Of a DNA stretch of 64,000 nt, positions 1 to 64,000 are shown in pieces (position 1 is the first letter of the stretch; each line of letters starts with the position of its first letter). A program made the translations under genes and the position numbers. This DNA comes from a virus (lineage: Duplodnaviria; Caudoviricetes). The stretch lies in IMG/VR virus record IMGVR_UViG_3300010347_002030. The stretch is one strand, 5' to 3'. Under the pieces are notes generated by a model that was not told the origin of the DNA, ran no database searches, and saw only the letters and a program-made list of their open reading frames with translations.

Positions 1-2
1 AC

Positions 3-542
3 GTGTACACGTCTATCGGTGTTGATGGTGGAAGTAATTATTTGATGTTTATTACTGCTGCTATGGTTGAAAATTACGCCCAACCATTAGCAAGTAGCGC
101 ACTTACCTGTGATCCATCGGTAGGAACCATAACTGCTACGACTTTTATTGGTAATTTGAATGGTAATGCAACAACAGCGACCAATGCTGCTACGGCATCA
201 TTGGCATTAAGTGTTTCAAATACGTATAACACCATAACAACAAGTTCGACTTATGGAGTGACCTGTTCGTTTACACAAAGCAACCAGTACCTCACAATAA
301 CAGTTCCAGCAAGATATGTGTTTACATCTTCAAACGTACCTACAGCAGCTAACACGTTTTCTGATGTCATTTTATTTATCAATAATACAAGCACGTTTAC
401 TTCGTCTTTATCCTTCCCATCGGGATGGAGAAATTTAAACGGTGGATGGGCTACATCTATCAGTAGCAGCAGGGTTGGAGTTGTTTGGTTGAGGGCCTAT
501 GGATCGTCAATGATTGTTGGAACATATTCATCAGAAGTGTAG
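3..542 (+). CDS. Tail fibre protein, C-terminal part (5' truncated by window)
   Basis: Ser/Thr/Ala-rich with a GNLNGNATTATNAATAS segment typical of fibre shafts; the frame is open from the window edge. Confidence 0.6.
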   Translation: MYTSIGVDGGSNYLMFITAAMVENYAQPLASSALTCDPSVGTITATTFIGNLNGNATTATNAATASLALSVSNTYNTITTSSTYGVTCSFTQSNQYLTITVPARYVFTSSNVPTAANTFSDVILFINNTSTFTSSLSFPSGWRNLNGGWATSISSSRVGVVWLRAYGSSMIVGTYSSEV

Positions 543-545
543 ATT

Positions 546-1376
546 ATGTTATATGCACCGAATATACTATCTCATACGGCTCTAGATACAGTAGCCGTCA
601 CATGGGTAAGCAATGTAAAAGCTAATGGTGGAGACTGTACTCCGGAAGAAATTAGAGCAGTATCTAATTTTGTTAAATTTTTACGACCTAACGGTACTTG
701 GGATGCAATTAGGGACTGTGCCGTATTTTTGGGAACAGACATGAAAGCTGCTCAGGTTAAACTGAAAACTTATACGGGCAATTACATTATGAGTGTAACT
801 GGAACACCACAGTACACTCAGAGTTTAGGGTTATTTGCTTCGGGGTCATGGGGTTCGGGTTCCTTAAACATAGGAATAAATTTTAGAAATTGGGCAACAG
901 AAACAGGAACAGTTAACAATGCCCACTTTTCCATGATGTGTAGTCGTGGATGGGACTATAGACCGTTTGGTTGTTCAAGAGTGTGGGTGTATCAACGACA
1001 TTATCTTGTATATAACTTTGATGGTAATGGAAAATATTGTTGGGGAAATAATTCTACTTATGCATCGACTGTTTCAGGCAGTAGAATTGTAACAAAAGGA
1101 TCAGCCAATCCCGTGTACTTATACGTCAACGGTGTCTATGTCAACTCTTATACGGGTGCTGTTGATGCTGCGGGTAATCCAGCAGATTTTGTCTGGGAAG
1201 TGGGATGTGCAGTAGGATCAGAAGATGGAAGTACGAGTTATCCTCAGTATTGGCAGCTACACACGACAAAACCAATTCAATTTTATTCATTAGGCACAAA
1301 TCTTACAGCACAACAAGCATATACACTGCACACGGCCATCAATACACTCAATCAACAGTTTAATAGAGGGGTATAA
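546..1376 (+). CDS. Putative tail-fibre-associated virion protein
   Basis: 276 aa, 3 nt downstream of the fibre gene; beta-rich and aromatic; no recognised catalytic motif. Confidence 0.45.
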   Translation: MLYAPNILSHTALDTVAVTWVSNVKANGGDCTPEEIRAVSNFVKFLRPNGTWDAIRDCAVFLGTDMKAAQVKLKTYTGNYIMSVTGTPQYTQSLGLFASGSWGSGSLNIGINFRNWATETGTVNNAHFSMMCSRGWDYRPFGCSRVWVYQRHYLVYNFDGNGKYCWGNNSTYASTVSGSRIVTKGSANPVYLYVNGVYVNSYTGAVDAAGNPADFVWEVGCAVGSEDGSTSYPQYWQLHTTKPIQFYSLGTNLTAQQAYTLHTAINTLNQQFNRGV

Positions 1377-1479
1377 TTTATAAAAATATGTATTCAACGA
1401 GATTATAGCCCAATTCTATGATTTTGCTGTTTCTTTCTTTTCCATTTACGCTGAGTGGAAAATTTGTCAAACCGCAACC

Positions 1480-1487
1480 TATTTATA
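1480..1487 (+). promoter_or_regulatory. Late-promoter motif TATTTATA
   Basis: 11 nt upstream of ATG 1499; the same octamer recurs in front of many structural genes. Confidence 0.65.
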
Positions 1488-1498
1488 GATGAATCATT

Positions 1499-1843
1499 AT
1501 GGGATACGATACCAATGTAACAAGTAGTGTTCTTCAACTGTCAGTAAAACGACGTGTTGACAGAATTGATTTTAGACGCCCACCAGTAGAGGGTAATGGA
1601 TCTTTAAGAGCCAACATTTATCTTCGAGAAACAAGACTCGACGCAACGGCAGCAAGTCCACGTTCCGGAAGTATTGTTTCCGATTCTTTGTGGATGATCG
1701 AAGTTGATCGTTCTCAAATTTTGGGAGTAACGGGAGTTACAACATTTTTGAATGGAATGATTTCCTTAGCTAATGATTTGAAAGACGAATTTGACGAAAA
1801 CGGAACGCTGGTTGAGGGAAGAATAAACAAATTGGCCACTTAA
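1499..1843 (+). CDS. Hypothetical late protein
   Basis: 114 aa ORF behind TATTTATA. Confidence 0.6.
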   Translation: MGYDTNVTSSVLQLSVKRRVDRIDFRRPPVEGNGSLRANIYLRETRLDATAASPRSGSIVSDSLWMIEVDRSQILGVTGVTTFLNGMISLANDLKDEFDENGTLVEGRINKLAT

Positions 1844-2496
1844 AACGAGACTGTTTTCTCATGTCTTAAAACAACCGTTGGGTCAATCCATATTTTGAAT
1901 CCGGCTCTTGTTGCCTTCCGGCAAAATCCAACGTCTTCTGAACAGAAATCGTAAATACCGTTTTCAAATTCAAAAAATTCTGGTGGGAACCATGGATATC
2001 CTATTTTTTCAAAGACTCCTTTCTTAACAAGCACAAACCCAAGTCCAGTATAAACAACCTCAAACGGTTGTTTATTATAAAGAATCGGATCATTTGTTTT
2101 TAAGAATTCAAAAGTTCCATTTTTCTGAAAGTAGTCAATATTCCATTCCTTAACTACTGGATATGCTATACCACCTTCCATAGGATAAAGGCCACTCACA
2201 ATGTCTTTGTCTTTATGAGATAGGAGTTGAATGAAATGTTGCGGAGTAAAAAGAATATCCGAGTCAATCCACATGATATAATCGTAGTTGATTTCTCCAT
2301 TAAAAGGAACTTGATTCTTCCCTCTAAGGACATCTGCTCCAAGACACATTGATCGAACGTAATAAACGTTGGAACTATAACGATTTGATAGGAAAAAGTT
2401 AATGCCATTGGATTGGCAGTATCCTACAAGCTGCGTCCAACTTTGGAGAAAGGCTCCTGAAAAGGACTTGCCGGGAAGGCAAAAAACGATATTCAT
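1840..2496 (-). CDS. GT-A fold glycosyltransferase-like protein
   Basis: YDYIMWIDSD (DxD), GLGFVLVKKGVFE, SEDVGFC, IWIDPTVVLRHEK: GT2-like motif order. Confidence 0.75.
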   Translation of the reverse strand: MNIVFCLPGKSFSGAFLQSWTQLVGYCQSNGINFFLSNRYSSNVYYVRSMCLGADVLRGKNQVPFNGEINYDYIMWIDSDILFTPQHFIQLLSHKDKDIVSGLYPMEGGIAYPVVKEWNIDYFQKNGTFEFLKTNDPILYNKQPFEVVYTGLGFVLVKKGVFEKIGYPWFPPEFFEFENGIYDFCSEDVGFCRKATRAGFKIWIDPTVVLRHEKTVSF

Positions 2497-2564
2497 AGAT
2501 GCAAAATAATTCTTCGATGCTATATATCATACACAGATAATCGTAAAATTCAAGTTTTTTTATT

Positions 2565-2867
2565 ATGTCAAATCCAATCAAGTTTACTGAACAGGAAATG
2601 GCCGAAATTCGAATGCTTCAAGAAAAATTTCAAGAAAAGGTATTCGAGTTTGGCCGGTTTCATCTTGAACGCAAAAATCTTTTGGCTCTGGTTAATGAGC
2701 TAGAGAGCCGAGAAAAGAAAGCCGAAGAGGAATATTCCCAACTCCAAGAAATGGAATCTTCACTTCTAGAGAAGCTTACTAAGAAATATGGTGAAGGTCA
2801 ATTGAACCTTCAAGACGGTACATTCATTGCAACGAATCCTCCTCCTTCAACTCCTTCTTCATCTTGA
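2565..2867 (+). CDS. Small coiled-coil protein (possible chaperone)
   Basis: 100 aa, E/K/Q-rich heptads, C-terminal KYGEGQLNLQDGTF. Confidence 0.6.
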   Translation: MSNPIKFTEQEMAEIRMLQEKFQEKVFEFGRFHLERKNLLALVNELESREKKAEEEYSQLQEMESSLLEKLTKKYGEGQLNLQDGTFIATNPPPSTPSSS

Positions 2868-2871
2868 TTTT

Positions 2872-3432
2872 ATGACTCCGGAAGAGTTCATTTTTGAGTA
2901 TTTGAAGGCGGATCAAGATACAGGTGCGGGTTCCTATGAAAAAATGGTATCTCTGGCGAAGGGTATCGACTGGGAACAGGTTAAATCATACATTTTGAAA
3001 TTACGTTACTTTTACTTCTTAAAGACTTCTTACTGGATGATAATCTCCGCAGAAGTAAAACGTCGAGCAGGATGGAAATGTGCATGTGGCAAACGTGAAG
3101 GACTTCAAGTTCATCATACAGAAGAAGCGAATATTCATCATGGAGAAGAACATCTTTTCATGTCCAATCTTGTCTGTTTATGCGGCGATTGTCACAGAAA
3201 ACTTCATCCCGTGGCGACTATAAAAGCCAACGAAAAGAAACGTCAACGGAACCAACGAAAAGAAAGTCTTCTATCCCAACTTCCTTTTTATCCAAATACA
3301 GTAAGTGAGGAAACTCTTAGCGGGTCGTCAATCGGATTAACCAGAAAACTTCTGGAAGAATTAGAACAAGAAAGAAAAATTGTCATCAATCGAACCATGT
3401 ATGAAGGCTGGAAAATTCATCGGTGTACATAA
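2872..3432 (+). CDS. HNH endonuclease
   Basis: WKCACG...LQVHH...NLVCLCGDCHRKLH; ATG 2872 preferred over TTG 2827. Confidence 0.8.
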   Translation: MTPEEFIFEYLKADQDTGAGSYEKMVSLAKGIDWEQVKSYILKLRYFYFLKTSYWMIISAEVKRRAGWKCACGKREGLQVHHTEEANIHHGEEHLFMSNLVCLCGDCHRKLHPVATIKANEKKRQRNQRKESLLSQLPFYPNTVSEETLSGSSIGLTRKLLEELEQERKIVINRTMYEGWKIHRCT

Positions 3433-3459
3433 GAAACGCCCCCACTCAGGGGCGTTTCT
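3432..3459. terminator. Intrinsic terminator hairpin, possibly bidirectional
   Basis: agaaacgcccc-cactca-ggggcgtttct perfect stem directly after the HNH stop. Confidence 0.75.
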
Positions 3460-3560
3460 ACTATAGAGTAGAGTGGTGGCAGTCAAAAACAATGAACGAT
3501 TGTTATATTCCTACCACTCCACCCTTACTCGTGACTTAATTTGGATGGATCTCCATCCGA
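3433..3560. ncRNA. Candidate structured small RNA (no ORF)
   Basis: Nested stems in an ORF-free gap between a minus-strand TATTTATA (3562-3569) and the terminator; see findings. Confidence 0.35.
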
Positions 3561-3630
3561 TTATAAATATTGAAAAAATTCCGTAAATATCACCTCGCAT
3601 AGATTTTTTGTTTTTCTGTTTTTCTGGGGA

Positions 3631-3638
3631 TATTTATA
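3631..3638 (+). promoter_or_regulatory. Late-promoter motif TATTTATA for the tail sheath gene
   Basis: 39 nt upstream of ATG 3678; SD-like AAAGGA also present. Confidence 0.7.
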
Positions 3639-3677
3639 AGCAGTCATTCAATGAACCAGAGCAAAGGAACATAACTT

Positions 3678-6600
3678 ATGCCAATCACAGAAGGTGGAAG
3701 ATTTTCTCCCGTAGATAGAATTGTGAGCCCCGGTGTATTTACAAGAGAGAATGATCTCTCTGGACTTGCCCAAGGGGTTGCCGATATCGGTGCTGTGGTC
3801 GTGGCCCCTTTCCCAAAGGGACCGGGATTCTCACCAACCATCGTCGAAAGTACAGCAGATCTTGAAGAGAGGTTTGGTGTGGCTGACGGTGTTTACTACG
3901 GCCCATATACTGCCAAGGAATACCTTATTGAAAAGGGGTTTGTAACCGTTTGTCGTGTCGGTGCGTTGACGGGGTACCATCAAAAGTATCCGCTTGTCAT
4001 TTACGCCATTAAGGGTAATTGGTTGCGTGACGCAGATGCCGGATGGACTAAACCAAGTTCATCCTATGCTTATATTACACAAGCACTTTTGTCTTCATCC
4101 TCATTCATAACCTATGCTTCGAACAGCTTGGGCAGCGGTAATGATATTTCCTATTCCGGTGTTACTGGTTCTTTAGCAATTCCAAACGTTCCCGTTGTTG
4201 TAACATTTGCTAATGTAGCTGCTACTGGTACAGCAAATGGTTCTCGTGCCAACGGAAGTTTGTATTACAGTAACTTGACTCAAGATTTGGGAACTTTCAC
4301 AATCCTGCTTCCATATGTTGGAACAGCAAGTTACGCTTTAACAGGTTCAAATCCATCAGTTCGTGATACTGCTATCAAGAATTACTTGATTGCCGATGGA
4401 TTGAAGAATCGTTGGCCGAATGATATTGTCGTCCCATATTCAAGTTCAATAGTTCGAACGGATATTTGGGCCGGAACCGGCGACTTCCCGTTTGTTTCAA
4501 CATTTGCCCTAAATACCACAATGTCGATTAGTACGACTTGCGGTGTAACCACATATTTCTTGGAAGGGCTTATTACTGGCTCATTTGGTGCCTACAACGG
4601 ATTGTTCGAGTCCGATGGAGACCCAGTTTATGACGCATGTAGCAGATCGTGGACGGCTGGAAATGCCGAGTACAAAGTGTTGGCAATTCTTGCTGATACT
4701 CAAAACGCAGCGATTAACACATCGCTTGAAGCTCCCGGTTTCAGCGGTTCTACGATGACTACGGCAAGCCAGCCAAGTTCAACGATTCCTGTAGATTACA
4801 ATCTCACATTGAAATCCACGAATAGCGACACTCCTTACGGAATCTACAACTTTTCGTTGAATCCTGCTTCTACGAAATACATCACTTCGGTCTTTGGTAA
4901 TGACCCAACGGCTGGTGATCCAGATACGTATGTTGCAGGAACCAAGAAAGAAGCTGCCTATATTTACAAAATCTTTGAAAATGAAATCGCCGCAGTTGTG
5001 GCCGATCCAACAAAATGGTGGATTTCTGGAAGTTTCTTGCCGGATACCGTTTTCGCCGGTGAACCGATGAAATTCACTGACGATTATTCGTTGGATTTAA
5101 ACAACGGTGATTCGGCGTTTGGTTTAACCAACGCTTCTACCCCATGGGTTGTTTCGCAAAAAATTTCTCCATGGAACGGTGGTTCTCCAACACGTTTCAA
5201 TCTTTTCAGGCTTCATACCTTGTCAGATGGAACGAACATGAACACGGCCTACAAGATTGAAATCAGCAACGTTAAGTTAGCTGGTACAGTTGCGGGACAA
5301 GATTGGGGTTCTTTCACACTAACAGTTCGAGCTTATAGTGACACTGACAGAAAACCAAAGATTCTCCAACAATTCAATAACTTGAATCTCGATCCAAATT
5401 CTTCGAATTATATTGCTCGCAGAATTGGTGACAGATACAACTATATTGACTTCAATGGTAAGATTCTGGAATTCGGAACTTACGAAAATCAAAGCAAGTA
5501 TATCCGTGTTGAGATGAACGATATTCCGTGGCCCGTTTCAGCAGTGCCATATGGATTCGCTCCTTACTCAGTTCCTATCAACAGTGCGGCTGGATATTGG
5601 TGTCCTCCTATGAAGTACACCAAAGCATCGGTGTATGGATCAAATCCCGGTAAGTATCCGTCAGGTGTTAACTTTGATGACGCACCAGCAGGTGCCGATA
5701 GTGAACTCGCTGGATTGTATCCAACAGCATCGGCTGGTATTGGAACAGCAGATGATAACAAAGAATACTTCGCTCCATTGCCAGAGTTCGGTGCGTATAG
5801 CAGTATTGGTAGAAATACTACCTTCGCATTGGATTCAGAAATCACTGATGGCGGTGTTTCGACGGGTTCAATCATTAATGGTTCGAATATCATTCCGGCA
5901 GAGTATGACGCTTCCATGGAAACTACTTACGTCAAGATGCGTAAATTCGTCTTCGGTTTCCAAGGTGGGTTTGATGGTCAATCACCAGCAATCCCAATCA
6001 ACGTTGGTGCCGATATTACCCCCGGCAACACACAGGGTCTAAACTGTGCAAACATCAACACGGCTGGTTCTATTGCCTACAAACAATGTATCTCCGCACT
6101 CGGAAATGCAGACGAGTGGGATATCAACATGATTGTGACTCCCGGTATCATCTATGAGCATCACTCTTATGTAACCAATCTTGTGGTTGATATGTGCGAA
6201 GCCCGTGGTGATTGCTTCTACATCCTTGATCTTTATCAAGATGACGGCAATCCAAGCAGCGGTCAGATTGAATCTGTGGTGGCTCTTGCGGCAGAGTTTG
6301 ATACGAACTATGCTGCCGCTTACTACCCATGGGTTAAAATCAAAGACACCAACACTAACAAGATCATTACGGTTCCTCCGTCTGTTGTTCTTCCTGCGGT
6401 ATATGCGGCTAACGACAAAGTAGCTGGAGAATGGTGGGCGGTTGCAGGTTTGAATCGTGGTGGAATCCCACAAGCCAAGATGGTCACCGACCGTACTACT
6501 CATCAGGAACGGGATGACCTCTATGAAGGCAAAGTCAATCCAATCGCCGCATTCCCCGGTCAGGGCATCGTGGTTTGGGGTCAAAAGACATTGCAGAACA

Positions 6601-6938
6601 GTTCGTCGGCACTCGACAGAATTAACGTTCGTCGTCTGCTCATCGAAATCAAGAAATTCTTCGCCTCTACGGCACGCTACTTGGTGTTTGAACAGAATAC
6701 GGCAGCAACTCGCAACCGCTTCTTGGCAATCGTCAATCCATACCTCCAGAGCATTCAGCAACGCTCGGGTCTGTATGCATTCGAGGTTGTGATGGATGAA
6801 ACCAACAATACACCAGATATAATCGACCAAAATATTCTTTACGGTCAAATCTACTTGAAGCCAACCAAGACGGCTGAGTTCATCATCTTCGACTTCAACA
6901 TCCTGCCAACAGGTGCGACGTTTGGAGCGGGTGCCTAA
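3678..6938 (+). CDS. Tail sheath protein (gp18-like)
   Basis: N-terminal SPGVFTRENDLS; C-terminal YYPWVKI, WWAVAGLNRG, VWGQKTLQ, LDRINVRRLL, MDETNNTPDIID, KTAEFI sheath motifs. Confidence 0.95.
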   Translation: MPITEGGRFSPVDRIVSPGVFTRENDLSGLAQGVADIGAVVVAPFPKGPGFSPTIVESTADLEERFGVADGVYYGPYTAKEYLIEKGFVTVCRVGALTGYHQKYPLVIYAIKGNWLRDADAGWTKPSSSYAYITQALLSSSSFITYASNSLGSGNDISYSGVTGSLAIPNVPVVVTFANVAATGTANGSRANGSLYYSNLTQDLGTFTILLPYVGTASYALTGSNPSVRDTAIKNYLIADGLKNRWPNDIVVPYSSSIVRTDIWAGTGDFPFVSTFALNTTMSISTTCGVTTYFLEGLITGSFGAYNGLFESDGDPVYDACSRSWTAGNAEYKVLAILADTQNAAINTSLEAPGFSGSTMTTASQPSSTIPVDYNLTLKSTNSDTPYGIYNFSLNPASTKYITSVFGNDPTAGDPDTYVAGTKKEAAYIYKIFENEIAAVVADPTKWWISGSFLPDTVFAGEPMKFTDDYSLDLNNGDSAFGLTNASTPWVVSQKISPWNGGSPTRFNLFRLHTLSDGTNMNTAYKIEISNVKLAGTVAGQDWGSFTLTVRAYSDTDRKPKILQQFNNLNLDPNSSNYIARRIGDRYNYIDFNGKILEFGTYENQSKYIRVEMNDIPWPVSAVPYGFAPYSVPINSAAGYWCPPMKYTKASVYGSNPGKYPSGVNFDDAPAGADSELAGLYPTASAGIGTADDNKEYFAPLPEFGAYSSIGRNTTFALDSEITDGGVSTGSIINGSNIIPAEYDASMETTYVKMRKFVFGFQGGFDGQSPAIPINVGADITPGNTQGLNCANINTAGSIAYKQCISALGNADEWDINMIVTPGIIYEHHSYVTNLVVDMCEARGDCFYILDLYQDDGNPSSGQIESVVALAAEFDTNYAAAYYPWVKIKDTNTNKIITVPPSVVLPAVYAANDKVAGEWWAVAGLNRGGIPQAKMVTDRTTHQERDDLYEGKVNPIAAFPGQGIVVWGQKTLQNSSSALDRINVRRLLIEIKKFFASTARYLVFEQNTAATRNRFLAIVNPYLQSIQQRSGLYAFEVVMDETNNTPDIIDQNILYGQIYLKPTKTAEFIIFDFNILPTGATFGAGA

Positions 6939-6972
6939 AACGGAAAAGATAAAAAGATAAAAAGATACTCAG

Positions 6973-7003
6973 AAAGACCCTCGAATTCGAGGGTCTTTTT
7001 TTT
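6973..7003 (+). terminator. Intrinsic terminator after sheath
   Basis: aaagaccctcg-aatt-cgagggtcttt followed by a T run. Confidence 0.85.
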
Positions 7004-7074
7004 CGTTGTTTCTATATAAAAAGTTGCTTTTCTTCTTTTATATGATATTTATCCATAAAATCAGTAGTATTGTT

Positions 7075-8583
7075 ATGACCGAAAGAGGACTAAAAATAAA
7101 AGAAGCATTCAGGAAAAAATACGGGGTTGATCATCCATCTCAATTAGAATCTGTCAAAGAAAAAATAAGGCAAAAACGATTGAGCGGGGCGTATGCTAAC
7201 GTAAGAGAGAAAATAAAAAAGACCTTATTAGAAAAGTATGGTGATGAAAATTATGTTAATATTAAAAAAACATTGGAGACAAAGAAAACGAGATACGGAA
7301 GCCCAACATATAATAACCGGGAGAAAATGAAAAAGACAATTTTGGAGAAATACAAAATGAAAGTTTCTCCAAATACTTTGGCATCAACCACTTCAAGATC
7401 TCGAAGTGGAGAAATTGGATTTGGGTCTTCTAAATTTAAGAGTTATCTTTCCTCGCAAGGGATTTCCAACATTTCTCAACTCCCAGAAATTAAGCAGAAA
7501 AGAAAAGAAAATCGGAGATCCCAGATGATAAATTCTTTGTTTAATGGGGACCGATTAAAATCCTTGGTCATTCCGTTATTTCAACCTGACGAATACAAAA
7601 ATTCGGATTATCATTCTCTCTACAAATTTAGATGTTGTAAATGTGGAAATGAGTTTGAGGATACTTTGTATTCTGGAAACATTCCACGGTGTTTACGTTG
7701 TTACCCCCACCATCGATTTCAATCGTCCATTGAAAATGAAATGCGTTCTTTTTTGCTTTCAGAAAATATCACAGTAAAAATACACGACAGAACCATACTC
7801 AATGGAAATGAAATAGACATTTTATTGCCTGAAAAAAGTATTGGAATCGAATGTAATGGAATTATGTGGCATAGTGAAGTATTCGGAAAAAAGAGTAAGC
7901 GATATCATATTGAAAAATCGTTGCTTGCCGAAAAAAAAGGAATTAGATTGCTTCATGTGCTCGATTGGGAATGGATCAATAAACAAGATATCATAAAAAG
8001 CATATTATTGAACTGTCTGGGACTGTCGGAAACCATTTATGCTAGAAAATGCAAAATACGTGTTCCCACTCCCAATGAAAAATCTTCATTCTTAACACAA
8101 AACCACATTCAAGGAAACGATAAAAGCTCGGTATGTTTTGGACTCTATTATAATGAAGTTCTTGTGTCAATTATGACATTTTGTAAATCCAGATATGATA
8201 AAAAATATCAGTATGAAATGTCACGATTTTGTAATAAAAACGGCGTAAATGTTGTCGGTGGAGCGTCCAAACTTTTTTCATATTTCGTCCATCAGTATGA
8301 TCCAATTTCAATTGTATCCTATTGTGATAAACGGTTTTTTAATGGAAGAGTATATGAAAAATGTGGAATGAAACGAGACAAAGATACTTCTCCAAACTAT
8401 ATGTATTTTCATCCTAATAAAGGGGTTCCAATACATCGAATGAAATTTCAAAAACATAAACTTAAAAAAATCTTGAGCATCTACGACCCTAATCTAACCG
8501 AATGGCAAAATATGCAATTAAATGGATATGATAGAATTTGGGATTGTGGTCACCACAAATATGTTTGGACGAGGTTCGAATAG
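7075..8583 (+). CDS. Hef-like homing endonuclease family protein (KYG repeats, Zn ribbon, PD-(D/E)XK-like domain, C-terminal GNAT-like domain)
   Basis: KKYGVDHPSQ/KYGDENY repeats, CCKCG...CLRC, EIDILLP...GIECNGIMWH, YEMSRFC...GGASKLF...SYCDKRF...IWDCG; TATTTATC at 7046-7053; start may be further upstream. Confidence 0.75.
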   Translation: MTERGLKIKEAFRKKYGVDHPSQLESVKEKIRQKRLSGAYANVREKIKKTLLEKYGDENYVNIKKTLETKKTRYGSPTYNNREKMKKTILEKYKMKVSPNTLASTTSRSRSGEIGFGSSKFKSYLSSQGISNISQLPEIKQKRKENRRSQMINSLFNGDRLKSLVIPLFQPDEYKNSDYHSLYKFRCCKCGNEFEDTLYSGNIPRCLRCYPHHRFQSSIENEMRSFLLSENITVKIHDRTILNGNEIDILLPEKSIGIECNGIMWHSEVFGKKSKRYHIEKSLLAEKKGIRLLHVLDWEWINKQDIIKSILLNCLGLSETIYARKCKIRVPTPNEKSSFLTQNHIQGNDKSSVCFGLYYNEVLVSIMTFCKSRYDKKYQYEMSRFCNKNGVNVVGGASKLFSYFVHQYDPISIVSYCDKRFFNGRVYEKCGMKRDKDTSPNYMYFHPNKGVPIHRMKFQKHKLKKILSIYDPNLTEWQNMQLNGYDRIWDCGHHKYVWTRFE

Positions 8584-8606
8584 AATTTGTTTCTATATTT
8601 ATACGT

Positions 8607-9275
8607 ATGATCCGATTAAAACAACTCCTGCGAGAAATCTATCTGAGTCATCTACATGAGGTTGGTGATGATCCAGATTATAATGCCATCGAAGATTTTT
8701 ATCGTCGCCGAGAGGAACAGTTATATGACCTTGCAATACATTTGAAGCAAAGCGGGGGAAAGGGACGTGTTCCATGGAAAACTATTCCGGCTTCCTTGCT
8801 AAAACGAGTTTGGTTTACCTTTGGAAAATACAATAGAGTAAAAGAAAATGACATCGATAAAATAGCCGACCAGATTCTTACAAATATTGCCCGACTTCAA
8901 GCTTCCACCGAAATGATGGGTCATACCTCATACGATCCACGTCCAGAAATCGAAGAAAACTTCGGAATTACCTTCACCGATGAAGAATGGGACAATTGGA
9001 TGGCAGATTATTTTACAAACAAACACGGCAATTGGTTGATCAGTGATTATGGTCTCAGACCATTGAAGAATCTATACCATGTTATTTTTAACGCTAAGAC
9101 TCCAGAGGAAAAACTTTATGCCTGTGACAAGGCATTGAACGTAGTTCATCGAAGAGGTGATTTAGCAGAAATGTTCGTCGAAGGGGGGACTGCAACACTA
9201 GAGGCCATCGCAACTCAAGGCGGATATTCCTATTCTGGTAAATACGGTGACGTAAATCGGGAATTTGATCGGTAA
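8607..9275 (+). CDS. Hypothetical late protein with MIRLKQLLRE N-terminal motif
   Basis: ATG 3 nt after TATTTATA (8596-8603); avoids overlap with the upstream gene. Confidence 0.7.
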   Translation: MIRLKQLLREIYLSHLHEVGDDPDYNAIEDFYRRREEQLYDLAIHLKQSGGKGRVPWKTIPASLLKRVWFTFGKYNRVKENDIDKIADQILTNIARLQASTEMMGHTSYDPRPEIEENFGITFTDEEWDNWMADYFTNKHGNWLISDYGLRPLKNLYHVIFNAKTPEEKLYACDKALNVVHRRGDLAEMFVEGGTATLEAIATQGGYSYSGKYGDVNREFDR

Positions 9276-9324
9276 TGTTTATCTTGACAGGAAGGTTTAT
9301 CCTGCTATATTTATAGGTTGAAAT

Positions 9325-11496
9325 ATGGACGAAAAATACATCGAAAATCTTGGAATGTCACCACACATTGATGAAGGTCTGTGGGATAGGTTGAAATCAA
9401 GAGTGTCTGCCTTTACTCAAGGAGCGAAGAATATCTCAGGTTTTGGTAACGTTGGAACCACGGAGTCAGCCAAATTCAATTCCCTTTTCCGCAATTTTGT
9501 TAATACGGAACTGTCTCTTATCCGAAGCACCATAAATGCTCTTCAACCGTGGGTTCAACACGCTACGGATGATGAGATGGAGCAATACTGGAACCTTCAA
9601 GAACTCGATTATGCTTTGAAAAGAATTAATCTTGGAAAACTCCCTGTTACTGAGGCTCTTCCTACTTTTAGTAATCTTGGTGCTAGAGCAAAAGGGGGGT
9701 TTCAAAACATTCTTGATTCTTACAAAGCAAGAATTGCTTCTGCTTATGAGAACTTTTTGAATGATGTTCGGAAAATGAATATCGTTCCTGAACAATACAT
9801 TACGAGGAAAATCGTTTCTGCGGTACCCGGAGCAAAAGAAGCACTTGAGGCGTTAGAAAAGGTTATTGAAAAACCAATTCTTGGCTTAACTCCTCCAACT
9901 GTTTCTTCGGCTCCTGCACCGGCTCATGAACCACCAAAAACACCAGCCCCAACTCCTTCTCCTGTTCCAACTACCCCAGAAAAATCAGCAGCAACTACTT
10001 CGGAACCTTTTAAATCTCCAAGTCCTGTTTCATCAACTGGTACAGAACCAAAGGGGTCAACTCCTCCTGCAACTCCAACGAAGGTTGCAGAACCTCCAAA
10101 ACCACCGCCGTCATCTTCTACTGCGGCTCCAACTGACTTACCAAAAGGAACCGAAAAAAAGGCACCTCCAGCGTCAACGGCAGCAACGTCTGCTCCGACA
10201 CCCTCTGGTTCAGAAACGTTATCAGATAAAGCAAAAGACAATATTCTTGATCTTATTCGGAAATCTATAGCATCCATAACTGCTCAACTTAAAAGCGGAG
10301 AGTTGGGGAAAAAAATTGGTGGTTATATCAAACGAGACGCATCAAAAGCGGAATATATTTTTCCCGGTAAAGTTTCAACGATTCTTCCAAATGGAGACAG
10401 ACTTTATTGGCATTTTCGTTACAAATTGGGTAGAGATATGATTTATCATCATATAGAATATCTTCCGGAAGTATTCAGAATAAATCCTGAAACAGGAAAA
10501 CCGGTATCACTTGGAAAAGAGACACGGTGGAAGCCACTCCTGATCTTCAAGGCATCTGATTTATTTGATATGGACGGAAATTTACGCACCGATTTTGATG
10601 TTATAAAGAACATCTCATCTGTAAATCCAGAGCTTCAAAGGTTTTTGAAAGATATAACCGTTGATTCAAAAACAACTGCTGAACTGGTTGATAGTTTAGC
10701 CAGAATTCCAGAAGGTGCTCAACCAGAACCAGAACGTGGTGAAAGACACATGGTTATTCCCCCCGAGAAGATAGGCTCGGGAGAAATCGGTACTCCAGAA
10801 CCCCCCATCGAACCACCTACTGGAAAGGAAAAAATGATCAACCCTCCACCTGAAAAACATGGAAGGGTTGAGAAAATTCCCGCTCCACCAGAAGCAAAAC
10901 CAGAAAAACCACCAAAAAAAGCCGAAGAGCCTCCAAAAACGGCGGGTAAAACTGCTCCTGCTGAAAAGCCAGAAAAACCAAAGTCAAAAATTGAGCCCAA
11001 ACCAGAAGCTCCAAAATCCGAGCCTTCCACAAAGTTGAAGGATTTAGTACCAAAGAAAAAAGCTCCAACTAAGAAACCTGCCGAGAAGCCCATTGAAAAA
11101 CCAGAGACTCCAAAAACTCCCAAGGCCGATCCAGCAGTTGCCGCACCAAAACACGTGGAACCATCTAAACCAACGGTTGTAGCTCCTGCAAAACCAACAG
11201 AGCCAGTCAAATCTGTTCCTACACCACCAACAGATGAGGAAAAACTTGCAAGATTCAATGCAAAATATCTCGCCCCGTATGGGTTGAGTCCTTTTACTTC
11301 ACCAGACCAAATCAAAGCATTTTGGGATGCAGTTGGTGTAACTGGACCGGGAGAAGTACCCGATTGGAAAATCAAAGGTGCTCACCAAGTTGTTACTGGA
11401 AAAAAACCAATAACACCAAGTCCATCTTCGGAAGTTAAACCAACAAAGAAAAAAATCAAAGAAGGGTTTGACTATCGAGACTTTTTCTCCCTATAA
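9325..11496 (+). CDS. Pro/Lys/Thr-rich low-complexity late protein (putative head-internal/ejected protein)
   Basis: 723 aa; TATTTATA 9308-9315; IDE-GLWDRLKS near the N-terminus and IKE-G at the C-terminus; long P/K/E/T tracts. Confidence 0.65.
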   Translation: MDEKYIENLGMSPHIDEGLWDRLKSRVSAFTQGAKNISGFGNVGTTESAKFNSLFRNFVNTELSLIRSTINALQPWVQHATDDEMEQYWNLQELDYALKRINLGKLPVTEALPTFSNLGARAKGGFQNILDSYKARIASAYENFLNDVRKMNIVPEQYITRKIVSAVPGAKEALEALEKVIEKPILGLTPPTVSSAPAPAHEPPKTPAPTPSPVPTTPEKSAATTSEPFKSPSPVSSTGTEPKGSTPPATPTKVAEPPKPPPSSSTAAPTDLPKGTEKKAPPASTAATSAPTPSGSETLSDKAKDNILDLIRKSIASITAQLKSGELGKKIGGYIKRDASKAEYIFPGKVSTILPNGDRLYWHFRYKLGRDMIYHHIEYLPEVFRINPETGKPVSLGKETRWKPLLIFKASDLFDMDGNLRTDFDVIKNISSVNPELQRFLKDITVDSKTTAELVDSLARIPEGAQPEPERGERHMVIPPEKIGSGEIGTPEPPIEPPTGKEKMINPPPEKHGRVEKIPAPPEAKPEKPPKKAEEPPKTAGKTAPAEKPEKPKSKIEPKPEAPKSEPSTKLKDLVPKKKAPTKKPAEKPIEKPETPKTPKADPAVAAPKHVEPSKPTVVAPAKPTEPVKSVPTPPTDEEKLARFNAKYLAPYGLSPFTSPDQIKAFWDAVGVTGPGEVPDWKIKGAHQVVTGKKPITPSPSSEVKPTKKKIKEGFDYRDFFSL

Positions 11497-11529
11497 CTTT
11501 CTACTATGAAACAGTTACATTCTATACTC

Positions 11530-11655
11530 TGTACTTTGTACTTTGTACTATGTACTTTATAATTTGTACTTTGTACTTTGTACTATGTACTTTATAATTT
11601 GTACTTTGTACTTTGTACTATGTACTTTATAATTTGTACTATGTACTATGTACTA
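11530..11655. repeat. Heptamer tandem array with 35-bp higher-order unit
   Basis: (TGTACTT TGTACTT TGTACTA TGTACTT TATAATT)x3 at 11530-11634, then TGTACTA x3; intergenic. Confidence 0.95.
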
Positions 11656-11676
11656 TTAATTGGGAAGGTTATAGGA

Positions 11677-11705
11677 AACCTATCGTATAAAAACTCAACT
11701 GTCAA
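11677..11705 (-). promoter_or_regulatory. Sigma70-like promoter firing into the heptamer array
   Basis: Minus strand TTGACA (11705-11700), 17-nt spacer, TAGGTT (11682-11677); no ORF downstream. Confidence 0.5.
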
Positions 11706-11714
11706 CTTATTTTA

Positions 11715-12275
11715 ATGCAAACTGATTATGTGCTATATCTCGACATGGATGGTGTTATTACCGATTTTGACGGTGGTTTCAAAAAACTTTCCGGTGGGAT
11801 TGGTGTAAAGGAATATGAAGCTATTCACGGAAAAGGAAGTGAATCCACTTTGTACTTAACAAATCCCTATTCTTTTTTTATTGGATTGGAATGGATTTAT
11901 GGTGGAAAAGAATTAGTTCGTTTTGCTTTATCTCATTTCAAAGTGGTTCGAATTTTGTCATCTGCTGGCACGGGAGATAATTGGTCTAAATTCAAAGAGG
12001 TTCAGGAGGCAAAGATTAGATGGGTTCAGTCCAATATACCCCAAATTGAGAAGCAGAATATAATCATAGTTCCATTTGCGAGCCTCAAAGCCGCTCAGTA
12101 CTCCGGACCTAACCAAATCATAGTAGATGATAAGGATAAAACAATTAAACAATGGAATGAAAAAGGTGGTATTGGAATTCTTCACGTCTCTTTCAAATGG
12201 CAGGCTACTGTTAACGCTCTTTTTCCTTATACTAAAACCCCTGTAAAGCTTAAAGAAATTGTCGAGACTTTATGA
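11715..12275 (+). CDS. HAD-family 5'(3')-deoxyribonucleotidase
   Basis: YLDMDGVITDF (DxDGV), ILSS, K, IIVDD, W..KGGIGILH. Confidence 0.85.
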   Translation: MQTDYVLYLDMDGVITDFDGGFKKLSGGIGVKEYEAIHGKGSESTLYLTNPYSFFIGLEWIYGGKELVRFALSHFKVVRILSSAGTGDNWSKFKEVQEAKIRWVQSNIPQIEKQNIIIVPFASLKAAQYSGPNQIIVDDKDKTIKQWNEKGGIGILHVSFKWQATVNALFPYTKTPVKLKEIVETL

Positions 12276-12313
12276 GATAAATTGATATTTATACGTATCA
12301 ACTCATTTCACGT

Positions 12314-14281
12314 ATGAAAGACCGTCTCATTGAAACTATTGATAATCTCATTCAGCGTTTGTTGAATGAAAATCCTGATACTGTTACTGACAAAAATGGA
12401 AATACTGTTGTTCGATGTAGTAAAGGTCCAGCCGTTGCGTTCAAATTAATGAAACAAGGGAATCAGGAAAACGCACCTGTCAAGGTTCTTTATAATGACC
12501 AACGTACAAGCGGAAGAGCGGCATGGCATGGTGATATTAATATGCCTGCACCACCGGGAAGTTATGAAGTTCTCCGTGGAAGACTTTGGAGCGACAAGAA
12601 AATTCTTTCGTTCTATGAAAATGAACAACGAGTTGATGATTATCGTGACATAATCGAAAAATTCTTTAAGGATATTGGTGAGAACATTGACGACTATTAC
12701 GTGGAATATGGTGATTCCGCACGTTACGACGGATTTGTAAAATGGAAACATTCATCTGGGTCATACAAAGCTCCAAGACTGGAAATTCCTCCTGAGATTA
12801 GAAAGAAGATCGACATTCTTCTTCCGCAATTTCATCTTGCTGCGCCGGGACCAGAAAAAGACAAAATCAAAAAGGAACTTGACAAGTTATACAAACAGGC
12901 CGGTGCCGAAAATGAAAGGGAAGCCAATATCAAAGCATATATTAAGGCTGCGGGACGTAAAAAAATTCCATTTGAAAAAGGTGGTGGTGCTGGAATGGCG
13001 AGTTATACCGGAAGGCTTCCAGCAATTGCTGAGGATATTGTTCAGCTTCATAACAAAACTCTTTGTCCGGAACTTTGGGATTCCGATAAACATCTTGATC
13101 CCGAAGTTCGAAAGGTGCTTCTCCAGATAGCGTTTGATTTTTACATGGACACTGAACTCCAATTAAAGATACAAGACGTGTATCTTTTGGGATCAACTGC
13201 AAATTACAACTGGACACCTGAAAGTGATATAGATGTTCATATTGTTGTGGACGGTTCTACTCTTGGATTGGATCAGAAAACCCGAGAGAAATTTTTCCGT
13301 TCGTTGGCAGGAAAATGGAATCTGGAACACGATATTAAAGTAAAAGGACATGAGGTAGAACTTTACATTCAGGATATCAACGAAAAAAACTCTGCAACGG
13401 CTATCTACTCTCTCGTAAAAGACCAATGGATAAAGCCTCCGACGCCGGAAAAACTTTCAATCGATAAGGAACAAATTCAGAAGAAGTACTCCATGTGGGT
13501 GGAATGTATCAATGATACTATTCAAAAGAAAGACGACAAAAAATTGAAAAAAATTCTGGAGTCACTCCGTAAGTATCGTCAAGCCGGATTGACCAGAGAA
13601 GGTGAATTCAGTACTGAAAATATAGTCTTCAAAATCCTCCGTTCTCGTGGGTTTCTTGAAAAGATTAAAGATGCTTACAATCAGTTTTACGACAAAAAAA
13701 TGACGGTGGATGATGTATTTGATCCAACTTCTCAAGGACCAAATCCATCCGTTGATATTGGTCAAGATAACGGTGGATTCTATCGTTCAATGAACAGTAA
13801 AATGCGACGATTGGAAGAAAACAAACAAGTATTCAAAAGCAAGTATTTTACCGTGTTTTGGAATATTCCATATGTTAGTAAAGGGGTGGGGGTTATAATG
13901 TTAGGGAATGAACCACCCAAGGGGCTTCATGATCCCAATTGGTTTGCTAACATGTTTCGATGGGGAGGGGAAGGAAAATGGATAATTAACGCACATACTG
14001 GAGCATTTCAACATAAGTTTTCGTCTCCTAATGTTAATTTCGAAACGCCAGAAGAGCTACTAACTTATCTGGATGACTGGTGGTCTAAAAATCAGTTGAG
14101 AGAAGGTTACGGTGCTGGTAAAATTGGTACGGACAGATTAAAAATCAAGAATCCGGATGGTTCGGTTAGACGCTGGCAGATTCGAAGTAAAGATGCTCCC
14201 AAAACTCCCAAAATGACAGAGGAAACTCTAAACCTTGTAAACGAGGTCTTAGATGAGGTTCTTCCAATGCCAAAAAAGTAA
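12314..14281 (+). CDS. Multi-domain late protein with pol-beta-type nucleotidyltransferase domain
   Basis: LLGSTANYNWTPESDIDVHIV (hGS...DhD), HEVELYIQD, KYRQAGL...GEFSTENIVFKILR; TATTTATA 12286-12293. Confidence 0.75.
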   Translation: MKDRLIETIDNLIQRLLNENPDTVTDKNGNTVVRCSKGPAVAFKLMKQGNQENAPVKVLYNDQRTSGRAAWHGDINMPAPPGSYEVLRGRLWSDKKILSFYENEQRVDDYRDIIEKFFKDIGENIDDYYVEYGDSARYDGFVKWKHSSGSYKAPRLEIPPEIRKKIDILLPQFHLAAPGPEKDKIKKELDKLYKQAGAENEREANIKAYIKAAGRKKIPFEKGGGAGMASYTGRLPAIAEDIVQLHNKTLCPELWDSDKHLDPEVRKVLLQIAFDFYMDTELQLKIQDVYLLGSTANYNWTPESDIDVHIVVDGSTLGLDQKTREKFFRSLAGKWNLEHDIKVKGHEVELYIQDINEKNSATAIYSLVKDQWIKPPTPEKLSIDKEQIQKKYSMWVECINDTIQKKDDKKLKKILESLRKYRQAGLTREGEFSTENIVFKILRSRGFLEKIKDAYNQFYDKKMTVDDVFDPTSQGPNPSVDIGQDNGGFYRSMNSKMRRLEENKQVFKSKYFTVFWNIPYVSKGVGVIMLGNEPPKGLHDPNWFANMFRWGGEGKWIINAHTGAFQHKFSSPNVNFETPEELLTYLDDWWSKNQLREGYGAGKIGTDRLKIKNPDGSVRRWQIRSKDAPKTPKMTEETLNLVNEVLDEVLPMPKK

Positions 14282-14326
14282 GCGATTTTGGAATTTCCTG
14301 AACAATAAACATTCAAAAAGTCAATC

Positions 14327-15883
14327 TCATGACGTTTTCATGTCATCGTTAGCTGATTGAAGCTGTAAAATTGATTTCTCTTTTGGTGTCCATAGCCATT
14401 TACTATGGCCGCAATCCCATATCCGATCAAATCCGTTTTGCTTCATGTTTTCCCATTCTGATAGCGAACTATCAAAATTTGAAAGTTTAGAACGAAGTTT
14501 GTGTTTTTGAAATTGCATTCGATGCATTAAATGTTTGTAGTCCTTTGAAATATAATGATAGGACGGAGGAGTATTTCTGACAAACTCAAACCCTAATTTA
14601 GAATAAAGGGATCCATCAAAGTATCTTCGGTCACTATAAGAAACAATGGACTCCGGTGAATAAGTTCTAACAAAATGAGTAAATAATTTGCTAGCCCCGC
14701 CACAAATAACTGTGTTCAACTTATTACAAAATCGTACCATTTCCCATTCACTTGTTTTGTCAAACCGTGATGTTTTACGAAATGTCATTACGGAAACCAA
14801 TTCCCCTTCGAAGTCAAGTCCGAGTTTTATTGTGGATTTGTCTTTTCCTTGTAAATGATTGGCTGTAAGAAATGCATCCTTTTCCTGAATGGATATATCT
14901 CGGACGCTACAATGTCGGGCATGAAGTTTAGTCAAATGAGCTACATCATTCAATTTATTTCGAATGATCGACTTAACTATTTCTTGGTTGTCTCTCCATT
15001 CATTTTCAAAAATATGAACCAATGAAATTCCATGAAAGAGACATCCTTTGGTTTTATTAAGATGATAGGTTTTTACATGTCCCCCTCCATTTTCGGAATG
15101 CCAAAATAGACCATTGAGTTCGAATGCTGTGTTTTTATCCTTAATCAAAAAATCCAGTTCTTTTCCATAAAGAATTGTTCGGTCTCTCCTTTTAATTACT
15201 CCCGCTCCGCAAGATGTAAGAAAATCAAAAAATGTATTCTCCAATGTGGCTGATCGATTGGGATTACATTTTTCACAAAACAAATTGTCCAAGTTATACA
15301 CCGTACTCTCAAATACGTGGGAACATTTTTTACAGGCGAACTTGTAACAAAATGAGAAGTGGTATCCCTGATATTCGGATAAACTAAACATGGGAATCAA
15401 GTTCTCTTTTTCACAAAAATCTTTTAGGAAGGCATAATGACTTTCTCGTCTTGCTTGAATTCTACGATTCATTATTTCTTCCGATTTGCAGATGTTATCG
15501 ACACCATATCGTTCAAGACAAGTTTGTTTTGCTTGTTCTCTATTCGTGTAGTTTTCATCTCCATATCGTTTCTTTTTTGTTGCTTTAACTTTCTGACGAT
15601 GTTCTGGAGATTGCCCATACCAATCCACTCCATGTAATCTCTGCATTGTTGCTTTGAATTTTTCTTTGACGCTTTCATGGGTCATTGGATGTGTTCCGCC
15701 GTATTTTTCGTGATATGTTCTTTCTTGTCCCTGTTTTATTTTTTCTAATACCAATGGACTGTGGTTAGAACAAGATCGGCTACAAAAAGTTTGGTGCTTT
15801 TTTTGGTATGGAACGACGAATGATTTCTTACAGGTAGGGCAGAACTTTTCAACTGTTAATGGATTTTTCCTAGGTCTTGCCAT
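14327..15883 (-). CDS. Hef-like homing endonuclease family protein, paralogue of 7075..8583
   Basis: CPTC...CSRSC Zn motif, KYG repeats, ELDFLI...AFELNGLFWH, WEMVRFC...GGASKLF...SYSDRRY...IWDCG; ATG 15883 preferred. Confidence 0.75.
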   Translation of the reverse strand: MARPRKNPLTVEKFCPTCKKSFVVPYQKKHQTFCSRSCSNHSPLVLEKIKQGQERTYHEKYGGTHPMTHESVKEKFKATMQRLHGVDWYGQSPEHRQKVKATKKKRYGDENYTNREQAKQTCLERYGVDNICKSEEIMNRRIQARRESHYAFLKDFCEKENLIPMFSLSEYQGYHFSFCYKFACKKCSHVFESTVYNLDNLFCEKCNPNRSATLENTFFDFLTSCGAGVIKRRDRTILYGKELDFLIKDKNTAFELNGLFWHSENGGGHVKTYHLNKTKGCLFHGISLVHIFENEWRDNQEIVKSIIRNKLNDVAHLTKLHARHCSVRDISIQEKDAFLTANHLQGKDKSTIKLGLDFEGELVSVMTFRKTSRFDKTSEWEMVRFCNKLNTVICGGASKLFTHFVRTYSPESIVSYSDRRYFDGSLYSKLGFEFVRNTPPSYHYISKDYKHLMHRMQFQKHKLRSKLSNFDSSLSEWENMKQNGFDRIWDCGHSKWLWTPKEKSILQLQSANDDMKTS

Positions 15884-16007
15884 AATAAACTTTTGGTTCG
15901 TATAGGGATAAGTATTATACAAAATAACCAATCCATCAAGATTTTTTAACTTTCAAAGTATTTATACGATGATGAGCATTTTTAACAATCAACTATAGGA
16001 CCGAAAT

Positions 16008-16499
16008 ATGGCCGATCTTCTCACAAACAACGAAATATTTTTCACGATGTATGAGCCAAAGGTTCAAAATCGATTTATCATGTATATCGATGGCGTGCCT
16101 GCGTTTCTCATTCGAAAAACTGACCGTCCAAAGTGGACCTCTGAAAAAATGACGTTGGACCACATTAACATTCAACGTTACTACAAGGGAAAGACCAAAT
16201 GGGAGGAAATTACCATCGAAATGTATGACGCCATTGTACCTTCGGCGGCTCAAGCAGTTTTCGAATGGTTCCGTTTGTCCCACGAATCCGTAACTGGACG
16301 TGACGGCTATATGGATTTCTATAAAAAAGATATTATCATTAACGTGGTTGGCCCTGTGGGCGACAAAGTTGAAGAATGGAAGCTCGTTGGTGCGTTCCCA
16401 ATTTCTTTTGATGGGGGTACGTTAGATTGGACCAACGGCGGTGATGCTTTGCTCGCTACTGCCACTTTGAGCTACGATTACGCTATACTTCAATTTTGA
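16008..16499 (+). CDS. Tail tube protein (gp19-like)
   Basis: EPKVQNRF, RYYKGKTKWEEITI, FYKKDI, GPVGDKVEEWKLVGAFP, TLSYDYA; TATTTATA 15959-15966. Confidence 0.93.
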   Translation: MADLLTNNEIFFTMYEPKVQNRFIMYIDGVPAFLIRKTDRPKWTSEKMTLDHINIQRYYKGKTKWEEITIEMYDAIVPSAAQAVFEWFRLSHESVTGRDGYMDFYKKDIIINVVGPVGDKVEEWKLVGAFPISFDGGTLDWTNGGDALLATATLSYDYAILQF

Positions 16500-16578
16500 T
16501 GTTTTTAATAATCAAACATTTATAATTTTTCTTTTTAGTAATATTTATATTTGACCACTTGCGGAATCTATAAGGAAA

Positions 16579-16606
16579 GCCCCCGAAACGGATTTCGGGG
16601 GTTTTT
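16579..16606 (+). terminator. Intrinsic terminator after tail tube
   Basis: gcccccgaaa-cgga-tttcgggggt plus T run. Confidence 0.85.
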
Positions 16607-16633
16607 CTTGTACGGAACGATATTTATATCCAT

Positions 16634-17290
16634 ATGAAGAAAGAACTCTTGGAATATCTCATTCGTGAATGCGTCAAAGAAGTTTTAGAAGCATTTCCAC
16701 AAGAACCGGAAACCGTTGGAGCCCCGGCTCCACCAGCAGCAGGACAAGGCACAGCAGATCAACCAGCTATTCCACAACAATCAGCAACAACATCACCCGA
16801 AGGTGTTCCGTTGATGCCGGGAACAAAAGGATTGTGGTATGTTGATCCTAAGAAGCCCCAGAAGCCAATGCCGTTGCAAGTCCAAGGTAGAGACCCCGCA
16901 TCTATCGAGAGACAACTCTATCGAACTGCATCCAAAAGTGGTGGTCCAAGAGTGAAGATTTCTTCGGCGGCACTGAGAGAAGTTCCAAAGGTTCTTACCA
17001 ATCCAAATGCTTCTTTGTTTCTTTACATCGGCAAACAAAACCCAGATGACCCAGATGAGGAGTTATACCTGTTACCATCCAAGACACTTCAACAAGCACA
17101 AGCCGATAGTGTTAGTCCCGAAATTTCGGCGGAACATCCAATTACTGCTCTTCCAGAACCGGATCCGATAACAGGCGCAATTCCAGCCGGAAAAACGATG
17201 GCACCAAATATTGATGAATCGTCTAAATTCCACACTATGATTTCAACAATGATTCGTGAAGCATTGCATGAAATCAAAAGGAAGAAATAA
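16634..17290 (+). CDS. Hypothetical late protein (LIRECVKE motif)
   Basis: TATTTATA 16621-16628; N- and C-terminal hhRE/KE amphipathic motifs. Confidence 0.65.
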   Translation: MKKELLEYLIRECVKEVLEAFPQEPETVGAPAPPAAGQGTADQPAIPQQSATTSPEGVPLMPGTKGLWYVDPKKPQKPMPLQVQGRDPASIERQLYRTASKSGGPRVKISSAALREVPKVLTNPNASLFLYIGKQNPDDPDEELYLLPSKTLQQAQADSVSPEISAEHPITALPEPDPITGAIPAGKTMAPNIDESSKFHTMISTMIREALHEIKRKK

Positions 17291-17607
17291 TGCGAAAATC
17301 TGAACTCAAAAAACTTGTTCGTATTATTGTCAAGGAGACATTTGATGCTCTATCTATGGCGTCTCCATCAGATGTAGATTCTACAATGGCTGCAACAGAT
17401 GTAGCGGCAGCACCAACTGCATCGGCTAGTGCAGCGGAAAAAGCTAAACAGGAGCGAGAGTTTCGTAAGACTATCCAAAAGAAACTTAGAGCTACCCAAA
17501 AAGCAAAAAAACTGGACATTGATAAACACAAAGCCGAAGACAAACAGTTCAAAATTAAAAAGAAAGCCTACGATAAAACAGAACGAGATCTCAAAATGAG
17601 TTTATAA
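17290..17607 (+). CDS. Hypothetical basic late protein (MRKSELKKLVRIIVKE)
   Basis: TAATG-coupled to the previous gene. Confidence 0.65.
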   Translation: MRKSELKKLVRIIVKETFDALSMASPSDVDSTMAATDVAAAPTASASAAEKAKQEREFRKTIQKKLRATQKAKKLDIDKHKAEDKQFKIKKKAYDKTERDLKMSL

Positions 17608-17659
17608 AAAAACGAAAAATTGTTACATCCCGCTATGTATTCGATGAAAGAATAGTTTT

Positions 17660-18481
17660 ATGAGTGATCAAATTGTTTCTATTACGAAGCCGGGAGCACG
17701 TCCCGCACCACCACAAACAACGAAACAGGAAAGTATTTTTCCATCGGAAGTTATTAGTCTTCCAAGCAAGGGTTGGTTTTATCCAGAGAATACACCCCTT
17801 GCAACAGGTCAGTTAGAACTTAAAGTAATGACAGCCAAAGAGGAAGACATTCTAACTTCCAAGAATCTTATTACAAAAGGTATTGTCCTTGATAAGCTTC
17901 TTGAGTCCCTTATTGTGGAGAAAGCAATTAACCCTGCTGACATGTTTAATTGTGATCGTAATGCTGCATTTGTTGCCATTCGTCGTATGGCATATGGTGA
18001 CACTTACAAGGCGAAGGTGTCCTGTCCAAAATGTAATGCAGACAATTCGGTTGTAATTGATCTTGGTAAAATGGATAACAGGCCATTTGATTTCGACAAA
18101 TATCCAAGGGGACAAAACTCGTTTGAGTTTGAGCTTCCGCTTTCAAAACGAATCGTAACGTTCCGTCTTCTTACGAAGAAGGACGAAGACGCTATCGATG
18201 CTGATTTGAAAGCAATGCAGAAGGTAAATCCAGATATCTCCAACGAGATTACTACTCGTTTGAAACATGTTATTATTGCATTAGATGGCAATCCAGATAA
18301 GGGAGCTATTCGTAAGTTTGTTGATGAAATGCGTGCAGGCGATAGTTTGGCCCTTCGTCAACATATTCGGACAACCACCCCAGATATCGATATGACCTTT
18401 GACTTCCAGTGTTCTTCTTGTGGCACCGAAAGAAGGGAGGATATACCCCTTGGGGTGGAATTTTTTTGGCCTAACGGATGA
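17660..18481 (+). CDS. Baseplate hub/tail assembly chaperone (gp26-like)
   Basis: LPSKGWFYP, MTAKEEDILT, CPKC and CSSC Zn motifs, ends FFWP; lies between tube and tape measure. Confidence 0.8.
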   Translation: MSDQIVSITKPGARPAPPQTTKQESIFPSEVISLPSKGWFYPENTPLATGQLELKVMTAKEEDILTSKNLITKGIVLDKLLESLIVEKAINPADMFNCDRNAAFVAIRRMAYGDTYKAKVSCPKCNADNSVVIDLGKMDNRPFDFDKYPRGQNSFEFELPLSKRIVTFRLLTKKDEDAIDADLKAMQKVNPDISNEITTRLKHVIIALDGNPDKGAIRKFVDEMRAGDSLALRQHIRTTTPDIDMTFDFQCSSCGTERREDIPLGVEFFWPNG

Positions 18482-18719
18482 GTACGTTTTGACGACGTAC
18501 CAACAAATCTACGAGTGCGATAGATTTGATTTTTTCACCTTGTACACAATGCCTGTCCCCAAACGAAATTTTTATTTCCGCTATACTATGAAGCGGGCCG
18601 AAGATGAGAAGAAAGCCATGGAGAAATCTAGAGGAGTTAATGAGGGAACCCCGGTGAGTAAAAAAGAACTCAATGCACTTCCTAGTTTTATGAGAGGTCA
18701 GGCGTCAGCAAGAGGTTAA
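18462..18719 (+). CDS. Tail assembly chaperone extension, probably reached by programmed frameshift
   Basis: Overlapping +1 frame entered at a T7 run (18461-18467); YQQIYE...LYTMPVPKRNFY; no convincing own start. Confidence 0.55.
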   Translation, partial: FFGLTDEYVLTTYQQIYECDRFDFFTLYTMPVPKRNFYFRYTMKRAEDEKKAMEKSRGVNEGTPVSKKELNALPSFMRGQASARG

Positions 18720-19226
18720 TTAAGGGCCGGTTTTTACAGCAATGTACAAAAGGAGCCACGATAGAATGAACCAGATTCCCAGTAATGTCGCAACAATTTT
18801 TTTCACAGTCGAAAGAGCTTCTTCATAAGTAACCCATCCCGGTTGGTCTTCCATTCTTTCGGTTGACATGGGTTCTGGAGGGGTCGGTGGAGGTGGCAAA
18901 GGATCACCACATGCTTGTATGAGGTATCCAAATTCAGAGCAAAATGAGTTATGTTTTTTTAATTTCTCTTTATATTCGGCAACCTTTTGTTCGTAAGCAG
19001 CTTTCCGAAGATTAAACTTTAGGAGAATGTCTTTATTTTGATCGTCTTGATATCGTTTTGTCCACCTATCCCATGTTTCTTCTGATATGCTAAACCAGAA
19101 AATAGGACAGATCAGACCCCCAAAAAGGATAGCACCAAAGACTATGAAAAGGATCGTTATTATCAGCCACGCAATGGCGTTTTTTGCTTCGCTTACAATT
19201 TTTGGTTCATGCCAAGGTTCAATCAT
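18720..19226 (-). CDS. Membrane protein with N- and C-terminal hydrophobic segments (moron-like)
   Basis: IAWLIITILFIVFGAILFGGLICPIFWF and IVATLLGIWFILSWLLLYIAV; own sigma70-like promoter. Confidence 0.65.
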   Translation of the reverse strand: MIEPWHEPKIVSEAKNAIAWLIITILFIVFGAILFGGLICPIFWFSISEETWDRWTKRYQDDQNKDILLKFNLRKAAYEQKVAEYKEKLKKHNSFCSEFGYLIQACGDPLPPPPTPPEPMSTERMEDQPGWVTYEEALSTVKKIVATLLGIWFILSWLLLYIAVKTGP

Positions 19227-19232
19227 ACTACA

Positions 19233-19261
19233 ACTATACGACTTTTTATATCAGAAGTCAA
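19233..19261 (-). promoter_or_regulatory. Sigma70-like promoter
   Basis: TTGACT-17 nt-TATAGT, 6 nt before ATG 19226. Confidence 0.65.
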
Positions 19262-19303
19262 GCTGAAAAACGGTTGCAATCGCATATTTATAAATGACCC
19301 AAT

Positions 19304-21802
19304 GTGGTCACATCTTATATGCCAGCAGAAGGCTCACATCAACAACGATTTAAGACCGATTTTGAATTACTCAAGGAACGACGTTCTATTGAGTCGGAAA
19401 TTCTAGCTATCTACCGAGAACAAGCCGAAGTTCAGAAAAACTATGGTAAGATTGATTCAAAGTTAGCAGCAAAAGCCCAAGAACATCAAAATAAGTTGAT
19501 AAAACTGGCTAAAGAACGCATCGAATTAGAAGATCAAATGTATGATATCGCTAATAAAATCGAGGCTGAATCTGATATCCGAAAAAAACTAAGACTGAAA
19601 TCTCGATACGATGAACATTACCATATGCTTCGGCAGTTGATGGATACTCAAACAGTAGAAAAACAAAATTTGGAAATCATTCTCCGAGAACTTGCGGTGT
19701 TGGGAAAAGTTGCAGATTTGGAACAAGATAGATTAAATAAAGTGTCGGCGTTTTTAGGACAGTTTGGAGAGATTTTTAACATTCATCAGAAATATCACAA
19801 TGGTCTTCGAAAGAGTCTCGGATTGGAAGGAGCACGGCTTCGAATGGCTGCTGCCTTTGCTGCGGTTTTTGAAATAATTTGGATGACGTTTAAAACGGTT
19901 GACGAATCTCTTGCTAAATTTCGTATTTCGATGGGAATGTTGCGTGAAGACTCTGGGAGAATTTCGACCTCCATTAAAGAAGTTGCTACGCAGTTCGCAC
20001 ATATTGGTGTAACCGTGGAAGGAGCGGCCAATGCTGCAATGGCTCTTGCCAATGAATTTGGCGGAACAATGAAAATCTCTGAGGATTTGATTGAGACAAC
20101 GTCCATTCTAAAAACTCAACTCGGAGTGGCGGAAGATTCTTCTGCGGGTTTCCTTCGTAATATGGGAGCCCTCACCAAAACAACTGCTCAAGCCCAACGA
20201 CACATGGTATATGTTGCGGATGCTTTAACTGCGGCAGCAGGAATTCCATTAAATCTCGTTATGCAGGATGTAGCCAAGATGTCTGGCAACGCTCTTGCTT
20301 TGGTTTCTAAGATGCCGCTTGCTATTGTGAAATCAGCCGTTGAAGCTCGGAAGATGGGAACAACCATCAATAAAATGGCGGATGCAAGTTCACAAATATT
20401 GAATTTTACGGAAAGTGTTCAGGCAGAAATGGAAGCATCCGTATTAATTGGTGAAAGCATCAATCTCCAAAGAGCCCGTTATTTAGCATTTCATGGACAA
20501 ATAGTTGAATCCACTAAGGAAATTCTTAATATCGCCAAGAAGATTGATTTTGAACATCTAGATTATTTCCAGATGCAAGCATTTGCGGCAGCAACCGGAC
20601 GCTCAACCGATGAACTTCTAAAAATGATTCAGGCGGATCGTCAATTGAGGGCCGCTCGGAGTGATGCATCTCTGGGACTTAAAGAGGAAGTGGAGTTGTA
20701 TGATTCACTTCAATCGAAACAAGAAGCGGCACTCCACAACGAAGTATTACAGCGTGAAATGGCCATAAAGAATATGGCAAATCAAGCTAGATTGACCGCT
20801 CTTCAACAACAATGGAATCAACTATGGATGGAAACAATACGGGTCATGTATCCTGCGTTTGATTTCCTTTTGAAGATGGCTACAGTGGCCGTCAGAATTG
20901 GACCACCTATTATGTTTGTTGTGAAGTCATTTAGTATGATAATGAATATGGCGGGTGCGTTGGGAGTAAAATTTGTATCCCTCTCGAAACCATTATTTGC
21001 CTTGGCCACTGGCATGAAACTGTTTGCAAACTTTGTTTCAACACCAGTAGTTTTGATAGGTAAACTATTTGGAGCATTGTCTAAATTTTCTGGATTGGTG
21101 AATGTTCTAAAGTTTGCGGCTCCATTCGCAAAGGCGATTCCAGTTATTGGGTGGGTCATAACCGCCTTACAGTTTGTTTCAAGCTTCATCGGGCATATTA
21201 AGAAAAACATGGCGGGAGGGGACAACTTTTTGGTTGCTGGAATCAAAGCTGCTGGATCGGCACTAATTGATGTTTTCCTGAAACCATTTCAAGGTATTTG
21301 GAACTGGATTATGAAGATATTCGGCCCCGGCTCTCCTTCTAAGATGATGGTTCAAATCATCAAGGGTGTTGCAAATGGTGCTGCTGCTATTTTCGACGCC
21401 TTGTCTTATCCTTGGAGAATGTTCTTGGCGTGGTTGGTTGAAAAGATTCCATATTTTGGAAAGAAATGGGCGGGTACCATTCGTGGTGGTGCGTCGGCCA
21501 TAGTCGCCGATATGGGACTTAGTGAGAAACAAGAAGAGTTGGCAACTTCCAGAACAAAAGTTGCCACAGAAGCCACAGCAGCAACGCCGACGCAGACCGT
21601 TACGGTTGTCCCATCCGAGGAAGAACGAAAACAACGAGAAACCGATTCGGAGGCTCTTGGAAATATTTTGAAGAGCCTACAGACCTTAAACGAAAACCTT
21701 CTTGCTGGAAAGATTGCTGTATATATCGACGGCCAACTTCTCAGTGCAACGTTAGCACGGCAAACCGCATTCAAAGGTGGTTATGGAGTAAATACAATCT
21801 AA
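19304..21802 (+). CDS. Tape measure protein
   Basis: 832 aa, helical and Ala-rich with a hydrophobic C-terminal region, ends VYIDGQLL; follows the chaperones; TATTTATA 19285-19292; start may be ATG 19319. Confidence 0.85.
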   Translation: MVTSYMPAEGSHQQRFKTDFELLKERRSIESEILAIYREQAEVQKNYGKIDSKLAAKAQEHQNKLIKLAKERIELEDQMYDIANKIEAESDIRKKLRLKSRYDEHYHMLRQLMDTQTVEKQNLEIILRELAVLGKVADLEQDRLNKVSAFLGQFGEIFNIHQKYHNGLRKSLGLEGARLRMAAAFAAVFEIIWMTFKTVDESLAKFRISMGMLREDSGRISTSIKEVATQFAHIGVTVEGAANAAMALANEFGGTMKISEDLIETTSILKTQLGVAEDSSAGFLRNMGALTKTTAQAQRHMVYVADALTAAAGIPLNLVMQDVAKMSGNALALVSKMPLAIVKSAVEARKMGTTINKMADASSQILNFTESVQAEMEASVLIGESINLQRARYLAFHGQIVESTKEILNIAKKIDFEHLDYFQMQAFAAATGRSTDELLKMIQADRQLRAARSDASLGLKEEVELYDSLQSKQEAALHNEVLQREMAIKNMANQARLTALQQQWNQLWMETIRVMYPAFDFLLKMATVAVRIGPPIMFVVKSFSMIMNMAGALGVKFVSLSKPLFALATGMKLFANFVSTPVVLIGKLFGALSKFSGLVNVLKFAAPFAKAIPVIGWVITALQFVSSFIGHIKKNMAGGDNFLVAGIKAAGSALIDVFLKPFQGIWNWIMKIFGPGSPSKMMVQIIKGVANGAAAIFDALSYPWRMFLAWLVEKIPYFGKKWAGTIRGGASAIVADMGLSEKQEELATSRTKVATEATAATPTQTVTVVPSEEERKQRETDSEALGNILKSLQTLNENLLAGKIAVYIDGQLLSATLARQTAFKGGYGVNTI

Positions 21803-21816
21803 GCTATTTATAGAAT

Positions 21817-24072
21817 ATGGCCAATCAATCACCAAGACCAACTCTTCCGATTCGGGTTCCGATAAATTATCCAAAGATTCCGACGCCGGGAAAGATTCGT
21901 ATTCTCTATGATGCGAACAAAAAGAATTTGTATCACAAGTTGTCTCCTTATGGTTACGATACTTTTTTAGGCATCAAAACCCGTCAGCCTTTCTTTTATA
22001 CGTATCCCGACGAAGCTAAGGAAAGCAGCGAATACTATATCGTTGATTTGTTCAAACATAGCACCAAAGATGTTCAACGTGTTTCAAAGTGGATGATTTC
22101 TCAGGGCGGAATTCTTTTCATTACAAAACAGTTTCTCATGCAAACGGGTAATGCGTTTAATGAAACCCGAATCTGGAATCCAACTTCTCCAATTGTTGCT
22201 GCGGGTATGCCTCTTACTTTTTGGTCTGCTAGGCCAATACGACACATAGATACAAGTGATCTTCTCGGTAGTTTTCTCGGAGGTTTCGGAAAGACGATTG
22301 GTGGTATTTTCGGACTGACAAATAAACCCCCACGCCCTCCCGCTGGAACGATTGGTGGTGCGCTCCCTCAAAATAGTGTTCAAGGGCAATGGGGAGGAAA
22401 GGGATTGCTTCGTGCCGGAACAGCCAATAAAGCAAGAAGTCAATTTGAAGTGAAGTGGCCACAGGGCAGTCCAGCCGGATATGGTGGCATATTCAAAGCT
22501 CTCGGGCAAACTTTGAAATCGATGTTTGGTAATTTCTTTCCAGAACGACAAACAGGAGTTAAAGCTCGTTCAGATGAAATTGCGTATGGGTTAATGCTTG
22601 GAAGTCAAACCGGAGAAAATGGACCATTTACGTATGAAGGTGTTCATGGACAAATCCCCGGAGTGCAACAATTTTGGTTTGCTGGTTCTCAAACTGTTAT
22701 GCGAAGAGGGATTAAGGGTTCTGTTTTACAACCGTTGAATTGGAACAAATTATACATTGACGAATATAAACGTCCGGTTTGGAGAAAACCTTCTTTTGTG
22801 CATATCGACGGACTAAGTGGAGCCTCTGGATATGAGGTTGGAGATACCCAAATTCCGGTTAAATATGGAGATTACGTTGGTTCGAATTCTAATAAAGATG
22901 ATTGGGAGGGTTCAGATGTTCTTATTCAATATGCAGATTACGTTGAAAAGGGTAGAAAGTTCCCTTCCAAGTTGGTAGATAAAAGTACTGATCAATTTCA
23001 ATTAATTAGGGTAAATCTCCAAGCAACATTGGATCGGATTCGTGAAACAAACATCTATACTGTATCTGGAAACGAAGAATCGTCAGTTCTTCCGTCACCT
23101 CGAAGAAATGTTATTGGATATGATCGCCTCTCTGCAATTAAGAGTCATGGTGCTATGGAAGAACAATACAAGAATTCCGTTTTGGAGGAATATCGAACAA
23201 AAAACATTAGCGTGCTAGATAATAAGCACACAGATAGTCCTACATGGAAGTCCAAGAAGTTTGCCGGTGCGGGTCAGGTTGATGGCATTAATACTCTGAA
23301 AGTTTTGTCTAAGGACCGAAAAATAACCAATCCTCTTATTGGCAACTGGACGGAATGGATGCCATATCAAGATGATCAGATTGCTTTCTATTTTTACGAT
23401 GTCGTCAACGAAAAGTACATTCCGTTCCGAGCTACTATTCGTGGTTTGCAAGAAACCGATTCAGCAACGTGGGAAGAACTTTCTTTTGTTGGTCGAGCGG
23501 ATAAACTTTACAATTATAGTGGGTTCAACCGTTCATTGACTTTTGGGTTTACGGTTAATATTAACAGCATTGTTGAACTTGCGCCAACTTGGCAAAGAAT
23601 CAACTATCTCATGAGTCTGGTTAAGCCTTCTCGTTATACTCAGGGAAATAGTTCCGACAATGAGATAGACGGACGCAAGGTTTTTAATCGTTATATAGTT
23701 CCCCCGATGGTGATGATAACCATTGGTGACATGTATAAGAATCAACCCATTGTTTTGGCCTCGGTTGGATTGTCTATCCCCGACACAGCACTTTGGGAAA
23801 CACTTAATCCACAAAATTCTGGCGAATGGTCTTATCTGGCCACTTATATCAAAGCACCAAAGGTTGGAAAATTGTACGGACAACTTCCTAAGACTGCCGA
23901 GATATCTATTAACGCTTATATCTTGGAGCAAGAACGGGCAATCGTTGGTGCGGCGCACTTCGGTAAGGCTCCCCACAATGAATTGTATGACAAAGGTGTA
24001 TATCGTAGGACGGGACCAGATTTCGCCGAGCCCACTGAGCTTCATAAATCTTTTATTGTTCATAATGGATAA
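21817..24072 (+). CDS. Baseplate/tail-tube-initiator-like protein
   Basis: C-terminal FRATIRGLQETDSATWEELSFVGRADKLYNYSGFNRSLTFGF...PPMVMITIGDMY; TATTTATA 21805-21812. Confidence 0.65.
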   Translation: MANQSPRPTLPIRVPINYPKIPTPGKIRILYDANKKNLYHKLSPYGYDTFLGIKTRQPFFYTYPDEAKESSEYYIVDLFKHSTKDVQRVSKWMISQGGILFITKQFLMQTGNAFNETRIWNPTSPIVAAGMPLTFWSARPIRHIDTSDLLGSFLGGFGKTIGGIFGLTNKPPRPPAGTIGGALPQNSVQGQWGGKGLLRAGTANKARSQFEVKWPQGSPAGYGGIFKALGQTLKSMFGNFFPERQTGVKARSDEIAYGLMLGSQTGENGPFTYEGVHGQIPGVQQFWFAGSQTVMRRGIKGSVLQPLNWNKLYIDEYKRPVWRKPSFVHIDGLSGASGYEVGDTQIPVKYGDYVGSNSNKDDWEGSDVLIQYADYVEKGRKFPSKLVDKSTDQFQLIRVNLQATLDRIRETNIYTVSGNEESSVLPSPRRNVIGYDRLSAIKSHGAMEEQYKNSVLEEYRTKNISVLDNKHTDSPTWKSKKFAGAGQVDGINTLKVLSKDRKITNPLIGNWTEWMPYQDDQIAFYFYDVVNEKYIPFRATIRGLQETDSATWEELSFVGRADKLYNYSGFNRSLTFGFTVNINSIVELAPTWQRINYLMSLVKPSRYTQGNSSDNEIDGRKVFNRYIVPPMVMITIGDMYKNQPIVLASVGLSIPDTALWETLNPQNSGEWSYLATYIKAPKVGKLYGQLPKTAEISINAYILEQERAIVGAAHFGKAPHNELYDKGVYRRTGPDFAEPTELHKSFIVHNG

Positions 24073-24074
24073 CC

Positions 24075-24371
24075 ATGAGAAGATACGCTACCAATGCCAC
24101 ACAAACAAGATGGGATGGAAAACAAGTCTATAAGAGCACTATTTATCCAACGGTTGCTCCAAGAGATTCGGATTTGTTAATTATAACATCGGAGACAGAT
24201 TATCTTGATACGTTGGCGCAAAAATATTACGGAGATCCTACTCTTTGGTGGATCATTGCCAGCGTCAATAATATCGGAAAAGGGAGACTAAGTGTAGAGC
24301 CCGGAGTTCAATTACGTATTCCGACGGAAATTCTATCAATTATCAATGCTTTCAAAACTCTAAATCAATAA
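24075..24371 (+). CDS. LysM-like baseplate wedge protein (gp53/gpX-like)
   Basis: DYLDTLAQKYYGDPTLWWIIASVN...PGVQLRIP. Confidence 0.85.
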   Translation: MRRYATNATQTRWDGKQVYKSTIYPTVAPRDSDLLIITSETDYLDTLAQKYYGDPTLWWIIASVNNIGKGRLSVEPGVQLRIPTEILSIINAFKTLNQ

Positions 24372-24374
24372 GTC

Positions 24375-27038
24375 ATGGCTATTCCACTGTTACCATGGGA
24401 ACCCCACGTTTTCCCGAAAGAAATTCAAATGGAACTTCGACGACGTTCCATGAATCGTGGTCTTAACCCAGTTCAATCGTTTCAAGTCGATTGGACGGAT
24501 GATCATAGCTGGATGGATTATCGGGGACCAATGTCTGCATGGGTAAGGGTTTGTTCAAATGGGGCTGGACCAGAAAAAGCCAACCCTCCGATGAGAGGAT
24601 TTGTTTTCTATGGTGGAAAAGATTTCTTTTCATCTTATGGTTTTACCGACAAAGTCATATCGTTCAATACACCAAAAGCCAACGAACCAAACAAGACGAT
24701 ATTGGGTTATACAGTCCATGGCTCTGCCCACATACTTGACAATGATAAGACGAACGATCATCCCATTCATGTTCCAAATCCCGAGATCGAACGAATAACG
24801 GCAACTATTCAGAAGGAAATTCTTCGTCGGGCTCGCATTGAATGGACCTGTTTTTCTTTCAAACAATTGGAGTACATGACACCTTATTTTTTGGTTCCCG
24901 GCATCACATGCATTATAGAATGGGGATGGAATCATTTTAATCCGCTATCGCTTCTTCAACTCGATAAGGACCAGCAATTGAGAGAATATTTTAATAATCC
25001 TTATCCTCTTTATACAGAAAACATTCTCATGTCGAAGGGGAATTATGAGGTTATCATTGGTACAATTACAAACTTTGAATGGTCTATTGAGGGCAATAAA
25101 ATCAAGTGCGTGACCGAAGTTACATCGAAAGATCGTTTGTATGCTGGTATTCCCATTCGTGGAAATTTGGTTCGTGCCGATGAGGAATTAACAGAAAAGT
25201 CTTCCACCGAAAAAACTAAATCACCACATGATTCCGAAACCGGAGTTTTGGATTCTTTTAAGCGGTTTGTGGTCGATTATGTTGAAAGGTTCAAAGATCT
25301 TCCTGATAAAACAAAGGATGGAGATGCAATTGTCAACTATTATATTTCCGAAAGAAAACCGTTGCATGGTTTTATACAGTTTCTTAAAGAACGCCATCCG
25401 AACAATTACAAAGATTATTTGTTTGGCATTTTTTATGGTCGTGATGAAAAATGGGTGAGTGTTTCTAAATCGTATGGTGGATATGCGTCTGCTAAAATAG
25501 GTATAATACCGGAAGGAAATTTAAGAACAAAACAAGAAAAGGTATTGGACGATGAGTATGCGAATAAGGAAAAGGATTTTGATGCTGCCAATCCCCGAGC
25601 CGATTTGTGGTTGAATATGGGATTGGTTATGGAATTGATGAACTTTTTTGGATGTTCTTCCCTTAAAGGTTTTAATAATGAATCTCTTTTCCTCGTTGAT
25701 GTGGACGATTGTATCATTTCCGCCCACCCAAATTTGATTTCAACGGACGGTGATATTCTGTTGATTCCAAATGCAATGGCTCCAAAATATCATACAGGTC
25801 AATATGGTGCAGCCGCAACCCGTGGAGATATTCCGTATGAAAAGCTTATGCAGCCAGCTTCTCAAAAAATGCCTATTGTAAACGCTGATGAGTTGGAAAA
25901 AATTAAGAATGACCCTAAACCAACATTGAAATGGGCTAACTATAGAATGCGTCGTGTTTTATTACAAGGAGCTAATTATGGAATTTTACGAGATGATCTG
26001 AGCCAACTTATCAATGCACACAGATACAAATTTGGAAATCCTAGGGGTGATTTTGAGTTTCCTTTTACTGGAGATTATATGGTTGAAGAGGGTGGTGAAC
26101 TTCGTGTTTATGAAGCGTGGTTTACAGGGTTCTTCAAAAATCTTTATTTGAATACGAAGGTTCTTAAAGAACTCGTTCAAAACAAAGACATTGTTACTTT
26201 GAAAGATTTAGTGGAGGCGATCTTTGCAAAAATCAATCAGGCAGCGGCGGGCTTTTGGAAGTTCAAACTTACTGGAGCTACGGGAAGAAGTAGTTCAAAG
26301 GGATTGGCTACAATGAAAGTGATCGATGAGAACTTGACTCAGTTAACCTCCAATGTTGGCGAAGTGTTTACGTTTGATTACAATGCCGCAGATGGTTTGA
26401 TTCAGCAATTGAATTTTCGACCAATGCTGAGTAATGCACAAGCCATTCGAACCATTTATGCTCAAACTAATCTTGAAAACAAACAACGGGTTGTCATGAG
26501 TGGTCAGAATGAACTTTTGGATTACAAGTTTAAAGATCGGTTATTCATGGATGCCAATAAATCTCAGAACAAAGAAGAACCATCTGTGTTTACCAACAAT
26601 TCATACAAAGAAACCATGGCAAAACTTCAATCGGTTGATCCGCTTGATAAATGTTTTCAAATGACAACGAAGGACAAGAAAACTCAAAAGAAAGTGATTT
26701 TTCGTCTTGCCATTCCACCAAGCCATGAAGAAATTTTGTACCTACTGTTAGATGACGATGACCGAAACCATAATCCTCGCTATACTGGAATCATGCCGGG
26801 AATTCAGGCTGAAATTACCATACAAGGCATTGCTGGCATTCGAACGTTTTCAGTGTTTCGCATTCGAGGATTGCCAGAGCCATACTCTGAAAGAGAAATT
26901 GTTTTTCGTGTTATAAACTGCAATGATACCGTTCAAAACGGACAATGGACCACTCAAATTGTTGCAGGTATTTTGCCTCTCCGAGCCTATTTTTGTTCTA
27001 AACTTAGACTTCCACCAACCGAGGCCAAGTCTGATTAA
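24375..27038 (+). CDS. Baseplate hub protein (gp27-like)
   Basis: Follows the LysM gene; CIIEWGW; C-terminal ITIQGIAGI...LPEPY...FRVI..NDTVQNGQWTTQI. Confidence 0.6.
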   Translation: MAIPLLPWEPHVFPKEIQMELRRRSMNRGLNPVQSFQVDWTDDHSWMDYRGPMSAWVRVCSNGAGPEKANPPMRGFVFYGGKDFFSSYGFTDKVISFNTPKANEPNKTILGYTVHGSAHILDNDKTNDHPIHVPNPEIERITATIQKEILRRARIEWTCFSFKQLEYMTPYFLVPGITCIIEWGWNHFNPLSLLQLDKDQQLREYFNNPYPLYTENILMSKGNYEVIIGTITNFEWSIEGNKIKCVTEVTSKDRLYAGIPIRGNLVRADEELTEKSSTEKTKSPHDSETGVLDSFKRFVVDYVERFKDLPDKTKDGDAIVNYYISERKPLHGFIQFLKERHPNNYKDYLFGIFYGRDEKWVSVSKSYGGYASAKIGIIPEGNLRTKQEKVLDDEYANKEKDFDAANPRADLWLNMGLVMELMNFFGCSSLKGFNNESLFLVDVDDCIISAHPNLISTDGDILLIPNAMAPKYHTGQYGAAATRGDIPYEKLMQPASQKMPIVNADELEKIKNDPKPTLKWANYRMRRVLLQGANYGILRDDLSQLINAHRYKFGNPRGDFEFPFTGDYMVEEGGELRVYEAWFTGFFKNLYLNTKVLKELVQNKDIVTLKDLVEAIFAKINQAAAGFWKFKLTGATGRSSSKGLATMKVIDENLTQLTSNVGEVFTFDYNAADGLIQQLNFRPMLSNAQAIRTIYAQTNLENKQRVVMSGQNELLDYKFKDRLFMDANKSQNKEEPSVFTNNSYKETMAKLQSVDPLDKCFQMTTKDKKTQKKVIFRLAIPPSHEEILYLLLDDDDRNHNPRYTGIMPGIQAEITIQGIAGIRTFSVFRIRGLPEPYSEREIVFRVINCNDTVQNGQWTTQIVAGILPLRAYFCSKLRLPPTEAKSD

Positions 27039-27044
27039 AAAGAC

Positions 27045-27073
27045 TTGATTTTGAATTCGAAATGGGTTATGGT
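27045..27073 (+). promoter_or_regulatory. Sigma70-like promoter for polA-like gene
   Basis: TTGATT-17 nt-TATGGT. Confidence 0.4.
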
Positions 27074-27083
27074 ATTGGCTTGA

Positions 27084-28433
27084 ATGATTGAAACTCGGTT
27101 GCAGTGGAAGTTGTTCGTCGCTGAGGCAGCGAACGATTCGTTGTTATTACACGTCGTACCTATTCACGACGAGATTCATTCTGCCATCAATTCTCCTTCT
27201 ATTCTGTTTATTAAGAACTTAGATAAGGACAAGACCTACTATTATGGATTTGATCATCCCGATGTAAAAAGACCCAAAGACCTTACAAATCAAGAGGTTA
27301 TAGAGACTCTTTCTGTTTTACCAGGGACAAAATGGGCAGTTGATAAGAAATCTTTTGATCATCTTGTGCCCATAAGGGGTACTTTAGATGTTGGATATAT
27401 TGGATACGTTAGGGACAATAAAGTATTTGAAATCAGAGACTTCGAAACGCCTGCTCATACCCTTGTTCGGCGAAATTTTGCTGGAAAGCCGGGATATGGG
27501 AAATTTGTTCCTTTGATGAAGCACCTTGAAGCGTTTACTGAACTGGCTGAAACCTGTGAAAGGCTAATTAAAAAGGTCAAAATCGACGATCCAATGCGAC
27601 AATTCAACCAAAAGATTATCGAACCTCTTGGAGAAGTTGAAACCCATGGGTTGGCGGTTGATGTGGACGTGTTCCGAAGAAATTTTGGAAATATATTTGT
27701 AAAATCGGGAAGGGTCTATACGCAGTATTATTTCTACACTTCCACAGGAAGACCCTCGAATCGTTTTGGTGGTATAAACTATGCGGCATTGAATAAAGAA
27801 GACGGGTCTAGAAAAGCATTTATTTCCCGATTTGGACAGAATGGTACGTTAGTTCTCATTGACTATTCAGCTTTTCATCCTCGCATTATTGCCAAACTTG
27901 TGGGTTATGATATTCCGGCGACCACCGACATCTATGAATATTTGGCGAAGCTTTATTTCAATAAAAAGAATGTAGATGAATCGGATATTGCTGATGCTAA
28001 ACAAATTACTTTCCGTCAACTTTACGGCGGCGTTGAAGAAAAGTATTCTCACATCAAGTATCTGTCACATTTAAAGAATTTCATCGATGAATATTGGAAT
28101 AATTTTAATAAGCATGGATACGTTGAGACCCCAATATTCAAACGAAGAATTTCAAATAAACATTTGCAAAATCCCAAGCCAGCAACGGTTTTCAATTACC
28201 TTTTACAGGCAACCGAAGGTGAGATTTCTATTCCTGTTTTGGGCAGTGTCAATGAACTGCTGAGAAAAAAACAAAGTAAAGCAATTCTTTACACTTACGA
28301 TTCCATTTTATTTGACTATTGTTTGGATGATGGTCCCATCTTTCCGGAAATCTGTGATTTGATGAGTCTTGACGGCGAGTTTCCGACGAAAGTTTATATC
28401 GGGCGCAACTACCACGATATGACGGTTTTGTAA
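27084..28433 (+). CDS. Short family A DNA polymerase-like protein
   Basis: TGRPS, motif A LIDYSAFHPR, motif B AKQITFRQLYG, NYLLQ, motif C YTYDSILFD; only 449 aa. Confidence 0.85.
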   Translation: MIETRLQWKLFVAEAANDSLLLHVVPIHDEIHSAINSPSILFIKNLDKDKTYYYGFDHPDVKRPKDLTNQEVIETLSVLPGTKWAVDKKSFDHLVPIRGTLDVGYIGYVRDNKVFEIRDFETPAHTLVRRNFAGKPGYGKFVPLMKHLEAFTELAETCERLIKKVKIDDPMRQFNQKIIEPLGEVETHGLAVDVDVFRRNFGNIFVKSGRVYTQYYFYTSTGRPSNRFGGINYAALNKEDGSRKAFISRFGQNGTLVLIDYSAFHPRIIAKLVGYDIPATTDIYEYLAKLYFNKKNVDESDIADAKQITFRQLYGGVEEKYSHIKYLSHLKNFIDEYWNNFNKHGYVETPIFKRRISNKHLQNPKPATVFNYLLQATEGEISIPVLGSVNELLRKKQSKAILYTYDSILFDYCLDDGPIFPEICDLMSLDGEFPTKVYIGRNYHDMTVL

Positions 28434-28494
28434 TAGCATTTTCTTTTACTTTCCGCATTTCAAGAGATATTTATAAGTAAAAAGGTCTCTTGTA

Positions 28495-29331
28495 ATGTCA
28501 AACATCATTGATCGTATTCTTACCGAAGTATGTCTGGATGAACGGATAGAATCCGGAATATTCGACATGGAAAACAGTACGCATATGCACGTTCTGTTCG
28601 AAACCATGATGGATAAATTCGGAATCTCTCTGGAAAACGCAAGGAACATCCACAACAAGATGGTAGAGGGAAAATACCCCGAACGACAGGCTTACAACAA
28701 GGATGGTCTTCTTGTTACGTTTCCAACTCCACAACATAAAGCTAGAGCGATTCAGCGAGGAACTCATTTTGAACACGATCCAACCAAAGGTGCAGCGGGA
28801 GGTTCAAACGTTTTTGGTGGTGGACAACCAGCGGCTCCACAAGGAGGACAACCTCCTGTAGAAAAGGGAGCCACAGCACCACAACCCCCCACCCAAAACG
28901 TTTTTCCAACGCAACCAACATCGGCACAGCAACCGGAACAGCAACCTTCTCCACAAGGAGAACCAAGTCAGCTTCCGGCCTCCGATGCTCCGCCTCCAAC
29001 TCCGATTTCTGCTCCAACTGCTGGTTCATCTTTACCACCGTCGGATTCCCCGGCACAACAAACAGCGGCGTCGGATAACCAGTCATTAGCAGTTGAGCCA
29101 CCAAGAGATTCAAATATCCCTGCTCCACCACCGAATTTTGATATACCAAAACCACCCGAACAAAAAGCAGCCGAAGCGCAAGTCGTAAAACAAATGCTTG
29201 CGGGTGATCCAAATAATTCAACACTAAGTCCAACGATTCCAGTTAATGTGTCTGAGCAATTGAAGCTTTTGTCACGCATGGCAGAAACGTTGGGCTATAG
29301 AGTTATTTTCGAATCCATGAACAAGAAGTAA
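28495..29331 (+). CDS. Pro/Gln-rich late protein
   Basis: TATTTATA 28468-28475; MSNIIDRILTE N-terminus. Confidence 0.6.
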   Translation: MSNIIDRILTEVCLDERIESGIFDMENSTHMHVLFETMMDKFGISLENARNIHNKMVEGKYPERQAYNKDGLLVTFPTPQHKARAIQRGTHFEHDPTKGAAGGSNVFGGGQPAAPQGGQPPVEKGATAPQPPTQNVFPTQPTSAQQPEQQPSPQGEPSQLPASDAPPPTPISAPTAGSSLPPSDSPAQQTAASDNQSLAVEPPRDSNIPAPPPNFDIPKPPEQKAAEAQVVKQMLAGDPNNSTLSPTIPVNVSEQLKLLSRMAETLGYRVIFESMNKK

Positions 29332-29344
29332 AGTTTCAAGAAGT

Positions 29345-29746
29345 ATGCCACAGTTTCAAGACAACCGGCAATTGTTGTGTACCTTTTCGACTACAACCGA
29401 TTTTCGTAAAACAATTCAGGAAATTCTTTCCTTCTACGAAGTTTACAGCCGAAGAGTGTTCGTATTTTCTAACGTACAAAACCCCAAAGAAGTTTTTCTC
29501 ACTTACAACGTCCTGAACATGCGACGGGATGCACCCAAATTCCCTAATACTATTCTCATCCATCGCAAGAAACAGACAAATACCCTTTATACGTTGAATG
29601 CGATGAATAGGCTAATCGAAGAAGAGCACGGTTCTCTTGATAAGACCTATCAGGTAAACTGGCAACTTTATTCAAACTCTCTTATCATTACGGGAGATGT
29701 TTCGGTGAGAATCATTCCCCTCAAGATTCACAGCGTTGTTGATTGA
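29345..29746 (+). CDS. Hypothetical protein upstream of SSB
   Basis: 133 aa globular-looking ORF (LLCTFS...HRKKQTNTLYTLNAMN). Confidence 0.7.
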   Translation: MPQFQDNRQLLCTFSTTTDFRKTIQEILSFYEVYSRRVFVFSNVQNPKEVFLTYNVLNMRRDAPKFPNTILIHRKKQTNTLYTLNAMNRLIEEEHGSLDKTYQVNWQLYSNSLIITGDVSVRIIPLKIHSVVD

Positions 29747-29911
29747 CCCACAAATAAAAAAAACTGTTCAGCAGTAAAATAAGTTGTGAATTGCATCTTT
29801 CTCTGATACGATGCTATTTATGAAGGTAAGAAAAGTTTACCGAATTAACGCTGTACGTTAACTCAAATACTTGATTACCGAATTAACCAATTAACAAAGA
29901 AAGGCCCATTT

Positions 29912-30796
29912 ATGGACTTAACATTCATTAAAAATAAACTCGATACTCTTCAAGGAAAAAACAAGCAATCTGCTAGATTTTGGAAACCCTCCGAAGGCGA
30001 ACAAAGAATTCGCATTATCCCCTACAAGTTCAATCGTGAAAATCCATTCATTGAATTGAAGTTTTATTACTACCGTGGGGCGGATGGAAAGACCAAAACT
30101 CTTCTTTCTCCGAGCGTTAATGGAAATCCAGATCCCGTTTTGGAATTCTGTGAAAAGCTTCGTGCTACTGGCACAAAAGAGAATTGGGTGCTTTCTAAGT
30201 CTTATGAACCCAAACTCCGAACCTATGTCCCAATTATTGTACGTGGCAAGGAAGACGAAGGAGTTAAGTTCTGGGGATTTGGCAAGCAAGTTTATGAAGC
30301 TATCCTTGAGAAGATGTCGAACCCTGACATTGGTGACATCACCGACCTCGTAAATGGTAATGACTTGATTATCAAATTTACCAAGACTCCGCCCTCTGGA
30401 AAGAAATTCCCAGAGACTAAGGTTGATGTTCGGATTAAAAAGACTCCCGCCGTTGATCCTGCCAATGATGAACTCATGCAGAAGATTGCTGATCAAGTGG
30501 ATATTATGACGTTGTTCACAGAGCCCACTTATGAAGAACTCAAGAGAGAGTTCGAAAATCACATCAATCCTGAGAATGAGCCAGAGCCAGAGCCAGAAGC
30601 CGAGGAAGCAACTCAAAATGTATCGGCTGTAGCAGAAAATTCCGAAAAGGAAACTGCTGCCGATACCGCTGCTCCTTCGGTCTTGGCCGAAGCGGCCACT
30701 TCTCCTACCGCTGCAAAAGCATCCGTGACTCTTTCACAGGATGAAATGAAGGCGAAATTTAAGAAGATGTTTGCCGATGCTGCGGCTGCGGAGTAA
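29912..30796 (+). CDS. Single-stranded DNA-binding protein (gp32-like)
   Basis: FWKP...IRIIP, DPVLE, GVKFWGFGKQVYE, DITDLVNGNDL; acidic C-terminal region; SD AAAGG. Confidence 0.9.
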   Translation: MDLTFIKNKLDTLQGKNKQSARFWKPSEGEQRIRIIPYKFNRENPFIELKFYYYRGADGKTKTLLSPSVNGNPDPVLEFCEKLRATGTKENWVLSKSYEPKLRTYVPIIVRGKEDEGVKFWGFGKQVYEAILEKMSNPDIGDITDLVNGNDLIIKFTKTPPSGKKFPETKVDVRIKKTPAVDPANDELMQKIADQVDIMTLFTEPTYEELKREFENHINPENEPEPEPEAEEATQNVSAVAENSEKETAADTAAPSVLAEAATSPTAAKASVTLSQDEMKAKFKKMFADAAAAE

Positions 30797-30808
30797 GTTA
30801 AAATAACT

Positions 30809-30846
30809 TGAGACCATAGTTGAAATATACTATGGTCTCATTTGTT
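30809..30846 (+). terminator. Hairpin/terminator between ssb and uvsX
   Basis: tgagaccatagt...actatggtctca 12-bp stem followed by tttgtt. Confidence 0.6.
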
Positions 30847-30858
30847 GGAAAGTTTATT

Positions 30859-32025
30859 ATGCCAAAGAAATCAACGCATGTTGAATATGAAGACTCCAAG
30901 GACAGGGATAAACTTGCTTTGAGCCTTCAAAAGGCTATTAATAGCCGTCAGAAAGACGGCCACAAGGTTTCCTATTTCTTGGATGAACAGGATGACCCAT
31001 CATCTATTGTTGATTGGGTTTCCACAGGTTCTACAACGTTGGATCTGGCTATTTCGAATCGGCCCTATGGTGGTCTGCCCGTGGGCCGAATTGTTGAACT
31101 AAACGGTTTGGAAAGCACAGGTAAATCCATGATATGTGCCCATATTTGCGCCGAGACACAAAAGAAAGGCGGCATGGCCGTTATCATCGACGCAGAAAAT
31201 TCAGCCGCATCCGAATTCTGGTCGGCTCTGGGTGTGAACATTCGAAATCTCAGCTATAATCAATGCGATTGCATTGAAGATATGTTTGATATGATGGAGT
31301 TCATGATTGGTCACGTCAGGAAGGAAGAACCGAATCGTTTGTTAACGATTATTTTCGATTCTGTAGCAGGAGCACCAACTAGAAAAGAACTCGAAGGAGA
31401 TTACGGTGTAGATGGATACGCAACCGGGAAAGCAGTCATCGTTTCAAAGGCGTTGAGAAAGCTAACTGGTCTGATTGGAAGGCAAAAGGTACTTCCGATA
31501 TTCACTAACCAACTCCGAATGAACCTCAATGCTATGGCTTTCGGTGACAAGTACATTGTTCCGGCTGGTAAAGCATTGCAGTATCACGCTTCTGTGCGTA
31601 TTCGTTTGACCAATATCGGTAAAATCAAAGACGCCAACAAGGTCGTCATTGGTAATACTATTCAAGCTCAGGTCATCAAGAATCGTTGCGGTCCTCCTTT
31701 TAGGACGGCTTCGTTTGATGTCCACTTTGATAGTGGTATTCAAGATTTGGTCAGTCTATTAGACTTCATGAAAGAGAACGGTATCACGACCGGAACTAAG
31801 GCGGGATATACCTTCAAAGGAAAGACCATCGGTGAAGTTAAATTCAATCTCGATGAATTTGCAAAACGTTACAACGAAGATGCTGCCTTCAAGAAAGAAA
31901 TCTATGAAGCGGTTTGTGATAAGTATATCATGAAGTATCGTCTTCCGAACTCCAAAATCGTGGACAATGTTACTCACGAAGAAGGTGATGAGGAAGAAGT
32001 TGCTAAAGATGTAAGTGACGAATAA
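30859..32025 (+). CDS. uvsX: RecA/UvsX recombinase
   Basis: STGSTTLDLAI, GGLPVGRIVELNGLESTGKS (Walker A), IIFDSVA, FTNQLR, KNRCGPPF. Confidence 0.95.
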   Translation: MPKKSTHVEYEDSKDRDKLALSLQKAINSRQKDGHKVSYFLDEQDDPSSIVDWVSTGSTTLDLAISNRPYGGLPVGRIVELNGLESTGKSMICAHICAETQKKGGMAVIIDAENSAASEFWSALGVNIRNLSYNQCDCIEDMFDMMEFMIGHVRKEEPNRLLTIIFDSVAGAPTRKELEGDYGVDGYATGKAVIVSKALRKLTGLIGRQKVLPIFTNQLRMNLNAMAFGDKYIVPAGKALQYHASVRIRLTNIGKIKDANKVVIGNTIQAQVIKNRCGPPFRTASFDVHFDSGIQDLVSLLDFMKENGITTGTKAGYTFKGKTIGEVKFNLDEFAKRYNEDAAFKKEIYEAVCDKYIMKYRLPNSKIVDNVTHEEGDEEEVAKDVSDE

Positions 32026-33106
32026 TATGCAACCGAAACGAGAAGACAAGGCAAGGGTATTCAGTCTTTTTTCTCAATTCAAGAATGATTTGACACCTGA
32101 TCGTGGCCTGAACAGAATGGTCAACGACAAAGTTCTTCTCGTAGATGGTCTGAATACGTTTATTCGTTGTTGGTCTGCCAATCCAATGATGAATGACGAT
32201 GGGTTACATACGGGTGGCGTAGCTGGTACTTTAAAAAGTATCGGCTACGCCATCAAACTTATCAACCCCACTCGTTGTGTTGTTATTTTTGACGGTGAAG
32301 GCGGTTCTGTAAAACGCCGAAAAATTTATCCTGAATACAAGCAGCATCGCAAGAGCACGGTTCGTCTGAATCGAACCTATGAAGAACTTTCGGAAAAAGA
32401 TAGCGAAGAGGCGAATAAGGTTAAGCAATTAGTTCGGCTTTCTGAATATCTCCAACTTCTTCCAGTCAATATTCTGATTGCCGATGGGATTGAAGCCGAC
32501 GACTCGATTGCGTATTGTGCCAATGAATATTTCAAGGAATCCATGGTGTATATCATGTCATCCGATAAAGATTTCCTTCAATTGGTAACAGAGAGAGTAA
32601 AAGTATGGAGCCCGAGTAAAAAGAAAATTTATGGTCCTGCCGAGGTTCTTCGAGAATATGAAATTCATCCAGCTAACTTTGCTCTTTTCCGTGCAATGGA
32701 TGGAGATGCCTCCGACAACATCGATGGAATAAAAGGAATTGGAATAAAGACAGTTGTAAAACATTTTCCGTTCCTTTCTGAACCAATTCCTCGGGATGTC
32801 CAATATGTTATTGAATACGCAACGAAGAACCAAGGTAAATACAAAATTTACGACAAAGTAATTGAAGGTGCGAAGATCTTGGAAAGAAATTATGCTTTGA
32901 TGCAGTTACGAGAGTCAATAGCCTCGGCAATGTCTCAACGGCATATTAGTGATTGTTTGACTAAAAGTAAAATACCTCGTTTGGAAAGATATGGTTTGGT
33001 CAAACTGATTACTGAGGACAAAATGTGGAATAATCTTCCCAACCATCAAATTTGGTTGAATGAAACGTTTTCCGGATTGGATTTAATGGCAAAATCACAG
33101 TTATGA
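32015..33106 (+). CDS. 5'-3' exonuclease / T4 RNase H-like flap nuclease
   Basis: LLVDGLN, VIFDG, YPEYK, EADDSI, SSDKDFLQL, DGDASDNIDGIKGIGIKT. Confidence 0.92.
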   Translation: MTNNMQPKREDKARVFSLFSQFKNDLTPDRGLNRMVNDKVLLVDGLNTFIRCWSANPMMNDDGLHTGGVAGTLKSIGYAIKLINPTRCVVIFDGEGGSVKRRKIYPEYKQHRKSTVRLNRTYEELSEKDSEEANKVKQLVRLSEYLQLLPVNILIADGIEADDSIAYCANEYFKESMVYIMSSDKDFLQLVTERVKVWSPSKKKIYGPAEVLREYEIHPANFALFRAMDGDASDNIDGIKGIGIKTVVKHFPFLSEPIPRDVQYVIEYATKNQGKYKIYDKVIEGAKILERNYALMQLRESIASAMSQRHISDCLTKSKIPRLERYGLVKLITEDKMWNNLPNHQIWLNETFSGLDLMAKSQL

Positions 33107-33145
33107 ACAGCTTGAAACTAAGACAACATCGACGACAGAAACGAC

Positions 33146-33298
33146 ATGACAAACAACAATGGAAGAAACAAGCGTTCAAAGAAATTTACGAAGAAAACGA
33201 AAAAGAAAAAAGAACGACGTTATCGAAGTAAAGGGCAATTAGATAGAGTAATTGCTGCATATAAAAAAGAGAGAGACTCTCTCGAATCCCTCTCCTGA
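33146..33298 (+). CDS. Small basic protein (50 aa; not in ORF track)
   Basis: MTNNNGRNKRSKKFTKKTKKKKERRYRSKGQLDRVIAAYKKERDSLESLS fills the gap between two genes. Confidence 0.35.
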   Translation: MTNNNGRNKRSKKFTKKTKKKKERRYRSKGQLDRVIAAYKKERDSLESLS

Positions 33299-33314
33299 AT
33301 TTTAGGAGTTAAGA

Positions 33315-34268
33315 TTATGGTTTCCAGCCTTTAGGGGGTTTTGCATATTTATTTTCCCTGAAACTCTCTGGGAAGCTAACTTGTTTTTCGATTCCCAAAT
33401 TAATGCCCATTGCTATTAAACTTTCTCGGCTGGCGTAATAGATATCGACTTTATGAATAACCTCTCGTCTTTTAAACGTGGTCTCTTTGACTTTGTAGGG
33501 ACGAGATTGGCCCCATTGGGTTTCCATGTCAAAGGAAACCACATTTGGGGTTTCTGTGCTACACATTACTTGACTAGAGTTGTCAACGAAATTCTCGGTG
33601 GATTTTGCCGAGATCAATGCCGTTGTATGAGTAGCGTTGGTGGTCGATTCATTTGAAACTCTGTATTTATAATGTCCCAGTCCATGCAAATAACCCGTAT
33701 TCCAGTCTGCCGGATTGGTGCTAGTCCAGTATCCCGTGATAGGATACGGTGGGTCGTCAAACGGCGTTGTGAAGGAACTCGTGAGACTAGAGAATGTCCA
33801 CGTAATAGTAGGTGGTGGGGGAGGCTGAGGAACTTCATCCCATATTCTCACCCCAATAACACCTACATTCTTTTCGGACCCGTCTTCTTTGGAAGCGGCG
33901 TACCCCAATGGAATCGTTTTACCTGTTTTTGGATCGATTTCTGGTTTGCCCGTTTTTGGGTCGATTTTGACTGCACCAACGGTACCAAACTTGAACGTGG
34001 CAACATTGTCGGGAGAATATTGAAAGCCATACAGTTTTTGGGAAGTATAGCTGTTCATGACGTAACCGGGACCATTCTCATCTGCTGTTTTTCCGTCAAT
34101 AACATTCAAACCATCGACGGAGACAACAGCGAGAATTCTTTCCCAAGTGTTGTTTTTGATTTCGATGACGTATTCCGAGTCTTTTTTGGCCTCAATGAAA
34201 GTACGTCCGTTGTGGAAGTATTGCTTGCAACGATTGCCGTTGACAAGTACATTAATTTCGTAGCTCAT
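33315..34268 (-). CDS. Hypothetical protein
   Basis: SD AAGAAAGG before ATG 34268; EYVIEIKN...AVVSVDGLNVIDG...NVGVIGVRIWDE beta-sandwich-like pattern. Confidence 0.7.
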   Translation of the reverse strand: MSYEINVLVNGNRCKQYFHNGRTFIEAKKDSEYVIEIKNNTWERILAVVSVDGLNVIDGKTADENGPGYVMNSYTSQKLYGFQYSPDNVATFKFGTVGAVKIDPKTGKPEIDPKTGKTIPLGYAASKEDGSEKNVGVIGVRIWDEVPQPPPPPTITWTFSSLTSSFTTPFDDPPYPITGYWTSTNPADWNTGYLHGLGHYKYRVSNESTTNATHTTALISAKSTENFVDNSSQVMCSTETPNVVSFDMETQWGQSRPYKVKETTFKRREVIHKVDIYYASRESLIAMGINLGIEKQVSFPESFRENKYAKPPKGWKP

Positions 34269-34488
34269 CTGTTTACCTTTCTTGTTATGAAAGCCCCTCA
34301 TACTGGGGATTTCGGTTCAAAGATACATAGAGAGCAAATCGAGAAATCGACGAAGAAAATTTCTGAATCAATATTTTATGACACGAGTAACCGCTATATA
34401 ACTCCAAGACAACCCCAGAAAATGGACTTATTATAAGTTTACTTTGGTGTACTTTTTTGCTAGAGTTGCCAACACTAAGAGAAGATTT

Positions 34489-35904
34489 ATGGAAATGAAG
34501 GAACTAGAAACACTTAAGAAATACGGAACAGAATTTCAAACTAAATGCCTTGCTGCAATCCTTACTGATAGACATTTTTTAGAGCGAATTATCGATATTC
34601 TGTCTCCCGATTATTTTGAAACGGCGGCTCAAAAATGGGTCGTTGAAGAAACCACAAAGTACTACTTTCAATACCGAGAAGTTCCGACGCCGATTGTTTT
34701 GTCGATGAAGCTGCAAGCTATCGATGCACAGATGAAATTGCTTAAGCAATCCATCGGAGACCTTTTAGGAGTGGTGTACGATCATATCACCGATACGGAT
34801 ATGAAGTTCGTCAAGGAACAGTTCCTTGAGTTCTGCAAAGCAAGAGCCCTTGCTCAGGCGATTTTAACTTCGGTTGACCTTTTGAACAAGGGAGATTACG
34901 ACGGTATCAAGGCAACTGTGGATACTGCTCTTCGTGCAGGCATGGAACGTGATCTTGGTCACAACTACTTTCTTGATGTTGATAAGCGTATGGCTGTTAC
35001 CGCACGCAATTGTATCAAAACAGGATGGGAAGATATTGACCAACTCATGGATGGTGGCCTCGGTAAGGGAGAACTTGGATTTATTGTTGCACCATCGGGT
35101 GCGGGGAAGACGTGGCTTCTTTCTCGCTTTGGAGCAGAAGCAATGAAGCAGGGAAAGAATGTCCTTCATGTTACGATGGAACTCAACGAAACCTATGTGG
35201 GTTTGCGTTATGACGCTTATCTAACTGGGATTCATTTTCAAGATGTTCGTAAAAACCGTGATCGAGTCGAAGCCGAACTAGCAAAGTTGAATTGCAAACA
35301 TTGGATCAAGTATTTTCCTCTTCGTACAATCAGTGCGGTCTCAATTAAGTTGTTCGTTGAGCGTTTGCAGATGTTGGAGCAAACCAAAATTGATATGCTG
35401 ATCGTTGATTACGCTGATTTACTCAAACCGCTAGTCGCCGATAGAAACTCCAAGAAGTACGAAAAGGCGGGCGATGTTTATGAAGAACTCCGTGCAATAG
35501 CAGGAGAACTTCAAATTGCGGTATGGTCTGCCTCTCAATCGAATCGGGAAGGACATGATGCTGACATTGTTTCGGCAAAAAACATAGCTGATTCATATCG
35601 TAAAATCATGACGGGTGATTTCATTATGTCGCTTTCACGTAAAGATGAAGACAAAGAAGAAGACACCGGAAGATTCCTCATCGTTAAGAATCGGTTTGGT
35701 CCAGATGGGTTGACTTTTCCATGTAGGTTCAACGCTGCTTGTGGTCATGTGACAATTTACGACAAAGCCTCCAGTGAAGGACAAGAACTCTTGGCAAAGA
35801 TGGACAAAGCGAAAAAAGAAGCTGGTGATCATCAAAAGAAAATGGCTAAGAGTCTCTGGGATAAGTTTAAGAAAAAAGACGACGACGATAGTCAAAACGA
35901 TTAA
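34489..35904 (+). CDS. Replicative DnaB/gp41-like helicase
   Basis: APSGAGKT, HVTMEL, LIVDYADLL, WSASQSNR, KNRFGPDG. Confidence 0.93.
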   Translation: MEMKELETLKKYGTEFQTKCLAAILTDRHFLERIIDILSPDYFETAAQKWVVEETTKYYFQYREVPTPIVLSMKLQAIDAQMKLLKQSIGDLLGVVYDHITDTDMKFVKEQFLEFCKARALAQAILTSVDLLNKGDYDGIKATVDTALRAGMERDLGHNYFLDVDKRMAVTARNCIKTGWEDIDQLMDGGLGKGELGFIVAPSGAGKTWLLSRFGAEAMKQGKNVLHVTMELNETYVGLRYDAYLTGIHFQDVRKNRDRVEAELAKLNCKHWIKYFPLRTISAVSIKLFVERLQMLEQTKIDMLIVDYADLLKPLVADRNSKKYEKAGDVYEELRAIAGELQIAVWSASQSNREGHDADIVSAKNIADSYRKIMTGDFIMSLSRKDEDKEEDTGRFLIVKNRFGPDGLTFPCRFNAACGHVTIYDKASSEGQELLAKMDKAKKEAGDHQKKMAKSLWDKFKKKDDDDSQND

Positions 35905-35991
35905 TCAAAATAAATAAAAGTTGAGTCGTACGTTACGAAACAGTAACACATAGTTATCCTTTGCTACATTAACTTTTACTAGGAACATTCT

Positions 35992-38889
35992 ATGGATAAA
36001 TTCAGATTGACTGATACTTTTCTTGACAAATACAAAAAACAAAAACCCCCATTTGGATTCAACGGACTTGGAGAACTTGTGTATTTACGCACATATTCCC
36101 GTGTTAAAGCTAATGGCGATAACGAGCGTTGGTGGGAAACTGTTCAACGAGTTGTAGAAGGAACTTTCAACATGCAGAAGAGATGGATTGATGACCATCG
36201 TCTTGGTTGGAGTGCCATCAAAGCACAGAAGTCTGCTCAAGAAATGTATGACAGGATTTTCAATATGAAATTCCTTCCTCCCGGTAGAGGATTGTGGGCC
36301 ATGGGCTCACCGATTACAGAAGAGCGTGGTCTCTATATGGCGTTGAATAACTGTCTGGCAGGAGAAACCAAAGTTTTGACTCGTCAAGGATGGAAAGAGA
36401 TAGCATTATTAGCCGGAACGGAACAAGAATTGGTTACTCTTCATAATGCATGGGTTACTGCACCGATCAAGTCATTTGGAAAACAACAACTTTATAAAAT
36501 AACACTTCGCCGACAGGGAATTGAAAAAAACATACATGCGACTGCTAATCACATATGGTTTGCCAAATCGCCATCAGAAATAAATCATAATAAAGGGTGG
36601 AATGAATATACAACTTCTCAATTGCGTGAAGGATATAGGATGCGGTATGGTTTTGCAGAAGTTCCTATGAATTATTCTCCTCAAGGGATTCAACATGGAA
36701 TATGTTTTGGCGATGGAACTAATGACCATCTGTATTTGATTGGGGAAAAAGACAAAGAACTTATTACGTGGTTTTCGACGAACGAAATAACTTTTGCACC
36801 AGAGAAAAAAGGAGTGCGAGTGGCACACTTACCATCTCATTATAAAGAACTTCCATGTATTGATTACGATAAAAAGTATCTTTTGGGATGGCTGATGGGA
36901 TATTTTGCTGCTGATGGAAGTGTTGATAAGAATGGTCAGGTAACGCTGAGTTCTTCCAATATAAATCATTTACATTTTGCGGCAGATGTGGCGGCTATAT
37001 GTGGAATTGGAACATATGGAATAACTCTTTCGAGCGAATCGTCGAACTTTTCGGAACATCGAGAGTTGTATAAACTTACATTTATGTCCGACACAATGTG
37101 GAAAGAATTTTTCCTGCTCGCATCTCATCGAGATAACTTTTGTGATGAGAGACAAGTTCGTTATTGGAATGTTGTATCGGTTGAGGAAACAAATCGCTAT
37201 GAGGAGGTTTATTGTGCCGTGGTTCCCAATACCGAAGCATTTGTTATTGAAGGTAATATTTTAACGCATAACTGTGCGTTCACCTCGACCGCAAACATTA
37301 AGGAAGATTTATCCAAGTCATTTTGTTTTTTGATGGATGTTTCTATGCTTGGTGTCGGATGTGGCTTCGATGTCAAGGGAGAAGGCAAGATTGTAGTACA
37401 TAAACCCGTTGAAAGCAAGGATAACGTGTATGTTATTCCGGACACTCGTGAAGGATGGGTAGAATCTGTTCGGTTACTTATTGATTCATTCTTTCAAGGA
37501 AGTAAAGAAGTTACTTTTGATTATTCTAAAATTCGTGGTCCCGGTGAACCAATTAAGGGATTTGGTGGAATATCATCTGGTTCCGGCCCGCTTAAGGAAC
37601 TTCATGCTGGTATTCGAGCTACTCTGAAAAAGAATGTTGATAAGCCAATTACAATTACCACGATTGTCGATATAATGAATATGATCGGTAAGTGTGTTGT
37701 AGCTGGTAATGTTCGCAGAACGGCAGAGATCGTTTTTGGTGATTACAAATCCGAGGAATACCTTGACCTTAAAAACTATCAGATAAATCCTTATCGTGAG
37801 AGCTTTGGTTGGACATCGAACAATTCCATTTTCTGTGATTTGGGCATGGATTATTCTAGTGCAGTCAAGCGAACTCAAATTAACGGAGAACCGGGGTTTG
37901 CATGGTTGGAAAACATGAAGGGTTACTCTCGTATGAACAATGGTCCGGATAATAAAGATTGGAGAGTAGAGGGTGGAAATCCATGTTTGGAGCAAAGTCT
38001 TGAATCATATGAGGTTTGTAATCTTGTTGAGACTTTTCCTTATAACCACGAGACATTTGAGGATTATCTCATTACTTTGAAGTATGCCTACATGTATGCC
38101 AAGACAGTGACTTTAGGTCAAACACATTGGCCAGAGACGAACCGTGTAATGCTTCGCAATCGCCGAATTGGTTGTTCGATGAGTGGAATTGCCCAATTTG
38201 TTTCAACCCGTGGTCTTCACACCTTACGCCATTGGTGCAATGAGGGGTACAAGAAAATCGAATACTACGATGAGGTGTATTCTGATTGGCTGGCTATTCC
38301 TAAAAGCATTAAAAAAACTTCCGTCAAACCTTCTGGAACTGTTAGTCTGTTGGCGGGCGCAACACCGGGAGTACATTATCCTGAAAACGTATGCTACATT
38401 CGTCGAATGCGTTTGTCTAAGCATAGTGATCTTATTGCTCCATTGGAAGAGGCAGGATATAAGATTGAGCCTTGTTATGGATCAGAAGATTCAACGGTGG
38501 TCGTTGAGGTGCCTGTAAAAATCGGTGATAATATCAGATCCGTTAAAGACGTTAGCGTTTGGGAACAAGCAGCGTTAGCGGCTTTCATGCAAAAGTATTG
38601 GGCTGACAATCAGGTTTCTTGTACTATCACGTTCAAGAAAGAAGAGGCATCCCAATTGGAACCACTTTTGAATTTCTACCAATATCAACTTAAAGGCATA
38701 TCGTTCCTTCCTTTTACGGAAGAAAAGGTTTATCGGCAAATGCCTTATGAGAGTATTACTCTTAAAAAATATGAGGAACTTACGGCTAAGCTCAAACCCA
38801 TCAAGTTCAAAGGAATTAAGAATGAGGAAGCCGATGTTGATAAATTCTGTAATAACGACATTTGTGAAATAAAAGCGGTCAAGAAATAA
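35992..38889 (+). CDS. nrdJ: Class II (AdoCbl-dependent) ribonucleoside-triphosphate reductase with intein
   Basis: RTYSR, PPGRGLW, GNVRRTAEI, NPCLEQ, CNLVE, VKPSGTVSLL, C-terminal CNNDICE. Confidence 0.93.
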   Translation: MDKFRLTDTFLDKYKKQKPPFGFNGLGELVYLRTYSRVKANGDNERWWETVQRVVEGTFNMQKRWIDDHRLGWSAIKAQKSAQEMYDRIFNMKFLPPGRGLWAMGSPITEERGLYMALNNCLAGETKVLTRQGWKEIALLAGTEQELVTLHNAWVTAPIKSFGKQQLYKITLRRQGIEKNIHATANHIWFAKSPSEINHNKGWNEYTTSQLREGYRMRYGFAEVPMNYSPQGIQHGICFGDGTNDHLYLIGEKDKELITWFSTNEITFAPEKKGVRVAHLPSHYKELPCIDYDKKYLLGWLMGYFAADGSVDKNGQVTLSSSNINHLHFAADVAAICGIGTYGITLSSESSNFSEHRELYKLTFMSDTMWKEFFLLASHRDNFCDERQVRYWNVVSVEETNRYEEVYCAVVPNTEAFVIEGNILTHNCAFTSTANIKEDLSKSFCFLMDVSMLGVGCGFDVKGEGKIVVHKPVESKDNVYVIPDTREGWVESVRLLIDSFFQGSKEVTFDYSKIRGPGEPIKGFGGISSGSGPLKELHAGIRATLKKNVDKPITITTIVDIMNMIGKCVVAGNVRRTAEIVFGDYKSEEYLDLKNYQINPYRESFGWTSNNSIFCDLGMDYSSAVKRTQINGEPGFAWLENMKGYSRMNNGPDNKDWRVEGGNPCLEQSLESYEVCNLVETFPYNHETFEDYLITLKYAYMYAKTVTLGQTHWPETNRVMLRNRRIGCSMSGIAQFVSTRGLHTLRHWCNEGYKKIEYYDEVYSDWLAIPKSIKKTSVKPSGTVSLLAGATPGVHYPENVCYIRRMRLSKHSDLIAPLEEAGYKIEPCYGSEDSTVVVEVPVKIGDNIRSVKDVSVWEQAALAAFMQKYWADNQVSCTITFKKEEASQLEPLLNFYQYQLKGISFLPFTEEKVYRQMPYESITLKKYEELTAKLKPIKFKGIKNEEADVDKFCNNDICEIKAVKK
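36352..37272 (+). mobile_element. Intein (307 aa) with LAGLIDADG endonuclease in NrdJ
   Basis: ALNN|CLAGETKV...ATANHIW...WLMGYFAADGS...VYCAVVP...ILTHN|CAF. Confidence 0.93.
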
Positions 38890-38962
38890 TGATATATTGC
38901 CACGTTTCAAACTGCGAGCGCATATTTATATTCATCAATGAAAAATATTGTAGTACTCGCAT

Positions 38963-39373
38963 ATGATTGATGGCAACATACTTATTACTATAGCTCCTCC
39001 GATTTTTGCTGCTTTAATCGCATATGCGATTGCACGTATAAAAAGTAACGCAAATGAACGTATTCAAAAGGCGAAGATTGATGCTGAGGTAGATTTTCGG
39101 GCCATGGAAATGGTTAAGGCTATCGTTGAAGAAATGAGAGCCGAACTTAAGGCCGAAATTGCCCAATTAAGAGAAGAGAATAAGTATCTCAAAGCAACTG
39201 CTTCTGCGAATCGGGAGGAAATTGAATCGTTGCAACGAAGATTGCGTGAAAGTTCCGAGCTTCAAGACGCCATGAAAATCGAAATTGCCTCTCTTAAAAG
39301 TACTATTCAATGGTATGAGAGACGATTGCGAGAACGTGAAGGTGGGGAACCCGCTGGAGAGCAACCAAGTTAA
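38963..39373 (+). CDS. Membrane-anchored coiled-coil late protein (possible holin-like)
   Basis: N-terminal hydrophobic segment then coiled coil; TATTTATA 38923-38930. Confidence 0.55.
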   Translation: MIDGNILITIAPPIFAALIAYAIARIKSNANERIQKAKIDAEVDFRAMEMVKAIVEEMRAELKAEIAQLREENKYLKATASANREEIESLQRRLRESSELQDAMKIEIASLKSTIQWYERRLREREGGEPAGEQPS

Positions 39374-39379
39374 TGCTAT

Positions 39380-39706
39380 ATGATTCTACTCGATAGGTTT
39401 ATAGATTTGTTTTGTGATAAAGCGGCTGTTGTTAATGATGACCCGACTGCCCTACAAAAAGAAGTGAAGATGTTGAAAAAACGCTTTGGTCCTTGGTATC
39501 AAATTTGTGGATTTAAGAATTTCAAGGATTTTTTTCTTGCTCTTCATATGGCCAGAGTCAAACATTGCAAAGACTTTTCTTGTGCTTTCATTCGGAACAC
39601 CGAACCTCCAGAGGGGGAGTTAATATTAAAAAAAATCAATCCTGATATCAAAACCTATAAATATTCTGATACGCAGCAGCTTTCAGTTCTATTGGCGGAT
39701 AGATAA
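39380..39706 (+). CDS. Hypothetical protein
   Basis: 108 aa ORF, co-oriented. Confidence 0.5.
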   Translation: MILLDRFIDLFCDKAAVVNDDPTALQKEVKMLKKRFGPWYQICGFKNFKDFFLALHMARVKHCKDFSCAFIRNTEPPEGELILKKINPDIKTYKYSDTQQLSVLLADR

Positions 39707-39747
39707 ATGGTATTTTGTGGATAAACCCCAATATTTATAACCAGAAT

Positions 39748-40452
39748 ATGAACAAAACACTCTTTCAATCAATGGTTCGACGCATCCTCAAAGAGGAAAT
39801 CGAGAAACGTGTGCCTGAAATGAATGGTAATGGTATCGATCCGGAGAACAAAACCAAAATTTTCGCCTCCGATCCAAATTCTCGGGATATGGTGACCAAA
39901 GAAAAGATGGTTGAGGAACTGACCAAGATTGTTGAATCCATTGATAAGACATGGACAGTTGTGTGGGATGATCACGATGACATTACCATCAATGGTGGCG
40001 ATAAAATGAAAGTTCAAATCACGCAACTTTGGGAAGACAATTTCAAAATCATTTACTACCCTCGCTTGGAAGACCGTTTCTTTTTTATTGGATTAACATG
40101 GGAACAAGTGAAAGAGTTTGTTAAACATAATATTGATAAACCCAATCATACTGGAGTTGAAAAGGCTCGTGACAAGTCATGGAGAAACGCAAAGGCTCAA
40201 GACCAGAAAGTTGACAAGGGACTTCCACAAGATAACAAACCAAAAGTGCTTTCGACGGATAAGCCGTTCACCAAAGAAAAGAACAAAGAAAAACGCTATG
40301 TCGAAGACGAAGTAAAGAACGAAAAGGATCTCCCGCATCAACCAATGCGAGAAGTGGACGCACCGAAGAAACAAACCGAACATAAAGTAAAAGATCCCGT
40401 TAAGCTTCGTAAGCGACTACCAGATAAAAAACTCGTCATCAAACAGAGTTAA
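39748..40452 (+). CDS. Late protein with MVRRILKEE motif and K/D/E-rich tail
   Basis: TATTTATA 39732-39739, ATG 39748. Confidence 0.65.
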   Translation: MNKTLFQSMVRRILKEEIEKRVPEMNGNGIDPENKTKIFASDPNSRDMVTKEKMVEELTKIVESIDKTWTVVWDDHDDITINGGDKMKVQITQLWEDNFKIIYYPRLEDRFFFIGLTWEQVKEFVKHNIDKPNHTGVEKARDKSWRNAKAQDQKVDKGLPQDNKPKVLSTDKPFTKEKNKEKRYVEDEVKNEKDLPHQPMREVDAPKKQTEHKVKDPVKLRKRLPDKKLVIKQS

Positions 40453-40481
40453 CCTCTGTTTGAGTAACCAGAACACAACCC

Positions 40482-40512
40482 CAAGGCCCCTATCACAAGG
40501 GGCCTTGTTTTT
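40482..40512 (+). terminator. Intrinsic terminator
   Basis: caaggcccct-atcaca-aggggccttg-ttttt. Confidence 0.8.
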
Positions 40513-40516
40513 GGAA

Positions 40517-40545
40517 TTGACATCTGGTGTTTTTTCTGCTACCGT
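40517..40545 (+). promoter_or_regulatory. Sigma70-like promoter for the AAA/VWA pair
   Basis: TTGACA-17 nt-TACCGT with extended TG; ATG 7 nt downstream. Confidence 0.6.
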
Positions 40546-40552
40546 TTAGAAA

Positions 40553-41479
40553 ATGATACAAAGTCAGATTTCAGATATTCTGGCTCAGGCGCACACACTG
40601 AAACCGAAAGACCTGATTATCAGCGACTTGAAGTGGAAGTATTTGCTTTGGGCCGTTTATCGTCAAAAGAACATTTTGTTTGTTGGGCATACTCGCTGTG
40701 GAAAGACCAAAGCGATTCTCTCAGCCGCAAAAGTTCTGGATAGACCAATTTTTATTTTCAACCTTGGGTCAACGCAAGATGCTCGTGCTACGTTGATTGG
40801 AAATATTGGTTTCAAAAGAGAAAGTGGAACGTATTTTGCGTCTTCCGAGTTTGTTCAAGCCATCCAAACGCCAAATGCGATTGTTTTGCTTGATGAGTTG
40901 ACTCGTGCAAACCACGACGCATGGAATATTCTGATGCCCGTTCTTGACCCAACTCTTCGCTTTCTTCGTCTCGATGAAGAAAAGTCCGAAGTGGTTCATG
41001 TTAAAGAAGTTTGTATAGCGGCAACCGCTAACATTGGTAGTGAATATACCGCAACTAAAGTTTTGGACAAGGCAATGGCCGCACGGTTCCCCGTGAAGGT
41101 TGAAATGTTGCCTTTGAATAGGGATGAACTTCTACATCTTGTGTCGATTCATCATCCGACTTTACCTATAACCAAGGGGTCTCTCATGTGGAATATTTGC
41201 GACATCGCAAACAAGACGGTCGAAGAGTTGAAAAAAGACGAAGCTCGTCTTACTTCACTCATTCCGACAGGTGCGGTAGTCGAAATGGCCCAACTCGCAG
41301 TTGACGGTTTCAATTTAGAGGAAATTGCTGAGATGGCAATATACCCAGACTTCCCAGATGAGGGGGGTGCTGACAGCGAGAGAACATATGTTAAACAAAT
41401 CGTAGAGGGGTATATTCCTAAAAAAGGAGCCAAGAATCCACTCAACGACCCCGCCAATAAGATTGTACCTTTCAAATGA
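40553..41479 (+). CDS. MoxR/CbbQ/NirQ-like AAA+ ATPase
   Basis: GHTRCGKT Walker A, VLLDELTRA Walker B, ATANIG, LDKAMAARF. Confidence 0.9.
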   Translation: MIQSQISDILAQAHTLKPKDLIISDLKWKYLLWAVYRQKNILFVGHTRCGKTKAILSAAKVLDRPIFIFNLGSTQDARATLIGNIGFKRESGTYFASSEFVQAIQTPNAIVLLDELTRANHDAWNILMPVLDPTLRFLRLDEEKSEVVHVKEVCIAATANIGSEYTATKVLDKAMAARFPVKVEMLPLNRDELLHLVSIHHPTLPITKGSLMWNICDIANKTVEELKKDEARLTSLIPTGAVVEMAQLAVDGFNLEEIAEMAIYPDFPDEGGADSERTYVKQIVEGYIPKKGAKNPLNDPANKIVPFK

Positions 41480-43701
41480 GTGACAATCCGATTTATTCGG
41501 ATTTTTGGCTGGATAAGGAGAAGTACTCGGATTATATTGACCCGAGTCCTGAAAACAAAGACCAAGCGTTTTCAATTGACCTTATTCAGTTAGCTTCGGT
41601 TCGGAGAATCATCTCGAATTACGTGGATATTCTCACGGGAACTTCTGTACCCGTTTTTTTCAAAGCCGCTGGCGACAGTTATAATGTTGGTGGGAAAGAA
41701 ATTTACATAACCACAGCCATTAAACGGCGAAAAGATTTCGACCAAGCAGTCGGATTGGCGTTGCATGAAGCTGCCCACACCCTGCTCACTGATTTTGATC
41801 TTGCCAGAAGTATTCCGTTTAGAACTCCAAAAGTCATTTGGGAGTTCGGTAGAAAAAACAATATCAAAAAACAGACATTGGAAAAGTTCCTCAAGACAAT
41901 GTTTAACATCATTGAGGATTGGTATATTGACGATTGGGTAATTTCTCGTGTGCCGGGATATTTGGGTTATTACGAAGCGTCTTACAACGTCTGTTTTAAT
42001 ACACCGACAATTGACCAATTGCTTTTGAGCAATGAATATCGATTTCCGAGTCTTGCTTCTTATGAGTTTCGTATTATCAATTTTCCAAACCCTCTTACTG
42101 ATCTTCAAGCTTTACCGGGATTGGAAGAAATTGCAAAAACCATTGGTATTTCGTCGATTTCTCGGTTGACGACAACAAAGGATAGGATTGCGGTCATGTT
42201 CAAAGTGGTGGAATTGGTTTTGGAAAATATTCAACAGTATCACGAGAAATTGCTTCCGCAGGCAACTCAGGGAAAACAAGGAAAACCACGATTGAACGTT
42301 GATGTCTTTTTTCAACCACAAAAAAACCCAAAAAAAGAAAAAGATCCAAACGGAAACCAATCGGGTCAGAAGGGAGACTCGGACAATGACTCGATTTCTG
42401 GAGGGGGCGATAAACAAGATCAAGCCAATCAAAACGACCAAAAGAGTCAAGAACCGAAAAACAAATCGGATAGTGACAAGACGATTCAGGACATTGTTGA
42501 TACGTTAGGCGATAGGCCAAAACAGCCCGATGATGAAAATAAGGCAATGGCATCTCAGGTTAGCAAATCGGCTGAAAAAGAACTTCCAAAGGAAATTATC
42601 AAAGCCGTCGAACAACAAATTCAGTACGTCCACGGAAACCATACGAAAGAAGAACTCAATCCCGTTCAGAAAAACATGCTGGACTTGATTGAGAAACATG
42701 GTATTATTTTGGTTTACGTCCCGGTGGCTATTCAGGGAAACGAAACTGCATTTCGTGTGGGCTGTATCGTGGTTAAAAAGTTAACAATGGATTTGATTAT
42801 GGCGGGTCCAGACGTATTCCCAATGTCTAATTTTTGGAAGGATATCAATGGAAAAATTCAACCAGATGCAGAGACAGCCAAAGCGGTTCAAAAAGGAATA
42901 CAGCTTGGGACGAAGCTTGGTAAGCGTCTTATTATTCGAAGAGAGTCAAGTAATTTTCGAGAGATCAGAAAGAAACGTGGTAAAATAAACAAGCGGCTTC
43001 TTTTCTCGGCTGGTTTCGATGCCGAAGATATTTTTGAGAAGATTCGAGTCTCTAAATATACTCGTGGAAGCTTGCACATTACTGTGGATGCCAGCACTTC
43101 AATGACTGGAGAGAAATGGCATGAAACGATTTCCATGTGTGTGGCTATTTGTAAGGCAACCTCCATGGTGGACAATATTCACGTTACGGTTTCGTTCAGA
43201 GCTACCAAGAACGCTCATGGTGTGGAGATGCCTTACATTGTTCAAGCCTACGATTCTAAAACAGATAAATTTTCAAAAGTCAAAAACCTATTCAGGTATT
43301 TGAAACCCTGTGGTTGTACTCCCGAAGGATTGGCATTTGGGGCTATTATGGACCTCTTTACTGAGGCAGTTCCAGATGAAGAAGACAGATACTTTTTGAA
43401 TATTTCAGACGGGGAACCTTATTTCCAAATGAAGTCTCCCCTGACTGGAACAACATTTTTTTATGGGGATGGTAATGGGGTTGAACATACTAGAAATCAA
43501 ATAAACAAAATTCGTCGTTGCGGTGTACATATTCTTAGTTACTATGTTCAATCTGAGTGTTATTCATCCGTTTTAGGAAAAGATCATGACACCAAAAGAA
43601 ATTTCCAACTCATGTATGGGAAAGACGCTCGATTTATAAAAACGGATAGTGTGATTGCATTGGCTAAAACGATCAATGAACTTTTTCTACAGACACACTA
43701 A
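41476..43701 (+). CDS. VWA-domain partner protein with N-terminal HExxH motif
   Basis: ALHEAAH, NIIEDWYID, acidic linker, MIDAS VDASTSM...TPEG...ISDG. Confidence 0.85.
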   Translation: MSDNPIYSDFWLDKEKYSDYIDPSPENKDQAFSIDLIQLASVRRIISNYVDILTGTSVPVFFKAAGDSYNVGGKEIYITTAIKRRKDFDQAVGLALHEAAHTLLTDFDLARSIPFRTPKVIWEFGRKNNIKKQTLEKFLKTMFNIIEDWYIDDWVISRVPGYLGYYEASYNVCFNTPTIDQLLLSNEYRFPSLASYEFRIINFPNPLTDLQALPGLEEIAKTIGISSISRLTTTKDRIAVMFKVVELVLENIQQYHEKLLPQATQGKQGKPRLNVDVFFQPQKNPKKEKDPNGNQSGQKGDSDNDSISGGGDKQDQANQNDQKSQEPKNKSDSDKTIQDIVDTLGDRPKQPDDENKAMASQVSKSAEKELPKEIIKAVEQQIQYVHGNHTKEELNPVQKNMLDLIEKHGIILVYVPVAIQGNETAFRVGCIVVKKLTMDLIMAGPDVFPMSNFWKDINGKIQPDAETAKAVQKGIQLGTKLGKRLIIRRESSNFREIRKKRGKINKRLLFSAGFDAEDIFEKIRVSKYTRGSLHITVDASTSMTGEKWHETISMCVAICKATSMVDNIHVTVSFRATKNAHGVEMPYIVQAYDSKTDKFSKVKNLFRYLKPCGCTPEGLAFGAIMDLFTEAVPDEEDRYFLNISDGEPYFQMKSPLTGTTFFYGDGNGVEHTRNQINKIRRCGVHILSYYVQSECYSSVLGKDHDTKRNFQLMYGKDARFIKTDSVIALAKTINELFLQTH

Positions 43702-43707
43702 AAAGTC

Positions 43708-43736
43708 TTGACATTTTATAGGGTTTGTGGTAGATT
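43708..43736 (+). promoter_or_regulatory. Sigma70-like promoter
   Basis: TTGACA-17 nt-TAGATT with extended TG. Confidence 0.6.
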
Positions 43737-43798
43737 CATCAGCGACAATTGTAAAGTACGATTATCCTTAACAAAATAACCTCAGTAAAGTGAAGTTT

Positions 43799-44161
43799 AT
43801 GAATAAAAAAACAGAACGAAAAAACAAAACCAATCTCGTAGTTGAATGGCCAAAAACTCCATTTTTCACGATTATTGATGATCTTTTTGAATTGAATAAA
43901 GACGCTAAGCATATTACGCTTCGTGTTCGTTTGAACAAAGAGATTGAAGCAGGGCGAATCGCCGAAATTGGCTGTAAGACGGGAGAACAGGGAAGACCCA
44001 AGAAAGTGTATGCGTTTACACCTGTTCCTCAATCTACGTTAGATTTGGCTCGTCAACAAAATATCACCCTTGTTGACCAAAGCCGTCTCCAAAAGTTGGT
44101 GGCCGTTCCAGCAGTTTCTCCTTCATTAGTAACCCCACGTTCACAACCAGTCACGGCTTAA
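43799..44161 (+). CDS. Small winged-HTH-like DNA-binding protein
   Basis: FTIIDDL...HITLRVRLNKEIEAGRI...GRPKKVY wing motif. Confidence 0.55.
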   Translation: MNKKTERKNKTNLVVEWPKTPFFTIIDDLFELNKDAKHITLRVRLNKEIEAGRIAEIGCKTGEQGRPKKVYAFTPVPQSTLDLARQQNITLVDQSRLQKLVAVPAVSPSLVTPRSQPVTA

Positions 44162-44183
44162 ATAATTCCCTCAAATATCATAG

Positions 44184-44405
44184 ATGAAAAAACGTAAGAC
44201 TTCAAAATCTCTTCCATCTTCCCTAATTGCACTTAATATCTACGGCATATGGTCGAAGGAAGATAAACGAATCATCTTCGTCGGCCTAAATCAGGAAGAG
44301 GTTGAGGCAGAATATGAGTTTGAGGCGTATAACGAGGAAACTCATGTTATGGTTCAGATGATTACTTATTACGATATTAGTAATTTGGAATCACAAGCTC
44401 CGTAG
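44184..44405 (+). CDS. Hypothetical protein
   Basis: 73 aa ORF. Confidence 0.45.
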   Translation: MKKRKTSKSLPSSLIALNIYGIWSKEDKRIIFVGLNQEEVEAEYEFEAYNEETHVMVQMITYYDISNLESQAP

Positions 44406-44682
44406 GTTTTCCTTTGATTGGGTCTCCTTGTCGTTTGAGTTCTCCGTTGTCTTGAATACGATATATGAAGAGAGTGATTTCTTTCACGTTCTTGTCAAGT
44501 AACGTTACGAGCTTTTTAGGATCAGTTATCGCTACACGAACAAGGTTCTTGTTACCAAAGATGATAGCTTCATCCCATTGGGAATCAAACAATACCGCAT
44601 CCGTTCCAAGGAATATCATGTGAAAGGTATCCCCTTGTACATTATTCTTTTTGGAAGGGTTCAAAACTCGCTTAACAAGCAT
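44377..44682 (-). CDS. Hypothetical late protein
   Basis: ATG 44682 lies 3 nt after a minus-strand TATTTATA (44686-44693). Confidence 0.55.
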   Translation of the reverse strand: MLVKRVLNPSKKNNVQGDTFHMIFLGTDAVLFDSQWDEAIIFGNKNLVRVAITDPKKLVTLLDKNVKEITLFIYRIQDNGELKRQGDPIKGKPTELVIPNY

Positions 44683-44755
44683 AGATATAAATAGTGTAAA
44701 AAGTTGATGTTTTAGCTCTTTCATGATATACATATCAACAATGAAGTGACCAAGT

Positions 44756-44914
44756 ATGGGTAAAACATTTAGAAGAAACGAAGGTCGCCGTCCAAAGTGG
44801 AACAAACGTGGGAAGAAACCCCACAAAATCCGTGAGTTTGAAGACGAGCGTCACAAAAAACCAACACATTATCTCCCTCCGTTGCCACCAGACGAAGATG
44901 ATGAAATGACCTAA
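44756..44914 (+). CDS. Small basic protein (52 aa; not in ORF track)
   Basis: MGKTFRRNEGRRPKWNKRGKKPHKIREFEDERHKKPTHYLPPLPPDEDDEMT. Confidence 0.5.
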   Translation: MGKTFRRNEGRRPKWNKRGKKPHKIREFEDERHKKPTHYLPPLPPDEDDEMT

Positions 44915-44927
44915 CCAGAAATCCAAG

Positions 44928-45221
44928 ATGCTGGCGTTGATTTTCATAGGGGTTTTTTTGTTACTTGGATTGGGTGGTTATCTAATCTGGGCAATGCAAC
45001 AAAAACTAGAGAAGGTGGCTCAACAAGTACTTGAACTATCTTCAAAGGTCAGATCTGGAGAAGATGTCATCGCAGACAATTTTGAAATAGTCGAAAAACG
45101 TTTCGCAAAACTGGACCATGAAATCAAAGAAGGCCGAAACTTCCGGCCAAACACCAAAGCAGCGATTAAAGCCGCAAGGCTCCAAAAAGCAAGAGAGCAA
45201 CTCCAAGCTAGGTCTATTTGA
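44928..45221 (+). CDS. Membrane-anchored coiled-coil protein
   Basis: N-terminal TM segment then heptads. Confidence 0.55.
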   Translation: MLALIFIGVFLLLGLGGYLIWAMQQKLEKVAQQVLELSSKVRSGEDVIADNFEIVEKRFAKLDHEIKEGRNFRPNTKAAIKAARLQKAREQLQARSI

Positions 45222-45654
45222 CCATGTAAAGCATATTCGGGGAGTTCAAGACCCGAAATACTTTGAGAATCTTTCAGAAGAAAACCGGAAGTCATTCAAT
45301 CACTTCATGCTTCTTAGGGCCTTGGCAATGGATGATGATATCGTCCAAGATATGGCATTTCTTTATCGTTATTTTCATCTCATTCCTTCACCTCAGTTCT
45401 ACAAGGTTCTAATTGCTCTCACGCCAAAGCAAAACAAATGGGTTCCTTGGATTAAAACCAAGGTAGTGAAACATAATCCAGATCTCTTGGCACTTGTTGC
45501 GAAAACTTATGATGTTTCAAAACGGCAAGCAAATGAATATATCAACGTTCTCACTGCTACTGATGAGGGACTGGAAAAGTTAATCGAACTTTGTCAGGCA
45601 ATGGGACTAAGTGATTCAGAAATCGAAAAACTGTTTGATAAAAAGGAAGCATGA
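45118..45654 (+). CDS. Clamp loader small subunit (gp62-like)
   Basis: LFDHVKHI...SFNHFMLLRALAM...QFYKVL...PK..KWVPWIK...YDVSKRQANEYI pattern. Confidence 0.7.
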   Translation: MKSKKAETSGQTPKQRLKPQGSKKQESNSKLGLFDHVKHIRGVQDPKYFENLSEENRKSFNHFMLLRALAMDDDIVQDMAFLYRYFHLIPSPQFYKVLIALTPKQNKWVPWIKTKVVKHNPDLLALVAKTYDVSKRQANEYINVLTATDEGLEKLIELCQAMGLSDSEIEKLFDKKEA

Positions 45655-46304
45655 AAATTATCGGAGTAGCTGGATATGCACGAGCAGGCAAGGATACGTT
45701 TACGTCCATTGCTTTAGACATCCTAAATAAAAACGGTATTAAAGCCAAACAATACAGTTTCGCTGAGACATTAAAAGAGGAAGTGAAAGAGTTCCTTCAA
45801 AAGAATTGTGGTGTGGATGTTTATACACAGGATACCGAACTTAAAAAAGACATTCGAGATTTTCTTGTGTGGTATGGAACTACGTTCTGGCGAAAACGTG
45901 ATCCGAACCGTTGGATTCGTAGGGTTGACAGCCAACTGAAATCCGATGGTAATGCGATTGACATTGCAATCGTTTCAGATGTTCGCTACTCTAATGAATG
46001 TGAATGGATCCATTCTTGGGGTGGTTATTTGGTTCATATCACTGCTTATAGAATGTGCAGTGGGACGCAATACGATTCGGCTGGACGGAGGGTTGAACAT
46101 CGAGAATGGAGACAGTATTATGATGCTCCAAACGAACAAGAACGTATTAACGACCCTTTGGTAAAAGCACAAGCGGATTATAAATTGGAATGGCCAGTGA
46201 AAGGATTGGGTCTAAAGGAAGCTGTGGCTGATACCGAATTGAGAATAGAAGTTCTCAAAGCATTAAACGCAAATTCGTGGTTTAACGCCGTATTGACCCT
46301 ATAA
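45651..46304 (+). CDS. Deoxynucleoside monophosphate kinase (gp1-like)
   Basis: IIGVAGYARAGKDT, SFAETLKE, RDFLVWYGT, VSDVRYSNE. Confidence 0.85.
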   Translation: MKIIGVAGYARAGKDTFTSIALDILNKNGIKAKQYSFAETLKEEVKEFLQKNCGVDVYTQDTELKKDIRDFLVWYGTTFWRKRDPNRWIRRVDSQLKSDGNAIDIAIVSDVRYSNECEWIHSWGGYLVHITAYRMCSGTQYDSAGRRVEHREWRQYYDAPNEQERINDPLVKAQADYKLEWPVKGLGLKEAVADTELRIEVLKALNANSWFNAVLTL

Positions 46305-46572
46305 CAATTCCGTCTTGATAAAAGGTAATTCCATGTCCCTGAGCGTAAGTTAGGAACTGAGGGGCAAATAATTTTGTGATAGTTCCTACGGCTCTGGCAT
46401 AAAGAGCTTTGCAATTGTTGTACACTTTTTGGCGGTCGTTTGCTTTCCAACAATTACATCCTCTTTCATAATCCATCACACAAATACAAGTGGCTTCGAT
46501 GTCTTTGTGAAGGGAACGGAACCCATGAGCATCGACATAGTTTCTGAATTCTGTAACGTTTTTGATGTCCAT
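46282..46572 (-). CDS. Hypothetical protein (Cys-containing)
   Basis: ATG 46572 immediately after the upstream stop. Confidence 0.55.
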   Translation of the reverse strand: MDIKNVTEFRNYVDAHGFRSLHKDIEATCICVMDYERGCNCWKANDRQKVYNNCKALYARAVGTITKLFAPQFLTYAQGHGITFYQDGIVIGSIRR

Positions 46573-46573
46573 T

Positions 46574-46918
46574 TTAGCTAAGAAGTTTGTGGATGATCCC
46601 AAAGAGAATAAGACCTCCGATAAAGGATACTGGAAATATTGAGAGTTTCATAAACAATATCGCATTGATCATTGCGAGCCACATGGCCATGCAAATAGGA
46701 CAGGTGAGAAGTCTAATTATAAAACAATTGTGATACTGTCGAAGGTAGCCGTGATAGGTTAGAGAAACATCATCTTTTTTCTTCTCGTCGTAATCTTTGT
46801 ATTGGGAAATTCTGTTCAGTCCGAATAAACGGCAGTACTCAACATATGCCTCGGTTCTAAACCAAACAATCAGAAATAAGGATACAACGGAACTCGATAT
46901 TAAGATTGTTGCAATCAT
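46574..46918 (-). CDS. Small membrane protein (DUF1360-like CPxC motif)
   Basis: Hydrophobic segments with LLTCPICMAMW. Confidence 0.6.
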   Translation of the reverse strand: MIATILISSSVVSLFLIVWFRTEAYVEYCRLFGLNRISQYKDYDEKKKDDVSLTYHGYLRQYHNCFIIRLLTCPICMAMWLAMINAILFMKLSIFPVSFIGGLILFGIIHKLLS

Positions 46919-46921
46919 ATC

Positions 46922-48136
46922 TCATGAACTACCCACCCGCTCAAGCAGGTGGGTTTCCGCCCCAACCAACTGCCCGTTATTTCTAACAGGTCTTACGTCA
47001 GGACAGGCGACTAACCCCGTAGTTCCTACGGTTAAATTTAATCCTTGTCTCAGGATGTTTCGTGAAGCATTCAAATCTCTATCCAGTAGAGTTTGGCATC
47101 GTGGGCATTCCCATTCTCTCATATTCAATGAGAGATTTTCGTTAATATGTCCACAATGAGAGCAGGTTTTGGATGATGGAAAAAATCTATCTATTTTTAT
47201 TACTTTCCGACCATACCATCTTGCTTTATAGGTCAACTGCCTCACAAGTTCTCCCCAAGAAGCATCTCCAATGGATTTGGACAGACAACGATTTGCCATC
47301 ATATTCTTCACGGACAAATCCTCCAGACAAATTACTTGGTTTTCGTTAATCAGTTTGGATGTGATTTGGTGAAGGTGATTATGACGGATGTTGGCAATCT
47401 TCACTTGGAGTTTGCCGACTTTCAATCTTGCCTTGTCTCTGCCTTTGGAACCTTTCTTGGTTCTACTCAACGCTTGTTGTCTTGTCTTTAATAGTTTCTC
47501 ATACTTTTTGGTGGTCTTAATGTTAGGAAATTGTTGTCCATCGGAACATTGGACAAGAGATTTAATGCCTAAATCTATGCCAATAATCTTGTCTGCTTTG
47601 GGTTTGTGTTCAATGGTTCGGGTCACTCCGATACAGGCATAATACTGACCTGCTTTGTTCTTGGTGATTGTGGCATAGTTAATCTCACCTTTTACAGGTC
47701 TATGCTGGTCAATTCGGATGCCTTCCTTAAACTTTGGAAAGTATATCCTTCCATCTTCAATCGTAACAAATTGGGGAACACGAAATGACTGTTTGTTCTT
47801 CTTGGACTTAAATCGTGGAAACCTTGCCAGTTTCTTAAAGAACCTATTGTATGCTCCATCGAGATGCTTAATGGCGTGTTGAAGTGATTGGGCATTACAT
47901 TCATTCAACCATTTAGTTTCCTCTTTGGATTTGATTTGAGTTAGTTCCTTTGCCATGTCCACATAGGTTAATGTTTTCTTGGCAAGTTGTTTCTCTTTCG
48001 CTTCCAAGTAGAACTTGGTCTTACGGTCAAGGAATAGATTATACACATAACGAATGCTTCCGAAGTGTTTGGACAACAGAACTTCCTGCTCCTTAGTCGG
48101 AGTTAGGCGAAGTTTGTATGTATAATCCTGCTTCAT
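46922..48136 (-). CDS. tnpB: RNA-guided endonuclease TnpB
   Basis: HTH N-terminus, RuvC IGIDLG / ICLEDL / DRDLNAS all intact, Zn finger CSHC...CPRC. Confidence 0.95.
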   Translation of the reverse strand: MKQDYTYKLRLTPTKEQEVLLSKHFGSIRYVYNLFLDRKTKFYLEAKEKQLAKKTLTYVDMAKELTQIKSKEETKWLNECNAQSLQHAIKHLDGAYNRFFKKLARFPRFKSKKNKQSFRVPQFVTIEDGRIYFPKFKEGIRIDQHRPVKGEINYATITKNKAGQYYACIGVTRTIEHKPKADKIIGIDLGIKSLVQCSDGQQFPNIKTTKKYEKLLKTRQQALSRTKKGSKGRDKARLKVGKLQVKIANIRHNHLHQITSKLINENQVICLEDLSVKNMMANRCLSKSIGDASWGELVRQLTYKARWYGRKVIKIDRFFPSSKTCSHCGHINENLSLNMREWECPRCQTLLDRDLNASRNILRQGLNLTVGTTGLVACPDVRPVRNNGQLVGAETHLLERVGSS

Positions 48137-48641
48137 CCTTGGGTCTTGATGTATTCCAAAATGGTTTGGGTAGATACGTCTCCCGTAGAGCAGACAAAGT
48201 ATCCGTCCGACCAGAATACGTGTTTCTTCCAGAAGTGTTGTTTCAACTCATTGGAATGATGCTTCCATATATTCCAAGTCGTCTCTTGTTTGAGATATTG
48301 GACTAAGGAAGTTGGAGACAGAGTAGGTGGAACATCAACTAACAGATGGATGTGGTCTTTATCGGTATTCATCATATCCACAATCACATCATTCTTTTTA
48401 CAAACATCCATACAGAACTGCTTAATATCGTCGTCAATTGCTCCTGTGAGGATTGCCTTACGATATTTCACTACAAATACGATGTGTAGTTTCAACAGAT
48501 ACTTACATCGGTTCTTTGTATGGTATTTCTTTATTCTACTCATACATATATTCCAGAAGTAGAAAGAGTATAACTATTTTCACCTTTCTTTACTGGTCGC
48601 ATTCATCCCATCCGCTGAAAGCAGATGGGTTTTCTGCTCCC
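46925..48641 (-). mobile_element. IS200/IS605-family element (tnpA+tnpB)
   Basis: Left end follows TTGAC with hairpin cccatctgct-ttc-agcggatggg; right-end hairpin acccacctgct-tg-agcgggtgggt followed by AGTTCA; boundary uncertain by 1 nt. Confidence 0.88.
48133..48543 (-). CDS. tnpA: Y1 HUH transposase TnpA
   Basis: HIVFVVKYRK, DKDHIHLL, FWSDGYF, EYIKTQ. Confidence 0.95.
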   Translation of the reverse strand: MSRIKKYHTKNRCKYLLKLHIVFVVKYRKAILTGAIDDDIKQFCMDVCKKNDVIVDMMNTDKDHIHLLVDVPPTLSPTSLVQYLKQETTWNIWKHHSNELKQHFWKKHVFWSDGYFVCSTGDVSTQTILEYIKTQG

Positions 48642-48733
48642 GTCAAAGATAAATATCATTTGGCCTCATCAAAAAGAAATACTAGTTCTGATTTTCACTA
48701 CCAATAGACTAGCTGATTTTCTCAAAAACTTTC

Positions 48734-50008
48734 TTAACTCGTGGTTTGATTCTGATTGTTGTTATAAAGTTGTTCTACGTACCAAGGATCGTCAGCGTTG
48801 ATAAGTCGGTTTTGAATTGGATTGATGAATCGAATATCGAGGGTGAAAATATCGAATTCCATGATGCTTCCTTGTTCACCGGAATCTTGAATCATCAAAG
48901 GAAGCTGTTTAATGACTTCCATGTGTTGTTGAGTGAACTGTTTCCCGTCAAATGTAACAACAATATCGTTGTCTGGCGTTGCAGAAATAGGTTTCACCCG
49001 ACGATACATTTCAAATTTTGAAATTTCTTGTTGTCCTTCGATATAATCCTGTAGGATTGCCATCGGTAAGTCGGCGTAGATAGTATCACACCAAGGTTCA
49101 ATGAACTGCAATAATTGAACCGGACAGTTTTTCACGACGAATCCGATGTTATAACGTGGGTGAACGATTGGAAGCATGTTTTGATCGTGTAGAACATCCA
49201 TATGCCACTTTCTCCACCAGTCACGGAACTTGATTTGGCGAAGCTTTGTGTATTCTTCCGAATCGGCGGAACGTTTCCATACTTGTCCATTTCCAATTGG
49301 GATTTCTTGAACTATTTTGATTCCATCTTTGAATCGGCTTCCTCGGCAAGTCATGTGATATACAAAAGCATCCCTTGCTTGGAGGAGTTCGTATCCTTTG
49401 AGAAGAAAGCGATTGAACAAATCTGAATCTTCTAGTTCCATTGGTGCAAATACTCGTTTATCGTGGCCACCAATAGCAAAAAAATCCTCGACATACATAA
49501 TCCATGGAGCAAAAATTCCTTTTGTGGTTATTCCTGCATTGGTTTTTTGCTCTTGTTCAATGAAACGAAGAAACAAATCCTCTTTGAAATCTTCGGGTTC
49601 CATTCCCATGTCGATGACATATTTTTCTGGTCCCGGTGGATGTAATGGTGGTTCTATTCTTGTTCCGGAAATGACTCTACCACGCCGCAAATGTCTCATC
49701 ATTCGTTCTACATAATTTGGTCCTGCAATCATGTCGGCATGAAAAATTCCGAAGACTTCGTTGGCGGCCATTTTGGCTCCAAGGTCATATAAAACAGTGT
49801 GTCCAACCCGTTCTGGTCCTTCATTGCGAGAAACTTTCACATTTTGATCTTGTGTTTTTTGGTTTAACATCCAATCCCATGTGCCGTCTGTCGATGCATC
49901 ATCCAATAGAATGACTTCCACATCTGGGCCAAGATGCTTACGAATACTATTGTAGGCAAACCTTACATACTTAAGATTGTTCCGTGATGGTATAACGAGT
50001 GTTAGCAT
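48734..50008 (-). CDS. Glycosyltransferase family 2
   Basis: LVIPSRN, LLDDASTDGT, FHADM, EDSDLF, FVYH; ATG 50008 preferred. Confidence 0.9.
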   Translation of the reverse strand: MLTLVIPSRNNLKYVRFAYNSIRKHLGPDVEVILLDDASTDGTWDWMLNQKTQDQNVKVSRNEGPERVGHTVLYDLGAKMAANEVFGIFHADMIAGPNYVERMMRHLRRGRVISGTRIEPPLHPPGPEKYVIDMGMEPEDFKEDLFLRFIEQEQKTNAGITTKGIFAPWIMYVEDFFAIGGHDKRVFAPMELEDSDLFNRFLLKGYELLQARDAFVYHMTCRGSRFKDGIKIVQEIPIGNGQVWKRSADSEEYTKLRQIKFRDWWRKWHMDVLHDQNMLPIVHPRYNIGFVVKNCPVQLLQFIEPWCDTIYADLPMAILQDYIEGQQEISKFEMYRRVKPISATPDNDIVVTFDGKQFTQQHMEVIKQLPLMIQDSGEQGSIMEFDIFTLDIRFINPIQNRLINADDPWYVEQLYNNNQNQTTS

Positions 50009-50946
50009 ATGGATGTAAACCTCCATTTGTAATGGTCCACGATAGATGGGAGAGCTTTGTCGAATTCTTGATGATTAGTCCATCCTGTGGATTTCAGTTT
50101 TGAACAATCAACACTATAACGAACATCCTGTCCCGCTCTGGTGAAATTGAAATCACAATAAGGTGTGATATCATCACTATCCGTTAGAAGTTTTACCACT
50201 TTCTGGGCGACGACGAGGTTGGATTCTTCATAGTTCCCACCAATGTTGAATATTTGATTTCTTAAATCGTTTTTGATGATGTGAATAATAGCGTCGGCGG
50301 TATCGGCGACATGAAGCCATGTTCTTCTTGGAGTTCCTTGATTATGAAGTGGGAATTTTCCTTTTTGGATTACAGCTTTGCATATGCATGGAATGAGTTT
50401 CTCCGGATATTGATAGCATCCATAGTTGTTCGTTGGACGAACTATTGTTGCCTCGATTCCGTAAGTTCTCGACCAAGCAGAAATCAACATATCAGCCGCC
50501 GCTTTGGTTGCAGAATATGGATTACTTGGTTTCAGAGCATCTGTTTCCGTATGAGATCCTTCAACGATGTCTCCATAAACCTCATCGGTACTGAACTGGA
50601 GTAGTAAAGGTTTCCATTTTGATTTCGTAATTAAGTTAAGGAGGTTGTGAACTCCATATACATTTGAATCAATGAATTCTTTACTGGAAGCAATGGAATT
50701 ATCTACATGAGTTTCTGCGGCAGTATTGATGATTATGTCACAAGGCCATAGGGTATTCAGATCTTTGATATCTTTTTCCCAAAACTGAAAATTTGGTTCC
50801 CGACTAAAGACTTCTAACATACCAAGATTGGCAGCATAGGTTTTCTTGTCCACGCCATGAACAAACCATCCCTGATCTAGACATTTTTGAACGATGTGGA
50901 CCCCAATAAACCCGAGACACCCCGTCACATAAACTATTTTTTTCAT
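50002..50946 (-). CDS. rfbB: dTDP-glucose 4,6-dehydratase-like
   Basis: TGCLGFIG, AAETHVDNSI, STDEVYG, YSATK, NNYG..QYPEKLIP, R.GQDVRYS. Confidence 0.9.
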   Translation of the reverse strand: MKKIVYVTGCLGFIGVHIVQKCLDQGWFVHGVDKKTYAANLGMLEVFSREPNFQFWEKDIKDLNTLWPCDIIINTAAETHVDNSIASSKEFIDSNVYGVHNLLNLITKSKWKPLLLQFSTDEVYGDIVEGSHTETDALKPSNPYSATKAAADMLISAWSRTYGIEATIVRPTNNYGCYQYPEKLIPCICKAVIQKGKFPLHNQGTPRRTWLHVADTADAIIHIIKNDLRNQIFNIGGNYEESNLVVAQKVVKLLTDSDDITPYCDFNFTRAGQDVRYSVDCSKLKSTGWTNHQEFDKALPSIVDHYKWRFTSIC

Positions 50947-52277
50947 GTTACTTTTTTGAAGAATTCGTTAACTACTTCTTGAATATAAGTAGTTTGTTCT
51001 TTTGTAATAACTGGACTTGTCCCTAGGAAAAATGTATCTGTTGTAGCTTTTGTGGCATTCGGAAAGAGTTTTTTTATCTTGTTGTAATCGCCATAAGCCG
51101 GAACAAGATCTGAATAGGCTGGTTGAAGCAGTAAGTTTCCACCGAAATAGTTTCTTGTCTGGATTTTTCTATCTTCAAGAAACCGGCAAAACTCAGAACG
51201 TTTAAAGGGGGCTCCATCTTTTACCGTTAATGGAAACGCAAACCATGAAACGTCGGCGTGTTCAATTGCTTTGGGTAGAATAAAGTGTTCTTCGTATTGT
51301 TTGAAAATTGCCAGCAATGCCTCATAGTTTGCCTTTCTTTTAGCAATGATGTCTGGGAGTTTATCCAATTGGGATAGTCCCATAGCGCATTGTAATTCAA
51401 TCGGTTTGAGGTTGTATCCAATTTCCTCATAAACATATTTGTGATCGAAAATTTCCTCTGGGAAAGCTGGAATCCAATTTTTGAAACGACACCCACAAGA
51501 GCCTTTAGTTGACAGATTCGCTGCTTTACCAACACAATAGCATCCTCTTCCCCATTCACGAAGGCTACGAACAACTTTTTCTTGTTCGGCGGTGGAACAA
51601 ACAACAAAACCGCCTTCTCCCATTGTAATATGGTGGGCGGGATAGAAGGAATAGGATGACATTGCACCAAAGGCTCCCAATGGACGACCTCGGTAGGTTG
51701 AACCTAATGCATCACAACAGTCTTCAAGAAAAACAAGTTTATGAGTTGCCACAATATTCATAATGGCATCCATTTCTGGAGGATTTCCCAGAACATGAGC
51801 GAACATGATACCTTTTGCTTGAAAGTAATAAGCAGCCATGTCGGCTTGTTCTGGATTTAAGTTTAAGGTGTCAAGCTCTATATCAACAAACGCAGGAGTA
51901 AACCCATTTTGTAAAATCGGGTTAAGAGTTGTTGGAAAGCCTGCTACCGGAGTTATGATATGACCACGTTTAAGTCCCCATAACCGCTTTGACTTAAGAG
52001 CAGCAACCATTAAGAGATTTGAACTGGATCCACTGTTGGTTACGACACCATACGAGCGGTTAACCAATAAGGGAAATCGTTTTTCAAACTCTACTGCTTT
52101 ATTGCCGAGAACAAGCCATTCATCTAATAATACCGAAATGGCAGAAAGGTATTCTTCATTAGTGTAATATGGGCCAGCATATTGTACCCAATCCTTCCCC
52201 GGTGTCCATTTTTTTGTGGTGTGCTTTTCATTAAAGTACTTGGCAACAAGATCTAAAATAAGGTCTTTGGTGGTCAT
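50943..52277 (-). CDS. rfbH: CDP-4-keto-6-deoxyglucose 3-dehydrase (E1, RfbH/DdhC)
   Basis: NSGSSSNL, EDCCDALG, SFYPAHHITMGEGG (His instead of Schiff-base Lys), WGRGCYC...C.C cluster ligands, FDHKY. Confidence 0.9.
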   Translation of the reverse strand: MTTKDLILDLVAKYFNEKHTTKKWTPGKDWVQYAGPYYTNEEYLSAISVLLDEWLVLGNKAVEFEKRFPLLVNRSYGVVTNSGSSSNLLMVAALKSKRLWGLKRGHIITPVAGFPTTLNPILQNGFTPAFVDIELDTLNLNPEQADMAAYYFQAKGIMFAHVLGNPPEMDAIMNIVATHKLVFLEDCCDALGSTYRGRPLGAFGAMSSYSFYPAHHITMGEGGFVVCSTAEQEKVVRSLREWGRGCYCVGKAANLSTKGSCGCRFKNWIPAFPEEIFDHKYVYEEIGYNLKPIELQCAMGLSQLDKLPDIIAKRKANYEALLAIFKQYEEHFILPKAIEHADVSWFAFPLTVKDGAPFKRSEFCRFLEDRKIQTRNYFGGNLLLQPAYSDLVPAYGDYNKIKKLFPNATKATTDTFFLGTSPVITKEQTTYIQEVVNEFFKKVT

Positions 52278-52963
52278 GATGTAAAGATAGCAATGAAATC
52301 TTTGAGTTTTTGAGCATCTCTGGCTCGATCTCCTTCTAGACTTTTGTAATAAGCTCCGATATCGCCAGCAACCTCGATGCGTTTTTGATATGTTTCATCC
52401 TGTGGAGCTTTTCCGACGGCGGGGTGTATGTGCTCAATAATTAGATTTGGCATATAACATTTTCTTCCTATTCTTTCAGCCAAATCTGTTATCCACTCAT
52501 CGGTATAGGCAGACGCCAGTTTTGGTGGAAGTACATATCCAACCAACTCAACCCAATACCGATGAATGAATCCATGGGTTCCAATTCTGCCCCTTTGAAA
52601 ACCGTCTTCTCCATATACGAACAAAATTCTGTCTTCATATTTGGCAAATTCTTGTTCAACGATAACATCCCATTGTGGCGTCTTAAACACAATATCATCG
52701 GCACCAAAGAAAAAGATGTCGCCTTGAGCAAGCTTGCCGAGTTCGTTATACATTTGGCTACCAATGAGTTTGTTTCCTTGAACAGCATTTACGTTAAGAC
52801 GCTCGGCGGCATATTGTAAAGCTGGAATAGACTCTTCGTCATCGTCGTCTATGTAAACTAATAATTCAACGTTTTGGACATTGCTTACGGTATTGATGAT
52901 ACTGTCCACAAAACGAATGACGTTCTGTGGACGTTTTCTGGTTGGGGCTATAATACTAATCAT
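52274..52963 (-). CDS. Glycosyltransferase family 2-like
   Basis: ISIIAPTRKRP, YIDDDD, GADDIVF, YTDEW, IIEHIH. Confidence 0.8.
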   Translation of the reverse strand: MISIIAPTRKRPQNVIRFVDSIINTVSNVQNVELLVYIDDDDEESIPALQYAAERLNVNAVQGNKLIGSQMYNELGKLAQGDIFFFGADDIVFKTPQWDVIVEQEFAKYEDRILFVYGEDGFQRGRIGTHGFIHRYWVELVGYVLPPKLASAYTDEWITDLAERIGRKCYMPNLIIEHIHPAVGKAPQDETYQKRIEVAGDIGAYYKSLEGDRARDAQKLKDFIAIFTS

Positions 52964-53892
52964 ACAATAGTTTCAGATTGATATTTTTCGTAATCAAATA
53001 GGTTAGGAGTTAAAAAGAGTTTTTCTTTTATAAATGGACCTAAACCGGGGTCTAGTGCAAACCCGTTTTCGTCGAATTTGGATGGGTCGTGGTCAAAAAT
53101 GTGTGCCCATTCGTCATACCCGAATCCAGTTGAACGGGCTCGTGGGTCATTTAAAATATCTAACATATCTAACCCAAACATAAGATTGTTCCAGTATCCC
53201 TTGGGACCAAGGTGGTCAAAGCCAGATGTGGCTCCATCAGCCGATTTAGTATGATAGATGACCAAATCTTTCACGACAACCCACTGTAGTTTGAGAGCAG
53301 CAAGCATAAAGGAAAATACTGATTCTGTACAGTATGCTTTGAAAATATCCGGAATTAAATGTCCGTAATATTGCAGCACACGGTCATCGTAAAGATTGAA
53401 ATGGAGGTTAATGCACTTACCCACCGGAACAATGAAATCTTGACCAACCCAGACATGATCGGTGGGAAGACCGAACCAATTTTCCTTGCCCATGTCCGTA
53501 TTTGTTTGGAGTGTCACGATACCATATTTACCTGTGACAAATCGCTTGTGCATTTCTTGTAGAGCATGGGTATGATTTTGAACATCCACACCAGAATCAA
53601 CGTAAAGGTACCCATCGTATCTACCCTTTCGTTTAATGATTTCCTGAACAGCTTTGTTGAAAGTAATATTGACTGGTTGAATCTCGTCCATGAAGCAATA
53701 CATGAGACGTTTTCCGAATTTCTTTTGAAGTCCTGTTTTTGTGGCGTTGTGCATAGCACATCCACTTACAACGGTATCGAAAGAAAATCCATTGGTAGTT
53801 TGTTTAAGCAGACTTTCAAGATGTTTGATATAGAGAAACAAATTGTTTTTCTGAATCTCACACGTATTGAATATGACGAGATATTTTTTCAT
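52960..53892 (-). CDS. Divergent GT-A-like protein (paralogue of 63553..64000)
   Basis: TFNKAV...YLYVDSGVD; PDIFKAYCTES shared with the paralogue. Confidence 0.55.
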   Translation of the reverse strand: MKKYLVIFNTCEIQKNNLFLYIKHLESLLKQTTNGFSFDTVVSGCAMHNATKTGLQKKFGKRLMYCFMDEIQPVNITFNKAVQEIIKRKGRYDGYLYVDSGVDVQNHTHALQEMHKRFVTGKYGIVTLQTNTDMGKENWFGLPTDHVWVGQDFIVPVGKCINLHFNLYDDRVLQYYGHLIPDIFKAYCTESVFSFMLAALKLQWVVVKDLVIYHTKSADGATSGFDHLGPKGYWNNLMFGLDMLDILNDPRARSTGFGYDEWAHIFDHDPSKFDENGFALDPGLGPFIKEKLFLTPNLFDYEKYQSETIV

Positions 53893-55415
53893 TAATCTCC
53901 GAGAAGTTTTCTCTTCAATTTGATTTTAGCCATTTCTTCAACGTTTCGTCGTTGCTGTAATCCAAACTTACGTTCAACCAAATTTAGATAGGCCGGATTT
54001 GTGAAATAAGTATGCCACGCATTGTCACGAAATGCCAGCACTTCGGCAGATGTGCAATACTTCGTTGGAAGCGGTTCTGACTCATAACTCAAGAAAGCGT
54101 ATCCTTCTGGAGTGGATGGTAATTTCCAACCTTCTCGGATAGCACGAACATATAGAGGACTTCCCGGTAAGGCCATACAAGGATACATATTGGTTGTCTC
54201 GGCGTTGATTTCTAATGCAAGATCCAACGTTGCTTGCATACTTTCTCTGGTATCATCCGGAAAACCAAAAATGAAGTTACTGATAACATTGATATCGGCA
54301 GCTTGGATGTCTTTACACACCTGACGGATATTAACATTCTGGAAGCTTCCTTTACTGACTTCGGTTCTGATTTCTTGCTTGGCGGCTTCGATGCCTAAAG
54401 CAAGCCAATTGATTCCGGCTTTTTTGAATAATTCGAGATATTGTTTACGAACTGTGTCGATACGGGCATAAGCCCACATGTTAAATTTCATCTTTCGGTC
54501 TATGATGTTATTCAATAAGGGTTCAAAGTAACGTTTGTCGAGAAAAAACATTTCATCAGACAGACGTACCGTTTCTACACCATAAGTGGCAAGTTTTTCA
54601 AACTCTTTGGTAATAAAGTTCGGAGACCAGAACCGCATAATGCGACTATCCGCAGAAGAAATTCCATCGGAATTATCTTTACGGTTGAGAATGTTAATCA
54701 TACAGAAATCACAGCCAAATCGGCATCCTAAGCTGGTATAAATAGCCGCAAATGGTGTTCTACGAGGTTTATCGAAGTTGACATGCCAAAAGTGAGCCCG
54801 ATATAAATCAAATGGTTTTTGTTTGTACGGGAGTAAATCCCACGCATATCCCGGTAAGTCTTGGTCCATCTTGTCATTTGGAACCACGAATTCTGGGGGA
54901 TTAAGAACACTAAGGCCATTTGGTTTCCAACCTATTCCCCTGACTTTCTGTAAATCTTCCGATGTTTTCAGATCGGTTAGAAGAAGATTGCGTAAGGCAT
55001 AAACACCTTCGTTAAGGAGTACAAAGTCAACAAACGGTTTGGCTAAGACTTCTTTAGGTAGAGCACTTACATGTGAACCAACCATGCAAATAGGAAGACT
55101 TGGTAAAGCTTCCTTAAGTTTCTCGCCAGTGCGGTAGGCTCCAATCATCATGGTTGTTCCAGAGTTTGGGTTCTGTCCATACATCACGAAAACTACCAAT
55201 CGTGGTTTTAACTCTTCTACACGACGAACTACCTGTTCGTCGGTTAATCGTTCAGCATTGGCGTCTAGAATGCCAACTTTAAATCCAACTGAACGACAAC
55301 TTTGGGCTAGTAGTAAAGACCACGTTGGTGTTTCAATAGCACTAAATTCGTCGGCAAGTGCTTGATAAGCTTCCTTGGCGGTATTTGGTTCGATGAATAA
55401 TACGTCTAAGTTCAT
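53892..55415 (-). CDS. B12-binding radical SAM protein (class B-like)
   Basis: N-terminal cobalamin-binding domain (ILDANAE, GSHVSALP), TSLGCRFGCDFC, LGIE, FIFGFPDDT, PGSPLY; ATGA overlap at 55415. Confidence 0.9.
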   Translation of the reverse strand: MNLDVLFIEPNTAKEAYQALADEFSAIETPTWSLLLAQSCRSVGFKVGILDANAERLTDEQVVRRVEELKPRLVVFVMYGQNPNSGTTMMIGAYRTGEKLKEALPSLPICMVGSHVSALPKEVLAKPFVDFVLLNEGVYALRNLLLTDLKTSEDLQKVRGIGWKPNGLSVLNPPEFVVPNDKMDQDLPGYAWDLLPYKQKPFDLYRAHFWHVNFDKPRRTPFAAIYTSLGCRFGCDFCMINILNRKDNSDGISSADSRIMRFWSPNFITKEFEKLATYGVETVRLSDEMFFLDKRYFEPLLNNIIDRKMKFNMWAYARIDTVRKQYLELFKKAGINWLALGIEAAKQEIRTEVSKGSFQNVNIRQVCKDIQAADINVISNFIFGFPDDTRESMQATLDLALEINAETTNMYPCMALPGSPLYVRAIREGWKLPSTPEGYAFLSYESEPLPTKYCTSAEVLAFRDNAWHTYFTNPAYLNLVERKFGLQQRRNVEEMAKIKLKRKLLGD

Positions 55416-55960
55416 GAGTCCCTTTTTGATACAATTGGTTCTTTTACCGGCCAAAATACATTATATTTTGGGTCATTCCATTTAACATGAAGTTGCTGTT
55501 CAATTGGAACGTATGTGTCTGAAAGTTTGTAACTAAAAATACACGTTTCAGATAAACAAAGATGTGCGTTTACACACCCAGATGGAATAAGTATTTGAGT
55601 CCTATTTCTTTCGTTCAAATAAAATGTTTCCACCTTGTCTTTTGTTTCGCCTTCACGTAGATCGATAACAACGAGTTGGATCGAACCTTGGATACATTGA
55701 ACCAGTTTCCATGCTTTGGCGTCTCCGTGAAATCCTCTAAGCACATCCTTTTTTGAAAAAGAAAAGGAATCCACATTGAACGTCAATTTTGGTAAATTCA
55801 GTTTGTTAAGCATCTCCAGCATTTCAATACTGCTGAACGTTTGAACGTTTTCTCCCCGGTGGTCATAAAATACGTTTGGGTGAATGACAACCAATCCGTT
55901 TATTTTTTTGGATTCTTCAAATCGCATGTTACATCTCTCTACAAATCGTATTTTAGACAT
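55412..55960 (-). CDS. rfbC: dTDP-4-dehydrorhamnose 3,5-epimerase-like cupin
   Basis: DHRG, SKKDVLRGFH, KLVQC, IDLR, WNDP...WP...SKRD; start may be ATG 55927. Confidence 0.88.
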   Translation of the reverse strand: MSKIRFVERCNMRFEESKKINGLVVIHPNVFYDHRGENVQTFSSIEMLEMLNKLNLPKLTFNVDSFSFSKKDVLRGFHGDAKAWKLVQCIQGSIQLVVIDLREGETKDKVETFYLNERNRTQILIPSGCVNAHLCLSETCIFSYKLSDTYVPIEQQLHVKWNDPKYNVFWPVKEPIVSKRDS

Positions 55961-56915
55961 CCGAGAACGGACAATTGGTGTGTTTTATAATTGGACAAGC
56001 TTCTAACACTTCTCGAATTGAATCGTCCAAGGAATATTTTGGAGTCCAACCGGTCGCTTCCAATTTTTGATTGGAAACAATGTAATTTCTTTGATCTGGG
56101 TCTTTGTTAATTGGAGACTCGGTGATAAAGAAATCCGGAACTTGTTTTTTGATGGCAAGGCACAGGTCCATTTTATTTACATTTGCTGACGTGTTACCAA
56201 GATTGTAAACCTGACCTCGCATTTTTTCTTGGTTGATAATACCTAATAGAATAGCACTAGCCACATCACGCACATGAATGAAGTTTCGTAAAAAATTTGA
56301 CTCGAAAAGGACTATGAAACGGTCATTCCATGCTCTCCATGTGAAATCATTAACGAGCAAATCCATACGCATTTTACGGGACACCCCCATAACCGTTGCC
56401 AAACGGAATGTGATGTTGTTTCCGGAAGCCATAATTGCTTTTTCGGCAGCACATTTAGTCTTTCCGTAAATGGAGATTGGACTCAAAGGGGTTTCTTCGG
56501 TGCAAAATACAGCTTTACCTTCAACGTGCTGACCAAGACCATAACCTGAGTTTGTATTGGCGTGAATAACCAATTGTTCTGGGGTTACTGTCCTTGCCAA
56601 GAATTCAGCACTATCTTGATTAACTTGGCGAGCCTCGATAGGAAAACGATTGCAGATTGGCATTCCAACATAGGCAGCAAGGTTCACAATAACGTCGTGT
56701 TTGGTGATTTGTTCTTTGTAAAGTACTTCGTTTCGAACATCTCCTAAAACAAAACGAAATTTTGGGTTATTACAATATTCCAAGATACCATGTTGTCGAT
56801 GTATGAGGTTATCGAATACAGTAACTTGAAACCCCGCATCCAGAAGAGTTTCAGTTAGAATGTTTCCAATGTATCCAGCTCCACCAGTTATTAATATTTT
56901 TGTCATAGTTATCAT
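55953..56915 (-). CDS. NAD-dependent nucleotide-sugar epimerase/reductase
   Basis: TGGAGYIG, YGKTK, FRLATVMG..RMDLLVNDF, DPDQRNY. Confidence 0.88.
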   Translation of the reverse strand: MITMTKILITGGAGYIGNILTETLLDAGFQVTVFDNLIHRQHGILEYCNNPKFRFVLGDVRNEVLYKEQITKHDVIVNLAAYVGMPICNRFPIEARQVNQDSAEFLARTVTPEQLVIHANTNSGYGLGQHVEGKAVFCTEETPLSPISIYGKTKCAAEKAIMASGNNITFRLATVMGVSRKMRMDLLVNDFTWRAWNDRFIVLFESNFLRNFIHVRDVASAILLGIINQEKMRGQVYNLGNTSANVNKMDLCLAIKKQVPDFFITESPINKDPDQRNYIVSNQKLEATGWTPKYSLDDSIREVLEACPIIKHTNCPFSDV

Positions 56916-57877
56916 TGATCCCAGAAACGATACAATTCTTCTATGAAGTAATCTACGCTCTTGTCAAACGGTATGACAGGCTTCCATCCTGTATCTCTGG
57001 TAAATTTTTCCATACTTGGAATTTGAACTGTGATGTCTGACGGTCGTAGAAGGGCAGGATTCTGATAGGTTTTCACGGAGACATTCATTTTATTAATTAG
57101 CATCTCCAAGAAGTCGCCAATTCGGATTCCAACAGTTCCGCCTATATTGTAAACCTCCCCCATCTTACATTTTTGCGTTGCAATCCAATAAGCTTCTGCG
57201 GCTTCACGAACATCAATGAACGTTCTAACGGTTTCCAAGTTTCCATGTTCAAGCACTTTTCGTGTTCCATGCTTGATTTCCAAAATCTGTTTTGCAAACG
57301 CCGTAGCGAACAAGTCTGCTCTACGAGCGTTTAGATAAGTGAACATTCTCGTTCGAACTATGTTCATTCCATAGTTTAGGAAATACACATAACCTAGATT
57401 GTCCTGAGCCATTTTAGAGACAGCATAGGGGTTAATTGGTTTGAGAGGACAATCTTCGGTAATGGGAATGTGTTCTGGTCCAACCGCTCCATACACTTCT
57501 GACGTGCTGCAAATCTGAATGATTGGATTATACCCACTCTTGTTTTTTAAAAGTCTTATTGCTTCTAAGAGGTTCAACGTTATGTTAACGTTGTTTGTAA
57601 CTACTTCATGTGGGTAATCAAACGATTTTCTGACATTGGCCATTGAAGCAATGTGCATTATAATATCCGGACGGTCTTCATCGAAGAGTCTGTAAACAGA
57701 TAAAGAATCGTTCAAATCTAGATATCGTATTTGTAGTTTGTCTTTGATATGAGCGATATTCTTTGATGGAGCGTGGGATCGAGTTGTTCCAATAACCGTG
57801 ACACCCACTTTTTCCAGTAGATATTCGGCCAAGTAACTTCCTCCGCTTCCAGTAATTCCGGTTATTAGAACTTTCAT
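56912..57877 (-). CDS. GDP-mannose 4,6-dehydratase-like SDR
   Basis: ITGITGSGGSYLAE, STSEVYG, PYAVSK, GNLETVRTFIDVR, LRPSD. Confidence 0.85.
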   Translation of the reverse strand: MKVLITGITGSGGSYLAEYLLEKVGVTVIGTTRSHAPSKNIAHIKDKLQIRYLDLNDSLSVYRLFDEDRPDIIMHIASMANVRKSFDYPHEVVTNNVNITLNLLEAIRLLKNKSGYNPIIQICSTSEVYGAVGPEHIPITEDCPLKPINPYAVSKMAQDNLGYVYFLNYGMNIVRTRMFTYLNARRADLFATAFAKQILEIKHGTRKVLEHGNLETVRTFIDVREAAEAYWIATQKCKMGEVYNIGGTVGIRIGDFLEMLINKMNVSVKTYQNPALLRPSDITVQIPSMEKFTRDTGWKPVIPFDKSVDYFIEELYRFWDQ

Positions 57878-57903
57878 GATACTGATTTCAATAATATTGA
57901 TGA

Positions 57904-57932
57904 ACTATACACTTTTTGTAAAGGAATAGCAA
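57904..57932 (-). promoter_or_regulatory. Sigma70-like internal promoter in the sugar cluster
   Basis: TTGCTA-17 nt-TATAGT in a 61-nt intergenic gap of the otherwise tightly packed cluster. Confidence 0.5.
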
Positions 57933-57938
57933 CATATT

Positions 57939-59150
57939 TTATTTTTCTTTTGATAAGATGTCGTGCGCTCTTTGTAGAATTGAAGAACTAGAATCACTTT
58001 TCTCCCCTCCTACGTTGTAGATCATTTTTATACCTAAACGTTGACATGTTTCTTGTTCTTTCGAAGGGGCACTAGTGGGCTTTCTATCTCCTCCGTTACA
58101 AAATATAGATGGACGAACTATTTCTAACGTTTTCGAAACTGTCCCATCTTCATCTATTGCTATAATAGTCTCGTCCACTCCTCGAATGTTTCGGACAATA
58201 TATTCTCGGCTTTTTTCATTTACGACGACAGGAGTGGATTTCATTGCCGCTTGTTTGTCTGAGTTTACGATTACCACAAGATACCCCCCGAGTTTTCTCG
58301 CTTCGGTTATATAGTCTATGTGACCTTTGTGAAGAATTTGAAAGTATCCACTTACTGCTACAACCGGAGTGTATCTTTTTGTAATTTTCCTACAGATATC
58401 CAATAGACGTTCTGTGGAAAGAGTAGATTTGATGAGACTGACATTTTTATCAATCCATTGAATGTTTCCTTTAACATAACCAAGAGCGTTATTTTTTAGG
58501 TCCAACGAAGCATTTCCGATTCCTCGACGGGAAGTAAAAAATAAATCTTTTCCGGTTAATGCACATTTTCCTCCTTGTTCCAAAAAAAGAACATTCAGAT
58601 CGTCAATTGATATGGAAAAGTCAAGGTTTCTGTCTTTTGCTCTTCTTTTTATCTCTGTAAACGTCTTTTTTCCGATATAGCCACACCCCTTGAAGTTTTT
58701 GTGATGATTGAGGGAGTACATGGGAATTCCATAGAATGGTTTAGGCATGTGTCGGTATTGATGTATGCTTATGCACCGATTTAGGAATTCGGATTGGGAA
58801 AGATTGTTTTTCATCCGATTCACGTCTTTATGAATCCATTGGAGGTTTCCTTTTACATAGCCCTGCCTTGAGTCGATTCTATCTAAAAAGGCATTTCCGA
58901 CCTCGAAATCAATGGGTTCTCCTGTAAAAACACACTTTCGGTCTTGTGAGAGATACAGTTCCTCCAATAATGAAATTGAAACGTCAAAGGTAATAAATCG
59001 AGTCTTTGCATTTCGCAGTAAGGAATGATAATAGTCCAACGGAATAAAATTTCCTCCCTCCCATCGGCTGTGCTCATGCCCCCGGCGAGTTCTTAGACAG
59101 CGTTTTAAGCATGTTTTTGTTCGTAAAATATTGGATTCTTGAATCATCAT
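57939..59150 (-). CDS. Fusion: tandem HNH-like nuclease repeats + cytidylyltransferase-like (RfaE-II/TagD/RibL) domain
   Basis: Two KC..TG...LD.....GYVKGN.QWI repeats; C-terminal VAVSGYFQILHKGHIDY...VIVNSD...FCNGGDR...KSDSSS. Confidence 0.8.
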   Translation of the reverse strand: MMIQESNILRTKTCLKRCLRTRRGHEHSRWEGGNFIPLDYYHSLLRNAKTRFITFDVSISLLEELYLSQDRKCVFTGEPIDFEVGNAFLDRIDSRQGYVKGNLQWIHKDVNRMKNNLSQSEFLNRCISIHQYRHMPKPFYGIPMYSLNHHKNFKGCGYIGKKTFTEIKRRAKDRNLDFSISIDDLNVLFLEQGGKCALTGKDLFFTSRRGIGNASLDLKNNALGYVKGNIQWIDKNVSLIKSTLSTERLLDICRKITKRYTPVVAVSGYFQILHKGHIDYITEARKLGGYLVVIVNSDKQAAMKSTPVVVNEKSREYIVRNIRGVDETIIAIDEDGTVSKTLEIVRPSIFCNGGDRKPTSAPSKEQETCQRLGIKMIYNVGGEKSDSSSSILQRAHDILSKEK

Positions 59151-60111
59151 TACCTCCGTTGTAAATTACTGATACGCCCGATTCCTCGAAACTAAATTCC
59201 AAAATGTTATTTGCGAATATGTCGTAGAGCTTTTGTTTTGTAATTGGATTACAGAGAACCAATATAAACCCACAACCGCCCGCACCTAAAAGTTTCCAAC
59301 CACAGGCACCCATACTACGAATTTCATCAATGATTTTGTTGATTTTTCCTGTCGTGATGAACGGGGATATTCGTTGTTTCTCTTCCCAAGTAGCTCTCAA
59401 CAACTTTCCGATGCCTTCGATGTCTTCATTCAAAAAATATCTATGAGCTTCTTTGGCTATTTGAAGGATAGCTGTTTTATCTTTGTGTTCATGCGATTTG
59501 GCAATACTGTTTTGTTCTCTTTGGTCGTTGGTGTAAATCAAAAGCATGGACTTTTGAAGCTCTTCTCGAAATTCCTTGGTTACAGCTAGTGGTTTTACAA
59601 GAAAGTTTCCATTGGGTTGAATTTCAATGGTATTCAATCCTCCATAAGCAGGCCAAATCTGGTCTTGGATACCACCAGCCTCTCGTAAAATAACACGTTC
59701 AATATGAATAGCTTCATAAGCAAGTTCTTTAGGAGAGATTTCTACTTTTCCGAATACTTTGTTTAAAAGGTAAAGCATTCCAACACAAAAAGATGAAGAG
59801 CCACCCAGTCCCGTTCTCGAAGGTACATCCGAAAATGAGTTGAATTCGATGGTTTGGTCAATGTTTCGATATTTTAGTATTTCTCGAATCAGTGGGTTGT
59901 GAATCTCGTCCCAATTCTTAACGATTTGTTGTTGAGAGTAAGTAATAATGCTCTCTTGTGGTAGAATGGGTGGGCGTTTACGCATGGAAAGGTACACATT
60001 CTTATCAATCGTCGTCCCAATAAGGAAAGAGCCATGTTGTTCGTAGAATTCTTTGTAGTCCGTGGAACCTCCAAAGAACGAAATTCTAAATGGTGCCTTG
60101 ACTATAATCAT
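59074..60111 (-). CDS. GHMP kinase, D-glycero-D-manno-heptose-7-phosphate kinase (HddA-like)
   Basis: APFRISFFGGSTD, PSRTGLGGSSS, GIQDQ...YGGLN, KLLGAGGCG. Confidence 0.88.
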   Translation of the reverse strand: MIIVKAPFRISFFGGSTDYKEFYEQHGSFLIGTTIDKNVYLSMRKRPPILPQESIITYSQQQIVKNWDEIHNPLIREILKYRNIDQTIEFNSFSDVPSRTGLGGSSSFCVGMLYLLNKVFGKVEISPKELAYEAIHIERVILREAGGIQDQIWPAYGGLNTIEIQPNGNFLVKPLAVTKEFREELQKSMLLIYTNDQREQNSIAKSHEHKDKTAILQIAKEAHRYFLNEDIEGIGKLLRATWEEKQRISPFITTGKINKIIDEIRSMGACGWKLLGAGGCGFILVLCNPITKQKLYDIFANNILEFSFEESGVSVIYNGGNDDSRIQYFTNKNMLKTLSKNSPGA

Positions 60112-60494
60112 TTCTGTGAGTCTCCTTTCCAGACCCGGTAACTGTCGGAATCTTCATGATGAGTAGAAACCTCAAATATTACTCCATCAGTATTAGCAAT
60201 AAGTTGGTGTGGTTGTCCCGGTCTCTGCCGAACAATATCACCTACATTCAATGTAACTTCGTGAACATCGGCATTCGTCGTGTCAATCCACCGATAGAGA
60301 AAAATTCCATTTTGGACATACCACGTTTCATCTTTATTCATGTGGTAATGCATTGAAAATTTACATCCCTGTTTGAAGATAAGCAATTTGCCGCAATAGA
60401 GATCATTATTTTCAATGATGAGTTCTTCGCCCCATCCCTTCGGAACTTTGCAACCATGGCAAACTTCTGGTTTGATGCATTCGTTATTTTTCAT
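60108..60494 (-). CDS. Cupin (sugar-phosphate isomerase-like)
   Basis: VPKGWGEE, SMHYHMNKDETWY, PGQPHQL, EVST. Confidence 0.8.
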   Translation of the reverse strand: MKNNECIKPEVCHGCKVPKGWGEELIIENNDLYCGKLLIFKQGCKFSMHYHMNKDETWYVQNGIFLYRWIDTTNADVHEVTLNVGDIVRQRPGQPHQLIANTDGVIFEVSTHHEDSDSYRVWKGDSQK

Positions 60495-61020
60495 TATAAA
60501 AATCTCCCCATTCTACTAGGATGGTTGATTTACCGTCCGTTCTCGTATAAGCCTTTTCGTAAGCAGGAAAAATCTGATCTGGTTCATCTAATCGAATAAT
60601 TTCGACGTTTGGAGCCATCAAGCGAAAAGCTTCTGTGTAATCTCCGACGTGCTGATGTTGTGGGTGAAGAGGACGTTCTGAACCAATCGATGTTCGGATG
60701 ATGACTTTCGGACGATATGGAATATCTGCCATACCGGGAATCTTATCCAAATGATTTACTATTTGGTTTGTAGCGAGCAAAAGAAAGTTCCATCTGGGAT
60801 AAATTGATATAGGAATTAGTCCCTTGAGCGATAAACCGATACTCATTCCCATTTGCATGTCTTCTGTAACTGGCATTTCCAATAACTTGGCTCTATCCAC
60901 GTCTTTTAATGTGTTTGTCATTGCTGTTCCGGCATATTCCACTGCTTGACCGAGGAACATTGTATTATCTTTTTGTCCTAGCCATGTCATGGCTCTTTTT
61001 AATTCGTCAAAGTATTTCAT
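60484..61020 (-). CDS. TPP-dependent E1 beta / transketolase pyrimidine-binding domain protein
   Basis: FLGQAV, EMPVTEDMQMGMSIG, NQIVNH, HPQHQH; lacks the usual C-terminal domain. Confidence 0.85.
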   Translation of the reverse strand: MKYFDELKRAMTWLGQKDNTMFLGQAVEYAGTAMTNTLKDVDRAKLLEMPVTEDMQMGMSIGLSLKGLIPISIYPRWNFLLLATNQIVNHLDKIPGMADIPYRPKVIIRTSIGSERPLHPQHQHVGDYTEAFRLMAPNVEIIRLDEPDQIFPAYEKAYTRTDGKSTILVEWGDFYNEK

Positions 61021-61775
61021 AAAATTACTCCATAACTACAATTTGGATTTTCTTGAATAAGATGTTTCATGAGTTTGACATATGTTTCCCCGTCAACGTA
61101 GTCATAAGTTCGAATACAGTTGTTTTCTCCGAACCAATTTTGAAACCAACAACTATGTGGAGAATAAATGTTTGGATTGTGATGTGGAACTTTTTTGTGA
61201 ATGTATGCACCGAGCCAATGGTCAACATAATGGTGTTTTAGAGACGGATTGAAAAAGATTCCATCAAATTTTTCCTCTACGGTTTTTCTAGATACGAGAG
61301 GAAAACTAATAACTGGATAGTTGTAATCAAAAGTTTCGTTGGTTACTCCAGTTGTCCACCTAGAGGACCAACAGGCGTTTGGAAGCCCTTCGTTGTTGTG
61401 GTTTCTTCGCATATTATCAAACCACCCACCACCCAAATTGTAAACTTGATATTCCGCTTCTTTGACTTCTTGGCTTTCAAGAAGAATTAATAAACGATTA
61501 ATGTCAATTTTTAGGATATTATCATCGACGGCCACTGCAATCCATTCTCCGGAGCAATGTTTGTACCCTTTATTAAAAGCATAAGTTGACCCACTTTCCT
61601 TGTCGTCCACTACTAATTTTATATTTGGCGTCTCTAGGTTTTCAACTTGATCTATAATATATTGAGGAGCACAAATAACAAATTCATGCTCATGTGGACC
61701 CAATGCTTCTATAAACCGCAAGCATTCAAAGCCGACGTTCAAATCTCGTTTTGTTGCTATTAAATAGGATATCAT
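61017..61775 (-). CDS. Glycosyltransferase family 2-like
   Basis: ISYLIAT, GSTYAFNKGY...GEWIAVAVDD, HHYVDHW. Confidence 0.7.
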   Translation of the reverse strand: MISYLIATKRDLNVGFECLRFIEALGPHEHEFVICAPQYIIDQVENLETPNIKLVVDDKESGSTYAFNKGYKHCSGEWIAVAVDDNILKIDINRLLILLESQEVKEAEYQVYNLGGGWFDNMRRNHNNEGLPNACWSSRWTTGVTNETFDYNYPVISFPLVSRKTVEEKFDGIFFNPSLKHHYVDHWLGAYIHKKVPHHNPNIYSPHSCWFQNWFGENNCIRTYDYVDGETYVKLMKHLIQENPNCSYGVIL

Positions 61776-62419
61776 TAGAATTGAATGCGTTCGCCTGTTC
61801 CGGCGTGTGGATATTTGGTTTCGTATTTGTAATAAATGATTTTTTCCAGTTTCATCGTCTTATCCGAAGAAGAATTTAACCAATCTGCATTTGGCTCGTT
61901 TGAGAGTTGAGAAACACCCCATGTTTTTCTGGTGTCAGTACAAACTGATTTGCCGTTATCTTCAATAATCCAAGTGATGGGTAAATCGAAGTTGACAGAA
62001 TATTTCCAGTTTTCGTGAAAAGTTCCTGTTTCCGAAGTCATATCACCGACGAAGCAATAAACATGCTCATCGAGCTTTTGGCGTTTAATGGCTAATGCTA
62101 CGCCATTGGCTATTGGAATGTTTCCGGCTACGATAGCAGAAGAAAAGATTCGGAATTCGGGATAGTTTAGAGCAATAGAACGACCTTTTTTGATATCCGT
62201 TAATAGTTGTTCTGGTGGAACGCCTTTAAGAAGACATTGATAGTGAGACCTCCAAGAGCAGAACACCCAATCCTGTGGCCGAATATCATCAAATATTCGG
62301 ATCATCTGTTCTTCATTGCCATAATACAGATGAACGGGGGCACGAATTTCTTTGTTTTTCCAAGCTTCGCAAACTCGTTCTTCGAAACCGATTAAGTCTT
62401 GAGGCGTAAACTTTTTCAT
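61775..62419 (-). CDS. TPP-dependent E1 alpha subunit-like
   Basis: APVHLYYGNE, SWRSHY, TPP motif GDMTSETG...EDN. Confidence 0.88.
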   Translation of the reverse strand: MKKFTPQDLIGFEERVCEAWKNKEIRAPVHLYYGNEEQMIRIFDDIRPQDWVFCSWRSHYQCLLKGVPPEQLLTDIKKGRSIALNYPEFRIFSSAIVAGNIPIANGVALAIKRQKLDEHVYCFVGDMTSETGTFHENWKYSVNFDLPITWIIEDNGKSVCTDTRKTWGVSQLSNEPNADWLNSSSDKTMKLEKIIYYKYETKYPHAGTGERIQF

Positions 62420-62425
62420 GACAAC

Positions 62426-62600
62426 TTATTTTCTATTTTTCCATCCTTTTGATTTTACTAAATATGAGTCGCTTAGTTTCATATTCTCTTGCCTAGTTAC
62501 AAACTCAAGATTGTCTATTCTATTGTTTGAAATATCATTGTCTTTGTGGTTTATTTCCATATTCTGGAGTCCATCGTGGATAAAGAAGGGCGATTTTCAT
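62426..62600 (-). pseudogene. Deletion scar: truncated gene start fused to an HNH endonuclease 3' remnant
   Basis: 62600-62535 MKIALLYPRWTPEYGNKPQRQ*; 62560-62426 MEINHKDNDISNNRIDNLEFVTRQEN...*. Confidence 0.65.
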
Positions 62601-63556
62601 TACTGATATAGGTTCTTACGTTTCATCCAATCAATCATGTACTTCGTCGGGTCTTTGAAATACTCCATGACAACATCCATGAAATATTGGCGTGCTGCCT
62701 TCCCTTTTTCAACTAGTTCTGAATGTGGAGTCTGGGCGATTTTAAGAAGTTCTTTGTCCAGATGTTCATCTCCCAGTGTTGGGTCAATTTTGTAAAGAAA
62801 ACTAGTATCGTAATCACCTTCTTCCATTACCATTTGTTCTCCGATGATTACTGGGACTCTAGCAAAGAAACAGGTTTCATAAAAACGAATTGTTACCGAA
62901 GATACACCTTCGGGACAAAGGGAAATTAGGTTACGATAAAGTGATTCGATATACGCACTGACAGCGGGACTATCAAGACCTTTTCTTCCACCCCAAGAGG
63001 TATTTAAGGTAAATTCGTGTTTGACCCCTATGCGTTTGAGAGACTCATAAGTTCTAACTCTGGTATTGATTGGATCTGGTTGGCCACGAAAACCAAACGA
63101 TATGTCTTCTGGAAATTCGATTTCACCGCAATCTGGGTTGTTTTTTAAAAATGCCAGTAAACTGCTCATATTGGGTCTTGCCATGATGGGTTGAACCCAA
63201 TGAGCATACTTTGTCGGAGCACAACTTTTAATGGTCTTGTTAAGAACCCATGGATGGGCTATTTGGGCTCCACCGCCATGTCCCGGTATTGCACACCAGT
63301 CTCCTTCAAGGTCGAGGATATGCCGATGTTCATTTCCCGGCATAAAGGTAAATGAATCTTTCAGAATAGGGTGTTGTGGATTATCTATGTTACCATCCGA
63401 CACTTGACCCATGTAAAAGAATTCTGCTTGGTCTGGGTCATCAACAACGGTGCAATGACGTTTGATTCCATCTTTACTGAATGGTGTCGAATCAACGTAT
63501 TCAGGAATCAAGTCCTGACTATGCACCCACCCGTGTTTGTAAATGTAGAGTTTCAT
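62600..63556 (-). CDS. Exostosin/GT47-like glycosyltransferase
   Basis: VDDPDQAEFFY, FGFRG, SLCPEG...RFYETCFFARVPVII. Confidence 0.75.
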   Translation of the reverse strand: MKLYIYKHGWVHSQDLIPEYVDSTPFSKDGIKRHCTVVDDPDQAEFFYMGQVSDGNIDNPQHPILKDSFTFMPGNEHRHILDLEGDWCAIPGHGGGAQIAHPWVLNKTIKSCAPTKYAHWVQPIMARPNMSSLLAFLKNNPDCGEIEFPEDISFGFRGQPDPINTRVRTYESLKRIGVKHEFTLNTSWGGRKGLDSPAVSAYIESLYRNLISLCPEGVSSVTIRFYETCFFARVPVIIGEQMVMEEGDYDTSFLYKIDPTLGDEHLDKELLKIAQTPHSELVEKGKAARQYFMDVVMEYFKDPTKYMIDWMKRKNLYQ

Positions 63557-64000
63557 TCAATGGTTGTTTCGCAGGGGATTTTGTTGTAATCCAGAACCGA
63601 TGGCTTCAAAAAGAGATTGTCACGAATAAAATCTTTGAGTTTCGGATTTTTTGGAAATCCTTCCTCATCATAAAGAGAGGGATCATGCATCATAATGTTT
63701 CCACATTCTTCATAACCCATTCCTAATGCTTTGGCTTCGTCGGTTATGAGGCAAGTATGAACGTCCACTCCATTGTAGAGGTTATTCCATGTTTTTCCAA
63801 AAGGACCGTGTTCATCAAATGCAACTGTTCTTGCTTTAATGGGATCACCATAGCCTTCCATTGGGCGGTCAATAGACTTATAGTGTTCCAATACAATATT
63901 TGGAACCACTACCCATTTAAGCCTCAAAGCTGCGTTCAAAAACGAAAATGTCGATTCGGTGCAATGGGCTTTGAAGATATCCGGCATCAAACCACCATAT
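63553..64000 (-). CDS. Divergent GT-like protein, C-terminal part (truncated by window)
   Basis: PDIFKAHCTESTFSF...WNNL...GYEE...HDP paralogous to 52960..53892. Confidence 0.6.
   Translation of the reverse strand, partial: YGGLMPDIFKAHCTESTFSFLNAALRLKWVVVPNIVLEHYKSIDRPMEGYGDPIKARTVAFDEHGPFGKTWNNLYNGVDVHTCLITDEAKALGMGYEECGNIMMHDPSLYDEEGFPKNPKLKDFIRDNLFLKPSVLDYNKIPCETTIE

Follow-up and report, generated by a model that had tools for sequence, protein, structure and literature searches.

A phage operon of soluble enzymes that probably builds a sugar chain from two rare sugars of its own making, one a modified heptose and the other a branched dideoxy sugar

An operon in an uncultured giant phage encodes soluble enzymes whose probable products are two activated sugars of rare type, one a modified heptose and the other a dideoxy sugar with a carbon branch, which would then be linked into a sugar chain. 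It lies at the end of a 64,000-nucleotide stretch of phage DNA, hereafter the window. With a probability of about 0.5, this glycan island of soluble proteins provides two or more unusual nucleotide sugars together with the transferases that use them, a protein of the phage particle being the leading candidate acceptor. The predicted phage-encoded rare-sugar route and its several transferases are supported by homology, synteny and conserved catalytic residues.

Operon layout and phage origin

The operon occupies 48734-64000 on the minus strand and consists of 18 tightly coupled genes, most of whose junctions are 4-nt or 1-nt overlaps, with gaps only at 57878-57938 and 62420-62599. The contiguous, overlapping genes described in an earlier note on this DNA are all present at their place and strand, and the profile searches it proposed for each gene (Pfam, NCBIfam) back nearly all of its gene calls. 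The features are:

46574..46918, minus: small hydrophobic protein (KD maximum 2.35), conserved flank gene after the island
46922..48543, minus: IS200/IS605 element (TnpA + TnpB) between island and flank gene, outside the pathway
48734..50026, minus: GT2 glycosyltransferase (GT2a) with a 300-aa C-terminal extension, fixed end gene (PF00535, 64.6 bits)
50002..50946, minus: NDP-glucose 4,6-dehydratase, RmlB-like (TIGR01181, 284.5 bits; cut-off 365)
50943..52277, minus: E1-type (RfbH/DdhC) PMP- and [2Fe-2S]-dependent NDP-4-keto-6-deoxyhexose 3-dehydrase (NF011936, 444 bits; cut-off 423)
52274..52963, minus: GT2-like protein (GT2b; PF00535, 18.2 bits, sub-threshold)
52960..53892, minus: GT-A-fold glycosyltransferase-like protein (Atlas model, pTM 0.79)
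53892..55454, minus: cobalamin-dependent (class B) radical SAM enzyme (B12-binding, 54.1 bits; Radical_SAM, 62.5 bits)
55412..55960, minus: GDP-4-keto-heptose C3/C5-epimerase-like cupin of RmlC fold (PDB matches)
55953..56915, minus: SDR near PDB 6vo6 (6e-101, 340 bits, 307 aligned residues)
56912..57877, minus: SDR like GDP-heptose 4,6-dehydratase or Rmd-type 4-reductase (PDB 7us5, 6.5e-57)
57939..59150, minus: two tandem repeats of ~110 aa plus a cytidylyltransferase-fold sugar-phosphate nucleotidyltransferase (CTP_transf_like, 43.8 bits, residues 267-357)
59074..60111, minus: GHMP sugar kinase, HddA-like (heptose-7-phosphate 1-kinase type; GHMP_kinases_N/C)
60108..60494, minus: 128-aa cupin, sugar isomerase/epimerase-like (Cupin_2, 30.3 bits)
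60484..61020, minus: short pyrimidine-binding subunit, E1-beta-like, 178 aa, without the C-terminal domain (PF02779, 31.9 bits)
61017..61775, minus: GT2-like protein (GT2c) between the two ThDP subunits (PF00535, 22.6 bits, E 1e-4, just sub-threshold)
61775..62419, minus: short ThDP-binding subunit, E1-alpha/transketolase-N-like, 214 aa (PF00676, 61 bits)
62429..62596, minus: HNH homing-endonuclease remnant in the sole long intergenic gap, bounded by stops
62600..63556, minus: GT47/RXYLT1-like protein (RXYLT1_C, 22.8 bits; Exostosin, 16.5 bits; both sub-threshold in Pfam)
63553..64000, minus: C-terminal part of a GT-A-like gene whose start lies beyond the window; paralogue of 52960-53892

The HNH remnant matches PF13392 (HNH_3) with 40.3 bits against a cut-off of 24.8, over profile positions 18-45 of 46. 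The insertion element matches Y1_Tnp (124 bits) as well as OrfB_IS605 and a Cas12f1-like TNB domain.

The island is genuine phage DNA. GC content stays at 0.385-0.404 throughout the window, GC3 is 0.353 in the island versus 0.360 in the core, and codon usage correlates at 0.916 between island and core, as compared with 0.939 when one half of the core is set against the other. The entire 64 kb is collinear with an IMG/VR contig that likewise carries a glycan island at this position, the relative G001 is collinear with the window from the sheath gene up to the island, and the IMG/VR viral contig L049 carries orthologs of 55-83% in the same order. This is the synteny across related phage genomes for which the earlier note had called. 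It has to be asked whether host DNA was wrongly joined to the phage contig, or was gained very recently next to the insertion sequence and is still unadapted, as the IS200/IS605 element sits exactly at the island end and the island enzymes are of bacterial type. This explanation is close to refuted by the uniform composition and codon usage, by the virus-dominated transferase families, by orthologs on viral contigs of IMG/VR as long as 368 kb and by G001, in which the element is missing from the corresponding junction and a 59% ortholog of the flank gene, with 2 predicted segments, directly follows the GT2a ortholog.

Predicted sugar routes and the split ThDP enzyme

The heptose module would extend from 60494 down to 55412. 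For its three neighbouring tailoring genes (55412-57877), the best matches of known structure are enzymes of heptose pathways. For the epimerase, the eight best PDB relatives (3e-32 to 4e-28) include 7m14 as well as 8dcl, 8dak, 8db5 and 8dco, which are named GDP-4-keto-heptose 3- or 3,5-epimerases (about 1e-32 to 1e-29), whereas no true dTDP RmlC protein scores better than 9e-21. The adjoining SDR is roughly 55-60% identical, as read off the printed alignment, to 6vo6, which we take to be the C4-dehydrogenase Cj1427, while its top match in deposited phage genomes reaches just 34%. The earlier note had described these genes as RmlC-like, Gmd-like and a second SDR; the folds hold, but the likeness to rhamnose- and fucose-type enzymes does not, as the Campylobacter GDP-heptose enzymes score closest among PDB entries, and a rhamnose or fucose identity was rejected on this ground.

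The best NCBIfam model for the GHMP kinase is HddA (124.7 bits, far under the cut-off of 600), and in the PDB it is nearest to 3k85 and 4n3o, both named heptose kinases, and to 4usk, a putative sugar kinase. One PDB relative of the kinase is placed in Campylobacter by its enzyme name, via a published paper. Together with the C4-dehydrogenase-like, epimerase and dehydratase/reductase genes, the kinase strengthens the earlier HddA and heptose assignment. The nucleotidyltransferase is other than the HddC type, matching RfaE domain II (72.5 bits) and PDB 3glv; its repeats are mutually 38% identical (E 3e-23) and are without any Pfam match, and L049 retains the fusion over its full length (59%). 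The small cupin has weak matches to Lyx_isomer and MannoseP_isomer, no sequence match among PDB entries, and counterparts in L049 (79%) and in the cultured cyanophage P-TIM68 (46%).

Following the logic of the known heptose pathway (PMC10680097), the kinase would phosphorylate C1 of a heptose phosphate and the cytidylyltransferase-fold enzyme would activate the product. Neither GmhA nor GmhB is encoded in the 64-kb window, and the isomerase and phosphatase of this route would be supplied by the host. The 6vo6-like SDR would then oxidise the heptose at C4, the RmlC-fold enzyme would epimerise it at C3 and/or C5, and the 7us5/Rmd-like SDR would either reduce C4 or remove the 6-hydroxyl. Substrates, step order and nucleotide carrier are what we infer here from homology.

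The deoxyhexose module is anchored by the E1-type enzyme, for which the earlier assignment to RfbH/DdhC with a diagnostic His is confirmed, as the equivalog cut-off is passed. The protein matches PDB 3bcx (3.6e-94) with SFYPAHH aligned, a His in place of Lys aligns with E1 His220, and the Fe-S cysteines are spaced C-X57-C-X-C-X12-C. All five residues (His215, Cys188, Cys246, Cys248 and Cys261) are unchanged across 18 sequences. For the RmlB-like enzyme the CDP-glucose model gives 72.8 bits against 284.5 for TIGR01181, and its homologues adjoin those of RfbH in 15 of 16 viral contigs. The radical SAM enzyme has HpnJ and BchE as its best NCBIfam models, both well under their cut-offs; the kinase, RmlB-like enzyme, nucleotidyltransferase, radical SAM enzyme and ThDP subunits are likewise all under their own equivalog cut-offs in NCBIfam. 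The RmlB-like enzyme would catalyse 4,6-dehydration of host NDP-glucose, the E1-type enzyme would remove the 3-hydroxyl, a host reductase providing the electrons, and the B12 radical SAM enzyme may add a C-methyl group. The 64-kb window encodes no glucose-1-phosphate nucleotidyltransferase, E3 reductase or YerF-like reductase.

Profiles confirm both of the TPP-dependent E1 alpha and beta subunits named earlier. The alpha subunit matches TIGR03182 (86.8 bits) and keeps the ThDP motif GDM...EDN, aligned with human PDH E1-alpha; its family comprises 6648 proteins, the best 120 of which span 197-228 aa. Orthologs of the beta subunit (56-59%) adjoin the alpha subunit in the contigs L002, L011 and L049, while in P-TIM68 the beta part is fused to the alpha part. 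The pair resembles the split AviB1/B2 type, with precedents in AviB1/B2 and Pau11/12 (PMC4753412) and in YerE/YerF (PMC9306805), and as a short split enzyme it would add an acyl branch at the 4-keto carbon, as do AviB1/AviB2 or YerE. The branched-chain idea of the earlier note fits because the pair adjoins RmlB or RfbH in other phage contigs: in L002 an orthologous alpha/beta pair (38%, 56%) directly follows RmlB and precedes an SDR, in L005/G001 a more distant pair likewise lies between RmlB and SDR, and in L011 the orthologs are beside RmlB and RfbH.

The same enzyme could instead be a minimal transketolase-like component of the heptose route which supplies or extends a sugar phosphate rather than branching the E1 product, a possible but rather unlikely reading. 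It is suggested by the gene order (E1-alpha, GT2c, E1-beta, cupin, kinase, nucleotidyltransferase) and by the match of the G001 alpha subunit to Transketolase_N. P-TIM68 groups its fused ThDP enzyme with a carbohydrate kinase, a nucleotidyltransferase, the cupin and a phosphoheptose isomerase, with no RfbH among those annotated genes, and therefore the ThDP enzyme may belong to the heptose route. L002 and L011, however, have no match anywhere on the contig to the kinase, cupin or nucleotidyltransferase of the window. As SDRs able to make an NDP-4-keto sugar occur in every ThDP context, branching fits all contexts and supply only some.

Glycosyltransferases and acceptor

The island holds six glycosyltransferase-like genes, which would assemble a hetero-oligosaccharide in the cytoplasm. 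In support of a soluble, cytoplasmic system, no membrane proteins were indicated at a hydropathy threshold of 1.6 among the 18 genes of the island, nor among 24 of G001 and 22 of L049. The earlier count of about six stands in part: one gene, GT2a, is firm and above the Pfam cut-off, while five have weaker support, GT2b, GT2c and the GT47-like gene being sub-threshold but backed by relatives. A 33% ortholog of GT2a occupies the same end position in G001. GT2b has 43 homologues, of which 11 carry a precomputed PF00535 match, and the very sequence found in the window occurs on 5 contigs that come from three sources; GT2c has a 40% ortholog in L049. The GT47-like gene has a 68% ortholog there, and its nearest Atlas clusters (scores of 0.97-0.98) are virus-dominated, with up to 92% of members carrying PF03016. 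The two divergent paralogues recognised earlier, 47% identical over 147 aa, are the gene at 52960-53892, which has no match in Pfam or NCBIfam, and the truncated gene at 63553-64000, which has none in Pfam. For the former, the Atlas model superposes on bacterial GT2 clusters with TM 0.64-0.67, and its nearest clusters are viral.

The most likely acceptor, at somewhat less than even odds, is a phage particle protein such as sheath or tube, although the evidence that favours virion proteins is weak. In G001, L049, L051 and L053/54, the conserved GT4 end gene has a divergent tail-tube paralogue 0.5-3 kb upstream. The motif [ST]GS occurs 6 times in the window sheath versus 1.3 expected, and 10 times versus 1.5 in that of G001, mostly in the inserted region; this lends weak support to the Ser/Thr-rich fibre and sheath insertions of the earlier note. 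Both kinds of observation, tube paralogue and [ST]GS, are few in number, in part post hoc, and shared through common ancestry. A replication module separates the island from the structural genes, and the late-type motif TATTTATA, which is enriched (18 versus 3.2 expected), is absent from the island intergenic gaps.

Envelope remodelling, in which phage sugars and peripheral transferases feed host assembly of lipid-linked O-antigen, capsule or S-layer glycan, appears unlikely as the destination. The closest characterised enzymes all come from bacterial LPS or capsule pathways, and the conserved flank gene encodes a small membrane protein. Transferases on undecaprenyl-linked acceptors are often peripheral and lack membrane segments. 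Remodelling is also the standard reading of the analogous "LPS/cell-wall" clusters of P-SSM2, S-SCSM1 and S-SCSM2R (PMC12801897), and could, as proposed for such cyanophage clusters, block superinfection or alter recognition. Yet the flippase suggested as a search target is absent from the island here and in two relatives, as are any initiating phosphoglycosyltransferase, polymerase, ABC exporter, ligase or multi-pass membrane protein. The unit is foreign and varies between lineages, and flippases and polymerases of the host would need to accept it; the phage also seems lytic and large, leaving little time for surface turnover.

DNA hypermodification, with sugars placed as mono- to trisaccharides on a hydroxymethylated or hydroxylated pyrimidine in evasion of restriction and CRISPR, is improbable. 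Phage clusters are able to decorate 5hmC with one, two or three sugars, heptose among them, and one such cluster combines a kinase/phosphatase and a cytidylyltransferase with a GT (bioRxiv 10.1101/2023.12.21.572611). The island likewise has a kinase and a cytidylyltransferase-fold enzyme, and relatives have a dUTPase-like gene in the conserved flank upstream. However, in agreement with the earlier note, no base hydroxymethylase is found among the scanned window ORFs, nor a thymidylate-synthase-family gene in a 78.6-kb collinear relative, each being part of a genome; a TET/JBP search gave no match in either, but likewise none in its control genomes, and therefore counts neither for nor against. 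None of the window transferases was identified as GT-B or T4 beta-GT-like. At least six transferases plus branched and dideoxy sugars far exceed, to our knowledge, what has been described for any glycan on DNA.

Known systems

The window contains gp32-like, T4 baseplate, sheath and tube genes, but the earlier label "T4-like" is only loosely right and overstates the relationship: among cultured phages, Microcystis phage Mel-JY01 and Flavobacterium phage immuto come nearest, with ~40% helicase identity. In the islands of relatives the end genes are fixed and the middle is swapped. Similar phage glycan islands are already known: the cultured cyanophages P-TIM68 and S-SM2 have part of the same gene set, and the published cyanophage "LPS/cell-wall" clusters are of the same kind as the island described here.

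Phage origin and architecture of the glycan island

The minus-strand glycan operon at 48734-64000 (hereafter the island) belongs to the phage. Other genes of the window encode a 1086-aa tail sheath, a DnaB-type helicase, a family A polymerase fragment, RecA, a 5'-3' exonuclease, an RNR, a gp32-like protein, a T4-type baseplate protein and the tail tube. Judged by its helicase, the phage is closest among cultured phages to Microcystis phage Mel-JY01 and Flavobacterium phage immuto (~40% identity), and the exonuclease-helicase-RNR order is common to the window and immuto. The label "T4-like", which had been applied to the genome, therefore holds loosely: the T4-type baseplate and gp32-like genes support it, while the nearest cultured relatives, Mel-JY01 and immuto, do not. 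Two large ORFs of the structural region (7006-8583, plus strand, and 14327-15931, minus strand) carry DUF7487, the second lying opposite in strand to its neighbours.

The earlier note had allowed for the island being host DNA mis-joined to the phage contig. This is very unlikely because GC is flat over the island and its flanks (0.385-0.404), codon usage of island and core genes agrees (r=0.916, vs 0.939 between two halves of the core), the GT2b protein (52274-52963) is recorded on five contigs from three sources (longest 157,793 bp), and the stretch from sheath gene to island is collinear, at 40-70% identity, in the related IMG/VR contig G001 (78.6 kb). G001, whose CheckV completeness estimate of 27% implies a full size of roughly 290 kb, holds a glycan island at the equivalent locus. 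Megablast against deposited phages gave no match for the island or for the core region. An exact 44-mer taken from the window end was absent from the viral and metagenome contig collections, and the region past 64000 was approached through relatives (G001, L049 and L050-L057).

Read from 64000 towards 48734, the island consists of 18 co-oriented ORFs, joined mostly by 4-nt or 1-nt overlaps, and its sole intergenic gaps measure 61 nt (57878-57938) and 180 nt (62420-62599). The gene list drawn up at first reading is borne out by profile searches (Pfam, NCBIfam). No tRNA genes were found in the window, and scans for sigma-70-like promoters and terminators gave results at chance level.

Table. Genes of the island
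48734-50026 (-), GT2 (GT2a)
50002-50946 (-), RmlB-like 4,6-dehydratase
50943-52277 (-), RfbH
52274-52963 (-), weak GT2 (GT2b)
52960-53892 (-), 310-aa protein without Pfam match
53892-55454 (-), B12-binding radical SAM enzyme
55412-55960 (-), RmlC-fold protein
55953-56915 (-), SDR (6vo6-like)
56912-57877 (-), SDR (Gmd-like)
57939-59150 (-), cytidylyltransferase-fold protein
59074-60111 (-), GHMP kinase
60108-60494 (-), cupin
60484-61020 (-), E1-beta-like protein
61017-61775 (-), near-threshold GT2 (GT2c)
61775-62419 (-), E1-alpha-like protein
62600-63556 (-), GT47/RXYLT1-like protein
to 64000 (-), partial ORF at the window end

A second relative, L049 (in IMG/VR the viral contig L050, 24.4 kb), has orthologs of the island genes at 55-83% identity in nearly preserved order: GT47-like, GT-A paralogue, E1-alpha, E1-beta, GT2c, cupin, kinase, nucleotidyltransferase, Gmd-like and 6vo6-like. 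Upstream, L049 and G001 have in common a block with a PD-(D/E)XK nuclease, a divergent tail-tube paralogue, a GT4 of 506-513 aa, a dUTPase-like gene, a ~470-aa protein and a GT2. Seven distinct viral contigs, one of them 368,758 bp in length, contain most of this block. At the other end, G001 has orthologs of GT2a and of the small hydrophobic flank protein of the window. The middle of the G001 island holds GT10-, GT11- and GT32-like genes with four methyltransferases, and the heptose-module genes of the window have no match in G001. Because the end genes are shared but the middles differ, the gene content indicates an island with fixed ends and a swappable middle.

The dUTPase-like gene (L024 3247-4086, minus strand; L049 3181-3966) encodes 261-279 aa between the GT4 and the ~470-aa protein, and its domain match spans ~40 residues near position 165-200. 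The GT4 also matches the Pfam model "GT4 in conflict systems" (29.7 bits in G001).

Selfish DNA has also accumulated in and beside the island. Stop codons bound a truncated HNH_3 homing-endonuclease remnant (62429-62596, minus strand, 40.3 bits) located in the 180-nt gap that separates the GT47-like and E1-alpha genes. An IS200/IS605 element (46922-48543, minus strand; TnpA of 136 aa, TnpB of 404 aa) sits precisely between the last island gene and the hydrophobic flank gene, two genes which in G001 are 5 nt apart without the element. L049 carries a second TnpB in mid-island (44% identity) together with a NUMOD3 gene, another TnpB (38%) is found near the island in L053/L054, and the GT4 genes of L053, L056 and L057 appear to be interrupted. 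Their GT4 matches come in two pieces (L053 8001-10631, with a 1.1-kb gap; L056 4835-6254; L057 1251-2685), which points to either the insertion of an element or a split gene.

Predicted sugar chemistry

Two sugar modules can be distinguished, and the deoxyhexose module is centred on RfbH. The protein scores 444.1 bits with NF011936, above the equivalog cut-off of 423, and its nearest structure is the Yersinia 3-dehydrase E1 (3bcx, 3.6e-94), with ColD behind at ~1e-47. Its SFYPAHH aligns with the same motif of 3bcx at E1 His220, the histidine that replaces the Schiff-base lysine, and the H220K mutant structure 3bb8 differs from the RfbH motif at exactly that residue. When the window protein is aligned with 16 viral homologues and a single bacterial MAG homologue, this histidine and Cys188, Cys246, Cys248 and Cys261 are invariant in 18/18 sequences. 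The cysteines are spaced C-X57-C-X-C-X12-C, the last interval being X12 vs X7 in E1, whose [2Fe-2S] cysteines we take to be C193, C251, C253 and C261 (numbering of Agnihotri et al. 2004). Because the histidine and the four cysteines are invariant, RfbH is predicted to be an Fe-S, PMP-type E1 and not a ColD-type enzyme. A ferredoxin-reductase-type gene for E3 (DdhD/AscD) was not found in 48734-64000 with Pfam and NCBIfam. The RmlB-like dehydratase is better described by the dTDP-glucose model (284 bits) than by the CDP-glucose model (73 bits). RfbH and RmlB occur together in 15/16 viral contigs at 55-65% identity. A scan of bacterial genomes for RfbH gave one match, at 54%, in an uncultured gammaproteobacterial MAG. 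The commonest chemistry of the B12 radical SAM class is C-methylation, which may also be the reaction of the island enzyme.

The second module points to heptose. Three adjacent tailoring genes (55412-57877) have heptose-pathway enzymes as their best solved relatives, all ahead of hexose enzymes. The product of 55953-56915 matches PDB 6vo6 at 6e-101 over 307 aligned residues; 6vo6 is, as we understand it, Cj1427, the NAD-dependent C4-dehydrogenase of GDP-heptose (Huddleston et al. 2020). Its best match in deposited phage genomes is at 34%, so that it has no close counterpart there. The RmlC-fold protein matches the GDP-4-keto-heptose 3-/3,5-epimerases 8dcl, 8dak, 8db5 and 8dco as well as 7m14 at 3e-32 to 4e-28, and genuine dTDP RmlC proteins at 9e-21 or worse. 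The Gmd-like SDR is closer to PDB 7us5 (6.5e-57) than to E. coli GMD (2e-29), and an alignment of its active site could not separate dehydratase from reductase. For the GHMP kinase, the top NCBIfam model is HddA at 124.7 bits against a cut-off of 600, and its best PDB relatives are named heptose kinases. The sole nucleotidyltransferase of the island has the cytidylyltransferase fold of RfaE domain II; profile searches of the window found no HddC-type guanylyltransferase (NTP_transferase fold). Neither the GmhA isomerase nor the GmhB phosphatase was found in the window by profile searches, and the host would therefore need to provide both. On the scheme known from C. jejuni (PMC10680097), the route would begin with C1 phosphorylation, followed by nucleotide activation by an enzyme unlike HddC, C4 oxidation, C3/C5 epimerisation and finally C4 reduction or else 4,6-dehydration.

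The nucleotidyltransferase gene has two tandem N-terminal repeats of ~110 aa (58401-59150, minus strand), 38% identical to each other and with no match in a Pfam search, so that a reading as endonuclease domains finds no support. L049 retains this fusion (59% identity) and has in addition a stand-alone 184-aa repeat copy (19336-19890), flanked by its Gmd-like and 6vo6-like genes. In the window, 77 nt of the ORF are shared with the kinase gene, and translation of the enzyme domain by itself could begin from a TTG codon at residue 250.

A split ThDP enzyme, the E1-alpha/E1-beta-like pair (61775-62419 and 60484-61020), lies in the same operon as RmlB and RfbH. With 214 and 178 aa the subunits are short; one gene carries PF00676 and the other PF02779, and the ThDP motif GDM...EDN is intact. 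The family numbers 6648 proteins, mostly metagenomic, and the best 120 of these 6648 measure 197-228 aa. Among the related contigs, L002 has orthologs (38%, 56%) directly after RmlB and ahead of an SDR, an arrangement repeated by a more distant pair in L005/G001, and in L011 the orthologs (47%, 58%) adjoin RmlB and RfbH. The two-subunit E1-alpha/beta-like enzymes AviB1/AviB2 and Pau11/Pau12 are the proposed branchers in avilamycin and paulomycin biosynthesis (PMC9306805, PMC4753412). By analogy, the island pair may run the YerE/YerF logic with an AviB1/AviB2-type two-subunit enzyme (PMC9306805, PMC4753412). A role in the heptose route is the alternative, suggested by the cyanophages P-TIM68 and S-SM2, in which a fused version (41%, 37%) has a kinase, a nucleotidyltransferase, a cupin (46%) and a phosphoheptose isomerase as neighbours. 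However, SDRs able to make a 4-keto sugar are present in every context, which fits branching, and sugar branching is therefore probably the function of the pair.

The earlier estimate of about six glycosyltransferases is a fair one, with a firm call for GT2a (48734-50026), which alone lies above its Pfam cut-off, and weaker support for five others. GT2b has 43 homologues, 11 of them with PF00535, and GT2c falls 0.7 bit below the Pfam cut-off; single-sequence AlphaFold models of the two were unusable (pLDDT 42.9 and 34.4). The Atlas model of the 310-aa protein (52960-53892) matches GT2 models with TM 0.64-0.67, and this protein is 47% identical to the partial ORF at the window end. The GT47-like gene sits in virus-dominated GT47/RXYLT1 clusters of the Atlas. 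Among the plus-strand structural genes, a 218-aa ORF on the minus strand (1840-2496) has a weak, sub-threshold match to Anp1 (mannan-polymerase GT62-type) and may be a further transferase outside the island.

The acceptor of the glycan

To our knowledge, nobody has demonstrated which targets are glycosylated by the sugar-gene blocks of large aquatic phages. For the island, a hydropathy test (19-residue window, threshold 1.6) gave no convincing membrane segment in the island proteins of the window (18 genes), G001 (24) or L049 (22). The three islands therefore contain no initiating phosphoglycosyltransferase, flippase (Wzx), polymerase (Wzy) or ABC exporter, which favours a cytoplasmic acceptor. 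Remodelling of the host envelope is the usual reading of cyanophage clusters (PMC12801897), but with no exporter-type or other membrane protein in the islands of the window, G001 and L049 we hold it to be unlikely here, if still worth serious attention. Glycosylation of the phage DNA has precedents that include heptose (bioRxiv 10.1101/2023.12.21.572611). Against it, no base hydroxymethylase or hydroxylase was found in the window ORFs scanned or in G001, each of which is part of a genome, and this acceptor is improbable. A TET/JBP search gave no match and is uninformative, as the control genomes gave none either.

Virion proteins are the acceptor to which we give the most weight, at somewhat less than even odds, and what weight remains falls to something else. 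Two features hint weakly at the particle. The first is a tail-tube paralogue that shares 25-35% identity with the tube protein proper (window 16008-16499); four relatives (G001, L049, L051 and L053/54) have it 0.5-3 kb upstream of their GT4 end gene.

Table. Tail-tube paralogues upstream of the ~510-aa GT4
L049 1108-1545, tail-tube paralogue
L024 6257-6754 (-), tail-tube paralogue
L051 860-1336, tail-tube paralogue
L053 6417-6863, tail-tube paralogue

The second is an enrichment of the candidate glycosylation tripeptide [ST]GS in the sheath, with 6 in the window (3678-6938, plus strand; 1.3 expected; five at residues 163-450) and 10 in G001 (1.5 expected), numbers reached in 0/500 shuffles of either sheath. 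The sites fall mostly in an inserted region; the best sheath profile matches only residues 717-1082 of the 1086. Almost all other proteins have zero or one such tripeptide, although the counts are low and common descent links the two sheaths. A 276-aa ORF (546-1376, plus strand) has 3 against 0.37 expected.

Two observations speak against a virion-linked role late in infection. The island, which follows the replication genes, is 20 kb away from the structural genes, and the late-type motif TATTTATA, sought in the island gaps as a sign of late expression, is absent from them. The motif has 18 sites in the window vs 3.2 expected, almost all on the plus strand just ahead of structural or replication genes (among them 3631, 8596, 9308, 12286, 15959, 19285 and 21805), and its single copy in the island (54737-54744) lies within the radical SAM ORF.

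The most far-reaching reading compatible with these results, to which we assign a probability of about 0.25, is as follows. A self-contained cytoplasmic system would coat the contractile tail, at the sheath insertions and/or the tube paralogue, in a giant phage whose hosts are Gram-negative bacteria or cyanobacteria. [ST]GS-type sites would carry the coat, a hetero-oligosaccharide that varies between lineages and contains both a modified heptose and a C-branched 3,6-dideoxyhexose, and the short split ThDP enzyme would be the founder of a sugar-branching family of 6648 proteins.

Comparison with known systems

Phage islands of nucleotide-sugar enzymes and glycosyltransferases have already been published or deposited for P-SSM2, S-SCSM1, S-SCSM2R, P-TIM68 and S-SM2 and as the core GT groups of moraphages (PMC12801897, PMC12619734). 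Islands of this kind being known, the particular value of the present one is a testable enzyme set, well resolved and from a lineage other than the cyanomyoviruses. Its tailoring enzymes are close enough to solved relatives (6e-101 to 6vo6) to make in vitro reconstitution realistic. It offers an E1-type deoxygenase without the usual reductase and a short split ThDP family, abundant in metagenomes, to which no reaction has been assigned; fixed ends with a swappable middle are what diversifying selection would be expected to produce in a surface structure. Should the virion be the acceptor, glycosylation of phage particles would extend from mycobacteriophages to giant environmental phages, with a bearing on phage-host recognition, defence evasion and phage antigenicity.

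The "LPS / cell-wall synthesis and modification" clusters of the cyanomyoviruses P-SSM2, S-SCSM1 and S-SCSM2R (13 GTs), whose function is untested (PMC12801897), resemble the island in belonging to large lytic aquatic myoviruses and in combining many soluble GTs with nucleotide-sugar enzymes (PMC12801897). In contrast to them, the window phage is of another lineage, with Mel-JY01 and immuto as nearest cultured relatives, and its island has an E1-type RfbH, a B12 radical SAM enzyme and a close 6vo6 homologue. P-TIM68 has counterparts of the ThDP enzyme (41%, 37%), cupin (46%) and nucleotidyltransferase (25%), with a kinase, a heptose isomerase, epimerases and GTs as neighbours of these genes. 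Unlike in P-TIM68, the ThDP enzyme of the island is split and not fused, and its kinase is of the GHMP type instead of an annotated "carbohydrate kinase".

The capsular GDP-heptose pathway of C. jejuni supplies the best solved relatives of four island genes, three of them adjacent: kinase, C4-dehydrogenase-like, C3/C5 epimerase and dehydratase-like (PMC10680097). The phosphatase lies outside the cluster in both, GmhB being outside the capsule cluster in C. jejuni (PMC10680097). By contrast, the island is without GmhA, a GDP-fucose-synthase-type C4-reductase and capsule export genes; its activating enzyme has a cytidylyltransferase fold, unlike HddC, and its setting is a phage. With the Yersinia CDP-3,6-dideoxyhexose and yersiniose pathways (DdhB, DdhC/E1 and E3, YerE, YerF) the island shares a 4,6-dehydratase and an E1 with its histidine and Fe-S motif. 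These two would give a 4-keto-3,6-dideoxy intermediate, which is a known substrate of YerE (PMC9306805, PMC4753412). Unlike in Yersinia, the dehydratase is nearer to the dTDP than to the CDP type, there is no E3, and the window has no YerF-like reductase, although in relatives the beta-subunit gene is followed by one for an SDR; the ThDP subunits (214 and 178 aa) are also much shorter than ordinary E1 subunits.

The phage DNA hypermodification clusters of Pyle et al. likewise combine a sugar-activating kinase, a cytidylyltransferase and GTs, with heptose among the transferred sugars (bioRxiv 10.1101/2023.12.21.572611). They are, however, built round a cytosine methyltransferase with a 5mC dioxygenase, or round a hydroxymethylase (bioRxiv 10.1101/2023.12.21.572611), and no such base-modifying enzyme was found in the window ORFs scanned or in G001. 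In Che8-type mycobacteriophages, phage-encoded soluble GTs glycosylate capsid and tail-tube subunits in the cytoplasm, as reported by Freeman et al. 2023 (cited in PMC12619734 and PMC12801897), and by analogy this would be the mechanism favoured for the island. Che8-type phages reportedly encode one to a few GTs next to their structural genes and rely on sugars of the host, whereas the island has six or more GTs with full sugar pathways and lies away from the structural module.
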